Virus record (IMG/VR): IMGVR_UViG_3300016471_000863
DNA length: 64,000 bases
Reading direction: 5' to 3' (one strand)
Origin: a virus
Part shown: one piece after another, positions 1 through 64,000 of the stretch
Position numbering within the stretch: position 1 is the first letter of the stretch
How the letters are laid out: every line of letters starts with the position of its first letter
Made by a program: the position numbers and the translations under genes
The notes under the pieces: model-generated
Seen by the model: the letters and a program-made list of their open reading frames with translations, nothing else
What the model was told of the DNA's origin: nothing
Database searches by the model: none

Positions 1-882
1 ACCGCAAACAGCAGCCTCTAGTAATGGCAATCCAAATCCTTCACCACGAGTTAGAGATACCAAAGCTTTTATTTTTGGATGCTTGTATAATCCAACAATC
101 TCTGCGCTCGTCATTTCTCCGTGTAGTAAATAAAATTTTGGACCTACACCCTTACGAGTTTCTGATATTAATTTTGTTAATACTGAAACGCAATTAATTT
201 CATCTAAAACTGTTTGCCTAGCCATATTTGTTTTTACAATGACTCCAACATTTGGATTATCAGCAAAAGCTTCATTAAACCATTTTATGGTATAAGGAAT
301 GTTCTTTCTGTCATTCTCTGGATTATTTCCCGTAAATTGAGAAAAAATTAAGAAATTAAAATCTGTTTCTAATTCAAGATCTGAAAGCGGAAGGAGCGTA
401 TTGTCCAAACATTCGGCAATAAAAGATTCTGGTACTACCTCTACCTTTGTAGTTACCTCTCCTGTGTTGGTTAAAACGCTTTTAACAAATTCAGAAGGCA
501 CAATAACTAAATCCATTCGATTAACTGCCGAAAGCCAGGCTGGGTTGCATTTATCTGCCTCTACAGCAGCAGTTAATCCAATGTTATATTCTGCTAGGAA
601 TGGATTCCATTCATTTGGTAACTGAAGCTGTAAACTTACGTCATAATGTGGTAGCTGTTTTGTGCTTTGCACAACTCTGCCAACTAAACCATCCTCTGCT
701 TCTGGATCTATTAACCATGGGGTTGCGCCCCAAGGTAACGGTTCGCAAACGACTTCTAAATCATTTCTAGAGTCTTGCAATTGAAAAAGCCAACGTGCTA
801 TTTGTCTAGCATGAACACCATAGCCACTCTGCGATAATAGCGGTGCTCTTAATATTACAACCTTTTTCTTATTCTCACTCAT
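1..882 (-). CDS. Glycosyltransferase, GT-B/GT4-like (runs off the left edge; not in ORF track)
   Basis: Reading from ATG at 882 gives MSENKKKVVILRAPLLSQSGYGVHARQIARW...GQFTGNNPENDRKN...LTRGEGFGLPLLEAAV, ending in the EGFG-x4-E GT4 motif; starts 2 nt after the stop of the upstream GT. Confidence 0.88.
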   Translation of the reverse strand, partial: MSENKKKVVILRAPLLSQSGYGVHARQIARWLFQLQDSRNDLEVVCEPLPWGATPWLIDPEAEDGLVGRVVQSTKQLPHYDVSLQLQLPNEWNPFLAEYNIGLTAAVEADKCNPAWLSAVNRMDLVIVPSEFVKSVLTNTGEVTTKVEVVPESFIAECLDNTLLPLSDLELETDFNFLIFSQFTGNNPENDRKNIPYTIKWFNEAFADNPNVGVIVKTNMARQTVLDEINCVSVLTKLISETRKGVGPKFYLLHGEMTSAEIVGLYKHPKIKALVSLTRGEGFGLPLLEAAVCG

Positions 883-884
883 GT

Positions 885-2339
885 TCACTTGGCTTTCCTT
901 TCAATTTTTTTTGCCGTAAATCCTGCTCTTATATTTTTATCTAAATCTATTAGATTTTGATCTATCGTTACTGATTTTGATGAATTTTGTACGGGTTTAT
1001 TCTGTGCCGAAGGCAATATTGGAATTAGCTTTTTAAGCTTCCATTTTTTATTTGATTTATTTTTAAATTTTTCTATTGTTTTTTCTAACGTATCATCCCA
1101 CTGTTTTACAATGGTTTCAAAATTAAATTCACTATCAACATAAGCAATATTCTTTTCTGCCAATTGCTTTTTCTCTTCTGGAGAAAGATCATGAATTTTT
1201 CGAAATGCACTAGCTAGTTCTTGAGTTCCGAAATAATCTTCATAGATATATGGAACTAGTTGCGAGCCAACTAAGCTTCTTTTTACTGCTTCTAAACCAA
1301 CGCCATGTTCCGTGCCATCTCTATGGTCTACTACTTGTCTAGTCATGCCACCGGTTTTTAATGCTATGATTGGTTTGCCGCACATCATTGATATCATAGT
1401 CGATAAACCAAATCCTTCATTTTTAGAAACGTTTACACAGCAATCAGTTATATTGTGTAATATATTCATTTCATTAAATTGAAGCCTTTGATTTGAAAAC
1501 CAAACATTGTTTTGTAATCCAAGTTGCTCAGACACCGCCAATAAATTTGGTCCTTCTGGATCGTTTGGATCTGTGTGCATGATTAACACAGCTTTCTTGT
1601 GTCCCTTTTCCTGTTCTAGACGATTTAAGAAAACTTTCCAAGAATCAAGCAAATCAGCAGGCATTTTACGAGTAGCATTACGATTTACCCACAGAACCTT
1701 AAACCAATCTGCCTTGTCTCCAAAATGCTGTTTTGATAGTTGTTGTTTTTGTTCCTCTGGCAAAGGAAAATAAACATTCTTTGGAAATGCATGTGGAATG
1801 TAGTGTGTTTTATCCGGAAAATTTGGCTTTACTAATTCGTATGTTTTATACGATAAACAATTTATAAGATCAGTGCTTTCATACCATGGAAAATTAAATT
1901 TTGGATATGGATCATTATCCCAAACATGCCAGTAAGTAATTGGACAAATTTGTTTTATTTCATCTGCCATTTCCCAAACCCAAATAAATTGTCTTGGATC
2001 TGTGAAAAGTAAAAGCGCATCTGGTTTTTCAGCATATAATATGCTTTTTAACATATCTTTATTGCCAAAACCATCTACAGGTTTAATAACAAAATCTGGG
2101 TTTACGGCAATTGTATCGTAATTGGCGTGCTTAATTGCTCCGCCAAGGCAGCGGAATGAATACTTGCCAGTTTTTATTAAACCCTCTATTAAGAATCTTG
2201 CTTGAACACCTACTCCAGAAGGAGCCAATGGATGATCTGATAGAACTACTATTTTTTTCTTTTTTACCGGTTTTATGAAAAAGTCTTCATCATCCAATAA
2301 TGATGAATCATTCGTAAGCAAACTCTCTTGTTCAGACAT
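885..2339 (-). CDS. Glycosyltransferase family 4-like
   Basis: SDHPLAPSGVG N-terminus, NRNATRK, NEGFGLSTMISMMCGKPII; resembles the adjacent partial GT. Confidence 0.9.
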   Translation of the reverse strand: MSEQESLLTNDSSLLDDEDFFIKPVKKKKIVVLSDHPLAPSGVGVQARFLIEGLIKTGKYSFRCLGGAIKHANYDTIAVNPDFVIKPVDGFGNKDMLKSILYAEKPDALLLFTDPRQFIWVWEMADEIKQICPITYWHVWDNDPYPKFNFPWYESTDLINCLSYKTYELVKPNFPDKTHYIPHAFPKNVYFPLPEEQKQQLSKQHFGDKADWFKVLWVNRNATRKMPADLLDSWKVFLNRLEQEKGHKKAVLIMHTDPNDPEGPNLLAVSEQLGLQNNVWFSNQRLQFNEMNILHNITDCCVNVSKNEGFGLSTMISMMCGKPIIALKTGGMTRQVVDHRDGTEHGVGLEAVKRSLVGSQLVPYIYEDYFGTQELASAFRKIHDLSPEEKKQLAEKNIAYVDSEFNFETIVKQWDDTLEKTIEKFKNKSNKKWKLKKLIPILPSAQNKPVQNSSKSVTIDQNLIDLDKNIRAGFTAKKIERKAK

Positions 2340-2415
2340 TTTTTCTAACTCCTAAGTGTTATTCAAAATATAACTTCTTGGTAGAAAAATGTTCAAAGAA
2401 ACACTAATTAGTTTT

Positions 2416-4623
2416 TTACTTTTTAGAGCCTTGCTGTTTCGCTAGATCGGCTTCATACATTAGAATTGCTAATTCTTTAAATGTAGTCTTTGGCTCCCAT
2501 CCCAAAATTCTTTTTGCTTTTGAAGCATCTCCTAACAATAGAGGAACTTCATGTGGACGAAATAATCTCCGATCAATCTTTACATGCTTCTCAATATCTA
2601 ATCCAGCGTGATTAAAAACTACTTCAAGAAATTCTCGTACTGTATGAGTTTCGCCAGTAGCAATAACATAATCATCGCCCTTTGGCTGTTGAAGCATTAG
2701 CCACATTGCTTCAATAAAATCTTTTCCATATCCCCAGTCACGTTTTGCTTCAAGATTGCCAAGATATAACGATTCCTGTTTTCCTAATTTTATATTAGCA
2801 GCAGCAATAGTAATTTTACGTGTTACAAAAGTTTCACCTCTTACTGGTGAATTGTGAACATGTGACAATCCCACTCCACAATGAAATGTACCAGATTCGG
2901 TTTCCAAATCATAAAACCAACCATCATATTCGTTTAATGAAATTATTTTCTTAACTTCATTTGATTTGATTTTTTTATGATGTATACCTTGTGGTATATA
3001 TCCACGGCTAATTTTCTGAATAAACTTTCTAGAAGCAACTCCATCTCTTGCAATCTTTCTTATGGGATTTCCAGACTCTATTTGTTTCTTAACTTCTAGA
3101 TATTTTGAATATGATCTTGATAAGCTTGACTTGCCATCAGAAAGACAATTTATATGATAATATATTTTGCTTCTCCCGTTCCTTTTTTCCGCTGTTACAT
3201 TAAAATCTTGCCCAGTAACAGATTTTAAAAGATATATCAAGCCAAGACCTAAAGTTGGAGAATTGGTTGTAAAACTCTTATATGAGTAAGTACATGAATT
3301 TTTCTTTAATCCATCTCCTTCGTTATATCCGTCAAGAAATGCCTTCTGCACTTCAGTATTAGAATTCAATATCCATTTAGGTATTTTTTTACTGCCATTT
3401 TCCGTATAAAGATCATGTGCATATGCATTTATCCAAGACCTGGCTCCATTTAAATTTAATTGCCAAATATTTTTAATACCAGTAAATCCAGATTTGGATA
3501 AATACCAAGAAGTTTTAGATTCTGTTGATATAGTCATCCAGATTTGTTCGTATTTTTCTAATATGTCTTTTTCTTTTCCAGTTAATCTAATTGCCGTTGG
3601 TTTACTTATATTACCTTCAGCAACAATAAATCCTAAAAGCTTTGCATTTATAATTTGTATATCGTTGCCTTCAGAAGAAATAGATTTAGGAATCACGTTA
3701 ACAACAGAAACCAAATCACCTTTTTCAATTTTGTCAAAATCTTTCGATTCACCATCCATCATTATATGAGGATGATTTCCGGTTGCAGAAACACAACCAT
3801 GAGCAACGTTTATTAAAGTTGTATTTTTATTTTCAATATCTGGTAAATGAGGATATCCAGATGCCCATGTTACTTTGGTCCAACCTTTTTGGTCCCAAAC
3901 TTGCAGATCAGTGTCAACGTGAGTTTGCTGATAAAATTTTTCACTTTCATTTATAGCTTGTTTTAAATCTTTTCTACTGTGATAACGAACTATTTCTGAT
4001 ATGGGCTTAATATCTATTTCTTCTTTTGAGCCTAATTTAAATATTAAAGGCATATCTCCGGTTATCGTTTCATGGTTGAATAAAATTCCGCAAGATATAT
4101 GAAGCCCGTAACCTTCACGATAATTACGGCAAAGGTTATGAGCATATAACTTGGCACAAGCATATGGAGAAGCTGGTGTCATGCGTGTCTCTTCATTCTG
4201 TGGAACACTAACGTTATCTCCATACATCTCCGAAGATGATGCTTGATAGAAACGTGCCTCCGGACAGATTAGCCTATAAGCTTCCAGAAGCTTCAAGGTG
4301 CCTCCACCTACTACGTCCAGGGTTTCCTCCGGAACTTCAAATGAAACCCTTACATGGCTCTGTGCAGCGAGGTTATATATCTCGTCGGGCTTATACTTGG
4401 TAAGAAGAGAATAGATAGAACTTGAATCGGTCATATTGCCATATTCAAGTTTAAAGTTTGGGTGACTAAATATCTCCATGTCATCAAGACGATCTGTTGT
4501 TATAAGAGAAGTACGTCGCTTCATACCTATAACACGATAACCTTTATCAAGAAGTAGCTTTGCTAAATAAGAACCATCCTGACCTGTTACGCCAGTTATA
4601 AATGCAGTCTTTTGTGTTGACAT
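2416..4623 (-). CDS. gmd: GDP-mannose 4,6-dehydratase with intein
   Basis: ITGVTGQDGSYL, NLAAQSHV, QASSSE, YACAK, GILFNHE / SPVRGETFVTRKIT, GNLEAKRDWG; 406-aa insertion between NHE and SP. Confidence 0.97.
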   Translation of the reverse strand: MSTQKTAFITGVTGQDGSYLAKLLLDKGYRVIGMKRRTSLITTDRLDDMEIFSHPNFKLEYGNMTDSSSIYSLLTKYKPDEIYNLAAQSHVRVSFEVPEETLDVVGGGTLKLLEAYRLICPEARFYQASSSEMYGDNVSVPQNEETRMTPASPYACAKLYAHNLCRNYREGYGLHISCGILFNHETITGDMPLIFKLGSKEEIDIKPISEIVRYHSRKDLKQAINESEKFYQQTHVDTDLQVWDQKGWTKVTWASGYPHLPDIENKNTTLINVAHGCVSATGNHPHIMMDGESKDFDKIEKGDLVSVVNVIPKSISSEGNDIQIINAKLLGFIVAEGNISKPTAIRLTGKEKDILEKYEQIWMTISTESKTSWYLSKSGFTGIKNIWQLNLNGARSWINAYAHDLYTENGSKKIPKWILNSNTEVQKAFLDGYNEGDGLKKNSCTYSYKSFTTNSPTLGLGLIYLLKSVTGQDFNVTAEKRNGRSKIYYHINCLSDGKSSLSRSYSKYLEVKKQIESGNPIRKIARDGVASRKFIQKISRGYIPQGIHHKKIKSNEVKKIISLNEYDGWFYDLETESGTFHCGVGLSHVHNSPVRGETFVTRKITIAAANIKLGKQESLYLGNLEAKRDWGYGKDFIEAMWLMLQQPKGDDYVIATGETHTVREFLEVVFNHAGLDIEKHVKIDRRLFRPHEVPLLLGDASKAKRILGWEPKTTFKELAILMYEADLAKQQGSKK
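2851..4068 (-). mobile_element. Intein with LAGLIDADG endonuclease in Gmd; first residue Thr
   Basis: Starts TITGDMPL, block B ATGNH, endonuclease motifs LLGFIVAEG and FLDGYNEGDG, block F WFYDLET, ends VHN before Ser; removal restores NHESP. Confidence 0.92.
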
Positions 4624-5570
4624 TATATTCCTCTTATATTCGGATATGCTATCTTAAACCAATCACAGGTCTTCTTTAAAGCAATATCAAATGGAGTATA
4701 GTCTTCTACACACCAGCTTGTCTTTTCTAATAATCTTTTATTTGACGAAGGTTTTCTGAATTGTCCTGATGGTTTATCTGTATTAAAAACTAATTTGCCA
4801 TCGTATTCAAGATATTCAACAAGCCGCTTTGCTACAGAAGCTATCGAGTGTTCTTCTGTGTTCCCGATATTGAGCGGGTGTTCTTCATTGTATTCTTCTG
4901 AGACTTTAATGAGTATACGGGCAATATCTCCAGCATAAGTAAACTCTCTTAGGGGGCGACCGTCTCCCCATATTTCTACAGTAGGTTTGTTGTTGAGTTT
5001 GGCTTCCCATATTTTTCTCATAAGAGCTGGGATAACATGACCATCTTCCAAATGGAAATTATCATGCTCGCCAAATAGATTATTTGGAATGACGGTAACA
5101 TAGTTGACTCCATACTGCTTACGATAAGCCCTCGTCTGCACATCTAGCATCCTTTTAGCATAAGCATAGCCAAAGTTGCTATCATGTGGTGGTCCAAGGT
5201 GTAACTGATCTTCTGTGAGCGGATAGGAGACGTATGGAGCATCTGGATAGACACAGGTTGATAATACGGAAACTACTTTTGGCACATTGAAAAACAAACA
5301 TGAACTTAAGACGTTTGTATTGATAGCAATATTTTGATCATAAAAGCTGCCAACAAATTCTGTGTTTGCTTTTACGCCGCCGACACGAGCAGCCAAATGA
5401 TATACGCAATCAATCTTGCTGTTTGCAATGTAGCTATCTACATTTTCTTTATTGGTCAGATTTAATATATCTGAACCAGGGCTTAGTATTAGTTTTGATT
5501 GGTCTGTCAATTCTTTGATTAATGCAAAACCCAACATTCCTCTTCCGCCGCTAATAAATATATTTTTCAT
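4623..5570 (-). CDS. fcl: GDP-L-fucose synthase
   Basis: GGRGMLG, HLAARVGG, STCVYP, YAYAKR, HVIPAL, WGDGRPLREF; adjacent to gmd. Confidence 0.93.
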   Translation of the reverse strand: MKNIFISGGRGMLGFALIKELTDQSKLILSPGSDILNLTNKENVDSYIANSKIDCVYHLAARVGGVKANTEFVGSFYDQNIAINTNVLSSCLFFNVPKVVSVLSTCVYPDAPYVSYPLTEDQLHLGPPHDSNFGYAYAKRMLDVQTRAYRKQYGVNYVTVIPNNLFGEHDNFHLEDGHVIPALMRKIWEAKLNNKPTVEIWGDGRPLREFTYAGDIARILIKVSEEYNEEHPLNIGNTEEHSIASVAKRLVEYLEYDGKLVFNTDKPSGQFRKPSSNKRLLEKTSWCVEDYTPFDIALKKTCDWFKIAYPNIRGI

Positions 5571-6559
5571 TGTTTGCTTGAAAGTTGAGCACTAATCCAA
5601 AGATATGTTTTTTCCAATCCATATGCTAACGGTTGAGATACCTTCCAACCAATTTTTTCTTCATATAGTCTATTATCTGAATTTCTTCCTCTAACTCCTA
5701 TTGGTCCTGGAATATGTTTTATTTTTATTTCTTTTTTTGCAATATTAGAAATAATCTCAACAAATTGATTAATGCTTACCATTTCTTCGGAACCAATATT
5801 AACTGGTCCAATAAAATCCGAAGCCATTAAACGCAATACAGCTTCAACACATTCATCAATGTATAAAAAGCTTCTTGTTTGTTCGCCATCGCCCCAAACT
5901 TCTATAGTGCCACCATTTTCAGAGGCAGCAACTTTTCTACAAAGAGCTGCTGGAGCTTTTTCTTTTCCATTATTCCATGAACCATATGGTCCAAAGATAT
6001 TATGGAATCTCGCTATTCTTACATCAAGACCATAATTTCTATTATAAGCAAGATATAGGCGTTCACTAAATAATTTTTCCCAGCCATATTCGCTATCTGG
6101 TGCGGCCGGATATGCACTATCTTCTGAGCATTTAGGATTTTCTGGGTCTTCCTGATTGTAGGCTGGGTACATACAGGCAGACGATGAGTAGAAAATTTTT
6201 GGACGCTTTTTAAATTTTACTGCCGTATCAGCCACATTAAGATTTATTGTAGCAGAATTATGCATTACATCGGCGTCATGTTCGCCGGAAAATATATAAC
6301 CAGCGCCGCCCATATCTGCTGCCAATTGATATACTTCATCAAATCCTTCTGTAAATTTTTCACCAACAGACATTGATCGATAAACTTCTTCAGGATTTCT
6401 TAAATCAGCAATGAAAAATTCATCAGCGATAGAACGAATGTTTGTATATTCATGTTCTTTTATATCAACGCCACGAACCCAATATCCAAGTTCCTTAAGA
6501 CGTTTTACCAAATGACCACCAATAAATCCACCTGCTCCACACACCAATGCTTTTTTCAT
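5567..6559 (-). CDS. GDP-mannose 3,5-epimerase-like NAD-dependent epimerase
   Basis: GAGGFIG, LAADMGGAGYI, SSSACMYP, YGWEKL, EKAPAALCRK, GVRGRNSDN, as in the GME subfamily. Confidence 0.85.
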   Translation of the reverse strand: MKKALVCGAGGFIGGHLVKRLKELGYWVRGVDIKEHEYTNIRSIADEFFIADLRNPEEVYRSMSVGEKFTEGFDEVYQLAADMGGAGYIFSGEHDADVMHNSATINLNVADTAVKFKKRPKIFYSSSACMYPAYNQEDPENPKCSEDSAYPAAPDSEYGWEKLFSERLYLAYNRNYGLDVRIARFHNIFGPYGSWNNGKEKAPAALCRKVAASENGGTIEVWGDGEQTRSFLYIDECVEAVLRLMASDFIGPVNIGSEEMVSINQFVEIISNIAKKEIKIKHIPGPIGVRGRNSDNRLYEEKIGWKVSQPLAYGLEKTYLWISAQLSSKQ

Positions 6560-7389
6560 TTTTGCTTCTCCATAAAATCTATAATTTTCTTAATTCCTTC
6601 TTTTAAATTAATTTCTGGTTTCCAAAATTTCAACACATATTCATCTGGCTCATTTCTCTTGTCTTTTTGAACCGTATCTTTTGATTCTGCCGGAGTTATT
6701 TTTACTCCGCCAAAATTTTCCGAAATAGCTTCTGCTACATCTAGTATTGTATTCCATTTAAAATTTGTTATATGGTATTCTTTTTTTCTTTCCAAAGAAT
6801 CATATAATTTACTTAAAATAAGTAAAGCATTTGCACAATCATCTGCGTGTAAAAACTGTCTTACTTCTGTCCCATCAGTAAGCATTTTTATTTCTTTTTC
6901 ATTTTTCGCTTTTAAAATAAAATCAGTTATGACATGTGATTTTTCCAAATTTTTTTCTGGTCCGTATACATTCCAAAATTTTACAGTAATTCCATTTAAT
7001 GAATCGGTATATCTTTCTCCAATTGCTTTTGCTACACCATATGGTGAATATGACATATTGGACATTTGACTTGATGCGAAAATAAATGGTTTTTTATATC
7101 GATCTAATAATTCAAAAGTATTTGACATTAACTTTACATTATTATGAAGAAATTCAAAAGTATGCTGATACTTTGATAGATATCTTGAACCTCCAACATC
7201 AAATGCCAAGAAAAACACAAAATCTGCATCTCGAATATACGTTTCTAGCAAAATATTTTTATCAATTCTTAAATCTTTTAAAGAATCATCTTCTATATCA
7301 AATTCTAAAACTTGATAATTTCTTTCTTTTAAGAAATTAACTAATGGATAACCTATTTGACCAGCAGATCCAAGAACCAAGTATTTCAT
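6556..7389 (-). CDS. NAD-dependent epimerase/dehydratase (extended SDR)
   Basis: GSAGQIG, FASS, YGVAK, NVYGP, RQFLH. Confidence 0.88.
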   Translation of the reverse strand: MKYLVLGSAGQIGYPLVNFLKERNYQVLEFDIEDDSLKDLRIDKNILLETYIRDADFVFFLAFDVGGSRYLSKYQHTFEFLHNNVKLMSNTFELLDRYKKPFIFASSQMSNMSYSPYGVAKAIGERYTDSLNGITVKFWNVYGPEKNLEKSHVITDFILKAKNEKEIKMLTDGTEVRQFLHADDCANALLILSKLYDSLERKKEYHITNFKWNTILDVAEAISENFGGVKITPAESKDTVQKDKRNEPDEYVLKFWKPEINLKEGIKKIIDFMEKQK

Positions 7390-7412
7390 TTTTTCCTCTT
7401 GATTATTTAATT

Positions 7413-8573
7413 TTAATCATTCAACCATTCTTGCAACCATTTTTCATTTGATTCTATCGTTAGATTATCATTTACAACTTTTTCATAAATTTGAATTATT
7501 TGATTTATGATTTTATCAAATGAATATTTTTCTTGAAATCTTCTTTTTGCGTTTTTCGAAAGGAGATTTCTGAGTTCTGAATTATTTTTATAATTCTTTA
7601 ACTCTTCAGTGTATTTTTCATATGTTTCGTGAACGATACCCGCATCTCCAATTGTTTCAATATGACCATTGGCATTTAAACCATTATGACTAATAATGGG
7701 CAATCCAAAATATAAAGCTTCTGCTATTGATTGCGAATTTATTTCACCGTCTTTTCTGCCATGCAGATATACATCCAATGTATTTAAAAATTTATATACA
7801 ATATTCATGTCACCAGAAAACGGAATATGAATAAAATTATTCAATTTTAATTCTTTTGCTTGTTGAATATGTTTTTCACTGCCACCAAGTAATACAAAGA
7901 TGTTGTTGTCATCAGGTAACTCAGAAAAAGCTTTTAATGGCCACGATGAAAATATGTTTTCATCATTTCTTTGATGTAATCCAACTATAAATTTATTTTC
8001 AATACCAAATTCTTTTTTAAAAGATTCTTTTGATATTATATTTGGAATTTTTATTGGCAAATAAATAACTTCTGCTTTTGATGGATTTCCGCCATTTTTA
8101 ATCCAAATATTTTTATTCCATTCACTAACATGAATAACTTTTGCAATGTTCTGTTGATTGTCAACCATTCCTGGTAAATGAATGCTGTCTATTATTGGAG
8201 TATTTGTAATTTTAGTAAATGGATACTCTGAGTGTCCTGCCCGACCTGTCTGAATAAGATCATAATTTTTTTCATTAAATTTTTCCCAAAAATCGGTATC
8301 GATCCAATCGTGAGTCGGAACGGTTATATTTTTATATTTTACATTAAATTTAATTAAATTGACATTATTTTCTTGCATGTATTGTAATCTATTTGAATCG
8401 GTATCTGCATGTTTATAATCAGATCCAAGATACGGAGCGGCATCACAATAAAAATAATCTACAATAAATTTTTCTTTAGGAAGATTTGCTGCGATTTGCT
8501 GGAGGTACTTTTCGGTGCCTCCAGCGGCTAATCCACCAAACTTAATAAAAGCTATTTTTATTTTTCTATTCAT
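7413..8573 (-). CDS. Glycosyltransferase family 4-like
   Basis: AGGTEK N-terminus; GEINSQSIAEALYFGLPII (E-x7-E). Confidence 0.87.
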   Translation of the reverse strand: MNRKIKIAFIKFGGLAAGGTEKYLQQIAANLPKEKFIVDYFYCDAAPYLGSDYKHADTDSNRLQYMQENNVNLIKFNVKYKNITVPTHDWIDTDFWEKFNEKNYDLIQTGRAGHSEYPFTKITNTPIIDSIHLPGMVDNQQNIAKVIHVSEWNKNIWIKNGGNPSKAEVIYLPIKIPNIISKESFKKEFGIENKFIVGLHQRNDENIFSSWPLKAFSELPDDNNIFVLLGGSEKHIQQAKELKLNNFIHIPFSGDMNIVYKFLNTLDVYLHGRKDGEINSQSIAEALYFGLPIISHNGLNANGHIETIGDAGIVHETYEKYTEELKNYKNNSELRNLLSKNAKRRFQEKYSFDKIINQIIQIYEKVVNDNLTIESNEKWLQEWLND

Positions 8574-8576
8574 TAT

Positions 8577-9221
8577 TTACTTTCTAATTCCTATATAAAA
8601 TGAATTTATTGAATCTCTAACTTTGTTTCGGAAAGGATATGCTGTTACATTTCTTTTATCTAAAATTTTTTGTTTCCAATGTGATTCGGAAAAAACAGAC
8701 TGGTGTAAATGAATAACATTTCCTTTGCTGTCTATTCTATCATCTGGACCTAGATTTATACTAGCAATAAAAATACCATCTGGTTTTAATTTTGATATTA
8801 TATTTTCAAAAAAAACTTCTAAATGATCTGGATGAATATGTTCTACGACTTCCCATGCAGATATTAAATCAAATAAAATTTCATCTTCTTTTTCATCTAC
8901 TACTTTAAATGTTTTTGTTAAATCTGCTGTCCATAAAACATTTTGATAATGTGCAGGCCAATTAAATTGTTTATTTTTAATATTGTAATCGCTTCCTTCA
9001 ATTCCAAATGATAAATGACCCCTATTGTGAAAATCAACAGCCAATTGACCACCGGCACATCCAATGTCCATTATGTTTATTTTTTTGTTTTGAAAGTATG
9101 ATTCTACTTCTTCTATGTAGCCAGAATGCGTTGAATTATCATTTTTTGTTCCTACTGGAAATATATGGTCTGGCGACGTTATTGCAACTGGAAAATCTGT
9201 TATTACTTTATAATGTTTCAT
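8577..9221 (-). CDS. Class I SAM-dependent methyltransferase
   Basis: MDIGCAGG, FDLISAWEVVEHI, LKPDG. Confidence 0.88.
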   Translation of the reverse strand: MKHYKVITDFPVAITSPDHIFPVGTKNDNSTHSGYIEEVESYFQNKKINIMDIGCAGGQLAVDFHNRGHLSFGIEGSDYNIKNKQFNWPAHYQNVLWTADLTKTFKVVDEKEDEILFDLISAWEVVEHIHPDHLEVFFENIISKLKPDGIFIASINLGPDDRIDSKGNVIHLHQSVFSESHWKQKILDKRNVTAYPFRNKVRDSINSFYIGIRK

Positions 9222-10131
9222 TTTTAATACTTTCTATAAGATATTTCTTTAAATCAAAAATTGAATAGGTATTTTTACCTAACATTTTTTTTAATTTAGA
9301 TATGTCCGCTAAAGTAGTTTTAGGTTCTATTCTTGGTGAAATATACTCTATTTTTGATTCATCACTACAAATCCATCGAGCAGCAACATTTAATTCGTAA
9401 TTTTTACCGGAGCCAACATTAAAAACACTGAAACCTTCAGGAGCATTAAAAGCTGCGCCATAATTTGCTTCCGCTACATTTAATACATTTACAAAATCTC
9501 TAGTTTGTTTACCGTCACCAGTAATTGTTAAATTTTTTCCTTGTTTGTATTGCCTTAGCCAGATTCCTATTACGGGAACATATGCACCTTCTGTTGGTTC
9601 TCTATTTCCATAAACATTAAAATATCTTAAACAGCAAATATTCATTTTATATAATTCACAAAATAATTTTGCGTATTGTTCTCCGTGAAGTTTTTGCAAT
9701 GCATATGGACTCATTGGATTCAATTCTGCATTTTCATCAGTAGGATGATATTTTGGTTCTCCGTAAACTGATGATGATGAAGAAAAAACAATATTTTTAA
9801 CATTATGTTTTTTACAAGCCATAAAAACATTTAACGTGCCATTTACATTTATATTATTAAACAATATTGGATCTTTTATGGAAGGTTCAACTCTGGGCAA
9901 TGCAGCCAAATGCCAAACATGAGTTGCATCTTTGAAATGAGGCTCTATTTCTTCGTAATTTGTTATGTCGGCAACTATTAATTTTGCTTTTGAATTTATA
10001 TTTTCTTTTTTTCCAGTAGATAAATTGTCTATAACAACTATCTCGTTCCACTTGCGTTCGCCATTTACGATATAATCAACTACATTACTACCAATAAAAC
10101 CTGCTCCACCAACTATAATAGCTTTAGACAT
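9208..10131 (-). CDS. NAD-dependent nucleotide-sugar epimerase (GalE/WbpP-like)
   Basis: GGAGFIGS, DNLSTG, HLAA, SSSSVYG, SPYALQK, RYFNVYG, GDGKQTRDF. Confidence 0.9.
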   Translation of the reverse strand: MSKAIIVGGAGFIGSNVVDYIVNGERKWNEIVVIDNLSTGKKENINSKAKLIVADITNYEEIEPHFKDATHVWHLAALPRVEPSIKDPILFNNINVNGTLNVFMACKKHNVKNIVFSSSSSVYGEPKYHPTDENAELNPMSPYALQKLHGEQYAKLFCELYKMNICCLRYFNVYGNREPTEGAYVPVIGIWLRQYKQGKNLTITGDGKQTRDFVNVLNVAEANYGAAFNAPEGFSVFNVGSGKNYELNVAARWICSDESKIEYISPRIEPKTTLADISKLKKMLGKNTYSIFDLKKYLIESIKNETL

Positions 10132-10137
10132 ATTTCC

Positions 10138-10761
10138 TCAAATTTTTTTCTTAGCAGAAAAAGCTTTTCTTGCATCTTTTGGTCCAACTAAAGATGGACC
10201 AAAAAAATCTATATCCCAATTAATAAATCTTTTTTGCCACCAATCTTTTTCGCGTATATGCCATAAGTGCGAATGATAATCGCAGCCAAAACATTCTGAA
10301 AATGATAGCAATGAACCAGCTTTTGAAACTATATTAATTTGTTCGCAGATTTCAATAACGTCATCATCTTCCAAGTGACTTAAAACGCAAAAGCAATTAA
10401 ATATTGCTGGCTCTGATAAAGATAAATTTTTTATATGATCTTGTGCAAAACCATGCATCCAACGTATTTTATTATTGTCTGGATATATTTGCTTTCCTAT
10501 TTTTATAGCCGCTAATGATGGTTCTATTGCATAAACAGAATGCATTGTTTGAGACATTAAATTGGCTACCCAGCCGGTTCCACATCCTATATCTACTCCA
10601 ATTCCAATATTGGGATTTTCATCAAGCAACTTTCCCAAAGGAGAATCTTCGTTATATTGAACATTATTTAATGTATTATTTAAATGACATTGTTTTTCAT
10701 ATTCATATTTTCCATCTGAAATGTATTCAGAGTTATGTTGTAGATAGCTTGCACGACTCAT
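10138..10761 (-). CDS. Class I SAM-dependent methyltransferase
   Basis: VDIGCGTGW, AIEPS, VLSHL. Confidence 0.85.
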   Translation of the reverse strand: MSRASYLQHNSEYISDGKYEYEKQCHLNNTLNNVQYNEDSPLGKLLDENPNIGIGVDIGCGTGWVANLMSQTMHSVYAIEPSLAAIKIGKQIYPDNNKIRWMHGFAQDHIKNLSLSEPAIFNCFCVLSHLEDDDVIEICEQINIVSKAGSLLSFSECFGCDYHSHLWHIREKDWWQKRFINWDIDFFGPSLVGPKDARKAFSAKKKI

Positions 10762-10777
10762 TTCGATATCCTTTGCT

Positions 10778-11089
10778 TTACAGAAAACGTTTTCTAAATT
10801 CAGCTACATTAATAGCTTTATCATCAATCAATAAATCAAAATGTGGTTTTTTGTTAGTGATAAGTTCATGATATAATAATCCCCAAGAATTTAATTGTTT
10901 AGAAGTAAATTCCGTCCAATCTTTACCAGAAACACTTCCTCTTGCAGTAAAAATTTTTATGTAATGACCTTCATTGTAAAGGTCATTAATTTTTTCTATC
11001 ATTTCTTTATAAGGAACCGCTTCTTCGTAAGCACTATTCTTAACTGAGGTGCAAATTGTTCCATCTATATCAAAAGCATATATAGTCAT
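10778..11089 (-). CDS. Small HAD-family phosphatase (capsule-biosynthesis phosphatase type)
   Basis: FDIDGTIC, FTARG, KP-x-x-DLLIDDKA. Confidence 0.87.
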   Translation of the reverse strand: MTIYAFDIDGTICTSVKNSAYEEAVPYKEMIEKINDLYNEGHYIKIFTARGSVSGKDWTEFTSKQLNSWGLLYHELITNKKPHFDLLIDDKAINVAEFRKRFL

Positions 11090-11092
11090 AAA

Positions 11093-11590
11093 TCACAAGA
11101 TGGAATGTAGATAAATTTGATGAACACATTCAACGATTCCATAGTCAGAACTATTAACCCACATATCAAATAATTTATATTTAGAGTTTAATGTTTTTAA
11201 TTTATTGTTTTCTTGAAATCCAGTTAAAGAAATAAAATTTATTTTTTGTTCTGAGCAGAAACGTGCAGCATTTAGCATGTTTATAGAATTGCCACTCGAT
11301 GAAATTATTATTACTAAAGTTTTATCATCTGCAAATTGTTTTAAAAATTCAGTATTTGCATTTTCCATTCCAAAATCATTTATATAACAAGTAAGTCTAG
11401 ATGGATCTGAAAATGTAAAAGATTTTTTTCCTAATTTTTTTGAATAATCTTGAGAAATATGTGAAGCAACAGCTTGACTTCCCCCATTTCCTAGAATTAT
11501 AATTTGGCTGTAACTTTCTACAGCTTCTTTTAATGGCGCTGTTTTTTCATATGCTAAATTTATTTCTTCTATTAATTTTTCTTTATTCAT
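11093..11590 (-). CDS. gmhA: SIS-domain phosphoheptose isomerase (GmhA-like)
   Basis: GNGGS, NDFG, ISSSGNS, LTG, E-x-x-H. Confidence 0.8.
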   Translation of the reverse strand: MNKEKLIEEINLAYEKTAPLKEAVESYSQIIILGNGGSQAVASHISQDYSKKLGKKSFTFSDPSRLTCYINDFGMENANTEFLKQFADDKTLVIIISSSGNSINMLNAARFCSEQKINFISLTGFQENNKLKTLNSKYKLFDMWVNSSDYGIVECVHQIYLHSIL

Positions 11591-12570
11591 ATTTTATTTC
11601 CAATTACTCCACTTTCATTTACGTGAATCGAAATTAAATTTCCAAAATAATTTTTATTTTTTTCATTTTTAACGATATTAATAAAATTTTGAGTTTTTTC
11701 TTTGTTTACAAAAATTAAAAAATAGCCTCCGCCGCCAGCACCACATAATTTTATTGTCTGTATAACGTTGTCATTTAATAATGACATTAAAAAATCATCA
11801 ATTTTTTTTAATTCAAAAAAATCTGCTATCAAAGAAGATGTTTTTTTCTTTTGTTCCCAGGAGTCATTCAATAACTTTTCAAATAAAAAATAGTTTTTAT
11901 CTTCAATTGCCTTTTCTGTTTCTTCTACTAATTTTAAAAGTGGATAACTTTTATCTACATTTACACTTTTTAATATTTCTGTTGAGTTTCTCTTAATGTT
12001 CGTATGCAAAAGAAATAAATCATATTTTCTATAAATAAATTGATTATCAAAATATGTAAAAGAAGGTCTTTTATTTTTAACAAAAGAAATCTTTTTAAAT
12101 CCTCCAATGGCACACCCATAAGAATCTTGATATCCAGTTAATGGATTAAAAATTCTTTCTAGTTCTAGAGATATTTTAGATATTTCAAAATCTGATAAAG
12201 CCAAACCTTTATAAACACTCACTGCTTTTACACATGCGATTGTATATGCAGAACTACTAGCCAAACCAGAACCTTCCGAAAGAATATCTGTATTGAAAGA
12301 AATGGTAATCGGGTCTTTTATGTCAAAAAATTCTAAAACTACTCTCGCAATATCATTTTTAATTTCTTGAACAAATTTTACTTCTTCTTTTTTAGAATAA
12401 TTTATAATAAATTTATCAGTATGATTATCGTGAATAGAAATGTAACAAAATAAATCAGAAGGAAAACTGATTACTGATCCTGTATTATATTTTTGTATAA
12501 ATGCATCTAAGTCTGTAGATCCTCCCACTAAAGAAATTCTTAACGGACATTTAGCTACAATCATTGTCAT
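11587..12570 (-). CDS. hddA: GHMP kinase, heptose 7-phosphate 1-kinase (HddA)-like
   Basis: PLRISLVGGSTD, GSGLASSS, GYQD, KLCGAGGGG. Confidence 0.85.
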   Translation of the reverse strand: MTMIVAKCPLRISLVGGSTDLDAFIQKYNTGSVISFPSDLFCYISIHDNHTDKFIINYSKKEEVKFVQEIKNDIARVVLEFFDIKDPITISFNTDILSEGSGLASSSAYTIACVKAVSVYKGLALSDFEISKISLELERIFNPLTGYQDSYGCAIGGFKKISFVKNKRPSFTYFDNQFIYRKYDLFLLHTNIKRNSTEILKSVNVDKSYPLLKLVEETEKAIEDKNYFLFEKLLNDSWEQKKKTSSLIADFFELKKIDDFLMSLLNDNVIQTIKLCGAGGGGYFLIFVNKEKTQNFINIVKNEKNKNYFGNLISIHVNESGVIGNKI

Positions 12571-13460
12571 AAAATAATTTCTTTCCCAAAATTTTTACGA
12601 TATTCATCTTTTAAAAGATTTAAATGCCAAATATCTAAATTTTTGAAAAACCCAGGTCCACATTCTTCAAAATAATTCATAATTCTTTGAAGTCGCCAAT
12701 CTTTTTTTAAAGAAAACATATCAGGCATTATATAATCTTTATACCATTCTTCTGGTGCCAAATTTACATATACATCCGAACTATCTAGGGTTATCGAATA
12801 TTGTTGATTTATTGCATTTTCTGCGCCAGGACGCTTTATTAATTCTGCACAACGCAAATAACATTGTTTTATTTGAAAATTGGTCCAATCTGAAAACTGA
12901 TAATGCATTATTGCACCAAATTTAGGATTCAATCTTAATAACGTTTGTTCATTGTTGATGCCAGGTGTTCTGCCGACATGTAGCCATTTATAATCATAAT
13001 AAATTTTCTTATCATCACATACAATAAAATCTTTAAAATTGTTACTCCAAACGCTGTTATCATTTCTGTAATGATGAATTGATTTCCACATAGCTAACCA
13101 TTGCATGGTTAATTTTTGTCCTGGTTTTAAACTTTCTAAAATTTTTTTTGCATTTTTTGAAAATTGTGCTGTAATAGCTTCGTCAGCATCTATGCAAATG
13201 AAATGAGTACCACCAGCTTCTCTTCCTAGAGAAAGAAGTTTTTCTCTAATATGATGTTCGCTCCATCCTAAATTTGTTATTTTTTCATTGTCATAAACTT
13301 TGCATCCAAAAGAAATTGCTATTTCTTTACTTTTGTCACTCGAAGCGTCATCAATACAGATAACTTCATCGCAGACATTTTTTAAACTGGATAAACAAGT
13401 TGGAAGTATCCATTCTTCATTTTTAAAAGGAATTAGAGCAATTAATTTCATGTTTCTCAA
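12567..13460 (-). CDS. Glycosyltransferase family 2-like
   Basis: KNEE, IDDASSD, IDADE (DxD), MHY. Confidence 0.85.
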   Translation of the reverse strand: MRNMKLIALIPFKNEEWILPTCLSSLKNVCDEVICIDDASSDKSKEIAISFGCKVYDNEKITNLGWSEHHIREKLLSLGREAGGTHFICIDADEAITAQFSKNAKKILESLKPGQKLTMQWLAMWKSIHHYRNDNSVWSNNFKDFIVCDDKKIYYDYKWLHVGRTPGINNEQTLLRLNPKFGAIMHYQFSDWTNFQIKQCYLRCAELIKRPGAENAINQQYSITLDSSDVYVNLAPEEWYKDYIMPDMFSLKKDWRLQRIMNYFEECGPGFFKNLDIWHLNLLKDEYRKNFGKEIIL

Positions 13461-13466
13461 TATATG

Positions 13467-14303
13467 TTATATGTTATTTTTTATAAATTCATTATAATTT
13501 GGAACAAATTTTTCTATAGGCTCCCAATTGCCATCAATCAAAATTTCATTTATTTTATAATTTTTAGTCTTTTCTAGCCAAGCTTTCTCTATCTTATCAT
13601 AAATTCCATATCTTAATTCTATGACAGTTCGTTCAGTTGGCTGCTTGCCGTCACCATTAGTTGAAGCTCCTTTACCTTCATTAAGATAATAACCTAAAAC
13701 TCCTGGCGTGCATAGTATGTTTGAATTATGTATTCCCATTCTTACTGCTAGATCAAAATCTGCTCCACTTTTTAATTGCTCATCAAATAAACCAGATTTT
13801 TCAATCAATGTTTTTCTAAACATAAAAAATGGTCCCAAGACCATTCCTCTTGTAAATTCTTTGTGACCTGGATAATAAATTGAATGATCAATTAACTGAC
13901 CATTTTTTGAACCAAAGTTTTTAACTATTATAAAATTACCGTTTGCAATATCACATGATGAATTCAATTCCAATAATTTAACTTGTTTTTCTATGCTATC
14001 TGGAGTTCTAAGATCATCAACATTCCAAATTGTTAGAAATCTTCCAGATGCTTCTTTGATGCATCTATTCATTGATGTTCCTATTGGCTCAACAGGATTA
14101 ACTACAATGTGCTTTAATCTATTAGGGTATTTTTCTTGAAAATCTTTTACCCAAATTAATTCTTCTTCGGTTGGTTCATTGTGATCCAATACAACTTCAA
14201 GATGATTAAAAAATGTTTGTTTTGGTAATTCTTCTAAAAAAAGTTTCAGATATTTTTGCATTCTAAAACATGGAGTTATTGTTGATGCTACTATATTAGT
14301 CAT
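13467..14303 (-). CDS. Glycosyltransferase family 2
   Basis: ITPCF, NRCIKEASG, NVDD, GLFDE, ADFDL. Confidence 0.85.
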   Translation of the reverse strand: MTNIVASTITPCFRMQKYLKLFLEELPKQTFFNHLEVVLDHNEPTEEELIWVKDFQEKYPNRLKHIVVNPVEPIGTSMNRCIKEASGRFLTIWNVDDLRTPDSIEKQVKLLELNSSCDIANGNFIIVKNFGSKNGQLIDHSIYYPGHKEFTRGMVLGPFFMFRKTLIEKSGLFDEQLKSGADFDLAVRMGIHNSNILCTPGVLGYYLNEGKGASTNGDGKQPTERTVIELRYGIYDKIEKAWLEKTKNYKINEILIDGNWEPIEKFVPNYNEFIKNNI

Positions 14304-14983
14304 AACCCATCTTTCATTTCATCGGAAACAAAAATAGTATTAATTTCATCGACATAGAATTGAAAATAACCATTGTTTGTAATATAGTTCCTCAACTCTT
14401 TGCACGAATTTGTAAAATTAGAAAATTTTTCAAAACTAGGATGCTGGTCTTCTATTTCAACTATCATTACTTTTGGTTTCCAGATATTTAAGTCAAACGA
14501 CTTAAACACTTCATATTCAAATCCTTCAACATCTACAACAAGTAAATCGAAGTTTACAGGAACTTGAGATTTTTGCAAAACCTTTTCCAATGGCATTTGT
14601 TTGACTTTAAAAGTTTTACCTTGGTGGTGCCCTTTTGCCCAATCAATTTGCTCATACATCTCAACTTGTTCTTTTTTCAAAGTTGTTAAACTATGACCAT
14701 AATATATGTCAACTATTTTTTCCTCTGGACCTATTGCGACATTTGCAACTAAAACTTTATTTTTAGAATGCCTATTGGCACATGCAGTTGCCAATTCTTT
14801 TATTGGCTCTATATACAATCCATTCCAACCGCAATCTGCTAAACCAGAAGTATTAGAAAAACTCTCTCCATCGTAAGCGCCTACTTCAACAAAATGGCCA
14901 TCTAATTTATTTGGTCCAAATAATTTTTCATATATATTAGACAAATTTTTTATTTGACAAGATTTTGATAGACTATAACTCAT
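14300..14983 (-). CDS. FkbM-family methyltransferase
   Basis: FVEVGAYDG, SNT, GWNGLYIEP, DLLVVDVEGFE. Confidence 0.9.
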   Translation of the reverse strand: MSYSLSKSCQIKNLSNIYEKLFGPNKLDGHFVEVGAYDGESFSNTSGLADCGWNGLYIEPIKELATACANRHSKNKVLVANVAIGPEEKIVDIYYGHSLTTLKKEQVEMYEQIDWAKGHHQGKTFKVKQMPLEKVLQKSQVPVNFDLLVVDVEGFEYEVFKSFDLNIWKPKVMIVEIEDQHPSFEKFSNFTNSCKELRNYITNNGYFQFYVDEINTIFVSDEMKDGL

Positions 14984-14992
14984 TTATATTTC

Positions 14993-15844
14993 TCACTTGA
15001 ATAGATTATAATAATTCCTTGCTGATATTTCTAAGGAATGATTTTTAGTTATATAATCTCTTGGAGAATATATTTTTTTATTTACGGAATTTAAAAAATC
15101 TTCAAATTTTTTTAAATCTACATTTTCAACTATTTCGCCACATTTTTCATTAAAATATGGAACACTTGTTGCTGGCACCGTTTCATAAGCACCATCGTAA
15201 TTCCAAGTAGACTTGTTAAACACAAAGCATGGTAGATTTGTAGATAATATCTCCATGTAGCCAATTCCTTGTGATTCTGTATTGGTGAGTAATATACCAA
15301 AATTTGCCCAACTACAGGTTTCAAGTAACTGTTCCTCTGTATAAGAACCATATTGTAATTCTCTATATTCTATATTATATTTTTTTAAGATTTTTCTTAC
15401 AACATGTAAATCTTGTTGAGAACGATTTTTAAAATAAAGAAGACATTTCAAGTTATCTTCATTTCTACTTTCTACTTTCCATTTTTCTGTATCGATTCCT
15501 ACAGACCAAATATCAATTTGTGCGTGATCAAGTTCTGAGAATCTTCGATATAAATCGAAGACCCATTTTGATGGCACATTAAAATGTTTGAAATATTTTG
15601 AAAATTTTTTATTTTCTCTAGGTAAAACAAATAAATTCGGACCTACTAAAGAGTTTGCACTGCATCTTTCCCATCCATTTATTAACTGTAATATACCAAT
15701 GTGAGAATCTATTCGTTGTGATAGTAAACTTTCATTTCCAAAAACAATATTATTTTTTTGAAGACCTAATTTTAGATTTTTTACAACTTTTCCTGGTCCT
15801 CTGTAGTTCTCGTTGTCGTACAATAATACTATAGGTTTTTCCAT
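14993..15844 (-). CDS. Glycosyltransferase, GT-B-like
   Basis: GPGKVVKN, VPSKWV, GIDT, ESQGIGYMEILSTNLPCFV. Confidence 0.75.
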   Translation of the reverse strand: MEKPIVLLYDNENYRGPGKVVKNLKLGLQKNNIVFGNESLLSQRIDSHIGILQLINGWERCSANSLVGPNLFVLPRENKKFSKYFKHFNVPSKWVFDLYRRFSELDHAQIDIWSVGIDTEKWKVESRNEDNLKCLLYFKNRSQQDLHVVRKILKKYNIEYRELQYGSYTEEQLLETCSWANFGILLTNTESQGIGYMEILSTNLPCFVFNKSTWNYDGAYETVPATSVPYFNEKCGEIVENVDLKKFEDFLNSVNKKIYSPRDYITKNHSLEISARNYYNLFK

Positions 15845-15845
15845 T

Positions 15846-16490
15846 TTATTTTCTCAAGTACAAGGCATCTCCCCAATTATATTGAGTGTTTACAGTAATA
15901 ATTCTTTCAAACCCAAAAACTTTAAGATATTCATCAATTTCATTTACTAAAGGAACATTTTTATATAAATGCTCAAAATTAACTTCTGTATAAATGCATT
16001 TGATAGATTCTAATCTTAATAAATCTTTAAATCCTTTCAGTACTTTTAATTCAGCACCTTGTACATCAAGATTAATAAAATCAAATTTTTGAATTTCAAA
16101 TTTTTGTTTATTTGCATGGTAAAATGAATTAAATGAAATAGTTTTTAATTTTTTAGTTTCAACAACTTTAATATGAGGATAATGTTTTTCTACAGTTCCA
16201 AGCTCTAAAATAGAGCTTGCTTGTGGATCATTTGTTATATGAAACTCAACATCTTCATTGTCGTTATCAGATAAAACTTGACAAAAATATTCCTGATTAA
16301 CATTTGAATATCTGTTTGTATTATCAAAAAGATTTTTCATTAATGTCTTATTAGCCTCAAACCAAACAACAGCTTTAACGTTTGCCTCTGCATAATCTTT
16401 TATCTCTTCACCATGATGAGCACCAATATGAATTACTCCGTTTATTGGGTTACCATATGTTTGAAGACATTTTTTAAAACTTATTAACAT
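15846..16490 (-). CDS. FkbM-family methyltransferase
   Basis: IHIGAHHGEE, WFEAN, SSIL, DFINLDVQGAELKVL, YTEV, WGDALY. Confidence 0.9.
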   Translation of the reverse strand: MLISFKKCLQTYGNPINGVIHIGAHHGEEIKDYAEANVKAVVWFEANKTLMKNLFDNTNRYSNVNQEYFCQVLSDNDNEDVEFHITNDPQASSILELGTVEKHYPHIKVVETKKLKTISFNSFYHANKQKFEIQKFDFINLDVQGAELKVLKGFKDLLRLESIKCIYTEVNFEHLYKNVPLVNEIDEYLKVFGFERIITVNTQYNWGDALYLRK

Positions 16491-16499
16491 GATACTTAA

Positions 16500-17045
16500 T
16501 CAAAGCTTTATATAAAAAGCTTCTCCCCAGGTTTCATGACTTGCTCTTGTTAACGATCTTACAAAGCCATAACTTGATAAAAAATCGTCCATTTCTTTTG
16601 TACCACGAATCTTAGTATAAATTGCTTTAAAAGCCGAATGTCTTGGATCAGATAGATATTGTCCAAAACCTTCTAAAACATTTAATTCATTACCAAATTC
16701 AACTTCATTGATTATTAAATCGTAATTTTCTAATTCTACTAATGCAAGATTCTTCTTGTAGAAAGAATCAAATCTCATGCTTGTACCACTTCTGTCAATA
16801 TTCGAAAATATATCACAAACATAATGTTGCTTTGCCGGTAAAAATTTTGTCGAATTATATAAATCTGCCATCCTCATCTTTTCAGATTCCATCCAAAGGA
16901 TATTGGAAATACCAGATTCAACTAATAACGTACCATTAGTTCCTAAATTTTTGCCAAAATAAATGGCACCTTTTAATTTATCATTTCTTTTTTCTTGATA
17001 CGTTTTTATACATTCTTTTATTGGAATTAACATTTCATTCTCCAA
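16500..17045 (-). CDS. Degenerate FkbM-like paralog of the adjacent methyltransferase
   Basis: Colinear with 15846-16490 (MLIPIKECIKTY vs MLISFKKCLQTY; ELNVLEGF vs ELKVLKGF; WGEAFY vs WGDALY) but SAM-binding motifs altered. Confidence 0.7.
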   Translation of the reverse strand: MENEMLIPIKECIKTYQEKRNDKLKGAIYFGKNLGTNGTLLVESGISNILWMESEKMRMADLYNSTKFLPAKQHYVCDIFSNIDRSGTSMRFDSFYKKNLALVELENYDLIINEVEFGNELNVLEGFGQYLSDPRHSAFKAIYTKIRGTKEMDDFLSSYGFVRSLTRASHETWGEAFYIKL

Positions 17046-17853
17046 TCCACTTTAAGGGAAGCTCAACATGAACAGTATTATTAGAATAATTGATTATGTG
17101 TTCATAAGATAATCTTTTACCAGAAAGAAAATTGTTATTTAATTCTTCTGCGCTTAATATGTTGCCATGTCGATTGGCATATACATCCTGTACTATATTT
17201 GCAGGTATATTTAACAATTTACTCCCTTTTGCATAGCATGACATATATTGTTTCGTGCGATCTGCCGTTGCCGCAAGACCAGCTTCTAATTGATTTGGAT
17301 TTTTAAAATTAATTTGATTTATTTTTTCAAATATAAAATCTGTTCTATAAATGTTTCCATCAACAGACATTGGATAATTCCAATCACCAGCAGCCGCCGT
17401 CCAATTCCAAATGCATCCCTTTACAAATTTTGGTATTGAATTTGGATTATTTGTAGCATAGCAGTGATCAATGCCATTCCAAAGTCTCAAGGAATGCGCT
17501 ATAATCTCATTGTTGTTCTTAACAAACTGTATTTCATTGTCATTTAATGACCATTCCGATTTAAAAACAATATCATCAACCAAAAACATGGTCAACTTGT
17601 TATTAATATTTAAACTCTTAATTAAAGACTGTTTAAATGAACCATATAAATTATCTGAAATAAATTCTACAGAATTCATATTCTCTTGCTGGCTAGACAA
17701 TTGAAGATAACTTTTTTGAAATAATTCATTGCTAAAATTATAGCATACATTAATTTTTAACGAATCTGATTCTCTGAGAGAAGATTTAAAACTTCTTAAA
17801 AGTAAATCTAATTGAGCAGCTCTATCTTTTGAAAATATAATAATATTAAGCAT
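17035..17853 (-). CDS. Putative glycosyltransferase (GT-A-like)
   Basis: IIIFSKDRAAQL, FLVDD, YPMSVDG; island context. Confidence 0.65.
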   Translation of the reverse strand: MLNIIIFSKDRAAQLDLLLRSFKSSLRESDSLKINVCYNFSNELFQKSYLQLSSQQENMNSVEFISDNLYGSFKQSLIKSLNINNKLTMFLVDDIVFKSEWSLNDNEIQFVKNNNEIIAHSLRLWNGIDHCYATNNPNSIPKFVKGCIWNWTAAAGDWNYPMSVDGNIYRTDFIFEKINQINFKNPNQLEAGLAATADRTKQYMSCYAKGSKLLNIPANIVQDVYANRHGNILSAEELNNNFLSGKRLSYEHIINYSNNTVHVELPLKWIGE

Positions 17854-17868
17854 TTGTCAAATTCCGTT

Positions 17869-18603
17869 TCATAAATTTTCTAGCCATGCTGGATTTGTAG
17901 AGGTATTTCTCCTATAGAAATATAAGGATTCCATTACTATGGAAGTTTTTTGCAGCAATAAAGTCATTTTGGTGTTGAAGTCACTGTCTTCTGCACGCTG
18001 ACATCTTAATCCCATGTTGCCTGGTAAAAATTTCATACCATTTTCCCAAAGTTGTTTATAAAACAAACATGATGCACCATGAGCTTCAAAATTTGGTCCA
18101 ACATAATAATGATTAATCCCCGATGTTTTAAACCCAAGATGTACAAATTTTGTAACAGTTGAATGATCCATCACTTTTGGATTTAAATTTTTATTTACAC
18201 TTTTATATTTTTGAATATCATCTTCTGAGTAACAATGAAAAAAGCCACACAAATTATGATAGCTTTTCATTCCTTGCATAACTTCATATTGAAGTTCTAA
18301 TCTGTATTGGCTGCAAGCGTCATCTGCGTCCTGGAGGGTAATAAGCTCTCCAGTTGCTTTTTCAATCGCCGTATTTAAAGCAAACCACTTTCCTCTATTC
18401 TTTTCTAAAAAGATAGTTTTTAATGGAAATCTTAAGTTTTCTTTTTGCAAAGATAAAATCTTTTCTTTACTGTCATCCGTAGAACAATCATCTATAACAA
18501 TCAATTCTATATTTTCATATGATTGTTTTTGAATTGAATCAATTGCAGTTTCAATATATTGAGAATGATTATAATTTGTTACAATAACAGATATTTTCTT
18601 CAT
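17869..18603 (-). CDS. Glycosyltransferase family 2 (start revised to 18603)
   Basis: MKKISVIVTNYN, IDDCSTD, QDADD, AEDSD; ATG overlaps the upstream TGA (ATGA coupling). Confidence 0.9.
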   Translation of the reverse strand: MKKISVIVTNYNHSQYIETAIDSIQKQSYENIELIVIDDCSTDDSKEKILSLQKENLRFPLKTIFLEKNRGKWFALNTAIEKATGELITLQDADDACSQYRLELQYEVMQGMKSYHNLCGFFHCYSEDDIQKYKSVNKNLNPKVMDHSTVTKFVHLGFKTSGINHYYVGPNFEAHGASCLFYKQLWENGMKFLPGNMGLRCQRAEDSDFNTKMTLLLQKTSIVMESLYFYRRNTSTNPAWLENL

Positions 18604-19274
18604 TTGGGTTTGCTCACAACAGCCGCATAATATCCATTCCACCAGCCCGCAATATCGTGATCTGTATTGTTTGGTGTTTTCATTACCCATTCTTTATGAA
18701 TGGATAAATTCAAGTCTCGGAAAGCTTCTCTGGTTCCAACTTCAACATCATCTGTCCAATTCCAGTCATCGCATAAATAAACAAAATCATCTTCTACAAA
18801 ATCTATAAATTTTGTCAAAGCCTCATAGTGATGTTGTTTTTTGTGAGGACCATCATACAAACATATTGGAAACCGTCCATATTCCTCAATGTGTAAGTCT
18901 TCAGAAGTAATTTCAAAACAATTTTTTTCTAAAAACTTTATTGGAAGATTGTCTATATCAATGTATTTTTGAACATTTGATAAGAATTCATATTTAGGTC
19001 CAGTAAATTCAGACCAATTATCGCAAGCAACAGAATATTCGTTTACTTTACTGCCATTTAATGCAGAGCAAAATGTAGATCCTGCCCAAACTCCAATTTC
19101 TAAATATCTACCACCTATTCCTTGAACAAGATTGTTTAAAAAATGCCTAGTTTTTGTACCAGAAAATCCCTTTATTCTTGTAAGTTCTGGGTTTAATAAC
19201 GACTTATATTGTTCGGCATTTTCTAAAGATTTATCAATTATATTTAACCAATTATTAATTTTATCAGATCTCAT
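18600..19274 (-). CDS. Class I SAM-dependent methyltransferase (Methyltransf_24-like)
   Basis: YLEIGVWAGST, LYDGPH, CDDW. Confidence 0.85.
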   Translation of the reverse strand: MRSDKINNWLNIIDKSLENAEQYKSLLNPELTRIKGFSGTKTRHFLNNLVQGIGGRYLEIGVWAGSTFCSALNGSKVNEYSVACDNWSEFTGPKYEFLSNVQKYIDIDNLPIKFLEKNCFEITSEDLHIEEYGRFPICLYDGPHKKQHHYEALTKFIDFVEDDFVYLCDDWNWTDDVEVGTREAFRDLNLSIHKEWVMKTPNNTDHDIAGWWNGYYAAVVSKPK

Positions 19275-20271
19275 GTTTTTTAACCCAATCGTTTATAAAA
19301 AATGGCAACGGTTTATCAATTCGTACACTATTTGTTTTTTGTCCAGTCCAAGCAGTATGAAATATATGACCACCCGTTTCACTTGCTAGTTGTTTGGCTT
19401 TCATTTTAATTTCTTCACCAGAAACATCATTCAATGATTTTTGAAAAAATGGATTCCAACCTTCAGGCTTAGAAGCCTTCTCTCCATATAATGAAAGCCA
19501 AGAATCATTCCAAAAATATTTGTATTTATGTATTTTTGAAGCAATACTCCACCAAGAAAAATGGTAAACTGTTGGTAAGTTTTCTACACTAGCATTGAAC
19601 CATTTTTCATATTCTTTTGCAGCATTCGTATCTGAAACTGCCTTTACTCTTATGTCGTCTACTTCTTTTGTTATAAAGTTTAAACACGGCACAATAAGCC
19701 CATTTTTTTTATTTATATAATCACAACCATCGCTTCCAGGTTTTGAATAGAGTAATCCATCCTTCTCCCATCTCAAAGGAGATGGAATACCATGAGTAAT
19801 ATTTGGATCATTTCTAGAAATTCTCCACTTCCACGGATTAACATCAACCCTTACCTTTTCTATTCCACCCCAATATTCAACAACAGGTAAAGCTAATAAC
19901 GGCACATCTTTCAAATAATTTGTTTTTTGCAATACAGATTCTATTTTCTTTCTCGAATTGGGCTCTACAACTTCATCTGCATCAATTTGCCATAAAAAAT
20001 CACCAGTACATTGCTCACGAGCAAATGCTTTGGTCATACCATCATATATTCCATGATTAGGAGCATTCCAGGGAATTTGGATTTGATAAACATTGAGTGA
20101 TGGAATTTCATCCATTAAAGCCTCTAAACGAGCCGAGGTGCCATCTTCTTTATCTGATGAGTCTACCACTACAATCTCATCACAAAAATCCGCTAATGAC
20201 CTTATGGTGGCTTCAAATGGATAGTCCATCTCTACAGCATTTCTTATTGTTGTATATCCACTTATTTTCAT
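19264..20271 (-). CDS. Glycosyltransferase family 2-like
   Basis: ISGYTTIRN, DYPF, DEIVVVDS, QIDADE, YHF. Confidence 0.85.
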   Translation of the reverse strand: MKISGYTTIRNAVEMDYPFEATIRSLADFCDEIVVVDSSDKEDGTSARLEALMDEIPSLNVYQIQIPWNAPNHGIYDGMTKAFAREQCTGDFLWQIDADEVVEPNSRKKIESVLQKTNYLKDVPLLALPVVEYWGGIEKVRVDVNPWKWRISRNDPNITHGIPSPLRWEKDGLLYSKPGSDGCDYINKKNGLIVPCLNFITKEVDDIRVKAVSDTNAAKEYEKWFNASVENLPTVYHFSWWSIASKIHKYKYFWNDSWLSLYGEKASKPEGWNPFFQKSLNDVSGEEIKMKAKQLASETGGHIFHTAWTGQKTNSVRIDKPLPFFINDWVKKHEI

Positions 20272-20352
20272 TTTATTTTCCTGACATTGTAATAGTTTTA
20301 ATAAAAATTATTATAGTAATCAACAAAATTAATGAATTAATAAAAATGCTAA

Positions 20353-21270
20353 TCATATACAATATTTGGTGCCGCTATAAACGCAATACATGCAACTATT
20401 CCTGTTTTTAACAAATCTTCGCTGTTGCAATTGATTTATCATGTTTTGAACTATATCAAGAGCTTTTTCCTCAGTTTTAGGTCCAACTGAAACAGGAACG
20501 AATTCACATCTAGAACCATCTTTTTTGGGAGTCCTTTTCAGGAGAACAAATCCTGTCTTTACCTGCGTTAAATCTAAGTTATTTAACTTACACCAAAAAT
20601 GTTTGTATAGTACAAGTTGCAATTGTTTTTGAAAATCTCGTTTTTTATCTGGAGTCCATCCAAAAGACGTAGTTTTCCAATCTAGAATTATTGTCTGATA
20701 CTCATCATTTGAGTGATCTTCGCCAGTTAACTCTGACAATCTCATTGGAGAATTTTTATTTATAGCTTTTCTTTGCTTTACAGGAACTTTGATTATGCAA
20801 TCAATGAATCCTTTGAAATATTTTTCTTTTTGATTTTGAACTTCTTCAAATAAATTCCATTCAGTAGCTACGGGTAGCCAACCTGGAAAAGTTTCATCTA
20901 ACCATCCTGGTACTTGTTTTAGGATTGGTCCAATTGCTTCAGAAAATTCTTCTATTTCTTTTTCTGAATACAGCGAAGGATCAATCTCTTTGAGTTTCAA
21001 CATTCTTTCGGAAAAATCTTTTATAGTCTTCTCTACTACTTCTTCCGTCATAGAATGACGGGTCATAATAAATTCTTCTAAAGTATCGTGTATCGAACTT
21101 CCGAATTCCGTATGAATACTCGGCTTATCTAACGATATTTTATCTATATGCTTTAACTTGTGGCGAAAGCTACATTGTAACCAATCGTAAGCTTCTGAAT
21201 ACGAAATTGAATGTTTACCGGTTGGCAACATATATTTTTCATTTAATACTGGAAGTTCTTTTTTTTGCAT
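20353..21270 (-). CDS. PD-(D/E)XK nuclease, Cas4/RecB-like with 4 Cys
   Basis: ISYS..QC, GSSIH, GFID, ILDWKT, QLVLY, C-terminal CMYC-x7-C. Confidence 0.88.
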   Translation of the reverse strand: MQKKELPVLNEKYMLPTGKHSISYSEAYDWLQCSFRHKLKHIDKISLDKPSIHTEFGSSIHDTLEEFIMTRHSMTEEVVEKTIKDFSERMLKLKEIDPSLYSEKEIEEFSEAIGPILKQVPGWLDETFPGWLPVATEWNLFEEVQNQKEKYFKGFIDCIIKVPVKQRKAINKNSPMRLSELTGEDHSNDEYQTIILDWKTTSFGWTPDKKRDFQKQLQLVLYKHFWCKLNNLDLTQVKTGFVLLKRTPKKDGSRCEFVPVSVGPKTEEKALDIVQNMINQLQQRRFVKNRNSCMYCVYSGTKYCI

Positions 21271-21411
21271 AAAATCTACAATAACATGTTAAAATTTCAT
21301 TTTTAAACATAAACTCGCTCTTAAAGAGCATTGGAATAAAATTTTTTAGAGAGGACTAAAAATAATGATTTGCAATTATCGTTTTAGATAACTGTTGATA
21401 TCTGTAAATAG

Positions 21412-21435
21412 AAATACCCCGCTATCGGGGTATTT
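21412..21435. terminator. Intrinsic terminator hairpin downstream of the IMPDH/GMPR gene
   Basis: Perfect 10-bp stem AAATACCCCG-ctat-CGGGGTATTT 4 nt past the stop. Confidence 0.75.
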
Positions 21436-21439
21436 TCGT

Positions 21440-22459
21440 TCACTTCATTGCTGTATGTCTTATGCCAAACTTTGCATTCATTTGGAATTCGCAGAGATTA
21501 CAAGAATTAGAATAAGAGAAGGAACTCTGCAACCCACCCTTAATCTGATTTACAATATCAACTGCGCTATGCTCACTTGCGTCAATCAATGTTGAAACTC
21601 CTTCTGCCGTTGGCAATGAAGAAGAATTACGAATGGTTAGCATTGCATCCTTGCTTGCCATGCCACGATAAACCTTCTTACCGCCTACACGTTCACCAGG
21701 AGCTTCACGGGCACCAGCAAACAAACGTCCACACATGACAAGATTAGCACCAGCGGCAAGAGCCTTGGCAATATCACCAATCTCAGTAATACCACCATCA
21801 GCTACAATAAGAGGCTTATTGCCATATATATCATGCAGAGCACTTGCACATTCCATTACAGCACTAAACTGAGGAACGGTAACGCCAGTAACATTCTTTG
21901 TGATGCAAACATTTCCGGGACCAATACCAGTCTTAATAGCATGAGCACCCCAGGAAGCAAGATCCTTAACAGCTTGTGCAGTAGCTACATTTCCTGCCAT
22001 AACATACACATCTGAATATGTTTCACGGAGCCATGTAATCATATCACGCATCATTCGTGAGTGACCATGTGCGATATCAATAACAAAGTTACGGGCACCG
22101 GCAGCATGAAGAAACCGAGCACGATCTTTACTTTCTTCATTTACCCCGATGGATACGAAACAAGGATGGGATTTATTACCGGATGCGGTTTGAAACTCAT
22201 GGATATTCTGTTCAACCGTCATAAAACGGTGAATGGCTCCAATAGCACCACCTTCTGCCATAGCATGAGCCATTTCACCAGCAGTAACGGTATCCATATT
22301 AGCGGAAATGACGGGAACATCAATCTTAAAGTCGCCAATATGAACACTTGTATCTACTTGAGAACGAGAAGTAACTTCGCTGTATTGAGGTACTATATAC
22401 ACATCCTTATAGTCCAAATCTCCAGAATTATTAAATTCTTTTAAAAACTTATCAGCCAT
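21440..22459 (-). CDS. IMP dehydrogenase/GMP reductase family protein (no CBS domains)
   Basis: ISANMDTV, IHRF, IDIAHGHS, AGNVAT, GIGPGNVC (catalytic Cys), ADGGI, YRGMAS, AEG; IMPDH vs GMPR unresolved. Confidence 0.9.
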   Translation of the reverse strand: MADKFLKEFNNSGDLDYKDVYIVPQYSEVTSRSQVDTSVHIGDFKIDVPVISANMDTVTAGEMAHAMAEGGAIGAIHRFMTVEQNIHEFQTASGNKSHPCFVSIGVNEESKDRARFLHAAGARNFVIDIAHGHSRMMRDMITWLRETYSDVYVMAGNVATAQAVKDLASWGAHAIKTGIGPGNVCITKNVTGVTVPQFSAVMECASALHDIYGNKPLIVADGGITEIGDIAKALAAGANLVMCGRLFAGAREAPGERVGGKKVYRGMASKDAMLTIRNSSSLPTAEGVSTLIDASEHSAVDIVNQIKGGLQSSFSYSNSCNLCEFQMNAKFGIRHTAMK

Positions 22460-22462
22460 AAA

Positions 22463-23350
22463 TTATTCCTTGTTTATAATTTTCCAAAATCTGTTGTATG
22501 AATTTTTTAGATAGTTTATGGTATCATCTATATTTTCTGTTCTAAACCATTCTTCATCTTTATGTTGAACATTTTCATTTAGATCTAATTGTAGCCCCAT
22601 GAGTTTTGCTTCAATTACAAGTCGTGGGCAGGTATCGAATCCGGCAGGATGAAATATTAAACCTTTGTATTCTCCAAGTTTTTGAATAAACTGTTCATAT
22701 GGCAAACCGCCAATTAAATCATAATCTAATCCTTTAGATTTGGCATATGCTTCTGTAGCTTCTTGAGCTTTAATCCATGATCCGCCTTTGAGTATTGCCC
22801 ATTTATCATTGGATGCTCTATTATTTCTTATTTCAAGTAGGACTTTATAATCTTTTTCTTCCCAAGCAGAAGACAATACTTTTGCATTACTTTTCAGTGC
22901 GGGAAACCATTTGCAATATTCATTCATTTGTCCTGTTGACATGAAAAATAAATGCTCTGCCCTCCTGTAGAATGATGCTACCCATTTTCCGTAGGAGTCT
23001 GTGTGACAATCACAATCAACTTGCGTTTTTAACTTATGTAAATGGCTTGATCTATATTTGCAATATTTGTAATCATATTCGATAATTGAATATTTGCAAC
23101 CAGATTGTACTAACTGAATTCTACCTTCAATTGGAGATTGATTCCAATTACATAAAACCCAATATTTATCTGTATTTTTTTGAACTAATTCAGGAGTTAG
23201 TGATTCGCTGTGCAGTTTAAATACGTTTTTTTTGCTACAATTAATAATTGCATCGGTTGTTAATTCAGCACCGCCAATATATTCATTAGAATATAAATCG
23301 GCTACAAATATTACTTCTGTAGTTGGTGGAATGAAATATTCTTTAGGCAT
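22463..23350 (-). CDS. Putative glycosyltransferase, GT-B-like (start revised to 23350)
   Basis: FVAD..GGAELT, DTCPRLVIEAKLMG; start MPKEYF overlaps the upstream stop. Confidence 0.65.
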   Translation of the reverse strand: MPKEYFIPPTTEVIFVADLYSNEYIGGAELTTDAIINCSKKNVFKLHSESLTPELVQKNTDKYWVLCNWNQSPIEGRIQLVQSGCKYSIIEYDYKYCKYRSSHLHKLKTQVDCDCHTDSYGKWVASFYRRAEHLFFMSTGQMNEYCKWFPALKSNAKVLSSAWEEKDYKVLLEIRNNRASNDKWAILKGGSWIKAQEATEAYAKSKGLDYDLIGGLPYEQFIQKLGEYKGLIFHPAGFDTCPRLVIEAKLMGLQLDLNENVQHKDEEWFRTENIDDTINYLKNSYNRFWKIINKE

Positions 23351-25190
23351 TAGAATTCTCTGCTTTTGTATCTGTAGTTTCATTCGAGGGTGCATGGGTA
23401 GCTTCTGTTTCGGGAGCAGAAGGTTCTGCGCTAGCCTTCTCTTCCTCTACTAGTCTAACCTTATATTCAACCTCTAGTTCGACTCCGTATGGCTTATCAT
23501 CTCTCATAAGAATCTCTGCAAATCCAATTGCATTAGCAATTGACATATCTTCAAAAGTAACTTCGACATCAAATTGATTCTTTAGATTTGCCACATCCTT
23601 GCCATAAAGAATATCATTTTCAATCTTTTCGATCTTCATCTTTGTTGCAACATAGCCCTTACCCTCTTGGAATTGACCAATTCCAATAATATCGCCAGGA
23701 AGTATAGAATCAAAAAGTTGTGCAGTAGATTCCTCGTCTAAAACTAGAGATTTATTTTCCATTTCCGATAGTTGTTCGGGCTCAAGAATTCCCATAAGTT
23801 TCATAATTGCATTTGAAGTCTCTTGCGAAGCACGACCGGGATACTTGTGTTCATTTGGATGATTCTTTCTCTTAATCTTAATTGTCTGTTCTTCAACGAC
23901 CTTCATTGTCATATTGATTGACTCCATGTTTAAGTTTTGCAACTCTGTTTGTTCTATATTATCAAGATAATTGTTGAATATAAACATATTGAATGTTACA
24001 TTCCAAAGATTATTATTTTTAGTTCTCTTTCTTTCGAATCCCATTTCTCTTAATTTTGCCGCCAATAAATGATTTGGGTATTTAGAATATGATTTCAATC
24101 CATTTGATTTGAATAATCTTTCTCTTTGTAATGCTATTTCTTCAATTCCGACATAAGAAGATTTATCTGTGGCTACGGATAAGCTGTTGAAGAAATCTTT
24201 ATCTAACTTCAGTATCAATTCCTTTCTTTCTTTAGAAAGAAAGATTCTTTTTTCTTCCATAAATTGGAAATAAGATTCATTTACTTTTGTATGTGAGGTA
24301 TTTCTACTCTCATACTTGCATACAGAACCAACAATACATTTAATTTCTTCATTGCTTATGTTTTCTGCATTTTCGCAGAAGCTTACGTATTCTGATGCGT
24401 TCAAGTAAAGTTCAGCTTGAGATGCAATACCATTAGCTCTGTCAGAAGATAGTAATCTATGAATAGTGGTATTGCGTATACCATTTGGAATTTTCTTACC
24501 AGAAGAAATCATATCCCTTAATTCTTTAATTGAAAATTGTGACCAGGATCTTAAATCTTCTGTTACTACATGTTTTTTTTGTTTTTTCTTATTTGCTGAA
24601 TCTTTTATAGAAGACTCAATATTTTTCTTAGAAAAAAGAGCATCTAAAAATTCTTTAGGTAAATCTAAAATTTCCTGTTCTATAGATTCTGTAAATTCAA
24701 AATTATATCTATTTCCACTTTTATGAATAGAAGGTGGAATTATAACATATCCGTTTGTTCCTCTAATGTCAACCTTGTCTGCCAAATAGCTAACAGAATT
24801 GGGAATAGAATATTTACTCCAAAACCAATAATGCCAACCGCCGCTACCAGTCTGATAACGAAAAGTTTTAGGTAGACGATTTATAATCTCATGTTGTGAA
24901 TTATCAACATCTATTACAATTAATTTTTTATTTGTAACGCTAGAGAGACGACCAGTAGCTACCGCATAATTCACACCAGTTTTATTGAACCATTTATTTA
25001 TGTTTTCAATTTTATTTGTAGCAGAAAATTTCCAATTGTATTTCAATAAGGGATGTTTCCCAGGAGAACTGCATGAGGAATTACCACATGTACACTTCCC
25101 TTGCACCATAGAATGCAAAGGAAACATATAAAGATCATTCTTGATGAGAAATGAAATAACTTTATTTTTTATATTGCTTTCTGATTCCAT
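23343..25190 (-). CDS. Bifunctional DNA primase/polymerase (Prim-Pol) domain protein with unknown C-terminal domain
   Basis: CTCG..C..PGKHP, NYAVATG, VIDVD, TGSGGWHYWF, VDIRGTNGYVIIPPSIH, GIRN (PriCT-like). Confidence 0.88.
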   Translation of the reverse strand: MESESNIKNKVISFLIKNDLYMFPLHSMVQGKCTCGNSSCSSPGKHPLLKYNWKFSATNKIENINKWFNKTGVNYAVATGRLSSVTNKKLIVIDVDNSQHEIINRLPKTFRYQTGSGGWHYWFWSKYSIPNSVSYLADKVDIRGTNGYVIIPPSIHKSGNRYNFEFTESIEQEILDLPKEFLDALFSKKNIESSIKDSANKKKQKKHVVTEDLRSWSQFSIKELRDMISSGKKIPNGIRNTTIHRLLSSDRANGIASQAELYLNASEYVSFCENAENISNEEIKCIVGSVCKYESRNTSHTKVNESYFQFMEEKRIFLSKERKELILKLDKDFFNSLSVATDKSSYVGIEEIALQRERLFKSNGLKSYSKYPNHLLAAKLREMGFERKRTKNNNLWNVTFNMFIFNNYLDNIEQTELQNLNMESINMTMKVVEEQTIKIKRKNHPNEHKYPGRASQETSNAIMKLMGILEPEQLSEMENKSLVLDEESTAQLFDSILPGDIIGIGQFQEGKGYVATKMKIEKIENDILYGKDVANLKNQFDVEVTFEDMSIANAIGFAEILMRDDKPYGVELEVEYKVRLVEEEKASAEPSAPETEATHAPSNETTDTKAENSNA

Positions 25191-25254
25191 CTAGTTCAGT
25201 CTAGAGTAGGAACGTAAAACAATATATGTATTATACTAAGATTCTATCTTCTTA

Positions 25255-25968
25255 TTATGGTAGGCTTCCACTCACTGGGGGAACCCCCCCTAATTCAGCT
25301 CTTTTTTGAGCAACTAACCAATTTTTAATTTTTATATAAATTTCTTCTTTTTCGTATTCTGTTTTCATTAATTTATTAATGACATAATTCCTAAATGGAA
25401 ACATGAAATAATATGCTGAACTACAGAATTGCGTATCTGCTATCCATTCGGCATAGTATTTGGGGTCGTATCTATGTAAACGTGCGACCATCATGTTTAT
25501 ATGAAAGCCTCTAATCTCAGCCGCCGCCCGCCCCGGAGCTGGAATGGGAGCGAGAAATAAAAGAAACGCTAGACACAGTAGCCACCAAGGATTCCATATT
25601 GCTCCAATTGCTCCTAGAGCAAATATTGCTAATATTTGAGGAAATGCGTATGCTATTGTGTATAGAACAGTACCAAAGCGTTTTCTATCATACTCATGTA
25701 TTACTTCATGAGCCAATATTTCTATAACTTCGTTTACTCTATCTTCTTTTAAATTTCCAGAAGTATCAAAGTAATCTGCTGGATACCAACATTCACCTAG
25801 AGAAACTGTTATATATTTTGTATCTAATTCTGGATTAAATATTTTTCCAAAAAAACTAGCTATTGCATATAATCCAGTTTTGTGTTCTTTGTTTTTTATT
25901 TTAAAATTGGGATTAACAGGATAAGCAATGTCTTCTATAAATTTTTGAACTTTTGCTGGTATGATCAT
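25255..25968 (-). CDS. Membrane protein with HExxH zinc-metalloprotease motif (paralog 1)
   Basis: AHEVIHE, hydrophobic hairpin, AEIRG; colinear with the neighbour. Confidence 0.6.
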   Translation of the reverse strand: MIIPAKVQKFIEDIAYPVNPNFKIKNKEHKTGLYAIASFFGKIFNPELDTKYITVSLGECWYPADYFDTSGNLKEDRVNEVIEILAHEVIHEYDRKRFGTVLYTIAYAFPQILAIFALGAIGAIWNPWWLLCLAFLLFLAPIPAPGRAAAEIRGFHINMMVARLHRYDPKYYAEWIADTQFCSSAYYFMFPFRNYVINKLMKTEYEKEEIYIKIKNWLVAQKRAELGGVPPVSGSLP

Positions 25969-25991
25969 AAAAACTCCTGCGCCTACTTAGA

Positions 25992-26660
25992 TCAATTATT
26001 TTCAAACCATGTTTTTATTTTACTGTAAATTTCTTCTTTTTCGTATTCAGTCTCTAAGAGACGCTTGACTACATAAGATTTAAATGGAAACATGAAATAA
26101 TATGCCGCACTGCAAAATTGTGTTTCTGCCGCCCATTCAGCTAATGCTTGTGGATTTCCATAAGATTTCATGCGGCTTAACATCATATTTGTATGATAGC
26201 CTCTTATTTCAATATAAGCTCTACCTGGAGATGGTATTGGAGCCAATAACAATAAAAATAGCAAGCATAATAACCACCATAAATTCCATATAGCACCGAT
26301 AGCTCCAAGAGCTAGCACAGCAAATATTTGAGGAGAAGCATACAGTAGCGTATATGGAACCGTTCCAAGTCTTTTCCTATCATATTCATGAAGCACTTCG
26401 TGTGCCAATACTTCAACAGCAGATTCAGCTCTATCTTCTCGAAAATCACCATTTTCATCAAAATAATCAGCAGGAAACCAGCATTCGCCTAGTAGTACTG
26501 TAATATATCTTGTATTTAATTCAGGGTTAAAAAGTTTTCCAAAAAATGTTAAAAAAGCATGTAATCCAGAGTCGTGTGCTTTGTTTTTTATCTTAAAATT
26601 TGGATTAACAGGATAAGCAATATCATTTAAAAATTTTTCCATGCGTGCAGGTAGTTTCAT
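25992..26660 (-). CDS. Membrane protein with HExxH zinc-metalloprotease motif (paralog 2)
   Basis: AHEVLHE, hydrophobic hairpin, IEIRG; SD GGAG upstream. Confidence 0.6.
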   Translation of the reverse strand: MKLPARMEKFLNDIAYPVNPNFKIKNKAHDSGLHAFLTFFGKLFNPELNTRYITVLLGECWFPADYFDENGDFREDRAESAVEVLAHEVLHEYDRKRLGTVPYTLLYASPQIFAVLALGAIGAIWNLWWLLCLLFLLLLAPIPSPGRAYIEIRGYHTNMMLSRMKSYGNPQALAEWAAETQFCSAAYYFMFPFKSYVVKRLLETEYEKEEIYSKIKTWFENN

Positions 26661-26746
26661 ATAATTCTCCTATTGGTAAATAGGAATCAAATCACTTAAC
26701 TTATATTTACATTTCTTATTAGATATAAAATACTAATCTGGTACAT

Positions 26747-27391
26747 ATGAAAATTAATTCATCAGAACTCAATCCAGAAATTAAAACCCCGCAAATCCTT
26801 CTATTTAACCGGATTAAAACCAAATCTATTGCATATAACACAGCTAAACCGGTTGGTATAGGAGAAACTAAAGCCCTATTGCAAAAGATGGTTAAGGCTT
26901 GTTTATCGGATGATGGAGTTGGACTTGCTGCTCCTCAAATAAACATATTCAAACAACTGTTCATAATCCGTGAGATGGATGGGGAAGGAAAGCCCCTGGA
27001 AAGCTTTATAGCCTATTTTAATCCTGAGTGGAGAGCAGTAGCCGAAGAGGGTAAGGAAGAGGGCATAGAGGGCTGTTTAAGCGTTCCTGGGATACCATTT
27101 GTGGTTAGCCGCTGGAAGACTATAGATGCTACATGGTGGGAACTCCAAGAAGATGGAAGCTTTGTAGAACGTAAAGAAAGATTTACTGGATATAAGGCAA
27201 GAATATATCAACATGAGTGGAACCATCTTTCTGCAAAGAGTATTGTAGATATTGGCAAGCCTCATGGTGATGATCGGCTTATTGCTGAAGATAAGAAGCA
27301 GCAAAAGGTATTGAATACGGGCACTAATCTCAAGAATAAGGCTGTTAAAGTATCTGGTGGTGCATCTGGAGCAAGACCAAAATATAGTTGA
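26747..27391 (+). CDS. def: Peptide deformylase
   Basis: GVGLAAPQI, EGCLS, QHEWNHL. Confidence 0.93.
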   Translation: MKINSSELNPEIKTPQILLFNRIKTKSIAYNTAKPVGIGETKALLQKMVKACLSDDGVGLAAPQINIFKQLFIIREMDGEGKPLESFIAYFNPEWRAVAEEGKEEGIEGCLSVPGIPFVVSRWKTIDATWWELQEDGSFVERKERFTGYKARIYQHEWNHLSAKSIVDIGKPHGDDRLIAEDKKQQKVLNTGTNLKNKAVKVSGGASGARPKYS

Positions 27392-27421
27392 AAAAAGAAG
27401 GGGAGCTTTCATGCTCCCCTT
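27391..27421. terminator. Terminator between convergent def and hsp20
   Basis: AAGGGGAGC-tttcat-GCTCCCCTT stem; A-run on the left is a U-tract on the minus strand. Confidence 0.8.
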
Positions 27422-27453
27422 GTTATCCTGCTTGATTGGTTTTATCTAAATAT

Positions 27454-27804
27454 TCACAAGACCGGAACGTTTACTACTCCATCTTCTTCTTTTTTAAGAT
27501 TTGCTGAAACGGTAAGGATACCATCTATGCATTCAGCCTTAAGAGTAGTTGTATCTATATCTGGGAATGATACACGGAAGCTTGTAGAGCGTCCACCATT
27601 CTTACCGGATATAGAGAGTTGATCATCTTTCCAGGATACGGATATTTTATCTTTTGGAATACCTGGAAGTTCATAGGATACGGATGCAACGCCGTCTTTA
27701 ACTTTTATATTGTTAGCATAAGATGGGGTATATGTTTCCCAGGCATTGTTCCATACATCGTTGAATAGACGATCAAGAGCACGAGTTGAGTATAGTGTTA
27801 ACAT
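27454..27804 (-). CDS. Small heat-shock protein (Hsp20/alpha-crystallin)
   Basis: ELPGIPKDKISV, LSISG, AECIDGILTV, C-terminal VPV; SD AAGGAG. Confidence 0.88.
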   Translation of the reverse strand: MLTLYSTRALDRLFNDVWNNAWETYTPSYANNIKVKDGVASVSYELPGIPKDKISVSWKDDQLSISGKNGGRSTSFRVSFPDIDTTTLKAECIDGILTVSANLKKEEDGVVNVPVL

Positions 27805-27857
27805 AATTTATCTCCTTTTGTTATAGCGCCGATAGTTGTTGGCGCTTGGATAATTGG

Positions 27858-27885
27858 ATGATAAACAGGGAGAAAAACTTGTCAA
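27858..27885 (-). promoter_or_regulatory. Sigma70-type promoter of hsp20
   Basis: TTGACA-N16-TATCAT on the minus strand. Confidence 0.7.
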
Positions 27886-27915
27886 GGGGGTAGATGAAAA
27901 TATTTTTGACAGCTT

Positions 27916-27953
27916 AAAAAGAAAAAGGAGCACCGGTTTTTAATCGGCACTCC
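27916..27953 (-). terminator. Intrinsic terminator ending the structural-gene operon
   Basis: GGAGUGCCG-N9-CGGUGCUCC (two G-U pairs, pairing only on minus-strand RNA) followed by UUUUUCUUUUU. Confidence 0.78.
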
Positions 27954-28029
27954 AGTTTCAAGCAGGAGAAATCATAGCTATATGATTTTATTAATCATGC
28001 AATGACGAACCAAAAAATGTATAAAATTT

Positions 28030-28323
28030 TCATTCATAACCGACTATGATTACATCAGAAGCTCCTGGTGGTGGCGTTCCTACCGAATAAACATATTGTC
28101 CAGACAAGAAGCCTCTATATACAGGTTGTAGTGGTGTTCCAATGGTTACAGTTCCTATTTCATTTAAATCATTTGCTAATGTGTCACCCCTGCCGTATGC
28201 CCCATAGCTATTTGCGGTATCTGTTACTGTTGGAGGTTTATTAATAGCGGTGCCTATAAACGAACCATAAGCATTTGCTATAACGTTATTTACACCGACA
28301 CTTGTTGTTGCCACATTAGCCAT
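28030..28323 (-). CDS. Small putative virion protein
   Basis: Gly/Thr/Val-rich, last gene of the structural run. Confidence 0.55.
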   Translation of the reverse strand: MANVATTSVGVNNVIANAYGSFIGTAINKPPTVTDTANSYGAYGRGDTLANDLNEIGTVTIGTPLQPVYRGFLSGQYVYSVGTPPPGASDVIIVGYE

Positions 28324-28329
28324 ATATTA

Positions 28330-29553
28330 TCATCCATAATCCTTTGTCCAGGTATAAGTATAACCTTCTCTTGACGAGCCAACATATCCGGGTGCAAATG
28401 AGCCGGTCCATGGTAAAGTTAGTTTTCTATTTGTGATATTTGTATTTCCTCCCAAAACAAATCTGGATAAATCTTGAGTTACGGTATAACTTTGCGCTCC
28501 TATAATACCCTTAAACATATCAATAGTTCCGAGAAAGCCAAAATAGGGAGTTTCTGCAACTCCTACATATACCGGAAATTCGTCAAATTTACCTATTAAT
28601 AGGTTAGGCTGATATGTAGTTGAAATAAAGTTTGACATTACTTGAAGTATTCCTGCTCTTGAACCGCTTACCATTATACCAATCGGAACCCCGACGCCGC
28701 CTTGTGGATCAAAGGAAGTACCAGCAGTATCTCCAAATGCTGTATTTGTAAAAAAAGTATCCGTGGCTGAATAGCCGGTATACATAATAAATCCTTTTGT
28801 CCCGCCTGCAATGCCAGAACCACTTAAAGAAGGATTTAAATCAAATGCTCCAAAATATCTAATGTCAATACCACGACTATAATTCCAATCGCTCCCGGCA
28901 TACATTCCATCCCCATCATATATGTAGTGATTAGTTGCTTGATTTGTTGTTCCAATTTGAGCAACGGTGACTGTCATGCTGTTATTCCTTGATGTAGTAT
29001 GAGAACCACCCAAATCATTGCTTCTTGGTAAAACATACATAGTTCTATCGGTAGAGCCGGGAACCCATCTTGGATTTGCTGCCGTGGAGTTGCCGTCACT
29101 AATCGTTCCATTCCACGGATTAAAGGAAGTTGAACCAGAAAAACATGCAGCGGTTTGGATTATAACACCTCTAAATTGAAAATTATTTGCTATATTAGTA
29201 GAGCCGCCATTTACAATTGGTTGATTAAATGTTTCGTTAGCAACGGCGGCACTTCCGCTAACAACTTGCACATACATATACCAATCCCATGGACGTTCTG
29301 TATTGCTTTTCATTCTCCAAAGTGAATGTGCCCCTAAACCAAAAGGTCTTGCTCCATCCCAATAGGTTCTTGTATCAAAACTTCCGGAAACTGCTCCACT
29401 TCCACTATTCCAAGATACTAAATCTGCTACACCGGAGCCAGTCAAATAACTCATAAAATCCATTAATGATTTATATTGTTCATTTGCTATATTTTCTTTG
29501 TTAACTGGATTTGAAATGCAGTTTAGTTTTGCATAATATGTTTTAGTTGTCAT
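28330..29553 (-). CDS. Putative virion/tail protein, tandem paralog A
   Basis: S/G/T/N-rich; shares MxxKTYYxKL start, LPRSND, PWTGS and YTWTKxYG end with B and C. Confidence 0.65.
   Translation of the reverse strand: MTTKTYYAKLNCISNPVNKENIANEQYKSLMDFMSYLTGSGVADLVSWNSGSGAVSGSFDTRTYWDGARPFGLGAHSLWRMKSNTERPWDWYMYVQVVSGSAAVANETFNQPIVNGGSTNIANNFQFRGVIIQTAACFSGSTSFNPWNGTISDGNSTAANPRWVPGSTDRTMYVLPRSNDLGGSHTTSRNNSMTVTVAQIGTTNQATNHYIYDGDGMYAGSDWNYSRGIDIRYFGAFDLNPSLSGSGIAGGTKGFIMYTGYSATDTFFTNTAFGDTAGTSFDPQGGVGVPIGIMVSGSRAGILQVMSNFISTTYQPNLLIGKFDEFPVYVGVAETPYFGFLGTIDMFKGIIGAQSYTVTQDLSRFVLGGNTNITNRKLTLPWTGSFAPGYVGSSREGYTYTWTKDYG
29209..29268. repeat. 60-bp perfect direct repeat, copy 1 (copy 2 at 31693-31752)
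   Basis: atttacaattggttgattaaatgtttcgttagcaacggcggcacttccgctaacaacttg is identical in paralogs A and C. Confidence 0.9.
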
Positions 29554-29556
29554 AAA

Positions 29557-30810
29557 TCATCCGTAATTTTTTGTCCAGGTGTAGTTGGAACCGGTTCTGC
29601 TTGTGCTGACGCCGATAGCTACCGAGCCGGTCCATGGTATTGATATTTTATTATCTGTTAAAGTAGTTGTGCCGCCAACTATTGCTCTGCTGAAATCATC
29701 TTTCATATCATGTGTTTGAAGATCGTTAACATATCTAACTAATCCATGGTTCATATTTCCCAAATAACCTGCACTTCCACCTTCTGAACTGCCAACATAT
29801 ACTGGAAATTCATCATAAGTGCTTGTCAATGTGTTTGGTTGATATGTTGCCCCTAAAAAGTTTGCAATACTTTGTGGCACGCCAATTTTGGAACCATTTA
29901 TCATCCTTCCCACTGGAACAGCCACGCCTCCTTCAGTATTTAAACTAGTTCCAGCAATACTTCCAAAGCTTGTATTTATTGGAATAGAATTTGCTATATT
30001 TGCCTGAAATTCACATGCTAAAAATCCATAGTCTGATCCACATATGCCTGAAGCAGTTAAAATATTTCGTAGTTCAAATCCGCCAACATATGAAAAAGCA
30101 TAGGTATTATCGTTCCCAGCATCTTTTGCTACAAATAATGCATCTCCGTCATATATAAAATGATATCGCATTGCAGTGTCTGATGTGGTATGGACGCTTG
30201 CTAACATGATGGCATTTTGTTTTCCCGTGCTTGTAGCGCCCTCTGCATCATTACTTCGTGGAAGAACATAAAGGGTTCTGTTGTTTGCTCCAGAAACCCA
30301 TCTAATAGATCCATTTCCAGCCCCTTGAGAAGCATTTCCGGAACCATCCGATAAAGATCCATTCCATGAATTAAAAAATGTAGAACCAGAAAAGCAGACT
30401 GCTGCCTGCATTAATATTCCAACATAACTTTGATTACCCGCTGGCGCATCAAAGCCGTTTGCATACCCATCTATAGGAGTATTAAATGCATATCTTAGAG
30501 CAGAATTGTTTCCGCTAACAACTTGAGTATATAAATACCATTCCCAATTTCTTGTAGAGCTGGTATGAAATCTCCAAAGAGTATGGGAACCTAAGCCAAA
30601 CGGATTTGCCCCATCCCAATAAGTTCTTGCATCAAAACTTCCTGATACAGCGCCGCTCCCGCTATTCCATGAAACAAGTGTTGCAACATTAGAACCGGTA
30701 AGATAACTCATGAAATCGCAGAAAGATTTATAATATTCGCCAGTAGCATTTGCAGATGCTGCAACGCTTGTAAAACAATCTAATTTTCCGTAATATGTTT
30801 TAGTTGCCAT
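29557..30810 (-). CDS. Putative virion/tail protein, tandem paralog B
   Basis: Same conserved blocks as paralogs A and C. Confidence 0.65.
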   Translation of the reverse strand: MATKTYYGKLDCFTSVAASANATGEYYKSFCDFMSYLTGSNVATLVSWNSGSGAVSGSFDARTYWDGANPFGLGSHTLWRFHTSSTRNWEWYLYTQVVSGNNSALRYAFNTPIDGYANGFDAPAGNQSYVGILMQAAVCFSGSTFFNSWNGSLSDGSGNASQGAGNGSIRWVSGANNRTLYVLPRSNDAEGATSTGKQNAIMLASVHTTSDTAMRYHFIYDGDALFVAKDAGNDNTYAFSYVGGFELRNILTASGICGSDYGFLACEFQANIANSIPINTSFGSIAGTSLNTEGGVAVPVGRMINGSKIGVPQSIANFLGATYQPNTLTSTYDEFPVYVGSSEGGSAGYLGNMNHGLVRYVNDLQTHDMKDDFSRAIVGGTTTLTDNKISIPWTGSVAIGVSTSRTGSNYTWTKNYG

Positions 30811-30813
30811 AAA

Positions 30814-32037
30814 TCAACCATAATCCTTTGTCCAAGTATAATTGGATCCAGTTCTTGCAAACGAAACACCCGGCGCAAAAGATCCAGTCCACGGAACAGA
30901 TACCATTAAATTACCAACTGTTGCGCCAATACCACCAAAAACAGCTCTACTTAAATCTGAAACCGTATCATGTGATAATGGTCCTCTGACAGTTCTATAT
31001 AATCCATAATTTAATTGCCCTAAAAGTCCAAAATTTGGATTTTCATTTACGCCTACCATTACTGGAAACTCATCATATTTTTGCGTAAAATAATTTGGCT
31101 GATATGTTGTAGAACCACCAAACGTTTGAACAATATCGGAAATACCACCTTGTGAGCCAGAAACTAATGTTCCAATCGGAACTCCTATGCCGCCCTGTGG
31201 ATCGAAAGTGGATCCGGCAGTATCTCCAAAAGTTGAAGCAAGTAAAGGAGTATTTGCTGTTTGACCTACATACATTCCAAATCCATATGGACCTCCGCCA
31301 ATCCCAGAACTGGTTAGCGAATTGCGTAATTCAAATGCGCCAACATATTGTGGCGCATATTCAGGAAGAGTAGATATAGGAGTTACAAATAAAAATGCGT
31401 CACCATCAAATAGTATATGATAACGAGCTGACGTTACATTTTGATTAAGAAACGCACCGACGCTATTATTTCTTGATGTAGCATGTGAGCCACCTAAATC
31501 ATTGCTTCTTGGTAAAACATACATATTTCTACTGGTGGACCCAGACACCCATCTTGGATTTGCGGCGGTTGAGTTTCCTTGACTTATGGTTCCATTCCAT
31601 GGATTAAAAGAAGTTGAACCGGAGAAACACACAGCCGCTTGCATGAGTACTCCTCTAAAATTGAAGTTATTAACAAAATTAGCATAACTGTAATTTACAA
31701 TTGGTTGATTAAATGTTTCGTTAGCAACGGCGGCACTTCCGCTAACAACTTGTGCATACATATACCATTCCCAATTTCTTGTAGAACTGGTATTTATTCT
31801 CCATACAGCGTGTGCTCCTCTTCCAAATGGAAGATTACCGTCCCAGAATGTTCTATTTTCAAAAGAACCTGTTGCTGCACTACTCCCACTATTCCAAGTT
31901 ATTAATGTAACTTTATCTGAACCAGAAAGATATGTCATGAAATCGCATAAATTTTTCCATTGTTCGCCAGCAATATGTTCTATATTTGTAGTTGTCGAAT
32001 AACAATCTAATTTTGCGTAATATGTTTTAATAGCCAT
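30814..32037 (-). CDS. Putative virion/tail protein, tandem paralog C
   Basis: Same conserved blocks as paralogs A and B. Confidence 0.65.
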   Translation of the reverse strand: MAIKTYYAKLDCYSTTTNIEHIAGEQWKNLCDFMTYLSGSDKVTLITWNSGSSAATGSFENRTFWDGNLPFGRGAHAVWRINTSSTRNWEWYMYAQVVSGSAAVANETFNQPIVNYSYANFVNNFNFRGVLMQAAVCFSGSTSFNPWNGTISQGNSTAANPRWVSGSTSRNMYVLPRSNDLGGSHATSRNNSVGAFLNQNVTSARYHILFDGDAFLFVTPISTLPEYAPQYVGAFELRNSLTSSGIGGGPYGFGMYVGQTANTPLLASTFGDTAGSTFDPQGGIGVPIGTLVSGSQGGISDIVQTFGGSTTYQPNYFTQKYDEFPVMVGVNENPNFGLLGQLNYGLYRTVRGPLSHDTVSDLSRAVFGGIGATVGNLMVSVPWTGSFAPGVSFARTGSNYTWTKDYG

Positions 32038-32048
32038 AACATTCCTTA

Positions 32049-35000
32049 TTAGCTAAATATAAGTTCAACGCCACCAACTATTATATTATTAGCAGTAGAT
32101 CCAGAAACTCTTACCTCATAAACTGATGTAGAAGAATTGTCAAAGTTTGTTATACCGGTTAACAAGTTAGATGAACTAACAAGAGTCGGAGCAGAACCAG
32201 TTATAGTAAAGTGTTTATCAATAGACGGTGTATCAACCAAATCAAGATAACTACCAGAAGTTAAGTTATAGATTTGTAGAGAGCCGGTATGATTTGCAGT
32301 TCCATCCGTAGCCATGATTGCTCTTACTCTAACAGAAGTAAGACCAGTATAATCAGCAGGAACCCAAGCAAACTGACCAATCATTAATGGACTTGTAGTT
32401 GCACTTGTTGAAGCTCCGGCAATATATTGTTTTCGAGTAATTGTCAATGCATTAGCTGCTGTCCATCCCGGCGGCGAACCACCGCCACTGGATGTTAACA
32501 CATAACCAGCAATTCCAGGATCTCCATTTATTTCAAGCTCACTGTTTAAAGTAAGTTTTAACTTATCTGATATTATATTGAGATTTTGAGCACCAGCAAC
32601 TTCATCTGTTGCGTTAATATAAGCTTCGCTGGGCTCCGATAGGGAACTTGATACAATTAAATTAATTAACGGACCTCCGGTATTAAGGTATCCGGTAGCA
32701 TGTATTTGAACCTTATTAGCTTTCTCAGAAGGTGTATCAATATCGACAGTTTCAATAAATCCTGGAGTTATCCAACTATACTGATCATTTGGAGCAGTAG
32801 GACTTTGAACTGCTGCTGTTAAGGTGCCAACATCTACTTTAAAAAGTGTGCCACCATTAACAATGTCCTTTATATCAAGAGCGGGAGCAGAATTATTTTG
32901 ACTTCCAGAAATAATAACACTATTATTTGGTCCCGTATCTCCTAAGACAAATATGGTACTGCCAGTTATTTGAACATTTCCATTTCCTATAATTGGACTC
33001 GAATTAACTCTTACTATGTCACTTCTATTCGCATCAAGATCGCCATCGCCATCACCAATAACAAATAACGAAAAATTATTTCCTCTTTGATTATATTTTC
33101 CAATTACAGTTTGACTAGAACCAGAAGCAATCGTTGCCTCACCGCCAGCATGGGAGTAATCTCCTATTGCAATTGTACTGGTTCCTTCTGCATGAGAACC
33201 AGCTCCTATAGATATGGTATAGTACCCTTCTGCATGAGAACCTATTCCCATGGATACGTTGCCATTTCCTTCTGCATGAGAACGAATGCCCGTTGCTCTG
33301 CCGCCGCCCTCTGCGTGGGCTTGTGTACCCAACGCAGTTCCTTGACCTTCTGCATGGCTAGATTGACCAAAACTTACATTACCACTATCTATGGCTACTG
33401 TATCAAAAGTTATGGCAGATATTTGACTGGTAAATGGTTCAAAAATAATTGAACCAGTTACATACGTATTTGTACCATCCCAATTGCTTCCTACATACCC
33501 ATATTCACCGCCGCCGATTGTGAATATATAAGTTGGACTACCAATTGAAGCAGTAACGTCGTTATAAGCTATAGCAATTTTAAATATTGCATTCGGAGCG
33601 TCATTGATTAAATCAACAGGAGTATAGATATCTAACGCATATCCCATAAAAGGATGTCCAGCTATGGACCCACCTCCCTCTGCGTGAGAATAACTCCCGT
33701 AAGCAAATGTATTGGTCCCTTCAGCGTGTGAGGCATTTCCTGATGCAGTTGTTCCGCTGCCCTCAGCGTGCGAGTAGTCTCCAGCAGCAGTTGTGCTCAA
33801 ACCCTCAGCGTGTGAGAATGAACCTGATGCTGTTGTGTTTGCACCCTCAGCGTGTGAGCCGTTCCCTGATGCAGTTGTGGAGTCACCCTCAGCGTGTGCA
33901 TCTGGACCTAGCGTTCTTGTATCATTTCCTTCAGCGTGTGAATTCTCACCATATGCTACTGTTTGAAAGCCTTCAGCGTGTGAATAATCACCATATGCTG
34001 TAGCGACGCCCTCGGCGTGAGAAGCATATCCTATAGCTATATCGGCGCTAGGTAGAAAGTCATTAAACACAACATAGGTAAGTCCGGATCCAAATGACAA
34101 AGCATCATTTAACGTACCGGTTATGTGTGTGTTAGTTCCATCCCATGATCGATTGGTATACGTGTATCGACCGTTCTTTGTAATAAATCTAAGTGGTCCA
34201 CCAAAAAACCCAAATGGCGCTGCTGAGTCCAGCTCAGAAGTGATATCACCATAGCCCGCCGCAATTTGGAATACTCCATTTCCAAGTGAAAGCGCGTCAA
34301 ATCCTTTGAATATATTGCCTGTTGAAGAATTTTCACCCTCAGCGTGTGAGTAGTCTCCAGCAGCAGTTGTACTCAAACCCTCAGCGTGTGAGAATGAACC
34401 TGATGCTGTTGTGCCACTGCCCTCGGCGTGTGAGGCATTTCCTGATGCAGTTGTGTTTTCAGCCTCAGCGTGTGAGTAGTCTCCAGCAGCAATTGTGCCA
34501 ATCCCCTCTGCATGGGAGTAGTCTCCAGAAGCAAGCGTTTGATAACCGGTTGCAAAAGCTTCTAAACCCGTGGCAGATGTTTGAAATCCTTGTACAACGG
34601 AGCCACTAATCTTAAGCGGAGATCCACCATATAGGACGCCCGATATTACAACATCTCCACCAAATAAAGCTACACCAGGAGTTCCACCATCTTTACTGCC
34701 TGAAGAACCCGAAACATAGAAGAAAACATCAGCGCCAATATCATCTGCAAAGAAACCAGTTCCATAATTACCAGCTATTGCAACAGAAGAAGTTGTCGCT
34801 AACCTATTACCACCGTCTTCCCATTGAGGAGATCCTCCTCCTCCGCCACCGCCAGGATATGTTCCACCAACAGTAAGATTGCCAGATACATGTAAATCTC
34901 CACCAAATACAGATATTGCCTGTGAATTACTTACATTTTTCTTACCAATACCACCAGAAACATATAAGAAAATATCTGTTCCAATACTGCCAGTATTGAA

Positions 35001-35153
35001 TATAGTTTGATTAATAAATCCTTGATTTGGACTTAAAGCATCGTCAGCAGAATGCGGATAAATTAATAACTTAGCCCCAGTTGGAGTTCCGGTAGAACCC
35101 GAAGCAATTAGCTTGTTTAGCTGGATCTGAGCCGCGCGGTAGTCTAGTGTCAT
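32049..35153 (-). CDS. Tail fibre/adhesin-like protein with YadA-head-like SHAEG repeats
   Basis: Three blocks of 14-aa xxxAxGxxSHAEG repeats separated by two related inserts (WDGTNT); Gly-rich linkers. Confidence 0.8.
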   Translation of the reverse strand: MTLDYRAAQIQLNKLIASGSTGTPTGAKLLIYPHSADDALSPNQGFINQTIFNTGSIGTDIFLYVSGGIGKKNVSNSQAISVFGGDLHVSGNLTVGGTYPGGGGGGGSPQWEDGGNRLATTSSVAIAGNYGTGFFADDIGADVFFYVSGSSGSKDGGTPGVALFGGDVVISGVLYGGSPLKISGSVVQGFQTSATGLEAFATGYQTLASGDYSHAEGIGTIAAGDYSHAEAENTTASGNASHAEGSGTTASGSFSHAEGLSTTAAGDYSHAEGENSSTGNIFKGFDALSLGNGVFQIAAGYGDITSELDSAAPFGFFGGPLRFITKNGRYTYTNRSWDGTNTHITGTLNDALSFGSGLTYVVFNDFLPSADIAIGYASHAEGVATAYGDYSHAEGFQTVAYGENSHAEGNDTRTLGPDAHAEGDSTTASGNGSHAEGANTTASGSFSHAEGLSTTAAGDYSHAEGSGTTASGNASHAEGTNTFAYGSYSHAEGGGSIAGHPFMGYALDIYTPVDLINDAPNAIFKIAIAYNDVTASIGSPTYIFTIGGGEYGYVGSNWDGTNTYVTGSIIFEPFTSQISAITFDTVAIDSGNVSFGQSSHAEGQGTALGTQAHAEGGGRATGIRSHAEGNGNVSMGIGSHAEGYYTISIGAGSHAEGTSTIAIGDYSHAGGEATIASGSSQTVIGKYNQRGNNFSLFVIGDGDGDLDANRSDIVRVNSSPIIGNGNVQITGSTIFVLGDTGPNNSVIISGSQNNSAPALDIKDIVNGGTLFKVDVGTLTAAVQSPTAPNDQYSWITPGFIETVDIDTPSEKANKVQIHATGYLNTGGPLINLIVSSSLSEPSEAYINATDEVAGAQNLNIISDKLKLTLNSELEINGDPGIAGYVLTSSGGGSPPGWTAANALTITRKQYIAGASTSATTSPLMIGQFAWVPADYTGLTSVRVRAIMATDGTANHTGSLQIYNLTSGSYLDLVDTPSIDKHFTITGSAPTLVSSSNLLTGITNFDNSSTSVYEVRVSGSTANNIIVGGVELIFS
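33760..34413. repeat. 42-bp-period coding repeats including a 78-bp duplication (33760-33837 and 34336-34413, 2 mismatches)
   Basis: Recurrent ccctcagcgtgtgag; TTASGSFSHAEGLSTTAAGDYSHAEG encoded twice. Confidence 0.88.
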
Positions 35154-35206
35154 ACAAAACGTCCCCTCTGTTCTATACTAGAAATAATAATCATAGAGGT
35201 AAGTAT

Positions 35207-36256
35207 ATGGAGTTCAGATATCAAGGAAATTCTAAAAAAGGTGGAATATATAAAATCATTAATATCCAAAACGGAAGATTTTATATTGGATCCGCAAAAG
35301 AATTTAAAAATCGTTGGGTTAATCATTATAGTTCTTTAAGAAGAAATAAACATCATAATAAATTTCTTCAAAATGACTTTAATAAGTATGGAGAAAAAAC
35401 GTTTTTATTTGAGATTGTTGAAGTAATGGAAAATCATACAACAGAAGAAAGACGATTGAGAGAAGAAGCTCTTATTAACGAATCGCTTAATGATTCTGAG
35501 AAAAAAGATCTGTGTTTTAATTTAGCAAAAAACATTGCATTAAAGGAAGGTCCGTGGTCATCTGATCCCGAAGCAACACGTATTAAAAGATCAGAGGCTT
35601 CTAAGAAAAGATGGAATGAACCAGGATATAGAGATGAGATATCGGAGAAGATGAAAAAAGGATGGACACAAGAAGTTAGAGAAGAGGCAAGTAAACGTTT
35701 ATCTGGAGAGGGGAATCCCATGTATGGAAAAGTAACATCAGATGAAACAAAAAAGTTATTATCCGAAGCGTCAAAAAAGATGTGGTTAAATGAGGAAACA
35801 AGACAGAATATTATTGGTGGGTCAAGCGATAGGGCGAAAAGACAATGGGAAGATGAAGAAATAAAAGAAAAAATGCGATCCGCAATTAAAAATTCTAAAA
35901 ATACCGAAGCTGCCAGAGAGCAGCAGAAAAATAAAGCAAAAAGACAATGGGAAAATGAAGAGATTAGAGCCAAAATGCTTAAAGCTTTGAACTCAAGTGA
36001 ACTTAAAGAAAAACAGAGTATTTTGAGTAAAAAGCTTTGGCAATCGGAAGAGCATAGAAAAAAAATGTCTGATGTTTTTGCCAGGATAAAAAGAAGGACG
36101 AAAACTTATATTTTATTATCGCCAGAAAATATTGAAACAACGATTGTAAATTTAAGGCAATTTTGTAAAGAAAATAATCTTTGTTATAGTGCGATGAATA
36201 GTTTGGCTAATGGCAGGAGAAAAGAATATAGAGGCTGGAAAAGTTTAAAACCATAA
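35207..36256 (+). mobile_element. Free-standing GIY-YIG homing endonuclease with NUMOD3-like repeats (start revised to 35207)
   Basis: GIYKI..FYIGSA..RW..H, LQNDFNKYG, E and N catalytic positions, GEGNPMYGK and repeated K-x-x-W helices; SD GAGGT; antisense to flanking genes. Confidence 0.9.
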
Positions 36257-36307
36257 TGCTGCCAACTTTAACTGTTTCTGTTTTTTATTCTTTTGACAAA
36301 AATTTGT

Positions 36308-37081
36308 CTATTGAACTGCTAGAATATATATTGAACTACTCATTGGAGCAGATAGATCATTGATTACGCTAGCATTATTTAATGATGCACTTTGGGGTAA
36401 CACGGAAACGTTTGCATCAAAATTTAAATTATCATCAAATGGAGTTTGAAATAAAGCAGGAGAGGGATTTTGCAATGCGCTCCAAGAAGCAGATAAATAA
36501 CTTTGATTTTCTGGATTCTGTTTATTTGCGCTAGCTATGAACCAACCACTTGTAGGAGTAATGGATCCGCTTTTACCAAAAAAATAAGCTGGAAAGCCAT
36601 TTGCATATGCTGCTCGATATCGTATTGTACCAGAGAATGGCGCAGATAATCCGACGATTGCATTTGCGTTTGTTACTGCAATACCATATATGTTTAAATT
36701 AAATGTATTTTGTACTGCTGCCGCCTCTTGTTCCATAGAAAAAACAAGATAGGGATTGCCGGAAAACGTAACATTAAAATTAAAGGAAACTGTATCAACA
36801 TTATTGAAATGAATTAATCCTTCGTCATATTCGCCAACAATAATAGGTCCAGAAATTCCAAACGTTTTAAAAAAATCACGATGTCTTACTGTTTTTTGTA
36901 AGTCAATTGTAGTATTTGAAGAAACAAGTGGTTTACCGGTAATTGGATCAAAGCTTGTAGGTTCGCTTATTACATCAAATACTTCATATGTAGTTAATTT
37001 TGGAGGTCTTGCAGCTTGACCAGTACCATAACTTTTGCGCCAAACATTTCTATTGTTACCATATTTGCTATTATCTGTCAC
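36308..37081 (-). CDS. Hypothetical protein, probably structural
   Basis: Beta-rich S/N/A composition; first gene of the structural run; GTG start. Confidence 0.55.
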   Translation of the reverse strand: MTDNSKYGNNRNVWRKSYGTGQAARPPKLTTYEVFDVISEPTSFDPITGKPLVSSNTTIDLQKTVRHRDFFKTFGISGPIIVGEYDEGLIHFNNVDTVSFNFNVTFSGNPYLVFSMEQEAAAVQNTFNLNIYGIAVTNANAIVGLSAPFSGTIRYRAAYANGFPAYFFGKSGSITPTSGWFIASANKQNPENQSYLSASWSALQNPSPALFQTPFDDNLNFDANVSVLPQSASLNNASVINDLSAPMSSSIYILAVQ

Positions 37082-37181
37082 ATTCTGTAATTAGCAATCT
37101 AAAAATAAATCATAATTGTCTGTGATGATAGTATTCGTACATTGTTGCTTCTAATAAAAGAACAAACAAATCGCACACTAA

Positions 37182-40100
37182 TCAGAGACAATTGCTAGCA
37201 AGAGTTGCCAACTCTGATCTCTCGCCTTTGACTAGTTTTATATGACCAGCAATCTTATATGGTTTGAACTTCTCAATAGCTATAGTTAAACCATTGCTCT
37301 TGGCATCAATATACATATTGTCAATCTGATCTATATCGCCAGTAAGAACAATCTTAGTGTTCTCGCCAACACGAGTAATAATGGTCTTAAGTTCATGAGC
37401 AGTTAAGTTCTGACAATTGTGAACAACTATACCAGAATTATTTTTTGAAGCTCTCGTAGAACAAATTACAAAATTATGCAGATCTTCAACTTCTATATCA
37501 AAAACTTCTTTATTAATTCCTGGATTTAGATCAATAGCATCTACGACAGTTACTCCAGATTCTTCTTCGCAAGAATTCCATTTATAGGTTCCTGCTAAGT
37601 TTTGGTTAACAACCTTATGTGAAAAGTCTGGATGAATATAAGGCTCTATTATTGAAGATAATCTGCAATAATCTTCTTTGTCAAAGATAATATAATAGCA
37701 ATTTTTATCTTTTGATTTCGAATAATCTTTTTGATATTTTACATTCTGCATTCCTAATGAATGAAAATAATTTATAAAGTTTTTTTGACTTTCTTCGTCA
37801 AAAGAATGCGTCGAGATTCTTGCACCATTTTTATTTGGATAGACTGAGCCCTTGTCCATAAACCAGACAGCCAATCCTTTTGGATTTAATTTATTTAAAA
37901 TTTCTAAGTTACAAGTTTTTTTGTTTGAATTAAAATTAATTTTAGAACCAAATATAGGTGTTGTAAATCTAGTGGCTGGATTCTTGCTATATCCATTTTG
38001 TTTACTTTGAGAAGTGAAGCAGTTTAAAATCTCGGACTTAAATTGACAATAATTTTTCTGGCTCTTGCCATAGGCAGCTTTTAATCTATAACGATTTAAT
38101 CCATGCTGAGAAATATTTCCATCTCCGAGATATGAACCCAAAATTATTTGTTCTTGATCTTCATTCCAAGTTTTAAGAAGTTGACTTCTAGCTTTTGGCT
38201 TTGTTGTAACTAGCAAATCTCCCACTGCTAATTCTCTGGCTTTTACATAGCCTTTATCTTTGACCAAGAATGGATGATTTTCTGTGCATTCGATATTTCT
38301 ATTAGAAGATTTAATCTTTATTAAAGATTTATATCCGTTTGACCATGCATTTTTAATGTTTTTGTATACAAAGTTTTTATTTTTTTCATCGTAAGCCAAT
38401 ACTTTTGGTATTTTTTCGCCTTTATTGAATAAAGAAACTAATTTACCAATTGGCATTTTGCCATTTTCTGTATTGATATTTTGATCATATGGAAAACATT
38501 CGTCTATTATGATATAAGCATCTGCGATTGAGCGTCCACGTAGATAGCTAATAGCATCAATCTCAATTAAACCATCTTCAAAAAATCCAGTAAGAGTCAT
38601 TTCGTTTTGACGAGATTTTCTACCTGCTGTTCCGGAAAATAAAAGGTAACGTAAATTATCTTTTATTGGTGCAATCCAAGGCTCCAGCTTCTCTTCCTTG
38701 GTATTGTGAGTAACTACAAAGTTATCCATCACATATAAATGTTCTGGGTGTTCTACCGAGATGCATTGCATTTCTGTATACTTTCCAGTTCTTTTTACGC
38801 TTTCAATTCTTCGTAAGATATGATTTTTTCTCGGTTGCCATCTAATGGCTTTCCGGTCTAAAAGAAAGGGACACATATCTGAATTGTTAAAGGATATCGA
38901 TACCGTATATGAATCATGCTTATGTGGATAATGTTTGATGTTAGCCAACCCACCCAAAGAAAGAACAAGATTTTTAACTCCATTAGCTAATTCTTTTGAA
39001 ATTGTTGCAAAAGATACATCTTTGCCATCTTTTGAAACATAACCATCGGTATCCATCAAACCCTGAAGAAGCAGAAGTCTTTCTTCAACAGAGGCAAAAA
39101 GATAATTTTCTGGGATAAACTTTGTTTTAGAATTTGTGCCACGAAGCCCAAGGCGATTAATAGCTTCGGTTACCACATTGTTTTTTCTTTTCTTTTTTCC
39201 TGTATTACTTTTCATTGTAAATGAATACGAGTAACCACTTTTATGTTTTAAAACAATGTTATTTGGCATAAAGTTGTTAATATTTTCAACAATTTCTTCA
39301 TCATTAGAAGAAAACTCGTTTGCGTATTGTTGGGATACGCAACCATCACCAAGAATACAGCCCAAGACATATGGATGAATTGAAAGCTTTTCTTTTAATG
39401 GCGAATATTTGACGGGTTCTACTACGTCAATAAACAATCGGTTCCAACTTTTTTTATCCCATCCAAGTTCATCTTGTCTTTTTTCTATATCCTTTGTTTG
39501 CATAACTTTTGGTTTAGGATTACTAACAGAATACACAGACCAAGGATGATCTTCGCAGCATTCAATTGTAACGCCGTCTTCAAACGTAATTTCTAATATT
39601 TCTTTTTGTCCTTTTGGATATATATCAGAAACCCTTGTTGGTTTGCCATCTTTTGCAATAACATGGTCATTCTTTTTAATGTCTCCCATCTTCTTCCAAC
39701 CATCGGGAGTGAGAACATTAGTATAAAGTGGGACCGGTCCCGGTAAAAATCCAATGTCATTTCCAACTGGAACTATTGGACGACAGATAAACAATCTCTT
39801 ATAACGTTTCTTTTCGATAACTTGATTTAAGCCAGCGGCTAACGCAGCTATTGTTTTTCCGGTTCCTGCTTGACCTAATATCGTTGCTAATTTTATTTCA
39901 GGATCTAACAATAAATTCATTGCAAGATTCTGCTCTTTATTTCTTGGTAACAAACCATAAATTGGAGATTTAAGATCATTAATAATTTTTAGTGGCTCAT
40001 CTTGACCAAGATAACGTACAGCAAGTTCTTCATCGCTGTTTGGATCTTGAAGAAGTAAAAACTGATTTGGAGCTAACTCTTTTTTAAGCTCGGGCTCAAA

Positions 40101-40688
40101 ATCCAAATAAAATTCTCTTTTTGGATCTTCGGAACATTCCCAATATTCTTGCACATCTTCTTCTGATATATCAACATGAACAGAACCAGTATATAATTTA
40201 TCGACGTTTTCGGTTATATGTGCATTCTTATAATCTTCACATGGAATACCAAGGAAATCACATTTAACACGCAAAAGAATATCACGACTTACAAGGATAG
40301 GATCTGGTTTTCCTTGTTCACGATGTTGTTTCGTTAATCCTCTACAGACATCAAGGATATGATTATCTTTATTTGATGTATCCCAATCTTTGCTAAATTT
40401 TTCATCTTCATCAAAGACGAAATCGCTTATAGCTACAAGCCGTAGGGTGCCACCAGAAGGCAGCAGAACTCCACGCTTTAGGGCACCCTGCTCATTCTCA
40501 GAAATCATTTGCGAAAGGCGTCTAGCTACTTCACGAGCATTGGCACCAACTTCGTTTGTACGGCTTTTAATTTTATCTAATTCTTCTATTGTTGTGAATG
40601 GCAATACAATTTCATTGTCATCAAAAGCGTATAAACTATCGGGATCAGTCAATAAAACGTTTGTATCTAGGATAAGTGTCTTTACCAT
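37182..40688 (-). CDS. phoH: PIN-PhoH (PhoH2-like) ATPase with two inteins; about 462 aa spliced
   Basis: LDTNVL PIN domain, Walker A GQAGTGKT, GFLPG/TKEEK, YLRGRS, IIDE/CQN, TRVGE, LTGDIDQID, RSELA. Confidence 0.95.
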   Translation of the reverse strand: MVKTLILDTNVLLTDPDSLYAFDDNEIVLPFTTIEELDKIKSRTNEVGANAREVARRLSQMISENEQGALKRGVLLPSGGTLRLVAISDFVFDEDEKFSKDWDTSNKDNHILDVCRGLTKQHREQGKPDPILVSRDILLRVKCDFLGIPCEDYKNAHITENVDKLYTGSVHVDISEEDVQEYWECSEDPKREFYLDFEPELKKELAPNQFLLLQDPNSDEELAVRYLGQDEPLKIINDLKSPIYGLLPRNKEQNLAMNLLLDPEIKLATILGQAGTGKTIAALAAGLNQVIEKKRYKRLFICRPIVPVGNDIGFLPGPVPLYTNVLTPDGWKKMGDIKKNDHVIAKDGKPTRVSDIYPKGQKEILEITFEDGVTIECCEDHPWSVYSVSNPKPKVMQTKDIEKRQDELGWDKKSWNRLFIDVVEPVKYSPLKEKLSIHPYVLGCILGDGCVSQQYANEFSSNDEEIVENINNFMPNNIVLKHKSGYSYSFTMKSNTGKKKRKNNVVTEAINRLGLRGTNSKTKFIPENYLFASVEERLLLLQGLMDTDGYVSKDGKDVSFATISKELANGVKNLVLSLGGLANIKHYPHKHDSYTVSISFNNSDMCPFLLDRKAIRWQPRKNHILRRIESVKRTGKYTEMQCISVEHPEHLYVMDNFVVTHNTKEEKLEPWIAPIKDNLRYLLFSGTAGRKSRQNEMTLTGFFEDGLIEIDAISYLRGRSIADAYIIIDECFPYDQNINTENGKMPIGKLVSLFNKGEKIPKVLAYDEKNKNFVYKNIKNAWSNGYKSLIKIKSSNRNIECTENHPFLVKDKGYVKARELAVGDLLVTTKPKARSQLLKTWNEDQEQIILGSYLGDGNISQHGLNRYRLKAAYGKSQKNYCQFKSEILNCFTSQSKQNGYSKNPATRFTTPIFGSKINFNSNKKTCNLEILNKLNPKGLAVWFMDKGSVYPNKNGARISTHSFDEESQKNFINYFHSLGMQNVKYQKDYSKSKDKNCYYIIFDKEDYCRLSSIIEPYIHPDFSHKVVNQNLAGTYKWNSCEEESGVTVVDAIDLNPGINKEVFDIEVEDLHNFVICSTRASKNNSGIVVHNCQNLTAHELKTIITRVGENTKIVLTGDIDQIDNMYIDAKSNGLTIAIEKFKPYKIAGHIKLVKGERSELATLASNCL
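37416..38498 (-). mobile_element. Class 1 intein with LAGLIDADG-type domain, 361 aa
   Basis: Starts CFPYDQ, block B CTENH, VFDIEV, VHN/C; LGSYLGDG and VWFMDKG; inserted in Walker B DE/CQN. Confidence 0.93.
38703..39737 (-). mobile_element. Class 3 intein (Pro1, WCT triad) with LAGLIDADG endonuclease, 345 aa
   Basis: Starts PVPLYTNVLTPDGW; block B CCEDHPW; block F MQCISV; block G VTHN/T; LGCILGDG and QGLMDTDG. Confidence 0.92.
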
Positions 40689-40981
40689 TATTCAACTTTT
40701 TTCTTTTTATTAGTTTTTTTAACAGATTTCTTTTCTTTAACTACTCGTGTAGGCTGCAATTCCACAGATTCTGATTCATTATCTGAATCTTCTTTATGCG
40801 ACTCTACAGGCGTACAATCAGAAGTACGAACTTCTTCTATTGGAGGCAGCGGTTCTTCTGGTGCCGCTTGGGTATGTTCGGGAGTTGAAAGCGTATCATC
40901 GTAATGATAATCTTCTTGGCGTTTACGTTCCCTGTCTAAAAATGCAATAGCATTTGCCCTTTTAATTAATTTCCAGCCCAT
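40688..40981 (-). CDS. Hypothetical protein with acidic then Lys-rich tail (start revised to MGWKLIK)
   Basis: SD GGAG upstream of ATG 40981; TAATG-coupled to phoH. Confidence 0.55.
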   Translation of the reverse strand: MGWKLIKRANAIAFLDRERKRQEDYHYDDTLSTPEHTQAAPEEPLPPIEEVRTSDCTPVESHKEDSDNESESVELQPTRVVKEKKSVKKTNKKKKVE

Positions 40982-40994
40982 TTTATACTCCAAA

Positions 40995-41210
40995 TCAAGA
41001 ATTGGTTGACTCTTCTTTTTCAAATTCAATCATTTCTTTAATGATTTGAGTAGCTAGCTTCTTTAATGTTCTAAATTTGGTTCGTGCTCTGCGACCAGCA
41101 GCAGCGTTGCCCTTTATTAAAGCTTTGTTCATATCAAAATCAATTTGCTCAACTTCTATACGGAAGTTGGTCCAAATTTCTATGATTTCTTCAGGTGTTT
41201 TCTTTGACAT
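40995..41210 (-). CDS. Hc1 (histone H1-like) N-terminal-domain family protein
   Basis: KGNAAAGRRART..LKK resembles the Hc1 family GNKAAxxRxR signature; SD GGAG and TATAAT upstream. Confidence 0.7.
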   Translation of the reverse strand: MSKKTPEEIIEIWTNFRIEVEQIDFDMNKALIKGNAAAGRRARTKFRTLKKLATQIIKEMIEFEKEESTNS

Positions 41211-41269
41211 TAATTAACTCCAATTGTATTATAGACCCAATATCAATTTTTGTATTTAATTATAGATGT

Positions 41270-41836
41270 CTAGAATAATTGCGATATATTGTCCCAAAGA
41301 AATTTTCCAACGCCAGCACCAACTGCTAATAAAATTGCCCACCATATTTTATTTATATTTTCTTTTGTCTGGGTAATGCCCTTTAACTTGTCTAAATCTT
41401 CTCCAGCAATTCTTTTTAGCTTTTTTGTTGTCTCTTCTAGTGGATTCATTTTTTCTTCCATAGAATCCAGCTTCTTGGCAATTAAAGAAGTTCTAGCACT
41501 AACGTCCCTCAGCATATCTTCACTTCGCTTGCTGTCTGCACTAGATTCTTTAATTCTAGAATAAAGTCCATTGTCCGGATCATAAATGGCATCTTTAATT
41601 GTAGCCACTTCCCGTCTAATCTCAGGAATGTCCTCATGTACTCGATTTAAATCTGCCATTAATTTTAGTTGGCTCCATTTGATCTCTTTTAACTCATCTC
41701 TGATCTCATCAAAGCCACCATTTAAGACAGAAGCATTTTCAACTTTGGCAGAAATTTTCTTTACCAAAGCCTCTAGCTCATTTACATTCGCTTCTAACTT
41801 TTGTTCAGTTTGTTTTTTTGAATCTGAAGAAGACAT
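41270..41836 (-). CDS. Coiled-coil protein with C-terminal transmembrane helix
   Basis: Heptad-rich body, IWWAILLAVGAGVGKFLW; ATG 41836 follows SD GGGGAG. Confidence 0.6.
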   Translation of the reverse strand: MSSSDSKKQTEQKLEANVNELEALVKKISAKVENASVLNGGFDEIRDELKEIKWSQLKLMADLNRVHEDIPEIRREVATIKDAIYDPDNGLYSRIKESSADSKRSEDMLRDVSARTSLIAKKLDSMEEKMNPLEETTKKLKRIAGEDLDKLKGITQTKENINKIWWAILLAVGAGVGKFLWDNISQLF

Positions 41837-41873
41837 ATTGTTACTCCCCACCCTATCATATAAATATTAATTT

Positions 41874-43292
41874 ATGACTGCAACAACAACCTACCTAGAT
41901 AAAACAACGGCAAATTTGTTAATAAATCAATCAATTGACAATGTAAATGCAAAGTTTGAAGCAATAAAAATTGCGATGTCAAGTAATCTGGTCCCAATCG
42001 ATAAAAAAAGTTATCACTTTATTGCCGAATTATTGAATAAAGTCGAACCATCTAACAATGTCGAAATAATGTTAAATTTACTGGCTACAAATATAATTTA
42101 CCGTTCTGAAGTCATGAGTCAAAGTGCAGGGCTTGCTACCTTTGTTTATTTTTTTAATCTATATTCAAATTTGACTAAATCTTTTGGCGATAAAATTCCA
42201 AATGAAGTTGCATTGTCGGAATCTTATCAAGTTATTATTGAAGAAATAACAAACTTAATTCTTTCTGAAAACAGAATTGCCAAAGAAAAAGATTTACAAA
42301 ATTTAATAAATGAAATTTGTGGTGACAATGAAGCACTATCAGAAGCAGTATTTCAAGCGGTAATGTTAGCTGGATTAGAAGGAAAAATATTAATAGAAAA
42401 TGGAAAAGGATTCAATTTTGTGATTGAACAAAAATCTGGTTATTCTTTTAAATTAAGTCCTTTTAAATACTTTTTCGGCAGCAACAATGAATTAGCCTGG
42501 GAGCGAAGCAATTGTAAAATTCTTCTTGTAGATGGTCTTGTAGAAAAAATATCTGAAATAGACCAAATATTACAAAAGGCACATGAAACAGGACAAGCTG
42601 TGGCAATAATAGCAATGGGCTTTTCAGAAGAAGTTGTAGCTACGTTAAAGACAAATCAAGAACGAGGATTATTAGATATAATTCCTATACGTGTTAATTC
42701 CGATTTGGAAAGTCTCAATCTTGTAAACGATATATCTGTTGTTTGTGGTAAAGAAGCTGTTTCTTCGCTCAAGGGAGAGTTGTTAACCTATCAATCTTGG
42801 GAAAATTTGCCATCTATAGATAAAATAAGAGTTACGCTAAAAGAAACTCTTATAGAAAACAATGTTACAAGATTTGCTGTTTCTTCTCATATCAAATATC
42901 TTTTGGAAAAGCGACAACAACAATCTGCAATTGAAGATTTAGAAAATTTAATTGATGCAAGATTGAAAGGTCTTGTTTCTGATGCGGCAATAATAAATCT
43001 TCCCGATGTCACTACAATTGAAAATGATGCCTGTAGAGTAAAAATAGATAATTGCTTGCGAGCAGTAAAAGCTGTTTTAAATTATGGTGTAACTGATTTA
43101 AGTAAGATTGTTGTTAAGCTTGAAAAGTTAGGTACAAAAGATTTTACATCTGAAGCAATTGTTGATTCACTAAAAAAGATTTCATCTTATAAAAAAGAAC
43201 TGCCAACTTTATCTGTCATTACAACATTAAAATTGGCAGGTCCAGTTGCTTGTATGGTGCTATGTAGTGATGGTATTGTCGTTAAGCAATAA
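41874..43292 (+). CDS. Divergent GroEL/Cpn60-like chaperonin
   Basis: AGLEGKILIENG, CKILLVDG..ISEI..IL, AIIAMGFSEEVVATLKTN, DISVVCG, RLKGL, KIDNCLRAVKAVLNYGV; GDGTTT motif absent. Confidence 0.8.
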   Translation: MTATTTYLDKTTANLLINQSIDNVNAKFEAIKIAMSSNLVPIDKKSYHFIAELLNKVEPSNNVEIMLNLLATNIIYRSEVMSQSAGLATFVYFFNLYSNLTKSFGDKIPNEVALSESYQVIIEEITNLILSENRIAKEKDLQNLINEICGDNEALSEAVFQAVMLAGLEGKILIENGKGFNFVIEQKSGYSFKLSPFKYFFGSNNELAWERSNCKILLVDGLVEKISEIDQILQKAHETGQAVAIIAMGFSEEVVATLKTNQERGLLDIIPIRVNSDLESLNLVNDISVVCGKEAVSSLKGELLTYQSWENLPSIDKIRVTLKETLIENNVTRFAVSSHIKYLLEKRQQQSAIEDLENLIDARLKGLVSDAAIINLPDVTTIENDACRVKIDNCLRAVKAVLNYGVTDLSKIVVKLEKLGTKDFTSEAIVDSLKKISSYKKELPTLSVITTLKLAGPVACMVLCSDGIVVKQ

Positions 43293-45401
43293 TCATTTCT
43301 TTACTGGATCCGGCAATTTTGTTGCAAAATCGTTGATTACGGCTACTATATTTGATAGTTTTATTATTTGAGGAATCTGCTCACTTAATGATTTTTCTGG
43401 GTTTAGGTCATTACCTATTTTATTCATTAAACTTTGCAAATCAGCTAATCTTGCATTATTAGGATTTGCTAGAGTGTTTTTTATATTAGGTTCTTTAGCT
43501 AAAGAATTAATTGTATTAACTGCAATTTCAACAGTATTTATTGTTTGAATTCCTGCTTCTATAATAGAATTTTCTAATTCTTTTAATATACCTCTAGCGT
43601 AGTCGTCGTCGGCGGCACTCAGTTGTTGTATTTTTTTAAATGATTTAACCGCCAGCCCAGCATCTGCTGGACCTATGCTGAAATCAGGTTTTGCTTCTGC
43701 TCGATCAATTGCTGCTGCCGGTGAGCCTCCTCCTGGTGCTGGTGCTCCTCCTGGTGCTCCTGCTGGTGCCCCCTGTGATCCTCCTGCTGGTGCCACAGCC
43801 CCGGGTGCTCCTCCTGGTGCTCCCGGTACTGTTCCTGGTGGTGTTCCTCCTCCTGGTGCTCCCGGTACTGTTCCTGGCGCACTTGCACCGACCGCCGCTT
43901 TTGCTTCTACTCCTTTTGCAGCAGTATTAAATGAATTAACAATTGCCTGTAGATTAGCTAAACTTTCATTTAAAATTTTATTTACTTCACTATCAAATTC
44001 AACAAATTTATTTTTTTTATTTGCCCTATATGATTCTCGAAGTGTAGTTGATTCTGCTAATATTATTTCAATAATTTCTTGTTTTATTTTTGGAATAGCC
44101 GCAGTAAATTCTTGCGGTAATGTATTTTGAGTATTTGGTATTTTGAATTTTGAAAAAATAGACTTTTTTAATTTAGCCAAATTTCCTTCTGGATTTAAAT
44201 TTTCCACAGTAGAATCTAGATATGTCATTAAAGTTTTTAAAGCCTGCTTGGCTTCATCAGATGCGGCGGGTGGTAATTCATCATTGACTATGATTTTATC
44301 CTGCGGATTAGTTACACTTGCTGCCCAATCACTTAAAGTTTTAGCATCTGGGTCTTTTACTAATTCCTTTAATTTTTCAGCTATATTTTTATAAAATTCA
44401 GCAACTACTACTGCTTGACTCAATACCAGGGTATCTGTTTTAGTTGGTGCTTTCTTGACCATCGCAGCATTTAATCTGTTTCTAAAATCTTTCATTGCCG
44501 CTGTCAAAGATGGGATTTGCAATTTATTTGTAGTTGTTTGTAAATCATTTATAGTTTTTTTTACTGCTTCTACTTGAGGAGAGCGAAAAAAATCATATAA
44601 AGCTTTTGCACCTCCTGCGAGCCCGCCTGTTACGGCTCCAACTCCTGCTCCTGTTACTGTTCCTACCCCCGGAAGAACGTTTCCAGCACCGGCACCTGTT
44701 ACAGCACCTGTCACTACACCCGCAGCGGCTCCTCCTAAAACATTTTTTATGAATCCTGCTTCGTTTAGCAATTTTTCATCAGGGATTACCGCCATAGGAA
44801 CTTGTTCTATCCCACACAAGCCTTCTAAATCTTTATAGGATAATCCTAACATTTGACTTGCAATACTATGTCTATCCAACTGAGGAAGCGTAACGCCTTT
44901 ATAGAGTTTATTCAAAAAGGCTAATTCTTCTTCTGAAGGAGTAAGAGTTAATACAATTGTATCTGTAATATGCTTTGGACTATAACCAGCATCAGTAATA
45001 GAATCTAATCTTACTTCTGGTTTACTTCTTGGAACTTTAAAAGCAGGAGTTTGAAGAAGTAATTTTAAATCATTGGCAAAGAAATCAGAAAGAAGAGCAT
45101 AGATAATGCTTAATCGCTGAAAGATCTCTGAAATTTTTGAATCTGTCAATCTGCCAGATAATGCCATTTGCAAAGCATTTTCTGCATCGCTTACAATTGA
45201 AGAGATGCCAGGAATTTTATCTTTGAATGGACCAAATTTTTGATCAAATTTGAGCATAAGATTTATTAATCTTTTTACTCTTGCACGATCCATTCGTTCA
45301 GTTAAAAATACAACATTTTCACTTAGCCAATTTTGAATTTCAGCTTTTTTAGCTTCTTGTAACGCAATTTTATTTTTATTATATTCTTGTCTAAGGCTCA
45401 T
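43293..45401 (-). CDS. Large hypothetical protein with glycine-zipper segment and Pro/Gly/Ala linker (candidate head/ejection protein)
   Basis: GGAAAGVVTGAVTGAGAG..., PGTVPGAPGG repeats, several L-x-E motifs. Confidence 0.55.
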   Translation of the reverse strand: MSLRQEYNKNKIALQEAKKAEIQNWLSENVVFLTERMDRARVKRLINLMLKFDQKFGPFKDKIPGISSIVSDAENALQMALSGRLTDSKISEIFQRLSIIYALLSDFFANDLKLLLQTPAFKVPRSKPEVRLDSITDAGYSPKHITDTIVLTLTPSEEELAFLNKLYKGVTLPQLDRHSIASQMLGLSYKDLEGLCGIEQVPMAVIPDEKLLNEAGFIKNVLGGAAAGVVTGAVTGAGAGNVLPGVGTVTGAGVGAVTGGLAGGAKALYDFFRSPQVEAVKKTINDLQTTTNKLQIPSLTAAMKDFRNRLNAAMVKKAPTKTDTLVLSQAVVVAEFYKNIAEKLKELVKDPDAKTLSDWAASVTNPQDKIIVNDELPPAASDEAKQALKTLMTYLDSTVENLNPEGNLAKLKKSIFSKFKIPNTQNTLPQEFTAAIPKIKQEIIEIILAESTTLRESYRANKKNKFVEFDSEVNKILNESLANLQAIVNSFNTAAKGVEAKAAVGASAPGTVPGAPGGGTPPGTVPGAPGGAPGAVAPAGGSQGAPAGAPGGAPAPGGGSPAAAIDRAEAKPDFSIGPADAGLAVKSFKKIQQLSAADDDYARGILKELENSIIEAGIQTINTVEIAVNTINSLAKEPNIKNTLANPNNARLADLQSLMNKIGNDLNPEKSLSEQIPQIIKLSNIVAVINDFATKLPDPVKK

Positions 45402-45462
45402 TTTTTTACCATTATTGATTTACAAAGTTTCACACATTAAGTATATTACAAGTTGAGGATTT

Positions 45463-46170
45463 ATGACAATTAAAAGAGTTGGAAGTATTTCTATCGACGA
45501 ATTAATGAAACGAGATGAGGAACAAAATCGTCTTCTCGCTGAGGAGCCGCCTTCTAAAAAAGAAAAGACCAGGCTTGAAGGCGATGAATTACGTGCAGAA
45601 AAACGTAATAACAAATATTATTTGCCTGTATTGCATATTAATGATATAGCAATGTGGCCACCAAAACCTAAAAGCGAGAGAAAGCATTTTACAACTGAAG
45701 TCGCTGTAGACACTTGTACCAATCGTTGTTGTGGGGTAGATGGATTAGCAGCCGCCTGTTGCAAATTAGATCCAGACGATATCGAACACGTTCTTGGACC
45801 TCTAGACGATGAATACATAGAAAAACTTCTTAAATGGTTTCAGAAAAAAGGCATAAATTATAAAAGAAAAGACATTGTTATTGATTATGAAGAAGGAGTC
45901 CTTATTGGAAGAAAATTTTTTAACGGACATCGTGTATTTGAAGATCCTAAATCATATCCATTCTTTAGAATGCAAGTAGATGGTCCTAGATTTTCTTGTA
46001 AATTTTTAGATCCAAATAGATCGTTTTGCGTTATTTATGAACAACGTCCCGACATGTGCCGAAACTACTTATGCAACTATGTTAAGTCAAACTTTTTCAC
46101 AAAAGGCAAAGAAAAGCCTAATACTTGGATAATGATGAACAAGCCAGAAAATGAAAAAGATGAAGAATAG
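45463..46170 (+). CDS. YkgJ-like cysteine-cluster (Fe-S/Zn) protein
   Basis: CTNRCC..ACC, CKFL..CVIYEQRPDMCRNYLC. Confidence 0.75.
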   Translation: MTIKRVGSISIDELMKRDEEQNRLLAEEPPSKKEKTRLEGDELRAEKRNNKYYLPVLHINDIAMWPPKPKSERKHFTTEVAVDTCTNRCCGVDGLAAACCKLDPDDIEHVLGPLDDEYIEKLLKWFQKKGINYKRKDIVIDYEEGVLIGRKFFNGHRVFEDPKSYPFFRMQVDGPRFSCKFLDPNRSFCVIYEQRPDMCRNYLCNYVKSNFFTKGKEKPNTWIMMNKPENEKDEE

Positions 46171-46236
46171 AAAAAAAATTCATGCATCCTCCTCTGTTTT
46201 TTCATTAGCTTTAGAAAAATATCGAATAATTTCAAC

Positions 46237-46743
46237 ATGAGCACAGAAAAAGAAAATTTGTTTTGGAAACAACCTTATACAGAGGGGCATTTTTCTATAG
46301 AGCAGATTTGTGAAGAGATACGTCAAAAGCGTTCTATTCCTGCTGTAGAGTGGGAGATAGGTGTTGGTACGGATTCTCAGATTCGTGGTAATAATGTTTA
46401 TTTTACTACCGTTATTTGTCTTTATCAGAAGACAAAGGGTGGTACATATTATTATATGAATTCTGTTTTATCGAAGAAGAATTTAGGAATGGGTAACAAT
46501 CAAGTATTGAGAATGTACGAAGAGGTTCGGCGTGCGTTAGAAGTAGCTATGAAGCTAGAGGAATTGATTGGTATAAAGCCTTCTGTGCATGTTGATGCTT
46601 CAAAGCCGCACCGGAAGGTATTTACGAGCAGCATTTCTGATCAGCTAAAAGGTTATGTTGTTTCTTCTGGTTATGAGTGTGTATTAAAACCGGATTCTTA
46701 CATAGCTTCTTGCATTGCGGATAGACATTCTAAAAAAAGTTGA
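46237..46743 (+). CDS. RNase H-like YkuK-family protein
   Basis: IGVGTDSQ, R-x-x-x-EV, VHVD, KPDS..ASCIADRH. Confidence 0.8.
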   Translation: MSTEKENLFWKQPYTEGHFSIEQICEEIRQKRSIPAVEWEIGVGTDSQIRGNNVYFTTVICLYQKTKGGTYYYMNSVLSKKNLGMGNNQVLRMYEEVRRALEVAMKLEELIGIKPSVHVDASKPHRKVFTSSISDQLKGYVVSSGYECVLKPDSYIASCIADRHSKKS

Positions 46744-46773
46744 AATTATACTAATAATTCAACGAGGAAATAT

Positions 46774-47073
46774 ATGGATAGTTTAAAATTAAAGACTCAG
46801 ATTGAGAAAGAGATGCATGGTTTTGTGAACAACATAAAGGAGCATCTAGTAGATTACACGGTGCTTTATGTTCGCCGCAATATGTCACACATAGATCGTG
46901 ATCAACTAACTCAGATATTGGATGTGGTGAGAAATGGGATTGAAGATTCTTATTTTACCCAGATAGACTCTTTCATGAACAAGATGAATGTAACAATTGA
47001 GGAGAGCGTTGAGCCAGAAGCGCCAGCAAAGGGTCGCAAAACAACAAAAAACTCCGAATCAGCAAGAACCTGA
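46774..47073 (+). CDS. Hypothetical protein
   Basis: SD GAGGA, helical 99-aa ORF. Confidence 0.65.
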   Translation: MDSLKLKTQIEKEMHGFVNNIKEHLVDYTVLYVRRNMSHIDRDQLTQILDVVRNGIEDSYFTQIDSFMNKMNVTIEESVEPEAPAKGRKTTKNSESART

Positions 47074-47306
47074 GTATTTATGGTATTTTATATCAGAAAT
47101 CTAAAGATTCTTCGCTGACTGCTGTAGAGCAATACAGACTAGAGAGAACAATTGAGGAGAGAAGAAAAAAGATTAAGAGATATCTCTTGCCTTCAATTGT
47201 AGCTATTGTTTGTTTTTTTATATTATTTTTTACTGGTGAGATGATTATTGGTTATGCCACGCAAGAAAACAGAAACAGGGCAGCAGCCGTTGCCGAAACC
47301 CCGTAA
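47070..47306 (+). CDS. Unannotated small membrane ORF (CTG start or -1 frameshift extension of 46774-47073)
   Basis: LSIYGILYQKSKDSSLTAVEQYRLERTIEERRKKIKRYLLPSIVAIVCFFILFFTGEMIIGYATQENRNRAAAVAETP: basic patch then TM helix; fills an otherwise empty gap. Confidence 0.4.
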   Translation: MSIYGILYQKSKDSSLTAVEQYRLERTIEERRKKIKRYLLPSIVAIVCFFILFFTGEMIIGYATQENRNRAAAVAETP

Positions 47307-47865
47307 ATCAAAATCGCAGGGTACAGCAGACCAATCGCTATTGGCATCGAGAAGCATAGCGATTGTATCTAGCAGTTCTGATTCTAAGCCGCAAAAGGCA
47401 TATATAAAGCATATCATAGAGTGTAACTGTATACTTCCTCAATACAAGAACATTTCTCCTCCTGTATTTCATAAATTTATTGTATTTTCTGAATTGAATA
47501 AAGATGGCTTAGTAAAGCCTTCGCTTGTTTCGTGTAATAATTGCAATGTTACCCATAAAATTTTAGAAAGTGGCACTAGTGAGATTATAAAAAAAGAAGG
47601 TTCTAATCTTGTACCAACCATTTCTGACATAGAGACAAATCTTCCTGGGTGGCTTGTAGCTCTTTTGAAGCAGCATGATTGCCCGTTGCCTACATGGCAG
47701 GAAGCTCAATTTGTTATTGAGAATGAACAATGGGGTAAAATACTTGTTTTATCAAGGGAGCCAGATCAAGGAAATGCCGAGAGATATATTACAAAGTATA
47801 TAATATTAATTGGGGAAAATTTATATAAAATAAAGATTGATCAAGAGGAGGACATGGATGACTGA
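47254..47865 (+). CDS. Hypothetical protein with CxC/CxxC metal-binding motifs
   Basis: MPRKK start, IECNC, CNNC..H. Confidence 0.6.
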   Translation: MPRKKTETGQQPLPKPRKSKSQGTADQSLLASRSIAIVSSSSDSKPQKAYIKHIIECNCILPQYKNISPPVFHKFIVFSELNKDGLVKPSLVSCNNCNVTHKILESGTSEIIKKEGSNLVPTISDIETNLPGWLVALLKQHDCPLPTWQEAQFVIENEQWGKILVLSREPDQGNAERYITKYIILIGENLYKIKIDQEEDMDD

Positions 47866-48184
47866 GAAAAATTCTGAATTGGATGGAACTTTTGATAGTT
47901 TTCTATCTGACACGGCAGAGGAAAATGTTGATTATATTAAGCCTAATATAGAATTAAAACTATCAAAAGAAAAGCGCCAGGAGTGTCGTGATATTCTTCT
48001 TGAGATAAGAAAATTTGGCGTTAATCAAAGACAGATGCTTTATCTAATCTATCTTCTTTCATTAGAATTAGAAGATAATGCTACAATGAAAGCATTAGCA
48101 AGAGCTATTGGTGAAAATAGAGAAAATATTGCATCTGATGGTGTTGTTGCCCAGCAGCAAAACAAACTTATATTAGATATCTGA
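47858..48184 (+). CDS. Hypothetical protein
   Basis: SD GAGGAGG before ATG 47858. Confidence 0.6.
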   Translation: MTEKNSELDGTFDSFLSDTAEENVDYIKPNIELKLSKEKRQECRDILLEIRKFGVNQRQMLYLIYLLSLELEDNATMKALARAIGENRENIASDGVVAQQQNKLILDI

Positions 48185-48223
48185 TATTGATTTATTTTGA
48201 TTTTGCAATTAGAATTTGTAGTT

Positions 48224-48652
48224 TCAACCAAGTATTTCTGGAGCCCTGCCGACATTTTCAAATTGAATTTTATAATCTTCAAAAGAATAGGTAAATGTTA
48301 TGGTTTGATTATCGGTTGAATTAGAATCAAACTGTGAATTCTCAATATCAATTGATCGCAGATTATAGAAATAGTATTTTTGATATATTGTTCGAACACC
48401 GTCAGTATCGTTATAAACAAATATAGCTAATGAGTCCAAGTTAGCAACTGAAGCAATGTCTCTTGTAAAATAATCTCCATTTATTACTTGAATAATTGGA
48501 TTTGAAAATTGCAATATGATTTTATCATCGGTATTGGCTTCTGTTCCAGAAATTTTTGGAAGAGATATTTTGCTTATCAAATGACCTGTTTCTCCATTTA
48601 ATAAGAGAAAGAATTGATTCTTTTTTGCAGGTAGAATTTGAACAGTTGGCAT
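48224..48652 (-). CDS. Hypothetical protein, possible tail-tube (gp19/Hcp)-like fold
   Basis: C-terminal YYFYNL..IDIENSQFDSNSTD..TITFTYSFEDY resembles tail-tube C-termini. Confidence 0.4.
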   Translation of the reverse strand: MPTVQILPAKKNQFFLLLNGETGHLISKISLPKISGTEANTDDKIILQFSNPIIQVINGDYFTRDIASVANLDSLAIFVYNDTDGVRTIYQKYYFYNLRSIDIENSQFDSNSTDNQTITFTYSFEDYKIQFENVGRAPEILG

Positions 48653-48655
48653 GTT

Positions 48656-48943
48656 TCACATCATTCTTTCATTGACTCCCACCAAACGTCGCTTTACGCC
48701 ATCGGGAAATGTATATTCACATTCCCCATAAAGTGAGTGTTCACCATCAGATGCAATCTTGTAAACGCCGCCAGGAATCTGTCTATCTAATTTTGAACTA
48801 ACTATATTGCCGGTAGCTGGATCTATGAAATGAATCCAATGTAGAGTTATTTCTCTAAAATATCCATGTGTATTTGGAATGGCTCTGAATACTCTTTCTA
48901 ATCCAGCACTCATTTTATTTGTTCTAGGAGCTTGTATTGACAT
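48656..48943 (-). CDS. Hypothetical protein
   Basis: SD AAGGA; compact ORF. Confidence 0.55.
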   Translation of the reverse strand: MSIQAPRTNKMSAGLERVFRAIPNTHGYFREITLHWIHFIDPATGNIVSSKLDRQIPGGVYKIASDGEHSLYGECEYTFPDGVKRRLVGVNERMM

Positions 48944-48971
48944 GCGTTAATTCCTTTTTTAACTAGATATA

Positions 48972-49664
48972 TTATTTATCATCTAGTTCTTTGTGTATTT
49001 CGGCAATTGTCATAAATGGAACTTTATATCTAAAAGGAGTTGTTGTGACTGCTGTTCTCCATTTTTTCCATAACAAGGATCCTGGGGTTACGATGGTTAA
49101 TCCACCAACACCACCTACAGGTGATCCCATGCCATCAAATTTTCTTTTCATTGAATTTTTTGTAGTATGTCCGCTAACTGAATGAGCGAGTATAGAACAT
49201 TGTTCTAATCCAACTTGACATAGAGAATCTCTTAGCTTGTCTGCAAATCCATTATCTCCGCCAACTCCTGGTCCATCCCCGGTAGAGCAGCAATACAATG
49301 CGATAACAATTTTTTTATTATCTTTAGCTACTGCATCTTTTATTAGATAGGCAAAATTTTCTAAATCAGGTATACGAATACCTAATTGAATTTTTCTGGT
49401 TAACCCATGACAAAAGAAAGCAATACCATCTATGGGTCCAGATTCTTTTACTCTTTTTTTAATAAAATCATATACACGTTGCCTGCGTGTACTTTCGGTT
49501 TTTGACAGGTCTACACGCAAATGATTAGCAGCAGGAATATTATGAAATTTCATGAATGCTAATGCTTCTGGCAAAAAGGCACCGGTATAGTCAGCAGGCT
49601 TATCGTCGCTATTTCTATCTCCTGTAAAAACTAATATATTTTTTGCATTTATTGTTTCACTCAT
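48972..49664 (-). CDS. Putative clan CD (caspase-fold) cysteine peptidase-like protein
   Basis: IAFFCHG and VIALYCCSTG His-Gly/Cys pattern followed by FADKL. Confidence 0.45.
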   Translation of the reverse strand: MSETINAKNILVFTGDRNSDDKPADYTGAFLPEALAFMKFHNIPAANHLRVDLSKTESTRRQRVYDFIKKRVKESGPIDGIAFFCHGLTRKIQLGIRIPDLENFAYLIKDAVAKDNKKIVIALYCCSTGDGPGVGGDNGFADKLRDSLCQVGLEQCSILAHSVSGHTTKNSMKRKFDGMGSPVGGVGGLTIVTPGSLLWKKWRTAVTTTPFRYKVPFMTIAEIHKELDDK

Positions 49665-49737
49665 TTTAAACTACTTGGTGATATACAATAAATATTGTTT
49701 GTTATCAAAATACTACAAAGTTTAAAAATAGCTTATT

Positions 49738-49977
49738 TTACCTGCTAATTTGTTCATATATCTCATCTATTGCTATCTCTAGCGATAAAAAATTTTTTGA
49801 AGCAGCGATTATATTTACAAAACCACATTTATTTGCCAGCACATCTTCTTCAAGAATTGCCAAAGCTAAATATTCCGGGGAATATATCAAGAAGATTTCG
49901 CTATCTATCGTTAATCTTGCATAATTTACAAGTGCATTTAGATTTTTTGTTGTAATACTACCTGCTATATCTTCCAT
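49738..49977 (-). CDS. Small hypothetical protein
   Basis: 79-aa ORF filling the gap. Confidence 0.4.
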   Translation of the reverse strand: MEDIAGSITTKNLNALVNYARLTIDSEIFLIYSPEYLALAILEEDVLANKCGFVNIIAASKNFLSLEIAIDEIYEQISR

Positions 49978-50024
49978 ACAATATGCTATTGTATCAAGAA
50001 AAAGAAAACGAATAAATCTATTTA

Positions 50025-51368
50025 ATGAAAATGAAACACATTTTAAAAGAATATATTGAATCTCAAGTTAAAGCAATCCTGAAAGAAGGATTTTATGAAA
50101 ATCCAATGACTACCATTCAAGATGTTTTGAATTCTTTTAGTGGTAAAACTTTAATATTTTTTGATACCGAGACAACAGGACTTTCTGGTACAATGAAATG
50201 GTCGCAGATAACCGAAATTGCTGCGGTAGCATTTGATGACAATGCAAAAGAACTAGGGCAATATCATACAAAAATTAATCTAGGCAATGTTGTTAAAAAT
50301 GAAATAGAAAAGCAAAAGAAAAAACAAAAAAATCAAGAATTTATAAATTTTCTGCAAAAGGAATTGCCAAAACCAGAAAATATATTACAGCTAAAAAACT
50401 TAGAAGAATTTCTAGAGGAATTGGGAACGTCGATACGTAAACAAGAAAATCTTCCAAACAAGAAAAATTTGATAAAATTACAAAAAAATTTACTTGATCA
50501 GCTTTCAAAAAAAATTGAAGAAATATCTGGCGGACAGAGTGCTGATACAAAAAAATTTCCATCTTTAAATAACGATAAGAACTCTTTTAATATCCAAAAT
50601 GAAATTGAAAAAATTATAAAGAATTCAGAAAATACAGCAGGGTTTCATCTTGAAGAAATAAGAAATTTTATAGAAAAAATAACGCAAAAGAATTCATGGG
50701 AACCAGGACGCCAATCTATTGAAGATGTTCTAAAGCTCACAGGATATTATAGTTCAGATGATCCCTCTGTTAAATACATAGAGGAAGGCGAAGCATTAAA
50801 AGGGTTTGTAGAATTTATAAAATCATTTTCAAATCCATTGTTAATTGCCCACAATGCAACATTTGATATGATGCAAATCAATAACGGAATGAAACGACGT
50901 AATTTAGGGGTTTTACCAAAAGACATTCCCGTTTTAGATACGGTTAAATTAGTAAAAAATTATATACATCCACTATTGAGAATATTGAAAGGTGGTTCAC
51001 CGCCCGAAATAACAAAAAGGCTAATAGTTGCTCTATCTTATCCTGCAAAAGATATAAAAAATATGGATATAGAGCAATATAAGCAATTCATTGACGAACA
51101 AAATATAGATGAAATTTATCAAAATGTTAAAAACCTATATGGTTCACTAAAACATTTGGCGGCTGGATTAAATGTTGAATTAAAAAATTGGCATTCCGCT
51201 GTTGCAGATGCCACAGCATTGTCTGGGGTTCTACAGAAACTTTCACAAATAATGACTAGATACGAAAAATTTGAACAAAGATTTGAGATGCAAAGAAAAC
51301 GAGCCTCTGATATTGGTTATCGACGTTCGCAGGAATCAAAAAAGAAAAGAAAAGTTAATTTAACTTAA
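50025..51368 (+). CDS. DEDDh 3'-5' exonuclease (DnaQ-like) with N-terminal leader and helical insertion
   Basis: FFDTETTG (ExoI), IAHNATFD (ExoII), WHSAVADA (ExoIII). Confidence 0.88.
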   Translation: MKMKHILKEYIESQVKAILKEGFYENPMTTIQDVLNSFSGKTLIFFDTETTGLSGTMKWSQITEIAAVAFDDNAKELGQYHTKINLGNVVKNEIEKQKKKQKNQEFINFLQKELPKPENILQLKNLEEFLEELGTSIRKQENLPNKKNLIKLQKNLLDQLSKKIEEISGGQSADTKKFPSLNNDKNSFNIQNEIEKIIKNSENTAGFHLEEIRNFIEKITQKNSWEPGRQSIEDVLKLTGYYSSDDPSVKYIEEGEALKGFVEFIKSFSNPLLIAHNATFDMMQINNGMKRRNLGVLPKDIPVLDTVKLVKNYIHPLLRILKGGSPPEITKRLIVALSYPAKDIKNMDIEQYKQFIDEQNIDEIYQNVKNLYGSLKHLAAGLNVELKNWHSAVADATALSGVLQKLSQIMTRYEKFEQRFEMQRKRASDIGYRRSQESKKKRKVNLT

Positions 51369-51545
51369 TTCCCTAATAATTTGCTGTTCTAATAAATCAA
51401 TTAGTTCTGATGCACGAAATGTAAATGTTTGCTCTAATGCCGGATAAATAAAAGTAATTGAGAAATTATCGTTTTTATTACTTGTCATATAATAGTTGTG
51501 TAAGAACCGGACATAACGGTATATGTTGGTTTATTGTTAGACATA

Positions 51546-52355
51546 TCAATTTTCCTCATGGTCAGCGTCTATTAGCGTTCCGATTTCTATTATCCTTGGA
51601 GAAGGGTCATATTGTATTCTGGTTCTTTCGGAGAATAATTCTTCTGTATATAGATTTCTTCTATGCACCCATTGATCAAGCAACAAGAAGTTAGTTCCTT
51701 TTTCAAGAACGTGTCTATACGAAGTTGGAAGGTCTGGACGTTCTCTTATTTCGGTTTTATGTCGTCGCCGTTCCAGTTCTACCGTTTCAACGGTTATTTC
51801 CCATATTCTTTCTTCGCCAAGAAGCTCTACTGCTGCCACTCCTGGCTCTCTTTCCCAAGCGTGTATTCTAACAGGGAAATCATATGGATTGCGGATTATG
51901 AGATCGGGTTCTGTCCAGTTAACGGTAGCATCAAGACCGGGATCTATATATGTCATATATCTGGAATGATGTTGAGCGTTAAGGATCTCCATTCCGGAGA
52001 ATATGGCTGCGGCGTGTAGAGTGCTTGACACTTGACATATACCACCTCCTGGCGCTATAAAGATTTCTCCATTAAGGATTGTCTTAGCTTGTCTCCATCC
52101 CCGAGAGGCTGTTCTTGGTCCCAGGAGGCGATTATAGGAAAGGGATTGTTCTGGAAGGAGAATGGTTCCATCCAGTTTTCTCATGGCTCTACGAACGTTA
52201 TAGGCACGATTACGTATGATATCTTCCCCTGCATAATGGAAGTGAGTTTCATATGCACCAAGAGTTGTGGTGCCCACGGAGATATCCTGGGCAATAACTG
52301 CTGTAGAGAACAGAATACTATTAAGAACTAATGCTATTAGAAGACGAATATTCAT
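51546..52355 (-). CDS. VanW-family secreted protein with G5-like C-terminus
   Basis: Signal peptide; NRAYN, SYN..LGPRT..GW, GGGICQVSSTL, HS..Y..PGLDATV, DLIIRN; ends RIIEIGT. Confidence 0.88.
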   Translation of the reverse strand: MNIRLLIALVLNSILFSTAVIAQDISVGTTTLGAYETHFHYAGEDIIRNRAYNVRRAMRKLDGTILLPEQSLSYNRLLGPRTASRGWRQAKTILNGEIFIAPGGGICQVSSTLHAAAIFSGMEILNAQHHSRYMTYIDPGLDATVNWTEPDLIIRNPYDFPVRIHAWEREPGVAAVELLGEERIWEITVETVELERRRHKTEIRERPDLPTSYRHVLEKGTNFLLLDQWVHRRNLYTEELFSERTRIQYDPSPRIIEIGTLIDADHEEN

Positions 52356-52463
52356 GCTTTGATGATACCATTACTATGTTATGATTTATAATAGAAAATT
52401 GTAACCCATATGAGAATTTTTTGAATTATAATTTTTTATAAGCATTAAGTGAAAATAAAAAAG

Positions 52464-52499
52464 CAAAAAGCTATCAAATTTATGTCTAATAGCTTTTTG
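52464..52499. terminator. Possible terminator (AT-rich inverted repeat)
   Basis: CAAAAAGCTAT-N14-ATAGCTTTTTG. Confidence 0.4.
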
Positions 52500-52544
52500 A
52501 GTTTATGAACTATACTTGTTTAAACAGTATGAATATTAAACAAT

Positions 52545-53708
52545 TCATCTCTTTCTGAGTTCTTTTTTTATTGATTCACGAATGTAGTCTCTTATCGATG
52601 CTAAAACTTCTTGATCCGCTTCTCCACGTCCTCTGGTTTCTGGATTAAAAATAGCTACTATTTCGGGTCTAACTTTTTCATGAACAGCTTTTGCTATATT
52701 TGGAAATGGCATATCAAGTTTTTCAGGATCATACTTAAAGAAGAGATCTTTGAGATGTGTTATTGCATTTTCTTCTGTAATTTCTCCTCTTAAATAATCT
52801 GTTATGAATTGCCTTTCTGCTTCATTCAGATCTTCGACATTCATTGCTAATTTTATATTATTTATTTCTTCAAGGCTAAGTTTAGTAAAATCTTCAGGAG
52901 AAACATCAGCTAGTTTTATATCTAAATTATTTAATAATTCTGTGATAAATTTTTCAATTTCTTCATCAATAATTTTTATTAAAACATTGTGTACTTCTGC
53001 AATAGCTTTATTAAAATCTTCTGGATTTTTTAAATTGACTTTGCCTTTTCTAACGGCTTTTAAAATAGCAGAAATTTTTTCACGACTTTTGCCTTTGAAT
53101 ATAGGAGCCAATGAAGTCATTTGAGACAATTTTTCCATCGCAGCGGCTTCTATTTTTTCTGCCATTTGTTTTGTAACATCTAATACATCTGCAATTTTTT
53201 GCAATGTTTCTTCGCCAGTTTGATAAACTGGTTCCGGTCTTTTTTCTGTTTCTTCTGTATCTACAACAGAAGATGTTTCTAATCTTTCTGAACCTGGGAT
53301 CCATTTTCGTAATGAATCTTTCAGTGCTTTAACGGATAAAAATTGAAGTGAGGGAAATTCAGAACTAACTTGTTTTATGTCTTCTTTATTTTCTATTGGA
53401 GAATAAAGTTTGTCAATTAAATCTTCAAGAGAAAACCCTAATTTTTTTTCATTAAAGAGCTTTACAAATGTTGGATATTTTCGATTTATTTCGTCAACAA
53501 CATTTTTTTTAACTTGTTCTGTGGTTTTTAGTTCTCTTGTTTGTTTAGCTTCTTTAAGAATTGCTTCTTTTATCATTGAACGAATTTCATTCACAGAAAT
53601 TTTCTTTGTGCTTTTTGCAACTGGTTTACGTTTTGTAGCGGCTTCTGCAATTTGCATGGCTGCAACTTTGCGGATTAAAGTTCTTAATTCATTTAATTTT
53701 ATTTTCAT
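52545..53708 (-). CDS. Hypothetical protein with sigma70 region-4-like HTH and repeated amphipathic leader motifs
   Basis: ETLQKIADVLDVTKQMAEKIEAAAMEKL parallels TLEEIG..LGVTRERIRQIEAKALRKL; MKIKLNELRTLIR start. Confidence 0.55.
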   Translation of the reverse strand: MKIKLNELRTLIRKVAAMQIAEAATKRKPVAKSTKKISVNEIRSMIKEAILKEAKQTRELKTTEQVKKNVVDEINRKYPTFVKLFNEKKLGFSLEDLIDKLYSPIENKEDIKQVSSEFPSLQFLSVKALKDSLRKWIPGSERLETSSVVDTEETEKRPEPVYQTGEETLQKIADVLDVTKQMAEKIEAAAMEKLSQMTSLAPIFKGKSREKISAILKAVRKGKVNLKNPEDFNKAIAEVHNVLIKIIDEEIEKFITELLNNLDIKLADVSPEDFTKLSLEEINNIKLAMNVEDLNEAERQFITDYLRGEITEENAITHLKDLFFKYDPEKLDMPFPNIAKAVHEKVRPEIVAIFNPETRGRGEADQEVLASIRDYIRESIKKELRKR

Positions 53709-53762
53709 TTTATACCCATAGAAATCTTTTTGTAATTATTTGAAGAAATTATGATTCACATA

Positions 53763-54053
53763 TCAATCTTCAGATTTTTTTTCTTCAGCAGAGGAATTTG
53801 AATTTTTAGAAGAGGATTCTGAGGTAGAATTGGCAGCACTCTTATCAGCCCATCTACGTCCAAAGTATAAAACTGTAAGTGGTGTTAGATAACTCATTGC
53901 CTCTGTGCCGGAAAATTCTCTTATTTTAATACCGAAAGCTTCTTCTACAATAGACACAAGAAGCCATAGGGTAACTACGGTAAATCCTATTACCATCATG
54001 GTAAATGAAGCAGATTTTTTTCCATCACTTTGTTCTAAAAGAGGTACTTTCAT
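53763..54053 (-). CDS. Small two-TM membrane protein, holin-like
   Basis: Two hydrophobic segments, YFGRR, charged tail; follows spanin-like genes. Confidence 0.5.
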   Translation of the reverse strand: MKVPLLEQSDGKKSASFTMMVIGFTVVTLWLLVSIVEEAFGIKIREFSGTEAMSYLTPLTVLYFGRRWADKSAANSTSESSSKNSNSSAEEKKSED

Positions 54054-54074
54054 ATAAATCCTTTTTATTAAGTA

Positions 54075-54650
54075 TTAATTGGCAGCAACAAATCCCATTA
54101 GGAAACCACCAATAACTCCAACGAGTAAACCACCAGCACCAACTAGCACAGCATCCCATGGAAATTCTGAACCACGATTAATAACTCGCTCGTTTAATCT
54201 CATTAATCTGGCAATCTCAGCATCTCTTGCCTCTATAACAATACGAAAACGAGCACGATCCCCATTAATCTGTATTCGTAATTCTTCTACTTCTGTTCGT
54301 AATCTTAAATCATAAGCGGTTCTTATGCTTTCCATAGATACCGCCACACGTTCTTGATAAGCTTCAAGTTCAGCTATAATATAAGCCGCTTGTTCACTTG
54401 AAAAGAAAACGCCTGGATATGGTGCTCTAAACTCTTGATTTAGAGTTAAGGCAACCGGTGATGGAGTAGGAGTTGGATTAGGCTCTACTGCGGGCACCAC
54501 AACGGCTTCTACAGGGGCTAACTCAATAGGAGGCATATCTGGGAAGCCATGATCATCTACAGCGGTTGTAGAGCCTCCTGGAAGGTTTCCTGTAGTGCAA
54601 CCAACCAATAGGGTGATTAATAAGATATGTGAGATTAGTTTTTTAATCAT
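54075..54650 (-). CDS. Lipoprotein, spanin-like, with C-terminal hydrophobic helix
   Basis: Lipobox LVG/C, Pro-rich linker, coiled coil, AVLVGAGGLLVGVIGGFLMGFV. Confidence 0.6.
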   Translation of the reverse strand: MIKKLISHILLITLLVGCTTGNLPGGSTTAVDDHGFPDMPPIELAPVEAVVVPAVEPNPTPTPSPVALTLNQEFRAPYPGVFFSSEQAAYIIAELEAYQERVAVSMESIRTAYDLRLRTEVEELRIQINGDRARFRIVIEARDAEIARLMRLNERVINRGSEFPWDAVLVGAGGLLVGVIGGFLMGFVAAN

Positions 54651-55063
54651 GGTGTTGTCCTTCCAAAGCCAAATGTTCTGTTATAGCTATCAACCAAGTC
54701 TGAAGAATTATTTGTTAGCTCATTTGTTCTTATGGAACGATTTCTGCGTATACGATCTATTTGTTCTTGAAGATCGGATCTTATCTCTTCCACTCTTCTT
54801 TCATAATCTCGTCTGAGGGTTTCTCTTGCTTCTCTTTCGGAAGTAACTGTATTATTTAGTTGGGTAATGGTATTATGATTTTGAGCGATAGCCGCATTTT
54901 GTTCTTCAATAAGGGCAGACATATCAGAATTTCTTTGATTTATTTCATTAAATCTCTGATAGGCAAAATAACCGGCTACCGCCACTCCAACAATAAGGAG
55001 CAACGATAGCCAGTTGTTAATAAAAAATGATTTAACTAAGTTATTTGTATTTGGCGTTTCCAT
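54647..55063 (-). CDS. i-spanin-like inner-membrane protein
   Basis: N-terminal TM then long coiled coil; ATGA-coupled to the lipoprotein. Confidence 0.6.
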   Translation of the reverse strand: METPNTNNLVKSFFINNWLSLLLIVGVAVAGYFAYQRFNEINQRNSDMSALIEEQNAAIAQNHNTITQLNNTVTSEREARETLRRDYERRVEEIRSDLQEQIDRIRRNRSIRTNELTNNSSDLVDSYNRTFGFGRTTP

Positions 55064-55064
55064 G

Positions 55065-55463
55065 CTAGTTCATTTCGTGTTTTTTTGGAATTCTTGTTAA
55101 AGAATCAAAATCTTTATTATCAGACTGTTTATCTGACGCATTATCGGAAGTTTTTACGCCAACTAGGTCATTAGTTCCAAAGACATGATATATTTCTTCA
55201 ACCATGGTTGCCGCATTTAGAAGCAAATCATTTGATGCTTTTTGATTTTCCACAACATCATTTAATTTAACAAGTAAGAAATTCATAACTTTCTCTACAT
55301 TTGATAGGCGTTTTTCTAATTTTTCTAATTGTATAGAATCTAAGTTTGTTATTTTATCTGAGACGAGAGCATATAGTTCGGAGTCTTTTTTCACCTCTAC
55401 TATTTCAACATCCTTACCGTTAAGCACATCAAAAGCTTTTTTAATTCTATTGAAGAATGTCAT
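55065..55463 (-). CDS. Hypothetical coiled-coil protein
   Basis: SD GAGG; heptad pattern. Confidence 0.55.
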   Translation of the reverse strand: MTFFNRIKKAFDVLNGKDVEIVEVKKDSELYALVSDKITNLDSIQLEKLEKRLSNVEKVMNFLLVKLNDVVENQKASNDLLLNAATMVEEIYHVFGTNDLVGVKTSDNASDKQSDNKDFDSLTRIPKKHEMN

Positions 55464-55481
55464 AGGAACCTCTTTCTTTTA

Positions 55482-55757
55482 TTATGTATTTTTCAATTGC
55501 TGTTCTATTAGAGAATAGATTGTATCTGCATCTGCTTTTTCTAATTTTCTATCTAATGCTCTATCTAATTTATACTTTTTTGCTCCTTCGTATAATGCCT
55601 CTATTTGTGGGTCGCACATAGCGACTTTTGTTGCTATATATGAGAAAAATAATTGTGGATTTAGACCTTTTTGAAAAAGAATTCTTCTCAAGTCGAGTAA
55701 TTGTTGATGCTCAAATTGAAAAGTAATAGTTCTCTTTTCAAGTTTTTCCAAAATCAT
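55482..55757 (-). CDS. Hypothetical protein
   Basis: ATGA-coupled to the upstream gene. Confidence 0.55.
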   Translation of the reverse strand: MILEKLEKRTITFQFEHQQLLDLRRILFQKGLNPQLFFSYIATKVAMCDPQIEALYEGAKKYKLDRALDRKLEKADADTIYSLIEQQLKNT

Positions 55758-56410
55758 CCTCCTGATGCTGCGGAATTTGGACCGGTAGTTCCATACAACA
55801 CAGGATCTGAGTAATCCTCTGGGAAAGCGGTTGATGTTGGATGAATTCCGTAATTTTGTTCCATCATTTCTGTAAACTGTTTTGCAGTTTGTGAATCATA
55901 ATTTGATGCAATATAAGCTTCTGCACGATTTAAAATAATCGTTTTTGGATCTGACAATGCTTCGAAATTATTGATTAATCTTGCTACGGATCTAGCAAAA
56001 TCATTTAAGTTAATAATTGGAGTTTTGAAAATTGGATTTTCTTCTGCTGGACCTCCTCCTCCTCCTCCTCCTCCTCCACCTGTATCTGGTGGAGGTTCGC
56101 TTGTATCTCCACCTCCTTCGGCGGCACCAGGATCTTCCTGTTCAAATAAGAATTTTTGCAATAATTTTACATTGTTGCTTGCAGCACTTTCCATCATTGG
56201 TAGTTTATCTAAACCGATATTATCGGACATAGGAATACTTTCCTTTTCATATCTGATTAGATAACGATCTATAACTTGATCTAAAGAGATTGGTCTGCTT
56301 TTTTGCTTTGAAAAGTCTGCAATTTTTTTTGGATATGACATTTGCGGCATTTGCTCTTGCAAGACTTTTGCATTTGTTGTTAGAGGTGCTTTTTTTATTT
56401 TTCTTTTCAT
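55754..56410 (-). CDS. Hypothetical protein with poly-Gly/Pro linker (candidate head protein)
   Basis: VLQEQ and FLFEQE followed by acidic G/P linker; (CCT)n run at 56052-56077. Confidence 0.6.
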   Translation of the reverse strand: MKRKIKKAPLTTNAKVLQEQMPQMSYPKKIADFSKQKSRPISLDQVIDRYLIRYEKESIPMSDNIGLDKLPMMESAASNNVKLLQKFLFEQEDPGAAEGGGDTSEPPPDTGGGGGGGGGGPAEENPIFKTPIINLNDFARSVARLINNFEALSDPKTIILNRAEAYIASNYDSQTAKQFTEMMEQNYGIHPTSTAFPEDYSDPVLYGTTGPNSAASGG

Positions 56411-56429
56411 ATGGATACCAATCTTTGAT

Positions 56430-57392
56430 TCAAACTATTCGTGAAGTACCAGGCTGTTGAGGAACCATTACAGGAGAACCTACCCCAGATGGAATTGCAG
56501 GAGAAACCGTGCCTTGAACTGGCTGTACGCTAGCAATTGGCAATTCTTCAGCTTTTTCTGCCGCTGCTAAGAGTTTTTCTGGTCCATCATTTACCATTGG
56601 CATAATTTGATATATTAAATTTAAATTTGCATTTTCGGCAACTTTCATTCGTGCTTCTATAACATCCCAATTTAACTCTTTCATCATGCCAATTAGATAT
56701 GATTTTTTATCATCAAGATAATCTTTAAAATATGCATGTTCCCACATGTCCATAACAATAACAGGAATTGCACCTACAGGAATATCTTTGTTGTGACTAT
56801 TGACAATTACATTCATGTACTTGTTTTTATATGGTTCATACACACACATAGCCCAACCATTTCTCGCTGATAATGCGGTGGAAATAAAATCAAGTTGCCA
56901 AGCTTCAAAAGTTCCCCAATCACGAGCCAATCTCATATAAGGAAAAGAATTAACGCTTATTTCTGAATTTAAATCTGAAATGTTTGCCCAATATAATTCA
57001 TGTAATTTGATGCCATTTAAATTGTAATTTTCATCTACTTTTAATGAACGAAAGGAGCTGTGAGTTGAATTTGCATTTTGTCTATTAACCGCATCTAATT
57101 CAGAAGAAATTTTGTTGAAAGAATCTACATATTTTTTATATAAATTGAAATGTGCTTCTTTTGCACCTTTTGATAATCTTTCTGTTTTTAAGATAAAGTT
57201 TTTTGGAATTGCTACAAGAGCTTCTTGTAGGGTTGCAATTTTTTCTTTCATGTTTGTTAAAACTTTAACTGGAGTTTTTAGAAGTGGTTCTTCTTTTGAT
57301 TCTTTAATCAAACCATTTGTTTTAAACGTAGTTTGAATTGAATCACGAATTAAAGAACGGAGTTCTTCGGGTTTAAATTTAATTTTTGACAT
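56430..57392 (-). CDS. Fe/Mn superoxide dismutase (Aquifex-like Fe-SOD subgroup) with N- and C-terminal extensions
   Basis: AHFNLYKKYV, ANSTHSSFRSLKVDENYNLNGIKLHELYW, DMWEHAY. Confidence 0.92.
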   Translation of the reverse strand: MSKIKFKPEELRSLIRDSIQTTFKTNGLIKESKEEPLLKTPVKVLTNMKEKIATLQEALVAIPKNFILKTERLSKGAKEAHFNLYKKYVDSFNKISSELDAVNRQNANSTHSSFRSLKVDENYNLNGIKLHELYWANISDLNSEISVNSFPYMRLARDWGTFEAWQLDFISTALSARNGWAMCVYEPYKNKYMNVIVNSHNKDIPVGAIPVIVMDMWEHAYFKDYLDDKKSYLIGMMKELNWDVIEARMKVAENANLNLIYQIMPMVNDGPEKLLAAAEKAEELPIASVQPVQGTVSPAIPSGVGSPVMVPQQPGTSRIV

Positions 57393-57475
57393 TTGTTCCT
57401 CAGAGATGGTTCATTCTCATAATAAATAGGAATACCCATATAGAATTTCAAATAAATGAAAAATCATTATTTATT

Positions 57476-58618
57476 TTACACTTTATTAAATGTTTTATAG
57501 TAAGGATGAACAACCGTGTCCATGCCAAATGGTATTAAATTTGCAAATTTAGATAATTTGCAAATAATTTTTGTATCTTTTATTGTCTTAAAGAAATTGT
57601 TTGTATTTTCTATACGAGATTTTAGATTTTCTAAATCTTCATTTGCACAATTTTTCACAGAAGAAAATGCTTGTGGGGTAATGTTATAGGCGGGAATTTC
57701 ATCTATCAGTTCTATGAAAGTATGTCTTTTTAAAATGCTAATATAGGCATAATTTCCAACAGCCAAACATTTATTAACAAATGAATCTAAAATTGTTCTA
57801 TCTTTTTTAAATGAATTTCTCATATAAAAACTTGGCAAGATCAACCACATGGTAGCCATCTTTACATGAGACTCTTTTAGAGAAATTTCTTTTTTAAGAT
57901 CTATATTCAATGTCGATACTTTGCCTTGGCAAGCTTCTTTGATTGAACTAGAAAATTCTGGATTATACGCAACGGTGCTGACATATCCTACGAAAAGTGC
58001 TGAATTACCTTTTTTATTTCTATAAATTTTACCTACCTGCAAATTTTGTTTTGTTACTACAGGTAATTTTTGCCTTTCGAAACATTTATTGTACCATCTC
58101 CAACTAGCCGTATCCGTAGAGACTAACTCTAGTTTATTCTTTCTATTCAAGAAATAGAATTCATTTTCAAATTCTTTTTCTATTGTTTTCTTTTGTAGAA
58201 GACTCCTGCAAACACTGGCTGTAGATACTGTTTTATTTACTCTTACAATTTGTCCAGTTGTTGTTTTGATATTGAAAGACAGTAAAGTATTGTTGCCGTA
58301 TATAGTTTCAATTTTTACTTTTGTTATTGGTTGCGAGTTATCAAATTCATAATGATCAAAATCTTTTGCTTCAAGCGCACTTGTTATCTCGTTTTTAACA
58401 TGAGAATAATTGTATCCTGCATGTGGATACAAATGAAAATATTTTAATCCATTGGAAGAAGAAGCTATACTTGGAATATAAAAATAACAATAAGGAACAG
58501 AAATTGTAGAATCATCTCCAAGGTAAGAAGAATCTTTTTCTGCATTGTAAATGTTGTATTGAGTTTTACTTACGGCAACACTTACAAAGTTTGGCAGGGT
58601 TATTTTTTCGTATTCCAT
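57476..58618 (-). CDS. Hypothetical protein
   Basis: 380-aa ORF; LQVGKIYRNKKG..LFVG SH3-like stretch. Confidence 0.6.
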   Translation of the reverse strand: MEYEKITLPNFVSVAVSKTQYNIYNAEKDSSYLGDDSTISVPYCYFYIPSIASSSNGLKYFHLYPHAGYNYSHVKNEITSALEAKDFDHYEFDNSQPITKVKIETIYGNNTLLSFNIKTTTGQIVRVNKTVSTASVCRSLLQKKTIEKEFENEFYFLNRKNKLELVSTDTASWRWYNKCFERQKLPVVTKQNLQVGKIYRNKKGNSALFVGYVSTVAYNPEFSSSIKEACQGKVSTLNIDLKKEISLKESHVKMATMWLILPSFYMRNSFKKDRTILDSFVNKCLAVGNYAYISILKRHTFIELIDEIPAYNITPQAFSSVKNCANEDLENLKSRIENTNNFFKTIKDTKIICKLSKFANLIPFGMDTVVHPYYKTFNKV

Positions 58619-58662
58619 GTCATTTTACCTATTATCAAGATAAAATGATTATCTATTATATG

Positions 58663-59553
58663 TTAAAACATGGATAGGTATCTGGGACCACTATCACAAA
58701 AAATAGTGATAATAGGTCCATCAGAAGGATATTCTTCTGCCATTCTTCTTGCGGCAATTAAATTGGCAGCAGAACTAATACCAACAAAATGTCCAAGATC
58801 TCTTGATATAGCCTTGGCTTCTTTTATTGCCTCTTCGGAAGATATTCTATAGATTTTATCTACCATCTTTAAATCTACCAAATATTTGCTTCCGTCTCCT
58901 ATGCCTTGAATTTTATGCAATCCAGGTTTGCCACCTGACATAACAGGACTCTCCTCTGGTTCCAAAACACAACAGCGAATTCCAGGAAATGCCTTTCGAA
59001 GCCTCTTTGAAACTCCCATGAAGGTTCCGCCTGTACCTGTGCCACAAATGAATCCTGATGGTTTTAAATTATTCTGTTTACATTGTTTTTCTATTTCTTT
59101 GCCGGTGCCATAATAATGAGCTTCTATATTTTCCCTACTATCAAATTGATTAAAATTATAAAAATTCTCATATTCTTCGCATAACTTATTTCTAAGTGCA
59201 ATAGCATCTAAAAATCCACCGGCACCTACAAAAATTATCTCAGCACCTAATAAAGAAATTATTTTCTTGCGTTCTTCGCTCATGTCTTCTGGCATGATTA
59301 TTTTCACAGAATAATTCTTTAATTTTCCAAACGTTGATAAAGAAATACCAGTATTTCCGCTACTAGCCTCTACTAACGTAGTCCAATCATGCCTAATCTT
59401 TTTAGCAATTTCAGCCTTTTTTAGTATGTGCCAAACAGGTCTGTCTTTAATAGAACCGGTATAATTTAAATATTCTAATTTAATATAGATTCTATCGCTA
59501 TATTTTATTAATGGTGTATTGCCTATATAATCTTCTGGATTGAACTCTAGCAT
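58663..59553 (-). CDS. Cysteine synthase (CysK/CysM family, PLP-dependent)
   Basis: IGNTPL, KLEYLNYTGSIKDR, ASSGNTG, NQF, GTGTGGT, HKIQGIG, GISS, DSGPRYLS. Confidence 0.93.
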   Translation of the reverse strand: MLEFNPEDYIGNTPLIKYSDRIYIKLEYLNYTGSIKDRPVWHILKKAEIAKKIRHDWTTLVEASSGNTGISLSTFGKLKNYSVKIIMPEDMSEERKKIISLLGAEIIFVGAGGFLDAIALRNKLCEEYENFYNFNQFDSRENIEAHYYGTGKEIEKQCKQNNLKPSGFICGTGTGGTFMGVSKRLRKAFPGIRCCVLEPEESPVMSGGKPGLHKIQGIGDGSKYLVDLKMVDKIYRISSEEAIKEAKAISRDLGHFVGISSAANLIAARRMAEEYPSDGPIITIFCDSGPRYLSMF

Positions 59554-59554
59554 A

Positions 59555-62500
59555 TCATCTGTTTTTAATTAATATCTCTATTTGTCCAAAGAAAGAAGAA
59601 AAACCAAAATTACTATTTTTAAATTTACCTACAATCAGAGTATTCTCAGGAATTGGCTGATCTTTGGCAGGATTAAAATTCCAACAAAAACACTGGTAAT
59701 CTTTCATCTCGTGCCCATACATATTAATCTTTAGATACGTTTTTCCAGTTTTAGTTGTAGCCTTAAAAGAATTTTTAACAATTGCCCAATACGTATCATC
59801 TTCTTCTTGCCAGGAATCAATACTTTCAATATTAGATAATTCTAAAAATTCTTTTATCTCTGGAGTTACTATCAAACTCATATCAATAGTCCCAGATAAT
59901 TGTTTACTAAATTCTACTTTCTCTTTCAAAGAGAAATCTTCAAGATCCTGCGCTTCTGCAATTAATTTCTGCAATATTTCTCTATGATTCTTATTCTTTT
60001 TTCTATTAATTGCACGCTTAACATCATCGCCCTTATCTACCAATACATGGTGAAGCTGACGATAATTCTTAAACATCTTGTCCTCTCCAACCAAACCCAT
60101 GCTTCCAAAGGCTTCAAGCTTGATTAGAGTAGACAACGCACGCTTATTAAACTTGGAATGACGCCATGTGTCATTGGGGCTAAACAACAAATCTTCAAGA
60201 TTGTTATAGGGGCGATATTCGTTAATCTCATTAAGAACCGTCATACCAACGTGCTTAAGAGAAGCGAACGATGGAATAAGCTTTCCATCCCGGATCGTAT
60301 AATCCTTCTCAGAGAGATTGATATCCGGCTTACCGATAGAGAAACCAAGTGCCTTAGCCTCAGATAGAGCAATAGCCTTTGGATCTTCCTTGCCAGCTTG
60401 CTTACCTTTCTCGGTGGCACAGTAATCAATGTAGGTGGTAATCCATTCCTCTGGATAGTAGGTTAGGAGCCATGCACAAGTATAAGAAACAAGGGAATAG
60501 CTAACTGCGTGACTCTTATTGAACGAATAAGCTACGAACTTTTCCATTTCATCAAAGATACTATAGCTGATTTCCTTAGCGATATTGTTTACAGCAAGGC
60601 AGCGATTAGCAAAGTCTTCACGCATTGCCTCACGTTCCTTTGCAGCCTTTTCCTTATTGGATAGATCCTTCTTGGTGAATGCCTTACGAACATTGTCGGT
60701 TTCTTCAAGAGGAACACCGGCAAGCCGATGGTAGATTAGCTGTAGCTGCTCTTGAAAGATGATTAAACCCGATGTGCTTTCTAGTACGTCTTTGAGTAGC
60801 GGGTGTTTATATGTAATCTTAGATGGGGTTTTACGATTATTTAAATAAAGCTTGTCAGCACCGATACTATTATGTACCACTAGCCCGCCCGCAAAAAAAT
60901 TGTGGTGAGGAGCCGCCATTTCAATATCATATGTTTCCTCTATTCCGTGAGATTCAATGCCAAGAAATTTGACCATTCGAATATCATCATTTAAAACCAA
61001 ACGGTTTTCAGCCATTTTTTGTTGAAGAATTTCTTTGCTAATATTTCCTTCAGTATATTCACGGTGATGATTAGGGCATAGAAAAGATAGATTTTCTGGT
61101 GAATTATTGTATTTTCGTCCACCTTCTACGTGATTCGTGTCTAAACTTCCAGATTTCCAGTCACAAAAACAGCAACGATGTCGATAATTTAAAAAAGCTA
61201 TGTTTCTGAAATTTTTCTCGCCATGAATGTTTTTGGTAGCTCTCGATATCGATGGAAGCTGAGTTTTGTGCATAAAAAGATAATCACCTTCTTTAAGTTT
61301 TCTAAGAGGTTTCCAACCGTCTAATGTAAGAAACATGTGATCCAGCGTGGCTTTAAGTGGTTTAATGGCACTACGCATATTACATTTTCCGGTATCAATA
61401 ATTTGACATGGACCTTCTACCCTAAGTTGAACTTTGAGGGACCAAACTTCTTTCTTGCCTGATTTGATTATACGAATTTTTTTATTTGATACAATGGTAT
61501 TTGTATTTTCATCCAAAGAACAAAGATTATTCGAATATCTGGCATGTGCTACAGGATATTCTTGTTCGTTATAAAGTTGCTCAATAGATTTGTATTTGAA
61601 ATAACGACCATTATATTTGTGACGAGATACTAGAATTTGCGTTCCAGCAGACAAACAAAGTGGTCCCGGTCTAAAAATTGAAGTAGCTACAGAAAGATCG
61701 GTAATGTTGGTAGGTTTCATTTCTGCCATAAACTTCTGAACCTGTGGATTAATAAACTGGAATACTCCAGCATATCTACTCTCCCACCAAACGTTTCTAT
61801 ACACTTTTTGATCAGTAAGATCAAGTTTATCCGGATGAAGTTTGTCATCATACCACTTTTTGATCATATCAAAAGTAACATACTTCCTATTGGGATTTTC
61901 TTTACGGACAATCTTACGGATACACTCCTCAAACATTCGGAGGGTTCCAAGACCGAGGATATCAAACTTTAGAAGCCCGAAACCTTCAAGGTGGCGTGCA
62001 TTAAGACCTTCTGGCCATGGAGTTTGCAGAACATCGCCGCTCTTAATGATTGGCATATTATCTCGTGGATTGCTGGTAATAATTACACCGCCAGCGTGAC
62101 GAGATACGTTTCGCATCTGCTTGAATAAAACACGAACTGTCTTTTCAAACTCTGGATACTTCTCCATCAACTCACGGAATGAAGGAGAGTTATTCTCAGC
62201 TTCCTCATAGGTAAGAACCCATCCAGCACGATCAAATCCTGGCGTCTTCTTAGCCTCTGCAAGAGCTTCATTCTCAATCTTGCCGGTATACTTGTTTACT
62301 TCATCAAATGATAGACCAGCAAGACGAGCAACGTCCTTAATCAAACTGCGTAGCTGTAGCTGATTAAAGTTAGAAACTGAGATAACGTTCTCTGTCCCGA
62401 AGTAATCACCAATAAGCTTAACAGCCTTTTCACGATCACCGAAATCGCTGTCTATGTCTGGGTATGAATTTTTCTTAAGCCTTGTTAAGAACCTTTCAAA

Positions 62501-64000
62501 CAATAAACCGTATTTAATTGGATCTACCTGAGTAATTTCTAAACAATAACTTAATAGAGAACCTGCGGCGCTACCTCTTCCATAGCCAATCAACATATGT
62601 TTTGAAGCAATATCCATGATCTTGGCATATGTAAGGAAATACTTGGCAAACTTAAGTTCCTTGATTACTCCAAGCTCGTATACAAGACGGTCAATATATT
62701 CTGATTCCTCATCTCTATTACGGTTCTTAAGACCAATCTTAGCAAGACGCTTCAACTCTTCAAAAGCAAGAACGTCCTCGCCTGCACCTTCACCAAGCTT
62801 TTCAATGGCATCTTCAAGGTGAGTCTTTGAAACAAGCTTCTCAATAACAGGAAGCTTAACAGAACGATCAAAATCAACCGTTCCAATCTGATTGTGAGCG
62901 ATATCCCAGGTGCGCTCAATAGCATCACGGACTACATCATCATTATAACAATCAAATCCAGCGGTATAATGCTTGTAGCTGTCCCAAATCTGCTGAACGT
63001 TCTTTGGATATAGCTCGCACTTAAGCTCCTCTACCTTCTGAGGAAGCTTGGATGCATCTACACCATCCTTGGACTTTGAAGCCCAAGCCATAGCCTTATA
63101 GAGCTCTCGTTCACGCCAATGATCCGGATTAGAATAGTGGCTATCGCAAGTCACAACGAGATTTGTATTTGTGCGCTTTGCAGCTTCCATAATGTGGAAG
63201 TTCTTTAGATGCTGGGCACCAAGACGGTTAAACTGCATTTCAAGGTAATAGTTCTCTTCCCCAAGAGCATCCTTGAAAGCATGGATCATATCCTTTAGTT
63301 CACTCTGAATAAGCTCAAAGTTATCCATATTAGGTTTCCATGCATTCCAATCTGGATTTGTTTGATGAGAAGCAATGATATGCATATCTGCACCGGCAAC
63401 GCAAGCAGAAAGAGCAATAAGATTACCCTTTGCTTCACGCTTAAGCATATCCAAATCAATGCGGGGATATTTGTAGAACCCATCAATATATGAGTTAGAT
63501 ACAAGGCGGAATAGGGTCTTTAGTCCCGCTGTATTCTTTGGAAGCAAGACAAGATGATTACGTCGCTGAATAGGATCACGATATTTATTGGACTTACTAT
63601 CGTCCTCGTTTTCTACTACAGTTCCACCTTCTTCATCTTCATCGGTCTTAGCGACTACTCCAGCCATTTCTTCAAGTTCAGCCTTGGCAGAAGCAAGTTC
63701 ATCACCGATATTGTTTGGATTAGCTGCAAGCCGCTTTGCTTCTTTCTCAGCAGCCTTAGCTTCATCCTGTGCGTTCTTTAGCTTACGCCATTCTGCGAGG
63801 GAGGGGATATAATAGGCTTCTACACCTGATAGAGCCTTGAATGGAACGCCCTTATCTTTTAGTTTCTTTGCATGGAGATATTGATAGGAAAACCCATTCA
63901 TATTTCCGTGATCGGTTAGAGCGAGGGCATCAGAACCATTCTTGACGGCGTAATCGATATGATCTTGTGGCATACCGATTCCATCTCCAATCGAGAAAGG
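59555..64000 (-). CDS. dnaE: DNA polymerase III alpha subunit with intein (5' end beyond the window)
   Basis: Frame open to the edge (SIGDGIGMPQ); PHP ALTDHG, GRGSAAGSL, PDIDSD, RHAGG, KFDILGL, FNKSHA. Confidence 0.97.
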   Translation of the reverse strand, partial: PFSIGDGIGMPQDHIDYAVKNGSDALALTDHGNMNGFSYQYLHAKKLKDKGVPFKALSGVEAYYIPSLAEWRKLKNAQDEAKAAEKEAKRLAANPNNIGDELASAKAELEEMAGVVAKTDEDEEGGTVVENEDDSKSNKYRDPIQRRNHLVLLPKNTAGLKTLFRLVSNSYIDGFYKYPRIDLDMLKREAKGNLIALSACVAGADMHIIASHQTNPDWNAWKPNMDNFELIQSELKDMIHAFKDALGEENYYLEMQFNRLGAQHLKNFHIMEAAKRTNTNLVVTCDSHYSNPDHWRERELYKAMAWASKSKDGVDASKLPQKVEELKCELYPKNVQQIWDSYKHYTAGFDCYNDDVVRDAIERTWDIAHNQIGTVDFDRSVKLPVIEKLVSKTHLEDAIEKLGEGAGEDVLAFEELKRLAKIGLKNRNRDEESEYIDRLVYELGVIKELKFAKYFLTYAKIMDIASKHMLIGYGRGSAAGSLLSYCLEITQVDPIKYGLLFERFLTRLKKNSYPDIDSDFGDREKAVKLIGDYFGTENVISVSNFNQLQLRSLIKDVARLAGLSFDEVNKYTGKIENEALAEAKKTPGFDRAGWVLTYEEAENNSPSFRELMEKYPEFEKTVRVLFKQMRNVSRHAGGVIITSNPRDNMPIIKSGDVLQTPWPEGLNARHLEGFGLLKFDILGLGTLRMFEECIRKIVRKENPNRKYVTFDMIKKWYDDKLHPDKLDLTDQKVYRNVWWESRYAGVFQFINPQVQKFMAEMKPTNITDLSVATSIFRPGPLCLSAGTQILVSRHKYNGRYFKYKSIEQLYNEQEYPVAHARYSNNLCSLDENTNTIVSNKKIRIIKSGKKEVWSLKVQLRVEGPCQIIDTGKCNMRSAIKPLKATLDHMFLTLDGWKPLRKLKEGDYLFMHKTQLPSISRATKNIHGEKNFRNIAFLNYRHRCCFCDWKSGSLDTNHVEGGRKYNNSPENLSFLCPNHHREYTEGNISKEILQQKMAENRLVLNDDIRMVKFLGIESHGIEETYDIEMAAPHHNFFAGGLVVHNSIGADKLYLNNRKTPSKITYKHPLLKDVLESTSGLIIFQEQLQLIYHRLAGVPLEETDNVRKAFTKKDLSNKEKAAKEREAMREDFANRCLAVNNIAKEISYSIFDEMEKFVAYSFNKSHAVSYSLVSYTCAWLLTYYPEEWITTYIDYCATEKGKQAGKEDPKAIALSEAKALGFSIGKPDINLSEKDYTIRDGKLIPSFASLKHVGMTVLNEINEYRPYNNLEDLLFSPNDTWRHSKFNKRALSTLIKLEAFGSMGLVGEDKMFKNYRQLHHVLVDKGDDVKRAINRKKNKNHREILQKLIAEAQDLEDFSLKEKVEFSKQLSGTIDMSLIVTPEIKEFLELSNIESIDSWQEEDDTYWAIVKNSFKATTKTGKTYLKINMYGHEMKDYQCFCWNFNPAKDQPIPENTLIVGKFKNSNFGFSSFFGQIEILIKNR
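60869..61657 (-). mobile_element. Class 1 intein carrying an HNH endonuclease, 263 aa
   Basis: RPGPL/CLSAGT start, ATLDH, TYDIEM, VHN/S; central CCFC..DTNH..NN..NL..LCPNHH. Confidence 0.92.

Follow-up and report, generated by a model that had tools for sequence, protein, structure and literature searches.

Large gene clusters for glycan synthesis have been published in T4-like jumbo phages since 2005, so the idea pursued here is not new as a kind. P-SSM2 carries an 'LPS' cluster of 24 genes and S-SCSM2R one of 22 genes with 13 glycosyltransferases, and in these phages as well as in jumbo phages and pelagimyophages the clusters have been read as a means of remodelling the host envelope, with experimental support in none of the four reports (PMC1079782, PMC12801897, PMC7824862, PMC7029224). 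A host-surface role of such clusters in aquatic jumbo phages has been assumed for twenty years without test. The locus described here, from a large uncultured freshwater phage, resembles the jumbo-phage glycan ('LPS'/CWSM) clusters in that it is a large block of glycosyltransferases (GTs), NDP-sugar short-chain enzymes (SDRs), kinases and methyltransferases in a T4-like phage, in that its content varies among relatives and in its position near tail genes, which is common among them. Unlike the clusters of cyanophages and pelagimyophages, it belongs to a freshwater lineage related to Flavobacterium phage immuto, is anchored by a conserved pair of GT4-type enzymes and holds no KDO or PgaA-type envelope genes; and whereas that literature assumes a target on the host surface, our evidence does not favour one.

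Two other kinds of virus glycosylate their own particles. Chloroviruses encode a GDP-mannose dehydratase and a fucose synthase, and their glycans include methylated sugars. As in PBCV-1 and NY-2A, the GTs described here are virus-encoded, soluble and cytoplasmic; the chloroviruses differ in their eukaryotic algal host and in that their acceptor is the major capsid protein. In the account of Freeman et al. 2023 given in PMC12619734, mycobacteriophage GTs O-glycosylate capsid and tail-tube subunits without export machinery. The same combination of phage-encoded soluble GTs and no export step is found here, but mycobacteriophages are siphoviruses of Actinobacteria with few GTs and no sugar-nucleotide pathway. 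Finally, the moraphages, jumbo phages of fresh water, have four glycosyltransferase orthogroups in their core genome, and a Rhodothermus phage lies close to them in the capsid tree (PMC12619734). With the present lineage they have in common the freshwater habitat, genomes >200 kb, predicted Bacteroidota hosts and core GTs; that paper gives no account of island architecture.

Results

The window, that is the whole analysed stretch of 64,000 nucleotides, opens with about 24 co-oriented minus-strand genes that occupy about 20 kb from position 20271 down past position 1 (Table 1). The ORF map and family searches thus bear out the dense glycan block that an earlier note on this DNA had described. 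Soluble sugar-making and sugar-joining enzymes make up its whole content: nine GTs with a tenth at 22463, Gmd, an Fcl-like enzyme, a GDP-mannose 3,5-epimerase, two further SDRs, GmhA-like, HddA-like and small HAD enzymes, and the five methyltransferases claimed earlier, plus a degenerate copy. Neighbouring ORFs overlap or are 0-25 nt apart, except for gaps of 76 nt (2339/2416) and 81 nt (20271/20353). The last gene overruns the left edge of the window by 302 nt (to -302; L001:186-1376), with the N-terminal 296 of its 396 residues inside. The island leads directly into baseplate genes in the same orientation; a GMP-reductase-like gene, a prim-pol gene and a nuclease gene are also its neighbours. 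The earlier note had allowed for a cellular origin, which is answered by synteny with a 320-kb IMG/VR contig (G001, 81% complete by CheckV) encoding a T4-type capsid protein Gp23 and an S77 prohead protease. Of the present genome, 129 kb are available (G000, only 28% complete).

Table 1. Genes of the glycan island and two neighbouring genes, by position in the window.
Position	Strand	Assignment	Basis
1..888	-	GT396, GT4-type glycosyltransferase, GT-B/GT4-like	PF00534, 38.5 bits
885..2339	-	GT484, GT4-type glycosyltransferase	PF00534; AF2 pLDDT 83
2416..4623	-	GDP-mannose 4,6-dehydratase (Gmd), intein-split	TIGR01472, LAGLIDADG_3
4623..5570	-	GDP-L-fucose synthase-like SDR (Fcl)	NF047922, 245 bits, cut-off 500
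5567..6559	-	GDP-mannose 3,5-epimerase (GME)	PDB 2c59, E 2.3e-95, 323 bits, full length
6556..7389	-	Short SDR, 277 aa	PF01370, 94 bits; PDB matches generic SDR only
7413..8573	-	GT4-type glycosyltransferase, 386 aa	PF00534, 43.5 bits
8577..9221	-	SAM methyltransferase	PF13489, 45.9 bits
9208..10131	-	UDP-hexose/HexNAc 4-epimerase-like SDR	PF01370, 189 bits; PDB 6dnt, E 5e-54
10138..10761	-	SAM methyltransferase	PF13649 and PF13489
10778..11089	-	Small HAD-IIIA phosphatase, 103 aa, GmhB-like candidate	TIGR01662, 29 bits, below cut-off
11093..11590	-	SIS-domain isomerase, GmhA-like	PF01380
11587..12570	-	GHMP sugar kinase, HddA-like	NF049969, 96 bits, below cut-off; PF00288
12567..13460	-	GT2 glycosyltransferase, N-terminal half GmaR-like	PF00535
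13467..14303	-	GT2 glycosyltransferase	PF00535, 37.8 bits
14300..14983	-	FkbM-type methyltransferase	PF05050, 88.5 bits
14993..15844	-	Probable GT-B-like glycosyltransferase, weak call	VpsD, E 0.004; without Pfam family
15846..16490	-	FkbM-type methyltransferase	PF05050, 59.4 bits
16500..17045	-	Degenerate FkbM paralogue, possibly inactive	Similarity to 15846-16490
17035..17853	-	GT-A/GT-D-like glycosyltransferase	Atlas structure search, TM 0.86-0.90
17869..18690	-	GT2 glycosyltransferase	PF00535, 102.9 bits
18600..19274	-	Methyltransferase, Methyltransf_24-like	PF13578, 23 bits, below cut-off
19264..20271	-	GT2 glycosyltransferase, first gene of the island	PF00535
20353..21270	-	PD-(D/E)XK nuclease, conserved upstream neighbour, not a glycan gene	PF12705
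22463..23395	-	Compact GT-B (GT4-like) glycosyltransferase, third conserved GT	AF2 pLDDT 81

In its AF2 model, GT484 consists of a GT-B fold flanked by disordered ends, without any further domain. It superposes on the chlorovirus NY-2A protein B736L (3oy2; VIA Z 36.9), a match without sequence-level orthology that is tied with non-viral GT4 enzymes such as MshA and sucrose-phosphate synthase. The GT-B enzyme at 22463 aligns with the GT4 enzyme 2jjm over 251 residues (VIA Z 18.5, rmsd 3.2). GmaR (22ao, E 3.9e-11), a cytoplasmic O-GlcNAc transferase that acts on flagellin, was the sole PDB entry with significant sequence similarity to the GT2 enzyme at 12567. Two of the GT calls are made on other grounds: the product of 14993-15844 is GT1-like by language-model features only, besides its weak VpsD match, and the named Atlas clusters closest to it contain GT1 families, while that of 17035-17853, for which a Pfam search gave no match, resembles GT clusters including PF08759 (GT-D) in its Atlas model.

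With regard to sugar donors, the earlier proposal of Gmd plus Fcl is secure in its first half, as Gmd scores 432.5 bits against the TIGR01472 equivalog cut-off of 415, matched in two stretches despite a LAGLIDADG insert, whereas Fcl is the best match for the second gene but falls below its cut-off. What had been called a GME-like epimerase can be upgraded to a true GDP-mannose 3,5-epimerase, and the SDR at 9208 is of the WbgU/WbpP-like 4-epimerase type (E about 1e-39). The pathway to GDP-D-glycero-alpha-D-manno-heptose (GmhA, HddA, GmhB, HddC) is represented by three divergent members, all scoring far under the family cut-offs; for the GmhA-like gene the best families are sedoheptulose-7-phosphate isomerases (52-57 bits, far under their cut-offs). 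Homologues of the HAD-IIIA gene occur in L016 and in L010, in the latter with genes for a PfkB kinase and a cytidylyltransferase-like protein as neighbours. No HddC-type nucleotidyltransferase (PF00483) was found in G000-G003, and G004 gave one weak match. The fucose, L-galactose and heptose chemistry suggested earlier is plausible, with a heptose branch that lacks this enzyme in all the DNA covered. Among the methyltransferases, the one at 18600 is absent from the close relative L005, and the degenerate copy, for which Pfam gave no match, is 26% identical to its neighbour (E 7e-23; alignment gap of some 35 aa).

That the pathway would be all-soluble was confirmed, since a Kyte-Doolittle scan (19-residue window, threshold 1.6) detected membrane segments in none of the island genes; a single match in the SDR at 9208 was rejected as the glycine loop of its Rossmann fold. 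The earlier note had named the presence of wzx, wzy or an initiating transferase immediately beyond the left edge of the window as the case that would overturn it. Proteins resembling Wzx, Wzy, a priming transferase or an ABC permease were found neither in the 65.8 kb on that side nor in the 320-kb relative, nor beside the island in 58 related contigs. Apart from the small ORFs described below, hydropathy revealed no polytopic membrane protein in the 129 kb of this genome, which include the island and the 65.8 kb, in the 320-kb relative or in the 58 related islands (526 kb). The locus consequently has neither the WecA/WbaP-type priming transferase nor the flippase and polymerase, or ABC permease, of an O-antigen or capsule locus. 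Small ORFs with 4-5 TM segments elsewhere in the genomes had no significant Pfam match, the best being ABC_membrane (E 0.028; 14.5 bits versus a cut-off of 28) for a 159-aa ORF of G001.

Comparison with relatives resolves the island into a core that is conserved and a cassette that varies. In 26 relatives of the lineage GT484 has counterparts of 53-74% identity, and in a more distant relative one of 41%. Of 52 related loci, 51 contain GT396 (56% identical in G001), and equally many keep the order GT484, GT396, a small membrane-anchored coiled-coil protein and a conserved 248-aa protein. Homologues of the GT at 22463 come after the pair in L008-L010 and L016. On the other side, the nuclease is followed by GT genes in every related locus that extends past it (11 of 12 loci), and counterparts of the first island gene lie there in L005-L007 (50-80% identical). 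The genes between the pair and the nuclease differ from phage to phage: an Fcl-Gmd pair holds the same position in about half of the relatives, the cassette of G001 has GT6 and Polysacc_synt_2 genes, and that of L010 has PfkB, cytidylyltransferase-like, DegT and GT-D genes. Further afield, the GT pair has homologues of 31-33% identity in cultured Flavobacterium and Microcystis phages, where the same nuclease lies adjacent or close by (GT396 is 32-33% identical in immuto and Mel-JY01), and GT484 has a homologue of 24% identity in a Rhodothermus phage. In RM378, a GT484 homologue and an adjoining unannotated gene form a putative pair, alone among replication genes; in more distant relatives the pair is located in the replication region, away from tail genes.

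Tail and baseplate proteins of this phage are rich in the motif [ST]G[ST], with observed counts of 13, 10, 19 and 9 against composition-based expectations of 2.4, 2.0, 7.1 and 1.9. The excess recurs in the G001 orthologues and in tail proteins of immuto (gp101: 28 versus 9.9), and is not seen in T4 gp34-gp38, the one negative control.

Discussion

From our point of view, the best reading, at a probability slightly below even, is that the acceptor of the glycan is the phage's own virion proteins, chiefly those of the tail and baseplate. It is suggested by the [ST]G[ST] excess in these proteins, a correlation with T4 as its single control, by the missing export-type membrane genes in this genome and its relatives, by the structural match of GT484 to B736L and the sequence match of the GT2 enzyme at 12567 to GmaR, and by the contiguity and common orientation of the island and the baseplate module. 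Moreover, the GT pair is conserved across the lineage and in Flavobacterium, Microcystis and Rhodothermus phages, which suggests that the acceptor travels with the phage; this conservation far exceeds the needs of a host-specific glycan. Some observations weigh against this reading, namely that the structural matches are tied among many GT4 enzymes with unrelated acceptors, that the coiled-coil protein could place the GT pair at the membrane, and that the pair of distant relatives sits among replication genes instead of tail genes. We know of no virion glycoprotein in any phage of this lineage.

We propose the following route, in which we infer the acceptor, the order of steps and the sugars beyond the Gmd and GME reactions. 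The host would provide GDP-mannose, UDP-sugars, sedoheptulose-7-phosphate and SAM. Phage Gmd and Fcl could then form GDP-L-fucose, GME could form GDP-L-galactose or GDP-L-gulose, and the 4-epimerase and the further SDR may yield other donors, while the GmhA-like, HddA-like and HAD enzymes may lead to heptose-1-phosphate, after which a nucleotidyltransferase, not found here, would be needed. The ten soluble GTs would assemble the chain in the cytoplasm straight from nucleotide sugars, the GT484/GT396 pair and the GT-B enzyme at 22463 most likely laying down an invariant acceptor-proximal part and the variable genes a strain-specific outer part, and the five methyltransferases would O-methylate it. 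Prime acceptors would be the Ser/Thr-Gly-Ser/Thr-rich tail and baseplate proteins, with attachment before or during assembly, in the manner of chloroviruses and mycobacteriophages.

More tentatively, the same scheme may hold throughout this lineage of freshwater T4-like jumbo phages with its thousands of metagenomic relatives, such that the GT4 pair primes Ser/Thr-Gly-Ser/Thr sites of the tail and baseplate and a hypervariable cassette adds strain-specific O-methylated fucose/L-galactose/heptose glycans. The conserved pair, the lack of export genes in relatives and the candidate acceptors make self-glycosylation of tails a concrete proposal. If true, it would imply phage 'serotypes' and the first system of this kind among phages that infect Gram-negative bacteria, and the host range, adsorption and virion stability of a widespread freshwater phage group would be understood differently.

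The main rival, which we consider rather unlikely, is that the phage GTs modify lipid-linked host intermediates, primed by WecA/WbaP-type enzymes, at the inner membrane face, so that host Wzx/Wzy or ABC systems would export a changed O-antigen or capsule and superinfection would be blocked or recognition by grazers altered. The GTs of ordinary O-antigen and capsule pathways are likewise soluble, and those of the phage could rely on priming and export by host enzymes, so the missing membrane parts fit the use of host machinery and do not decide between acceptors. The O-antigen-type content (Gmd/Fcl, heptose genes, GT2, GT4), a cassette that varies like a serotype locus and the membrane-anchored protein after the GT pair agree with this published view, and without a nucleotidyltransferase the pathway depends on the host anyway. 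However, the pair is conserved across phages of different host phyla although host glycans differ, none of the 58 relatives has an export, polymerase or priming gene, and the host systems would have to tolerate foreign repeat units.

It is improbable, in our estimation, that the glycan is placed instead on a host protein or on a phage protein outside the virion, on a glycolipid or on a small molecule, for example a protective or takeover product formed during infection. Small-molecule enzymes (MshA, BshA, sucrose-phosphate and trehalose synthases) are among the closest GT4 structures, tied with the viral match, the putative pair of RM378 stands isolated among replication genes and a membrane anchor adjoins the pair here; yet ten GTs, five methyltransferases and a cassette that varies among phages point to a long glycan of surface type that diversifies in a way not expected of a metabolite.

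Glycosylation of a modified base of the phage DNA for escape from restriction, the second acceptor considered in the earlier note, is very improbable: although the island adjoins nuclease, GMP-reductase-like and prim-pol genes, T4 alpha-glucosyltransferase is among the matches of the 22463 enzyme (Z 16.2, beneath dozens of other GT4 enzymes) and DNA glycans reach three sugars, heptose included (bioRxiv 10.1101/2023.12.21.572611), ten GTs and five methyltransferases go well beyond any known DNA glycan, no ThyA-family hydroxylase/hydroxymethylase, TET/JBP or C5 DNA methyltransferase was found in the 129 kb of this 28% complete genome or in G001 (PF00303, PF12851, PF00145; the TET search without positive control), and the published LC-UV-MS of immuto virion DNA names dA, dC, dT and fdPreQ1 but no glycosylated nucleoside (bioRxiv 10.1101/2023.04.13.536721).

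A minor observation concerns the LAGLIDADG intein of Gmd, which comprises about 410 aa (approximately 2836-4065): in contigs from other lakes the equivalent of position 2835 is joined to that of 4066.

Phage origin of the glycan island

The suspicion that the contig might prove to be cellular fails, since window positions 1-63072 are matched by a 128,872-base IMG/VR virus contig and since synteny extends over more than 50 kb with G001, a 320-kb IMG/VR relative that has genes for the T4 prohead protease and for a major capsid protein of T4 type (218 bits). The same DNA was found again in lake and freshwater metagenomes of 11 studies. Among GenBank phages, 45 kb of the window gave no megablast match, and most structural and neighbouring proteins had no match in PHROGs. 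Moraphages are freshwater phages with four core GT orthogroups (PMC12619734), and the present contig may belong inside or near this group. The island, a block of about 20 kb, is not the first of its kind: it resembles in size the glycan clusters known from P-SSM2, S-SCSM2R, pelagimyophages and jumbo phages generally, all of which were given a putative role in host-surface modification (PMC1079782, PMC12801897, PMC7824862, PMC7029224).

Gene content of the island

According to ORF listing and family scans, minus-strand genes run without break from 20271 through base 1 of the window, and the final gene continues for 302 nt beyond the left edge. The inventory that had been read from the sequence largely stands (see table), namely nine glycosyltransferases within the run (three GT4/GT-B, four GT2, one by structure only, one weak) and a real tenth beyond it, two further SDRs, a GME-like epimerase that proved genuine, and five methyltransferases besides a decayed sixth, FkbM-type copy. 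In the proposed Gmd-Fcl pair, Gmd is firmly assigned and its partner is supported as an Fcl-like SDR, while the GmhA, HddA and HAD genes are present as divergent members of a pathway that is incomplete as seen.

Glycan genes of the island and the tenth glycosyltransferase
Feature	Window position	Strand	Basis or remark
GT4/GT-B, clear	1-888; 885-2339; 7413-8573	minus	family scans
GT2	12567; 13467; 17869; 19264	minus	family scans
GT-A/GT-D-like fold, predicted	17035	minus	structure only
GT-B-like protein, weak support	14993	minus	
GT-B, tenth transferase	22463	minus	AlphaFold pLDDT 81; GT4 superposition Z 18.5
Gmd	2416-4623	minus	beats equivalog cut-off despite insert splitting the gene
Fcl-like SDR	4623-5570	minus	
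GDP-mannose 3,5-epimerase	5567-6559	minus	E 2e-95 to 2c59
Short SDR, specificity not assigned	6556-7389	minus	
4-epimerase, WbgU/WbpP-like	9208-10131	minus	
GmhA-like, HddA-like, 103-aa HAD		minus	all divergent members
FkbM paralogue, decayed	16500-17045	minus	

Four of the phage records searched yielded no NTP_transferase, from which it follows that the phage relies on host GDP-mannose and that the branch leading to heptose is, as far as seen, not complete. The insert in Gmd is a polymorphic LAGLIDADG intein (2836-4065); an intein-free allele exists, because metagenome contigs from other lakes run from 2835 straight into 4066, with 12 letters different. Intein or endonuclease inserts are also present in the PhoH (37182-40688), RNR and DnaB genes of the same genome.

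A hydropathy scan detected no membrane segment in any island gene, in agreement with the earlier note, and the reported absence of exporter, polymerase and priming transferase holds well beyond the window: ORFs similar to Wzx, Wzy, WecA/WbaP or an ABC permease were found neither in the 65.8 kb to its left or the rest of the 129 kb, nor in the whole of G001 (81% complete according to CheckV), nor in 526 kb upstream of the gene for a conserved 248-aa protein in 58 related contigs. A few small ORFs with 4-5 TM segments elsewhere gave no significant Pfam match, and on this ground their reading as GtrA-like or flippase-like was rejected.

A conserved core beside a variable cassette

The relatives were compared by anchoring first on the nuclease gene at 20353 and second on the 248-aa protein; a search for related loci with a 272-aa glycosyltransferase as sole query returned none. 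In 51 of 52 loci, a near-invariant block consists of the GT pair (GT484, 885-2339, and GT396, the final gene), a small membrane protein and the 248-aa protein, with GT484 being 53-74% identical over 26 lineage relatives. The whole stretch from the nuclease to the GT pair is variable; roughly one relative in two has Fcl-Gmd adjoining the pair. The cassette of G001 holds a GT6, Polysacc_synt_2 and different methyltransferases, and that of another locus (L010) an HldE-like kinase/cytidylyltransferase pair, DegT and GT-D, while in more distant contigs the nuclease directly abuts the GT pair, followed by the 22463 homologue. As for cultured phages, Flavobacterium phage vB_FspM_immuto (immuto) carries the nuclease, both glycosyltransferases of the pair (gp180/gp181) and, after them, a cassette of sugar genes, Microcystis phage Mel-JY01 the nuclease, GuaB, the glycosyltransferases and further genes, and Rhodothermus phage RM378 only a GT484 homologue and an adjoining unannotated gene from the module. 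The GT6 gene of G001 (L006:14388-15077; PF03414, 172 bits) belongs to CAZy family 6, the family of the blood-group A/B-type transferases.

Possible acceptors of the glycan

Virion glycosylation is established in mycobacteriophages and chloroviruses, and from our point of view virion proteins are, tentatively, the leading candidate for the target of the glycan. What separates this target from the host envelope is indirect evidence. A phage-borne acceptor is favoured because (i) the GT pair is kept across phages of hosts from different phyla; (ii) no relative has export or priming genes; (iii) in the tail and baseplate proteins of this phage, G001 and immuto, [ST]G[ST] is more frequent than expected after correction for composition, whereas no such excess was found in T4 fibres; and (iv) similarities in structure and sequence recall a chlorovirus transferase and GmaR. 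Candidate acceptors are, in this phage, tail paralogues of 407-417 aa (28330-32037) and a 1034-aa fibre (32049-35153) and, in immuto, gp101, gp102, gp105, gp106 and gp109. Counted against it, and in favour of remodelling of the host envelope, are the solubility that is also typical of ordinary O-antigen transferases and the conserved membrane anchor directly after the GT pair. We regard the envelope as the main rival target, less likely than virion proteins, and some other target as more doubtful still. DNA, which the earlier note had allowed for, is highly improbable, as neither a ThyA-family enzyme nor TET nor a C5 methyltransferase was found here or in G001, as published LC-UV-MS of immuto DNA gave three canonical nucleosides and fdPreQ1, with no report of a glycosylated base (bioRxiv 10.1101/2023.04.13.536721), and as known DNA glycans comprise at most three sugars (bioRxiv 10.1101/2023.12.21.572611). 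No acceptor-binding extra domain was found in the predicted fold of GT484. The value of the island lies in a sharpened, testable acceptor hypothesis, with a cultured model phage to try it in.

Neighbouring genes

To the left of the island follow genes for the small membrane-anchored protein, the 248-aa protein, a legume-lectin-like protein and baseplate-J-like and ConA-like tail proteins. The 248-aa protein (L001:1766-2512; window -1438..-692), encoded after the GT pair and ahead of the baseplate genes, has at least 1929 homologues (56-97% identity), which sit on phage contigs as large as 507 kb. By eye, it contains a sigma-70 region-2-like motif, KFNPEKGSKAFSYF..AKNWL; this reading stays unconfirmed, since the protein has no match in Pfam, in PHROGs or in the PDB when searched by profile. 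The small membrane-anchored protein (132 aa; L001:1378-1776; window -702..-304) has a single N-terminal membrane helix and an acidic tail that is probably a coiled-coil. In almost every relative its gene is kept at this place, after the GT pair and before the 248-aa gene, and it overlaps the genes on either side. The product could serve as an anti-sigma-like partner or as a tether to the membrane.

The legume-lectin-like protein (189 aa; L001:2569-3138; window -2064..-1495; PF00139, 28 bits) is encoded in the interval that separates the island from the baseplate genes and is missing from the equivalent position in G001. At 25255-26660, two paralogous proteins without a family match (222 and 237 aa) are encoded side by side; they have in common the N-terminus and a hydrophobic hairpin in the centre. 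The T4 late-promoter motif TATAAATA occurs at 6 sites versus 10.9 expected and therefore gives no timing information, and no shared promoter motif was found by eye in 43 upstream regions. Directly 3' of the GMP-reductase-like gene, a GC-rich minus-strand hairpin followed by a T run (21405-21435) looks like an intrinsic terminator, which would part this gene from the nuclease and the island.

Follow-up and report, generated by a model that had tools for sequence, protein, structure and literature searches.

Candidate capsid-targeting leaders on a superoxide dismutase, a 387-residue protein and an exonuclease of a very large T4-like phage

A very large T4-like phage, uncultured and represented by part of its genome, encodes three proteins that carry conserved helical leaders at their N-termini: a Fe/Mn superoxide dismutase (SOD), a protein of 387 amino acids and a DEDDh exonuclease. 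The best explanation, to which sequence comparison gives about an even chance, is that the leaders are capsid-targeting propeptides of the T4 type; this reading is weaker for the exonuclease than for the other two. The window is a stretch of 64,000 nucleotides; we examined 129 kb of the genome that carries it (G000; 33% G+C), the record being about 28% complete. On re-reading, all three ORFs, N-terminal sequences included, agreed with the preliminary description. The SOD gene, lysis genes and the 387-aa gene form a co-directional cluster closed by a hairpin.

50025-51368, + strand: DEDDh exonuclease gene (Pfam RNase_T, E=1e-11)
52545-53708, - strand: gene of the 387-aa protein (ORF and N-terminal sequence as first described)
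56430-57392, - strand: Fe/Mn SOD gene (Pfam Sod_Fe_C, E=2e-18)
52464..52499, - strand: terminator-like hairpin just 3' of the 387-aa gene

The three proteins and their leaders

Judging by fold and by its His, His, Asp, His ligands, the product of 56430-57392 is a two-domain Fe/Mn superoxide dismutase. Pfam matches (Sod_Fe_C, E=1.9e-18; Sod_Fe_N, E=5e-4) and a sequence search with the SOD, which matched PDB SODs down to E=6e-25, located the domain; all four metal ligands (H81, H131, D215 and H219) are invariant in the orthologue alignment.

57222..57392, - strand: SOD N-terminal extension, residues 1-57 (PDB alignment, AF2 model, orthologue alignment)
56628..57221, - strand: Fe/Mn superoxide dismutase domain, residues 58-255 (Pfam, PDB matches, alignment)
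56433..56627, - strand: SOD C-terminal tail, Pro-rich, residues 256-320 (AF2 model, PDB alignment)

The extension is real and is missing from cellular SODs, as the preliminary description had claimed. In the best PDB alignment (1coj), canonical residue 1 falls at about residue 55; AF2 pLDDT is 39-53 over residues 1-57 and 72-91 thereafter, confident for residues 60-255, and the modelled extension is not packed on the SOD fold. The tail, which extends past the last residue aligned to a PDB SOD, is mostly of low confidence (block means 37-65; pLDDT below 50 at 263-269 and 283-320). An amphipathic leader helix lies at about residues 8-25 (ELRSLIRDSI) and ends LIRD, without Glu; it is followed by a variable linker with GLIKE31, then by TLQE57 and Ala58. 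Among orthologues the extension is between 25 and 62 residues long, and its sequence outside E57 and L55 varies as well. In 14 sequences, E57 is invariant and L55 is present in at least 90% (Ile in one), giving L/I-x-E followed by Ala. This site coincides exactly with the start of the canonical SOD fold.

The 387-aa protein carries two leader copies in tandem, and no other part of it is as well conserved in the six family members aligned.

53643..53708, - strand: leader copy 1, class A, residues 1-22, MKIKLNELRTLIRKVAAMQIAE then Ala (six-member alignment)
53550..53606, - strand: leader copy 2, class A, residues 35-53, KKISVNEIRSMIKEAILKE then Ala (six-member alignment)
53124..53213, - strand: Sigma-70 region-4-like helix-turn-helix segment, residues 166-195 (sub-threshold Pfam Sigma70_r4)
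52557..52604, - strand: C-terminal leader look-alike, residues 369-384, ASIRDYIRESIKKELR (matched by six relatives' leader probes)

Copy 1 is near-invariant across the family, and in copy 2 K35, K36, I37, S38, E41, R43, S44, M45, I46, K47, E48, A49 and E53 are invariant. Cleavage-type sites, I-A/M-E followed by A/S and K-E followed by A, are present in 6/6 members, and the first leader ends LIRK, without Glu. A profile made solely from relatives' leaders, which gave 0.1 matches per shuffled proteome at 6 bits or more, scored copy 1 at 7.5 bits and copy 2 at 9.5 bits; copy 2 was the top target in G000 for relatives' leader probes. A distant homologue, P0054, has a single leader of different sequence, which argues for modular exchange. 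The C-terminal IRDYIRESIKKEL, also taken for a leader before, does resemble one in G000 by relatives' probes but is not kept in orthologues.

The label of a helix-turn-helix or transcription-related protein proved to be weakly based. The Sigma70_r4 match, seen in 5/6 family members, reached E=0.016 and 15.1 bits, short of the 24.1-bit cut-off, and a PDB search returned no sequence match; membership of the Sigma-70 region 4 family is thus not supported. The AF2 model has a mean pLDDT of 47, and the family comprises only five clusters among 1.84 billion proteins.

By its RNase_T domain and Exo I motif, the product of 50025-51368 is assigned as a DEDDh (DnaQ/RNase T) 3'-5' exonuclease. RNase_T was matched over residues 44-98 (E=1.1e-11), and the protein matches PHROG 192 (E=1e-16), a family annotated as 'DNA polymerase exonuclease subunit'. 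All exonuclease homologues contain FFDTETTG, the Exo I motif, and the later motifs would lie beyond a long insertion.

50025..50087, + strand: class B leader, residues 1-21, MKMKHILKEYIESQVKAILKE then GFYENP (orthologue alignment, N-terminal scores)
50088..51368, + strand: DEDDh (RNase T/DnaQ-like) exonuclease body containing a long insertion rich in K/E (Pfam, PHROG)

A leader ending (L/M)-x-E and followed by GFYENP was found in 9/9 full-length orthologues (P0012-P0020); distant homologues begin MLKEGY or bear other leaders.

Two leader classes in the phage and its relatives

We compared the N-terminal 30 residues of every G000 protein (6555 pairs), with internal segments as controls. The N-termini of the SOD and the 387-aa protein scored 35 and ranked 22nd of the 6555 pairs, most of those above being paralogues; the controls gave 3.25 pairs at 35 or more. 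The exonuclease N-terminus scored 14-20 against either protein, which is background, and instead matched two other G000 proteins (35 for the one at C1 119474 and 32 for the one at C1 117582). There are therefore two leader classes: class A, ELR[ST]LIR, on the SOD and the 387-aa protein, and class B, LKEYIE..VK.ILKE, on the exonuclease and the two C1 proteins. The claim of similar extensions on unrelated proteins stands for the SOD/387-aa pair but not for the exonuclease, and that of one modular tag on all three has to be given up. Since the classes are not significantly alike, a single receptor is not implied.

Each of the three proteins was linked to 12-13 unrelated N-termini across four related contigs, where the 95th percentile of the link count is 13 (574 proteins). 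The exonuclease N-terminus scored 53 against an unrelated 94-aa protein of G003 and 44 against one of G002. When probes were taken from relatives only, N-termini were matched at 3.4 times the rate expected from positions, with the SOD, the 387-aa protein and the exonuclease placed top. In relatives, both classes are found on NUDIX, NT5C-type and unknown bodies. The conserved leader residues are encoded by differing codons, which indicates that selection acts on the peptide. A conserved leader look-alike also occurs on a baseplate gp6-like protein, so that the motif is not confined to head cargo.

These results largely refute, for similarity within a class, the least probable of the readings considered here, that Lys/Ile/Glu/Leu-rich N-terminal helices recur by chance or composition in a genome of 33% G+C and were grouped by eye into a tag: it draws on the background similarity between classes, on the frequency of (L/I)-x-E (1.25 per 100 residues genome-wide, two in 60 residues being not unusual) and on a promoter consensus stretched to fit, but it conflicts with scores above those of the internal-segment and shuffled controls, the 3.4-fold enrichment, the score of 53 against a protein of a 47% G+C relative and the retention of leaders in orthologues through different codons.

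Head genes and a promoter-like motif in the clade

Peptidase_S77, the gp21-type prohead protease, was found in all six relatives of 100 kb or more that were tested (G001, G008, G009, G010, G011 and G016), of which G008 is complete (305 kb). A gp23-type capsid protein was present in both relatives tested for it, and a T4-type portal was likewise detected in the clade. The protease, scaffold and capsid genes of G000 were not found within the 129 kb examined of its roughly 28% complete record; G000 and G001 are syntenic in the sheath region. In the capsid protein alignment, L-x-E↓A occupies the T4 gp23 cleavage position in G001 and G008 (2/3 relatives), and the G011 protein has LKE-T near that position. 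The leader profile did not recognise the N-terminus of the relatives' capsid proteins, and no cultured relative was found in the phage collection.

In G008, the best N-terminal match to the leaders of the SOD (49) and the 387-aa protein (46-48) was a 126-aa protein encoded just 3' of the capsid gene. Searched against G000, its first 26 residues scored the SOD highest (10.2 bits), followed by the 387-aa protein (6.1 bits); no match in shuffled proteomes reached 10 bits. In G001, G008 and G011, a protein encoded next to the protease begins with a leader-like helix ending KEG-AFNE, to be compared with ILKEG-FYEN of the exonuclease.

The three genes had been described as sharing an upstream MTAHTTA motif. 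This consensus is too loose; counts on sense and antisense strands defined the enriched form as [AC]TA[CT]TTA, with 19 sense versus 9 antisense copies in G000 and 33/10, 25/8 and 6/0 in relatives. The form is sense-biased 5' of genes in G000, G001, G008 and G011 and precedes SOD as CTATTTA or ATACTTA in G000 and G008. In relatives it sits 5' of the genes for head protease, for scaffold-like and sheath-like proteins and for SOD. It looks like the clade's late promoter.

57423..57429, - strand: CTATTTA, 37 nt 5' of the SOD start codon (canonical late-promoter-like copy)
53733..53739, - strand: ATAATTA, 31 nt 5' of the 387-aa gene (non-canonical variant)
50018..50024, + strand: CTATTTA abutting the exonuclease start codon, at -7 (read from sequence)

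The SOD copy is canonical and well placed. Before the 387-aa gene there is just a variant with A at position 4, outside the enriched set; it is kept in a syntenic relative (L052), where the entire spacer is conserved, and the gene shares its terminated cluster with SOD, whose motif is late-promoter-like. Other copies of the motif lie mostly at -12 to -53. The exonuclease copy adjoins the ATG and is unlikely to be a promoter for that gene, as no room is left with a ribosome site.

Capsid targeting, its rivals and known systems

Helical leaders ending at a T4-type head protease cut site suggest that the proteins are probably loaded into the capsid like the internal proteins of T4. Late in infection, the tagged proteins would use their amphipathic leaders to dock on the scaffolding core while the prohead is being assembled. 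A gp21-family protease would then cut each conserved (L/I)-x-E behind its Glu: TLQE57|A (SOD), IAE22|A and LKE53|A (387-aa protein) and LKE21|G (exonuclease); the mature proteins, freed in the capsid, would exit with the DNA at the next infection. We infer docking, cleavage, packaging and ejection from the clade's head genes, the L-x-E↓A of its capsid proteins, the conserved sites at leader ends, the likeness to head-module proteins and the SOD motif. The original proposal of T4-like loading is partly supported: it fits this context, but its single tag was wrong, its promoter is convincing for SOD only and the exonuclease is possibly replicative.

The exonuclease is encoded on the opposite strand, lacks a usable promoter motif and belongs to a DnaQ-like family, with a phage gene for a DnaE polymerase 8 kb away; it could equally be a proofreading subunit of the replisome. 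On such grounds the leaders may instead be docking or oligomerisation helices for cytoplasmic partners, for example in an exonuclease-DnaE replicase or in assembly or regulation of the SOD, with Glu as a helix-capping or linker residue. We consider this rather unlikely. The look-alike conserved on the baseplate protein and the conservation of every leader within its own protein family agree with it, but it leaves unexplained the common N-terminal motifs on unrelated bodies in four genomes, the head-module proteins as closest matches in the complete relative and an (L/I)-x-E fixed at the SOD fold boundary while the remaining extension drifts; nor does the modelled SOD extension pack on the fold.

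Removal of the leaders by the head or another protease, as propeptides that impose inactivity or time late processing in a zymogen-like manner without packaging, appears improbable. Conserved Glu sites at domain boundaries, the T4-type protease of the clade and the late-promoter-like motif at SOD would fit such control, but T4 gp21 works within the prohead on core-associated substrates (PMC9026906), so that cleavage without targeting lacks precedent in the gp21 family, and the likeness of the leaders to head-module N-termini is left unexplained.

Capsid targeting has its closest parallel in T4, in which IPI, IPII and IPIII bear a 10-residue capsid-targeting sequence (CTS) that is removed by gp21 after L/I-x-E and carries foreign proteins and enzymes into the head (PMC9026906, PMC3012670); the CTS reads MKTYQEFIAE (PMC8442874). 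As in T4, a short N-terminal peptide ending (L/I)-x-E plus a small residue is found on unrelated proteins, and head genes of the gp21, gp20 and gp23 types are present in the clade. Unlike the CTS, the leaders are longer (about 15-22 residues), form two sequence classes without sequence identity to it, and occur in tandem in the 387-aa protein; in the SOD, a linker of 30 residues separates the leader from a second site. Unlike the T4 internal proteins, the candidate cargo includes recognisable enzymes. Class A (MKIKLNELRTLIRK, KISVNEIRSMIKE|A) is alike by eye, over only 5-8 residues, to the 10-residue propeptide of T4 gp24, MAKINELLRE|S (T4 record). That of T4 gp22 is MLKEQLIAE|A, and the protease-adjacent protein of relatives begins with a class B-like helix.

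In phiKZ, 201phi2-1 and SPN3US, many head-internal proteins, enzymes included, are targeted and Glu-trimmed by the prohead protease, a diverged gp21 homologue that cuts the ejection or inner-body proteins after S/A-x-E (PMC9026906, PMC5694885). These giants differ from the clade in phage lineage and cleavage motif, and no short common N-terminal tag is defined there. Among giant eukaryotic viruses, chlorovirus PBCV-1 and Megavirus chilensis carry a Cu,Zn SOD in the virion, which is thought to counter reactive oxygen at entry. The likeness lies in a virus-encoded SOD that is carried by the particle there and would, from its sequence, be packaged here; those enzymes are of the Cu,Zn rather than the Fe/Mn family, belong to another virus realm and have no protease-removed leader.

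Each of the two leader classes may have its own layer or partner in the prohead core. Tentatively, and with less confidence than for capsid targeting as such, the clade may have an enlarged system for protein cargo that relies on two orthogonal classes of leader, in which active enzymes and a sigma-region-4-like DNA-binding protein would be packaged, released by the protease and injected to condition the host at entry. If so, the cargo would include the Fe/Mn SOD and the DEDDh exonuclease and, in relatives, NUDIX and nucleotidase enzymes.

Genomic setting of the three genes

In reverse complement, the window matches the first 63 kb of the IMG/VR virus record G000 (128,872 bp, 33% G+C, CheckV completeness 28%) with 3 mismatches and extends 928 bases past the record end. 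The three ORFs singled out in the preliminary description, encoding an Fe/Mn SOD, a 387-aa protein and a DEDDh exonuclease, were recovered as the same ORFs in this analysis. They and the neighbouring features are as follows.

Features in the window (window positions, strand, description)
37182-40688, minus: PIN-PhoH protein with two inteins (LAGLIDADG endonucleases)
50025-51368, plus: DEDDh exonuclease (RNase_T, E=1e-11; PHROG 'DNA polymerase exonuclease subunit', E=1e-16)
51546-52355, minus: VanW-domain protein (E=3e-38) with an N-terminal signal-like hydrophobic segment, between the 387-aa and exonuclease genes
52545-53708, minus: 387-aa protein, no family above threshold
53763-55063, minus: lysis cassette, between the SOD and 387-aa genes
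54069-54075, minus: copy of [AC]TA[CT]TTA
55754-56410, minus: 218-aa protein with a poly-Gly run, directly downstream of SOD
56430-57392, minus: Fe/Mn SOD (Sod_Fe_C, E=2e-18)
57423-57429, minus: copy of [AC]TA[CT]TTA
59555-63973, minus: DnaE-type polymerase with an intein

The lysis cassette encodes a holin-like 96-aa membrane protein, conserved in the relative G008 and in the syntenic locus L052, a 191-aa lipobox protein (LLVGC) and an Rz-like spanin of 138 aa (PHROG 214, E=9e-7). The pair formed by SOD and the 218-aa gene is conserved in G001, G002, G003, G008 and L052; the VanW gene is absent from the equivalent position in L052, where genes for a PEP mutase and other proteins are found instead. 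Elsewhere in the window there are a primase-polymerase, YadA-like fibre proteins and a long sugar-gene island, and the remainder of G000 carries baseplate, sheath, recombination and ribonucleotide reductase genes.

A motif, MTAHTTA, had been proposed upstream of all three genes. This consensus admits too many sequences; the version that is enriched, [AC]TA[CT]TTA, occurs upstream of genes in sense/antisense orientation 19/9 times in G000, 25/8 in G001, 33/10 in G008 and 6/0 in 40 kb of G011. Among the genes that follow it in relatives (loci L080-L097 and L032-L041; G008, G001 and G011) are those for the head protease, for scaffold-like, sheath-like and holin-like proteins and for SOD. Based on this sense bias and on the genes that it precedes, [AC]TA[CT]TTA is probably the late promoter of the T4-like clade, and it differs from the T4 late promoter TATAAATA. 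For sigma-70-type promoters, the region showed no enrichment, with 26 counted versus 34.6 expected. Of the three genes, the one for SOD has a well-placed copy, CTATTTA at -37. Upstream of the 387-aa gene there is just a variant, ATAATTA at -31, and the exonuclease copy abuts the ATG. The 387-aa gene lies within the co-directional cluster of SOD, which ends at a terminator-like hairpin just 3' of the 387-aa gene.

Two classes of N-terminal leader

To compare the leaders, the N-terminal 30 residues of every G000 protein were scored pairwise, with internal 30-residue segments as the control for composition. The N-termini of SOD and the 387-aa protein (KFKPEELRSLIR and KIKLNELRTLIR) scored 35, ranking 22 of 6555 pairs; the pairs above them were mostly paralogues, and the internal-segment controls yielded 3.25 pairs at this score. 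The exonuclease N-terminus scored 14-20 against either protein, which equals background, and matched those of a 531-aa protein (G000 C1 119474) at 35 and a 356-aa protein (C1 117582) at 32. Therefore, the leaders fall into two classes: class A, MK(I)x(L)xELRxLIR, on SOD and in two copies on the 387-aa protein, and class B, xLKEYIExxVKxILKE, on the exonuclease. A single tag common to the three proteins, as originally described, was rejected on these scores.

In G000 and three related contigs, each of the three proteins had 12-13 unrelated N-terminal partners, about the 95th percentile (13) among 574 proteins. The exonuclease leader scored 53 against an unrelated 94-aa protein from a relative of 47% G+C. 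Because single 30-residue phmmer queries were too insensitive, leader probes were scanned ungapped with BLOSUM. Probes made from relatives only matched N-terminal positions in G000 at 3.4 times the expected frequency, and the targets near the top of the genome included the second leader copy of the 387-aa protein and the N-termini of the exonuclease, the 387-aa protein and SOD. The conserved leader residues are encoded by differing codons, which points to selection at the peptide level.

For SOD, 14 orthologues, taken from IMG/VR and from one ENA contig, were aligned. Their N-terminal extensions diverge in sequence and range in length from about 25 to 62 residues; they nearly always contain an amphipathic helix and always close with (L/I)-x-E, after which comes Ala, Gly or Ser. 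E57 is invariant, as are all four metal ligands, and at least 90% of the sequences have L55. Residue 1 of canonical SOD aligns at residue ~55 in a PDB alignment, and in the AF2 model pLDDT is 39-53 for residues 1-57 and 72-91 from residue ~60 on. In all 9 full-length exonuclease orthologues, the class B leader ends in (L/M)-x-E|GFYENP, and distant homologues start with MLKEGY... or bear other leaders.

The 387-aa family is tiny, with 5 clusters among 1.84 billion proteins, and the two tandem leaders are its best-conserved part; a distant member, P0054, has one leader of different sequence. The 387-aa protein is also recorded on a 212-kb contig. The leader-like segment previously noted at the C-terminus is not conserved in orthologues. 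The predicted structure (mean pLDDT 47) was unusable for a fold search. Homologues of the SOD extension, the 387-aa protein, the sheath and the distant exonuclease homologue P0037 were searched for in cultured phages, and none was found.

Head genes of the clade and leader-bearing proteins

No head protease or capsid gene was found in the 129 kb of G000, a record 28% complete. G000 is syntenic with G001 across the sheath-to-recombination region, and relatives were recruited via SOD or the sheath protein at 36-50% identity. Peptidase_S77 is present in all six tested relatives of at least 100 kb (G001, G008, G009, G010, G011 and G016), among which G008 is 305 kb with terminal repeats and 100% complete. 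G001 additionally encodes a T4-type portal and gp23. Aligned to gp23 of the T4 record, the G001 and G008 capsid proteins have retained L-x-E|A at the T4 cleavage position, so the protease specificity is probably the same as in T4.

Features in G000 and its relatives
G001 C1 28-12351 (L032): run of more than 10 adjacent small genes, all starting MKIT(K/R)(R/K)Q(L/I)R(R/K)(I/V)I(K/R)E
G001 C1 143730-144872 (L039): 380-aa protein adjoining the capsid gene, with a Gly-rich GVGGGGGK segment
G002 C1 17732-17977 (L042): 81-aa ORF resembling only the gp23 N-terminal conserved block (RRIFP...VSVQPM...FFLDYTY)
G000 C1 68794-70647 (L028:5795-7648) and G008 268679-270526: baseplate gp6-like protein, a class A look-alike on a tail protein

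By eye, GVGGGGGK in the 380-aa protein recalls the tubulin/FtsZ nucleotide loop. In the 81-aa ORF, the Pfam Gp23 match spans positions 10-60, and there is a TGA within the wider frame.

In G008, the top N-terminal match to the leaders of SOD (49) and the 387-aa protein (46-48) is a 126-aa protein encoded directly 3' of the capsid gene. With its first 26 residues as the query, the top hit in G000 was SOD, followed by the 387-aa protein, and shuffled proteomes gave none at 10 bits or more. In relatives, the same leaders occur on NUDIX enzymes, NT5C-type enzymes and numerous small unknown proteins; the run of leader-bearing small genes in G001 is reminiscent of the hyperplastic loci for internal proteins in T-even phages.

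The protease-adjacent proteins of G001, G008 and G011 form one family, with a leader-like starting helix ending in ...KEGAFNE, close by eye to ...ILKEGFYEN of the exonuclease. In G000, a profile of these N-termini did not recover the exonuclease; its matches were a 112-aa protein, p356 and the second leader of the 387-aa protein, so the link of the exonuclease to head proteins rests on the by-eye alignment. Mimicry of the capsid protein N-terminus (MSKKFTLNQL...) by the leader, attractive by eye, was rejected: the class A profile of relatives gave no score on that N-terminus in G001, G008 or G011.

Capsid targeting as a candidate function

In T4, the first 10 residues of IPIII are enough for packaging, prohead cleavage occurs after L/I-x-E, Asp at the cleavage position of the capsid-targeting sequence (CTS) stops cutting and leaves targeting intact, and the tag can package foreign enzymes (PMC9026906, PMC3012670). 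The best explanation of the leaders is that they are T4-like prohead-targeting peptides removed by a gp21-type protease, a reading to which we give an even chance. The Asp result bears on LIRD in SOD, which would remain uncut, with cleavage at the downstream sites. Against targeting, the (L/I)-x-E motif is common by chance, and the baseplate gp6-like protein has a conserved look-alike N-terminus, KK(E/Q)L(L/Q)K(T/I)I(K/R)ER(R/K)YLNKDF. The exonuclease may instead be the proofreading partner of DnaE. Overall, the initial observation of shared leaders was confirmed in part and its capsid-targeting interpretation gained partial support.

To our knowledge, among the ways in which tailed phages load soluble proteins into the head and deliver them with the DNA, only the T4 CTS is well understood. 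Its cargo in T4 is a handful of small internal proteins. If the leaders work likewise, uncultured giant T4-like phages apply the CTS principle more widely, with real enzymes as cargo, and the two classes would be natural orthogonal packaging tags for phage engineering. [AC]TA[CT]TTA would supply a working late-promoter consensus for a clade without a cultured member. Packaging of SOD would imply that phage fitness is affected by oxidative stress, either at entry or within the particle.
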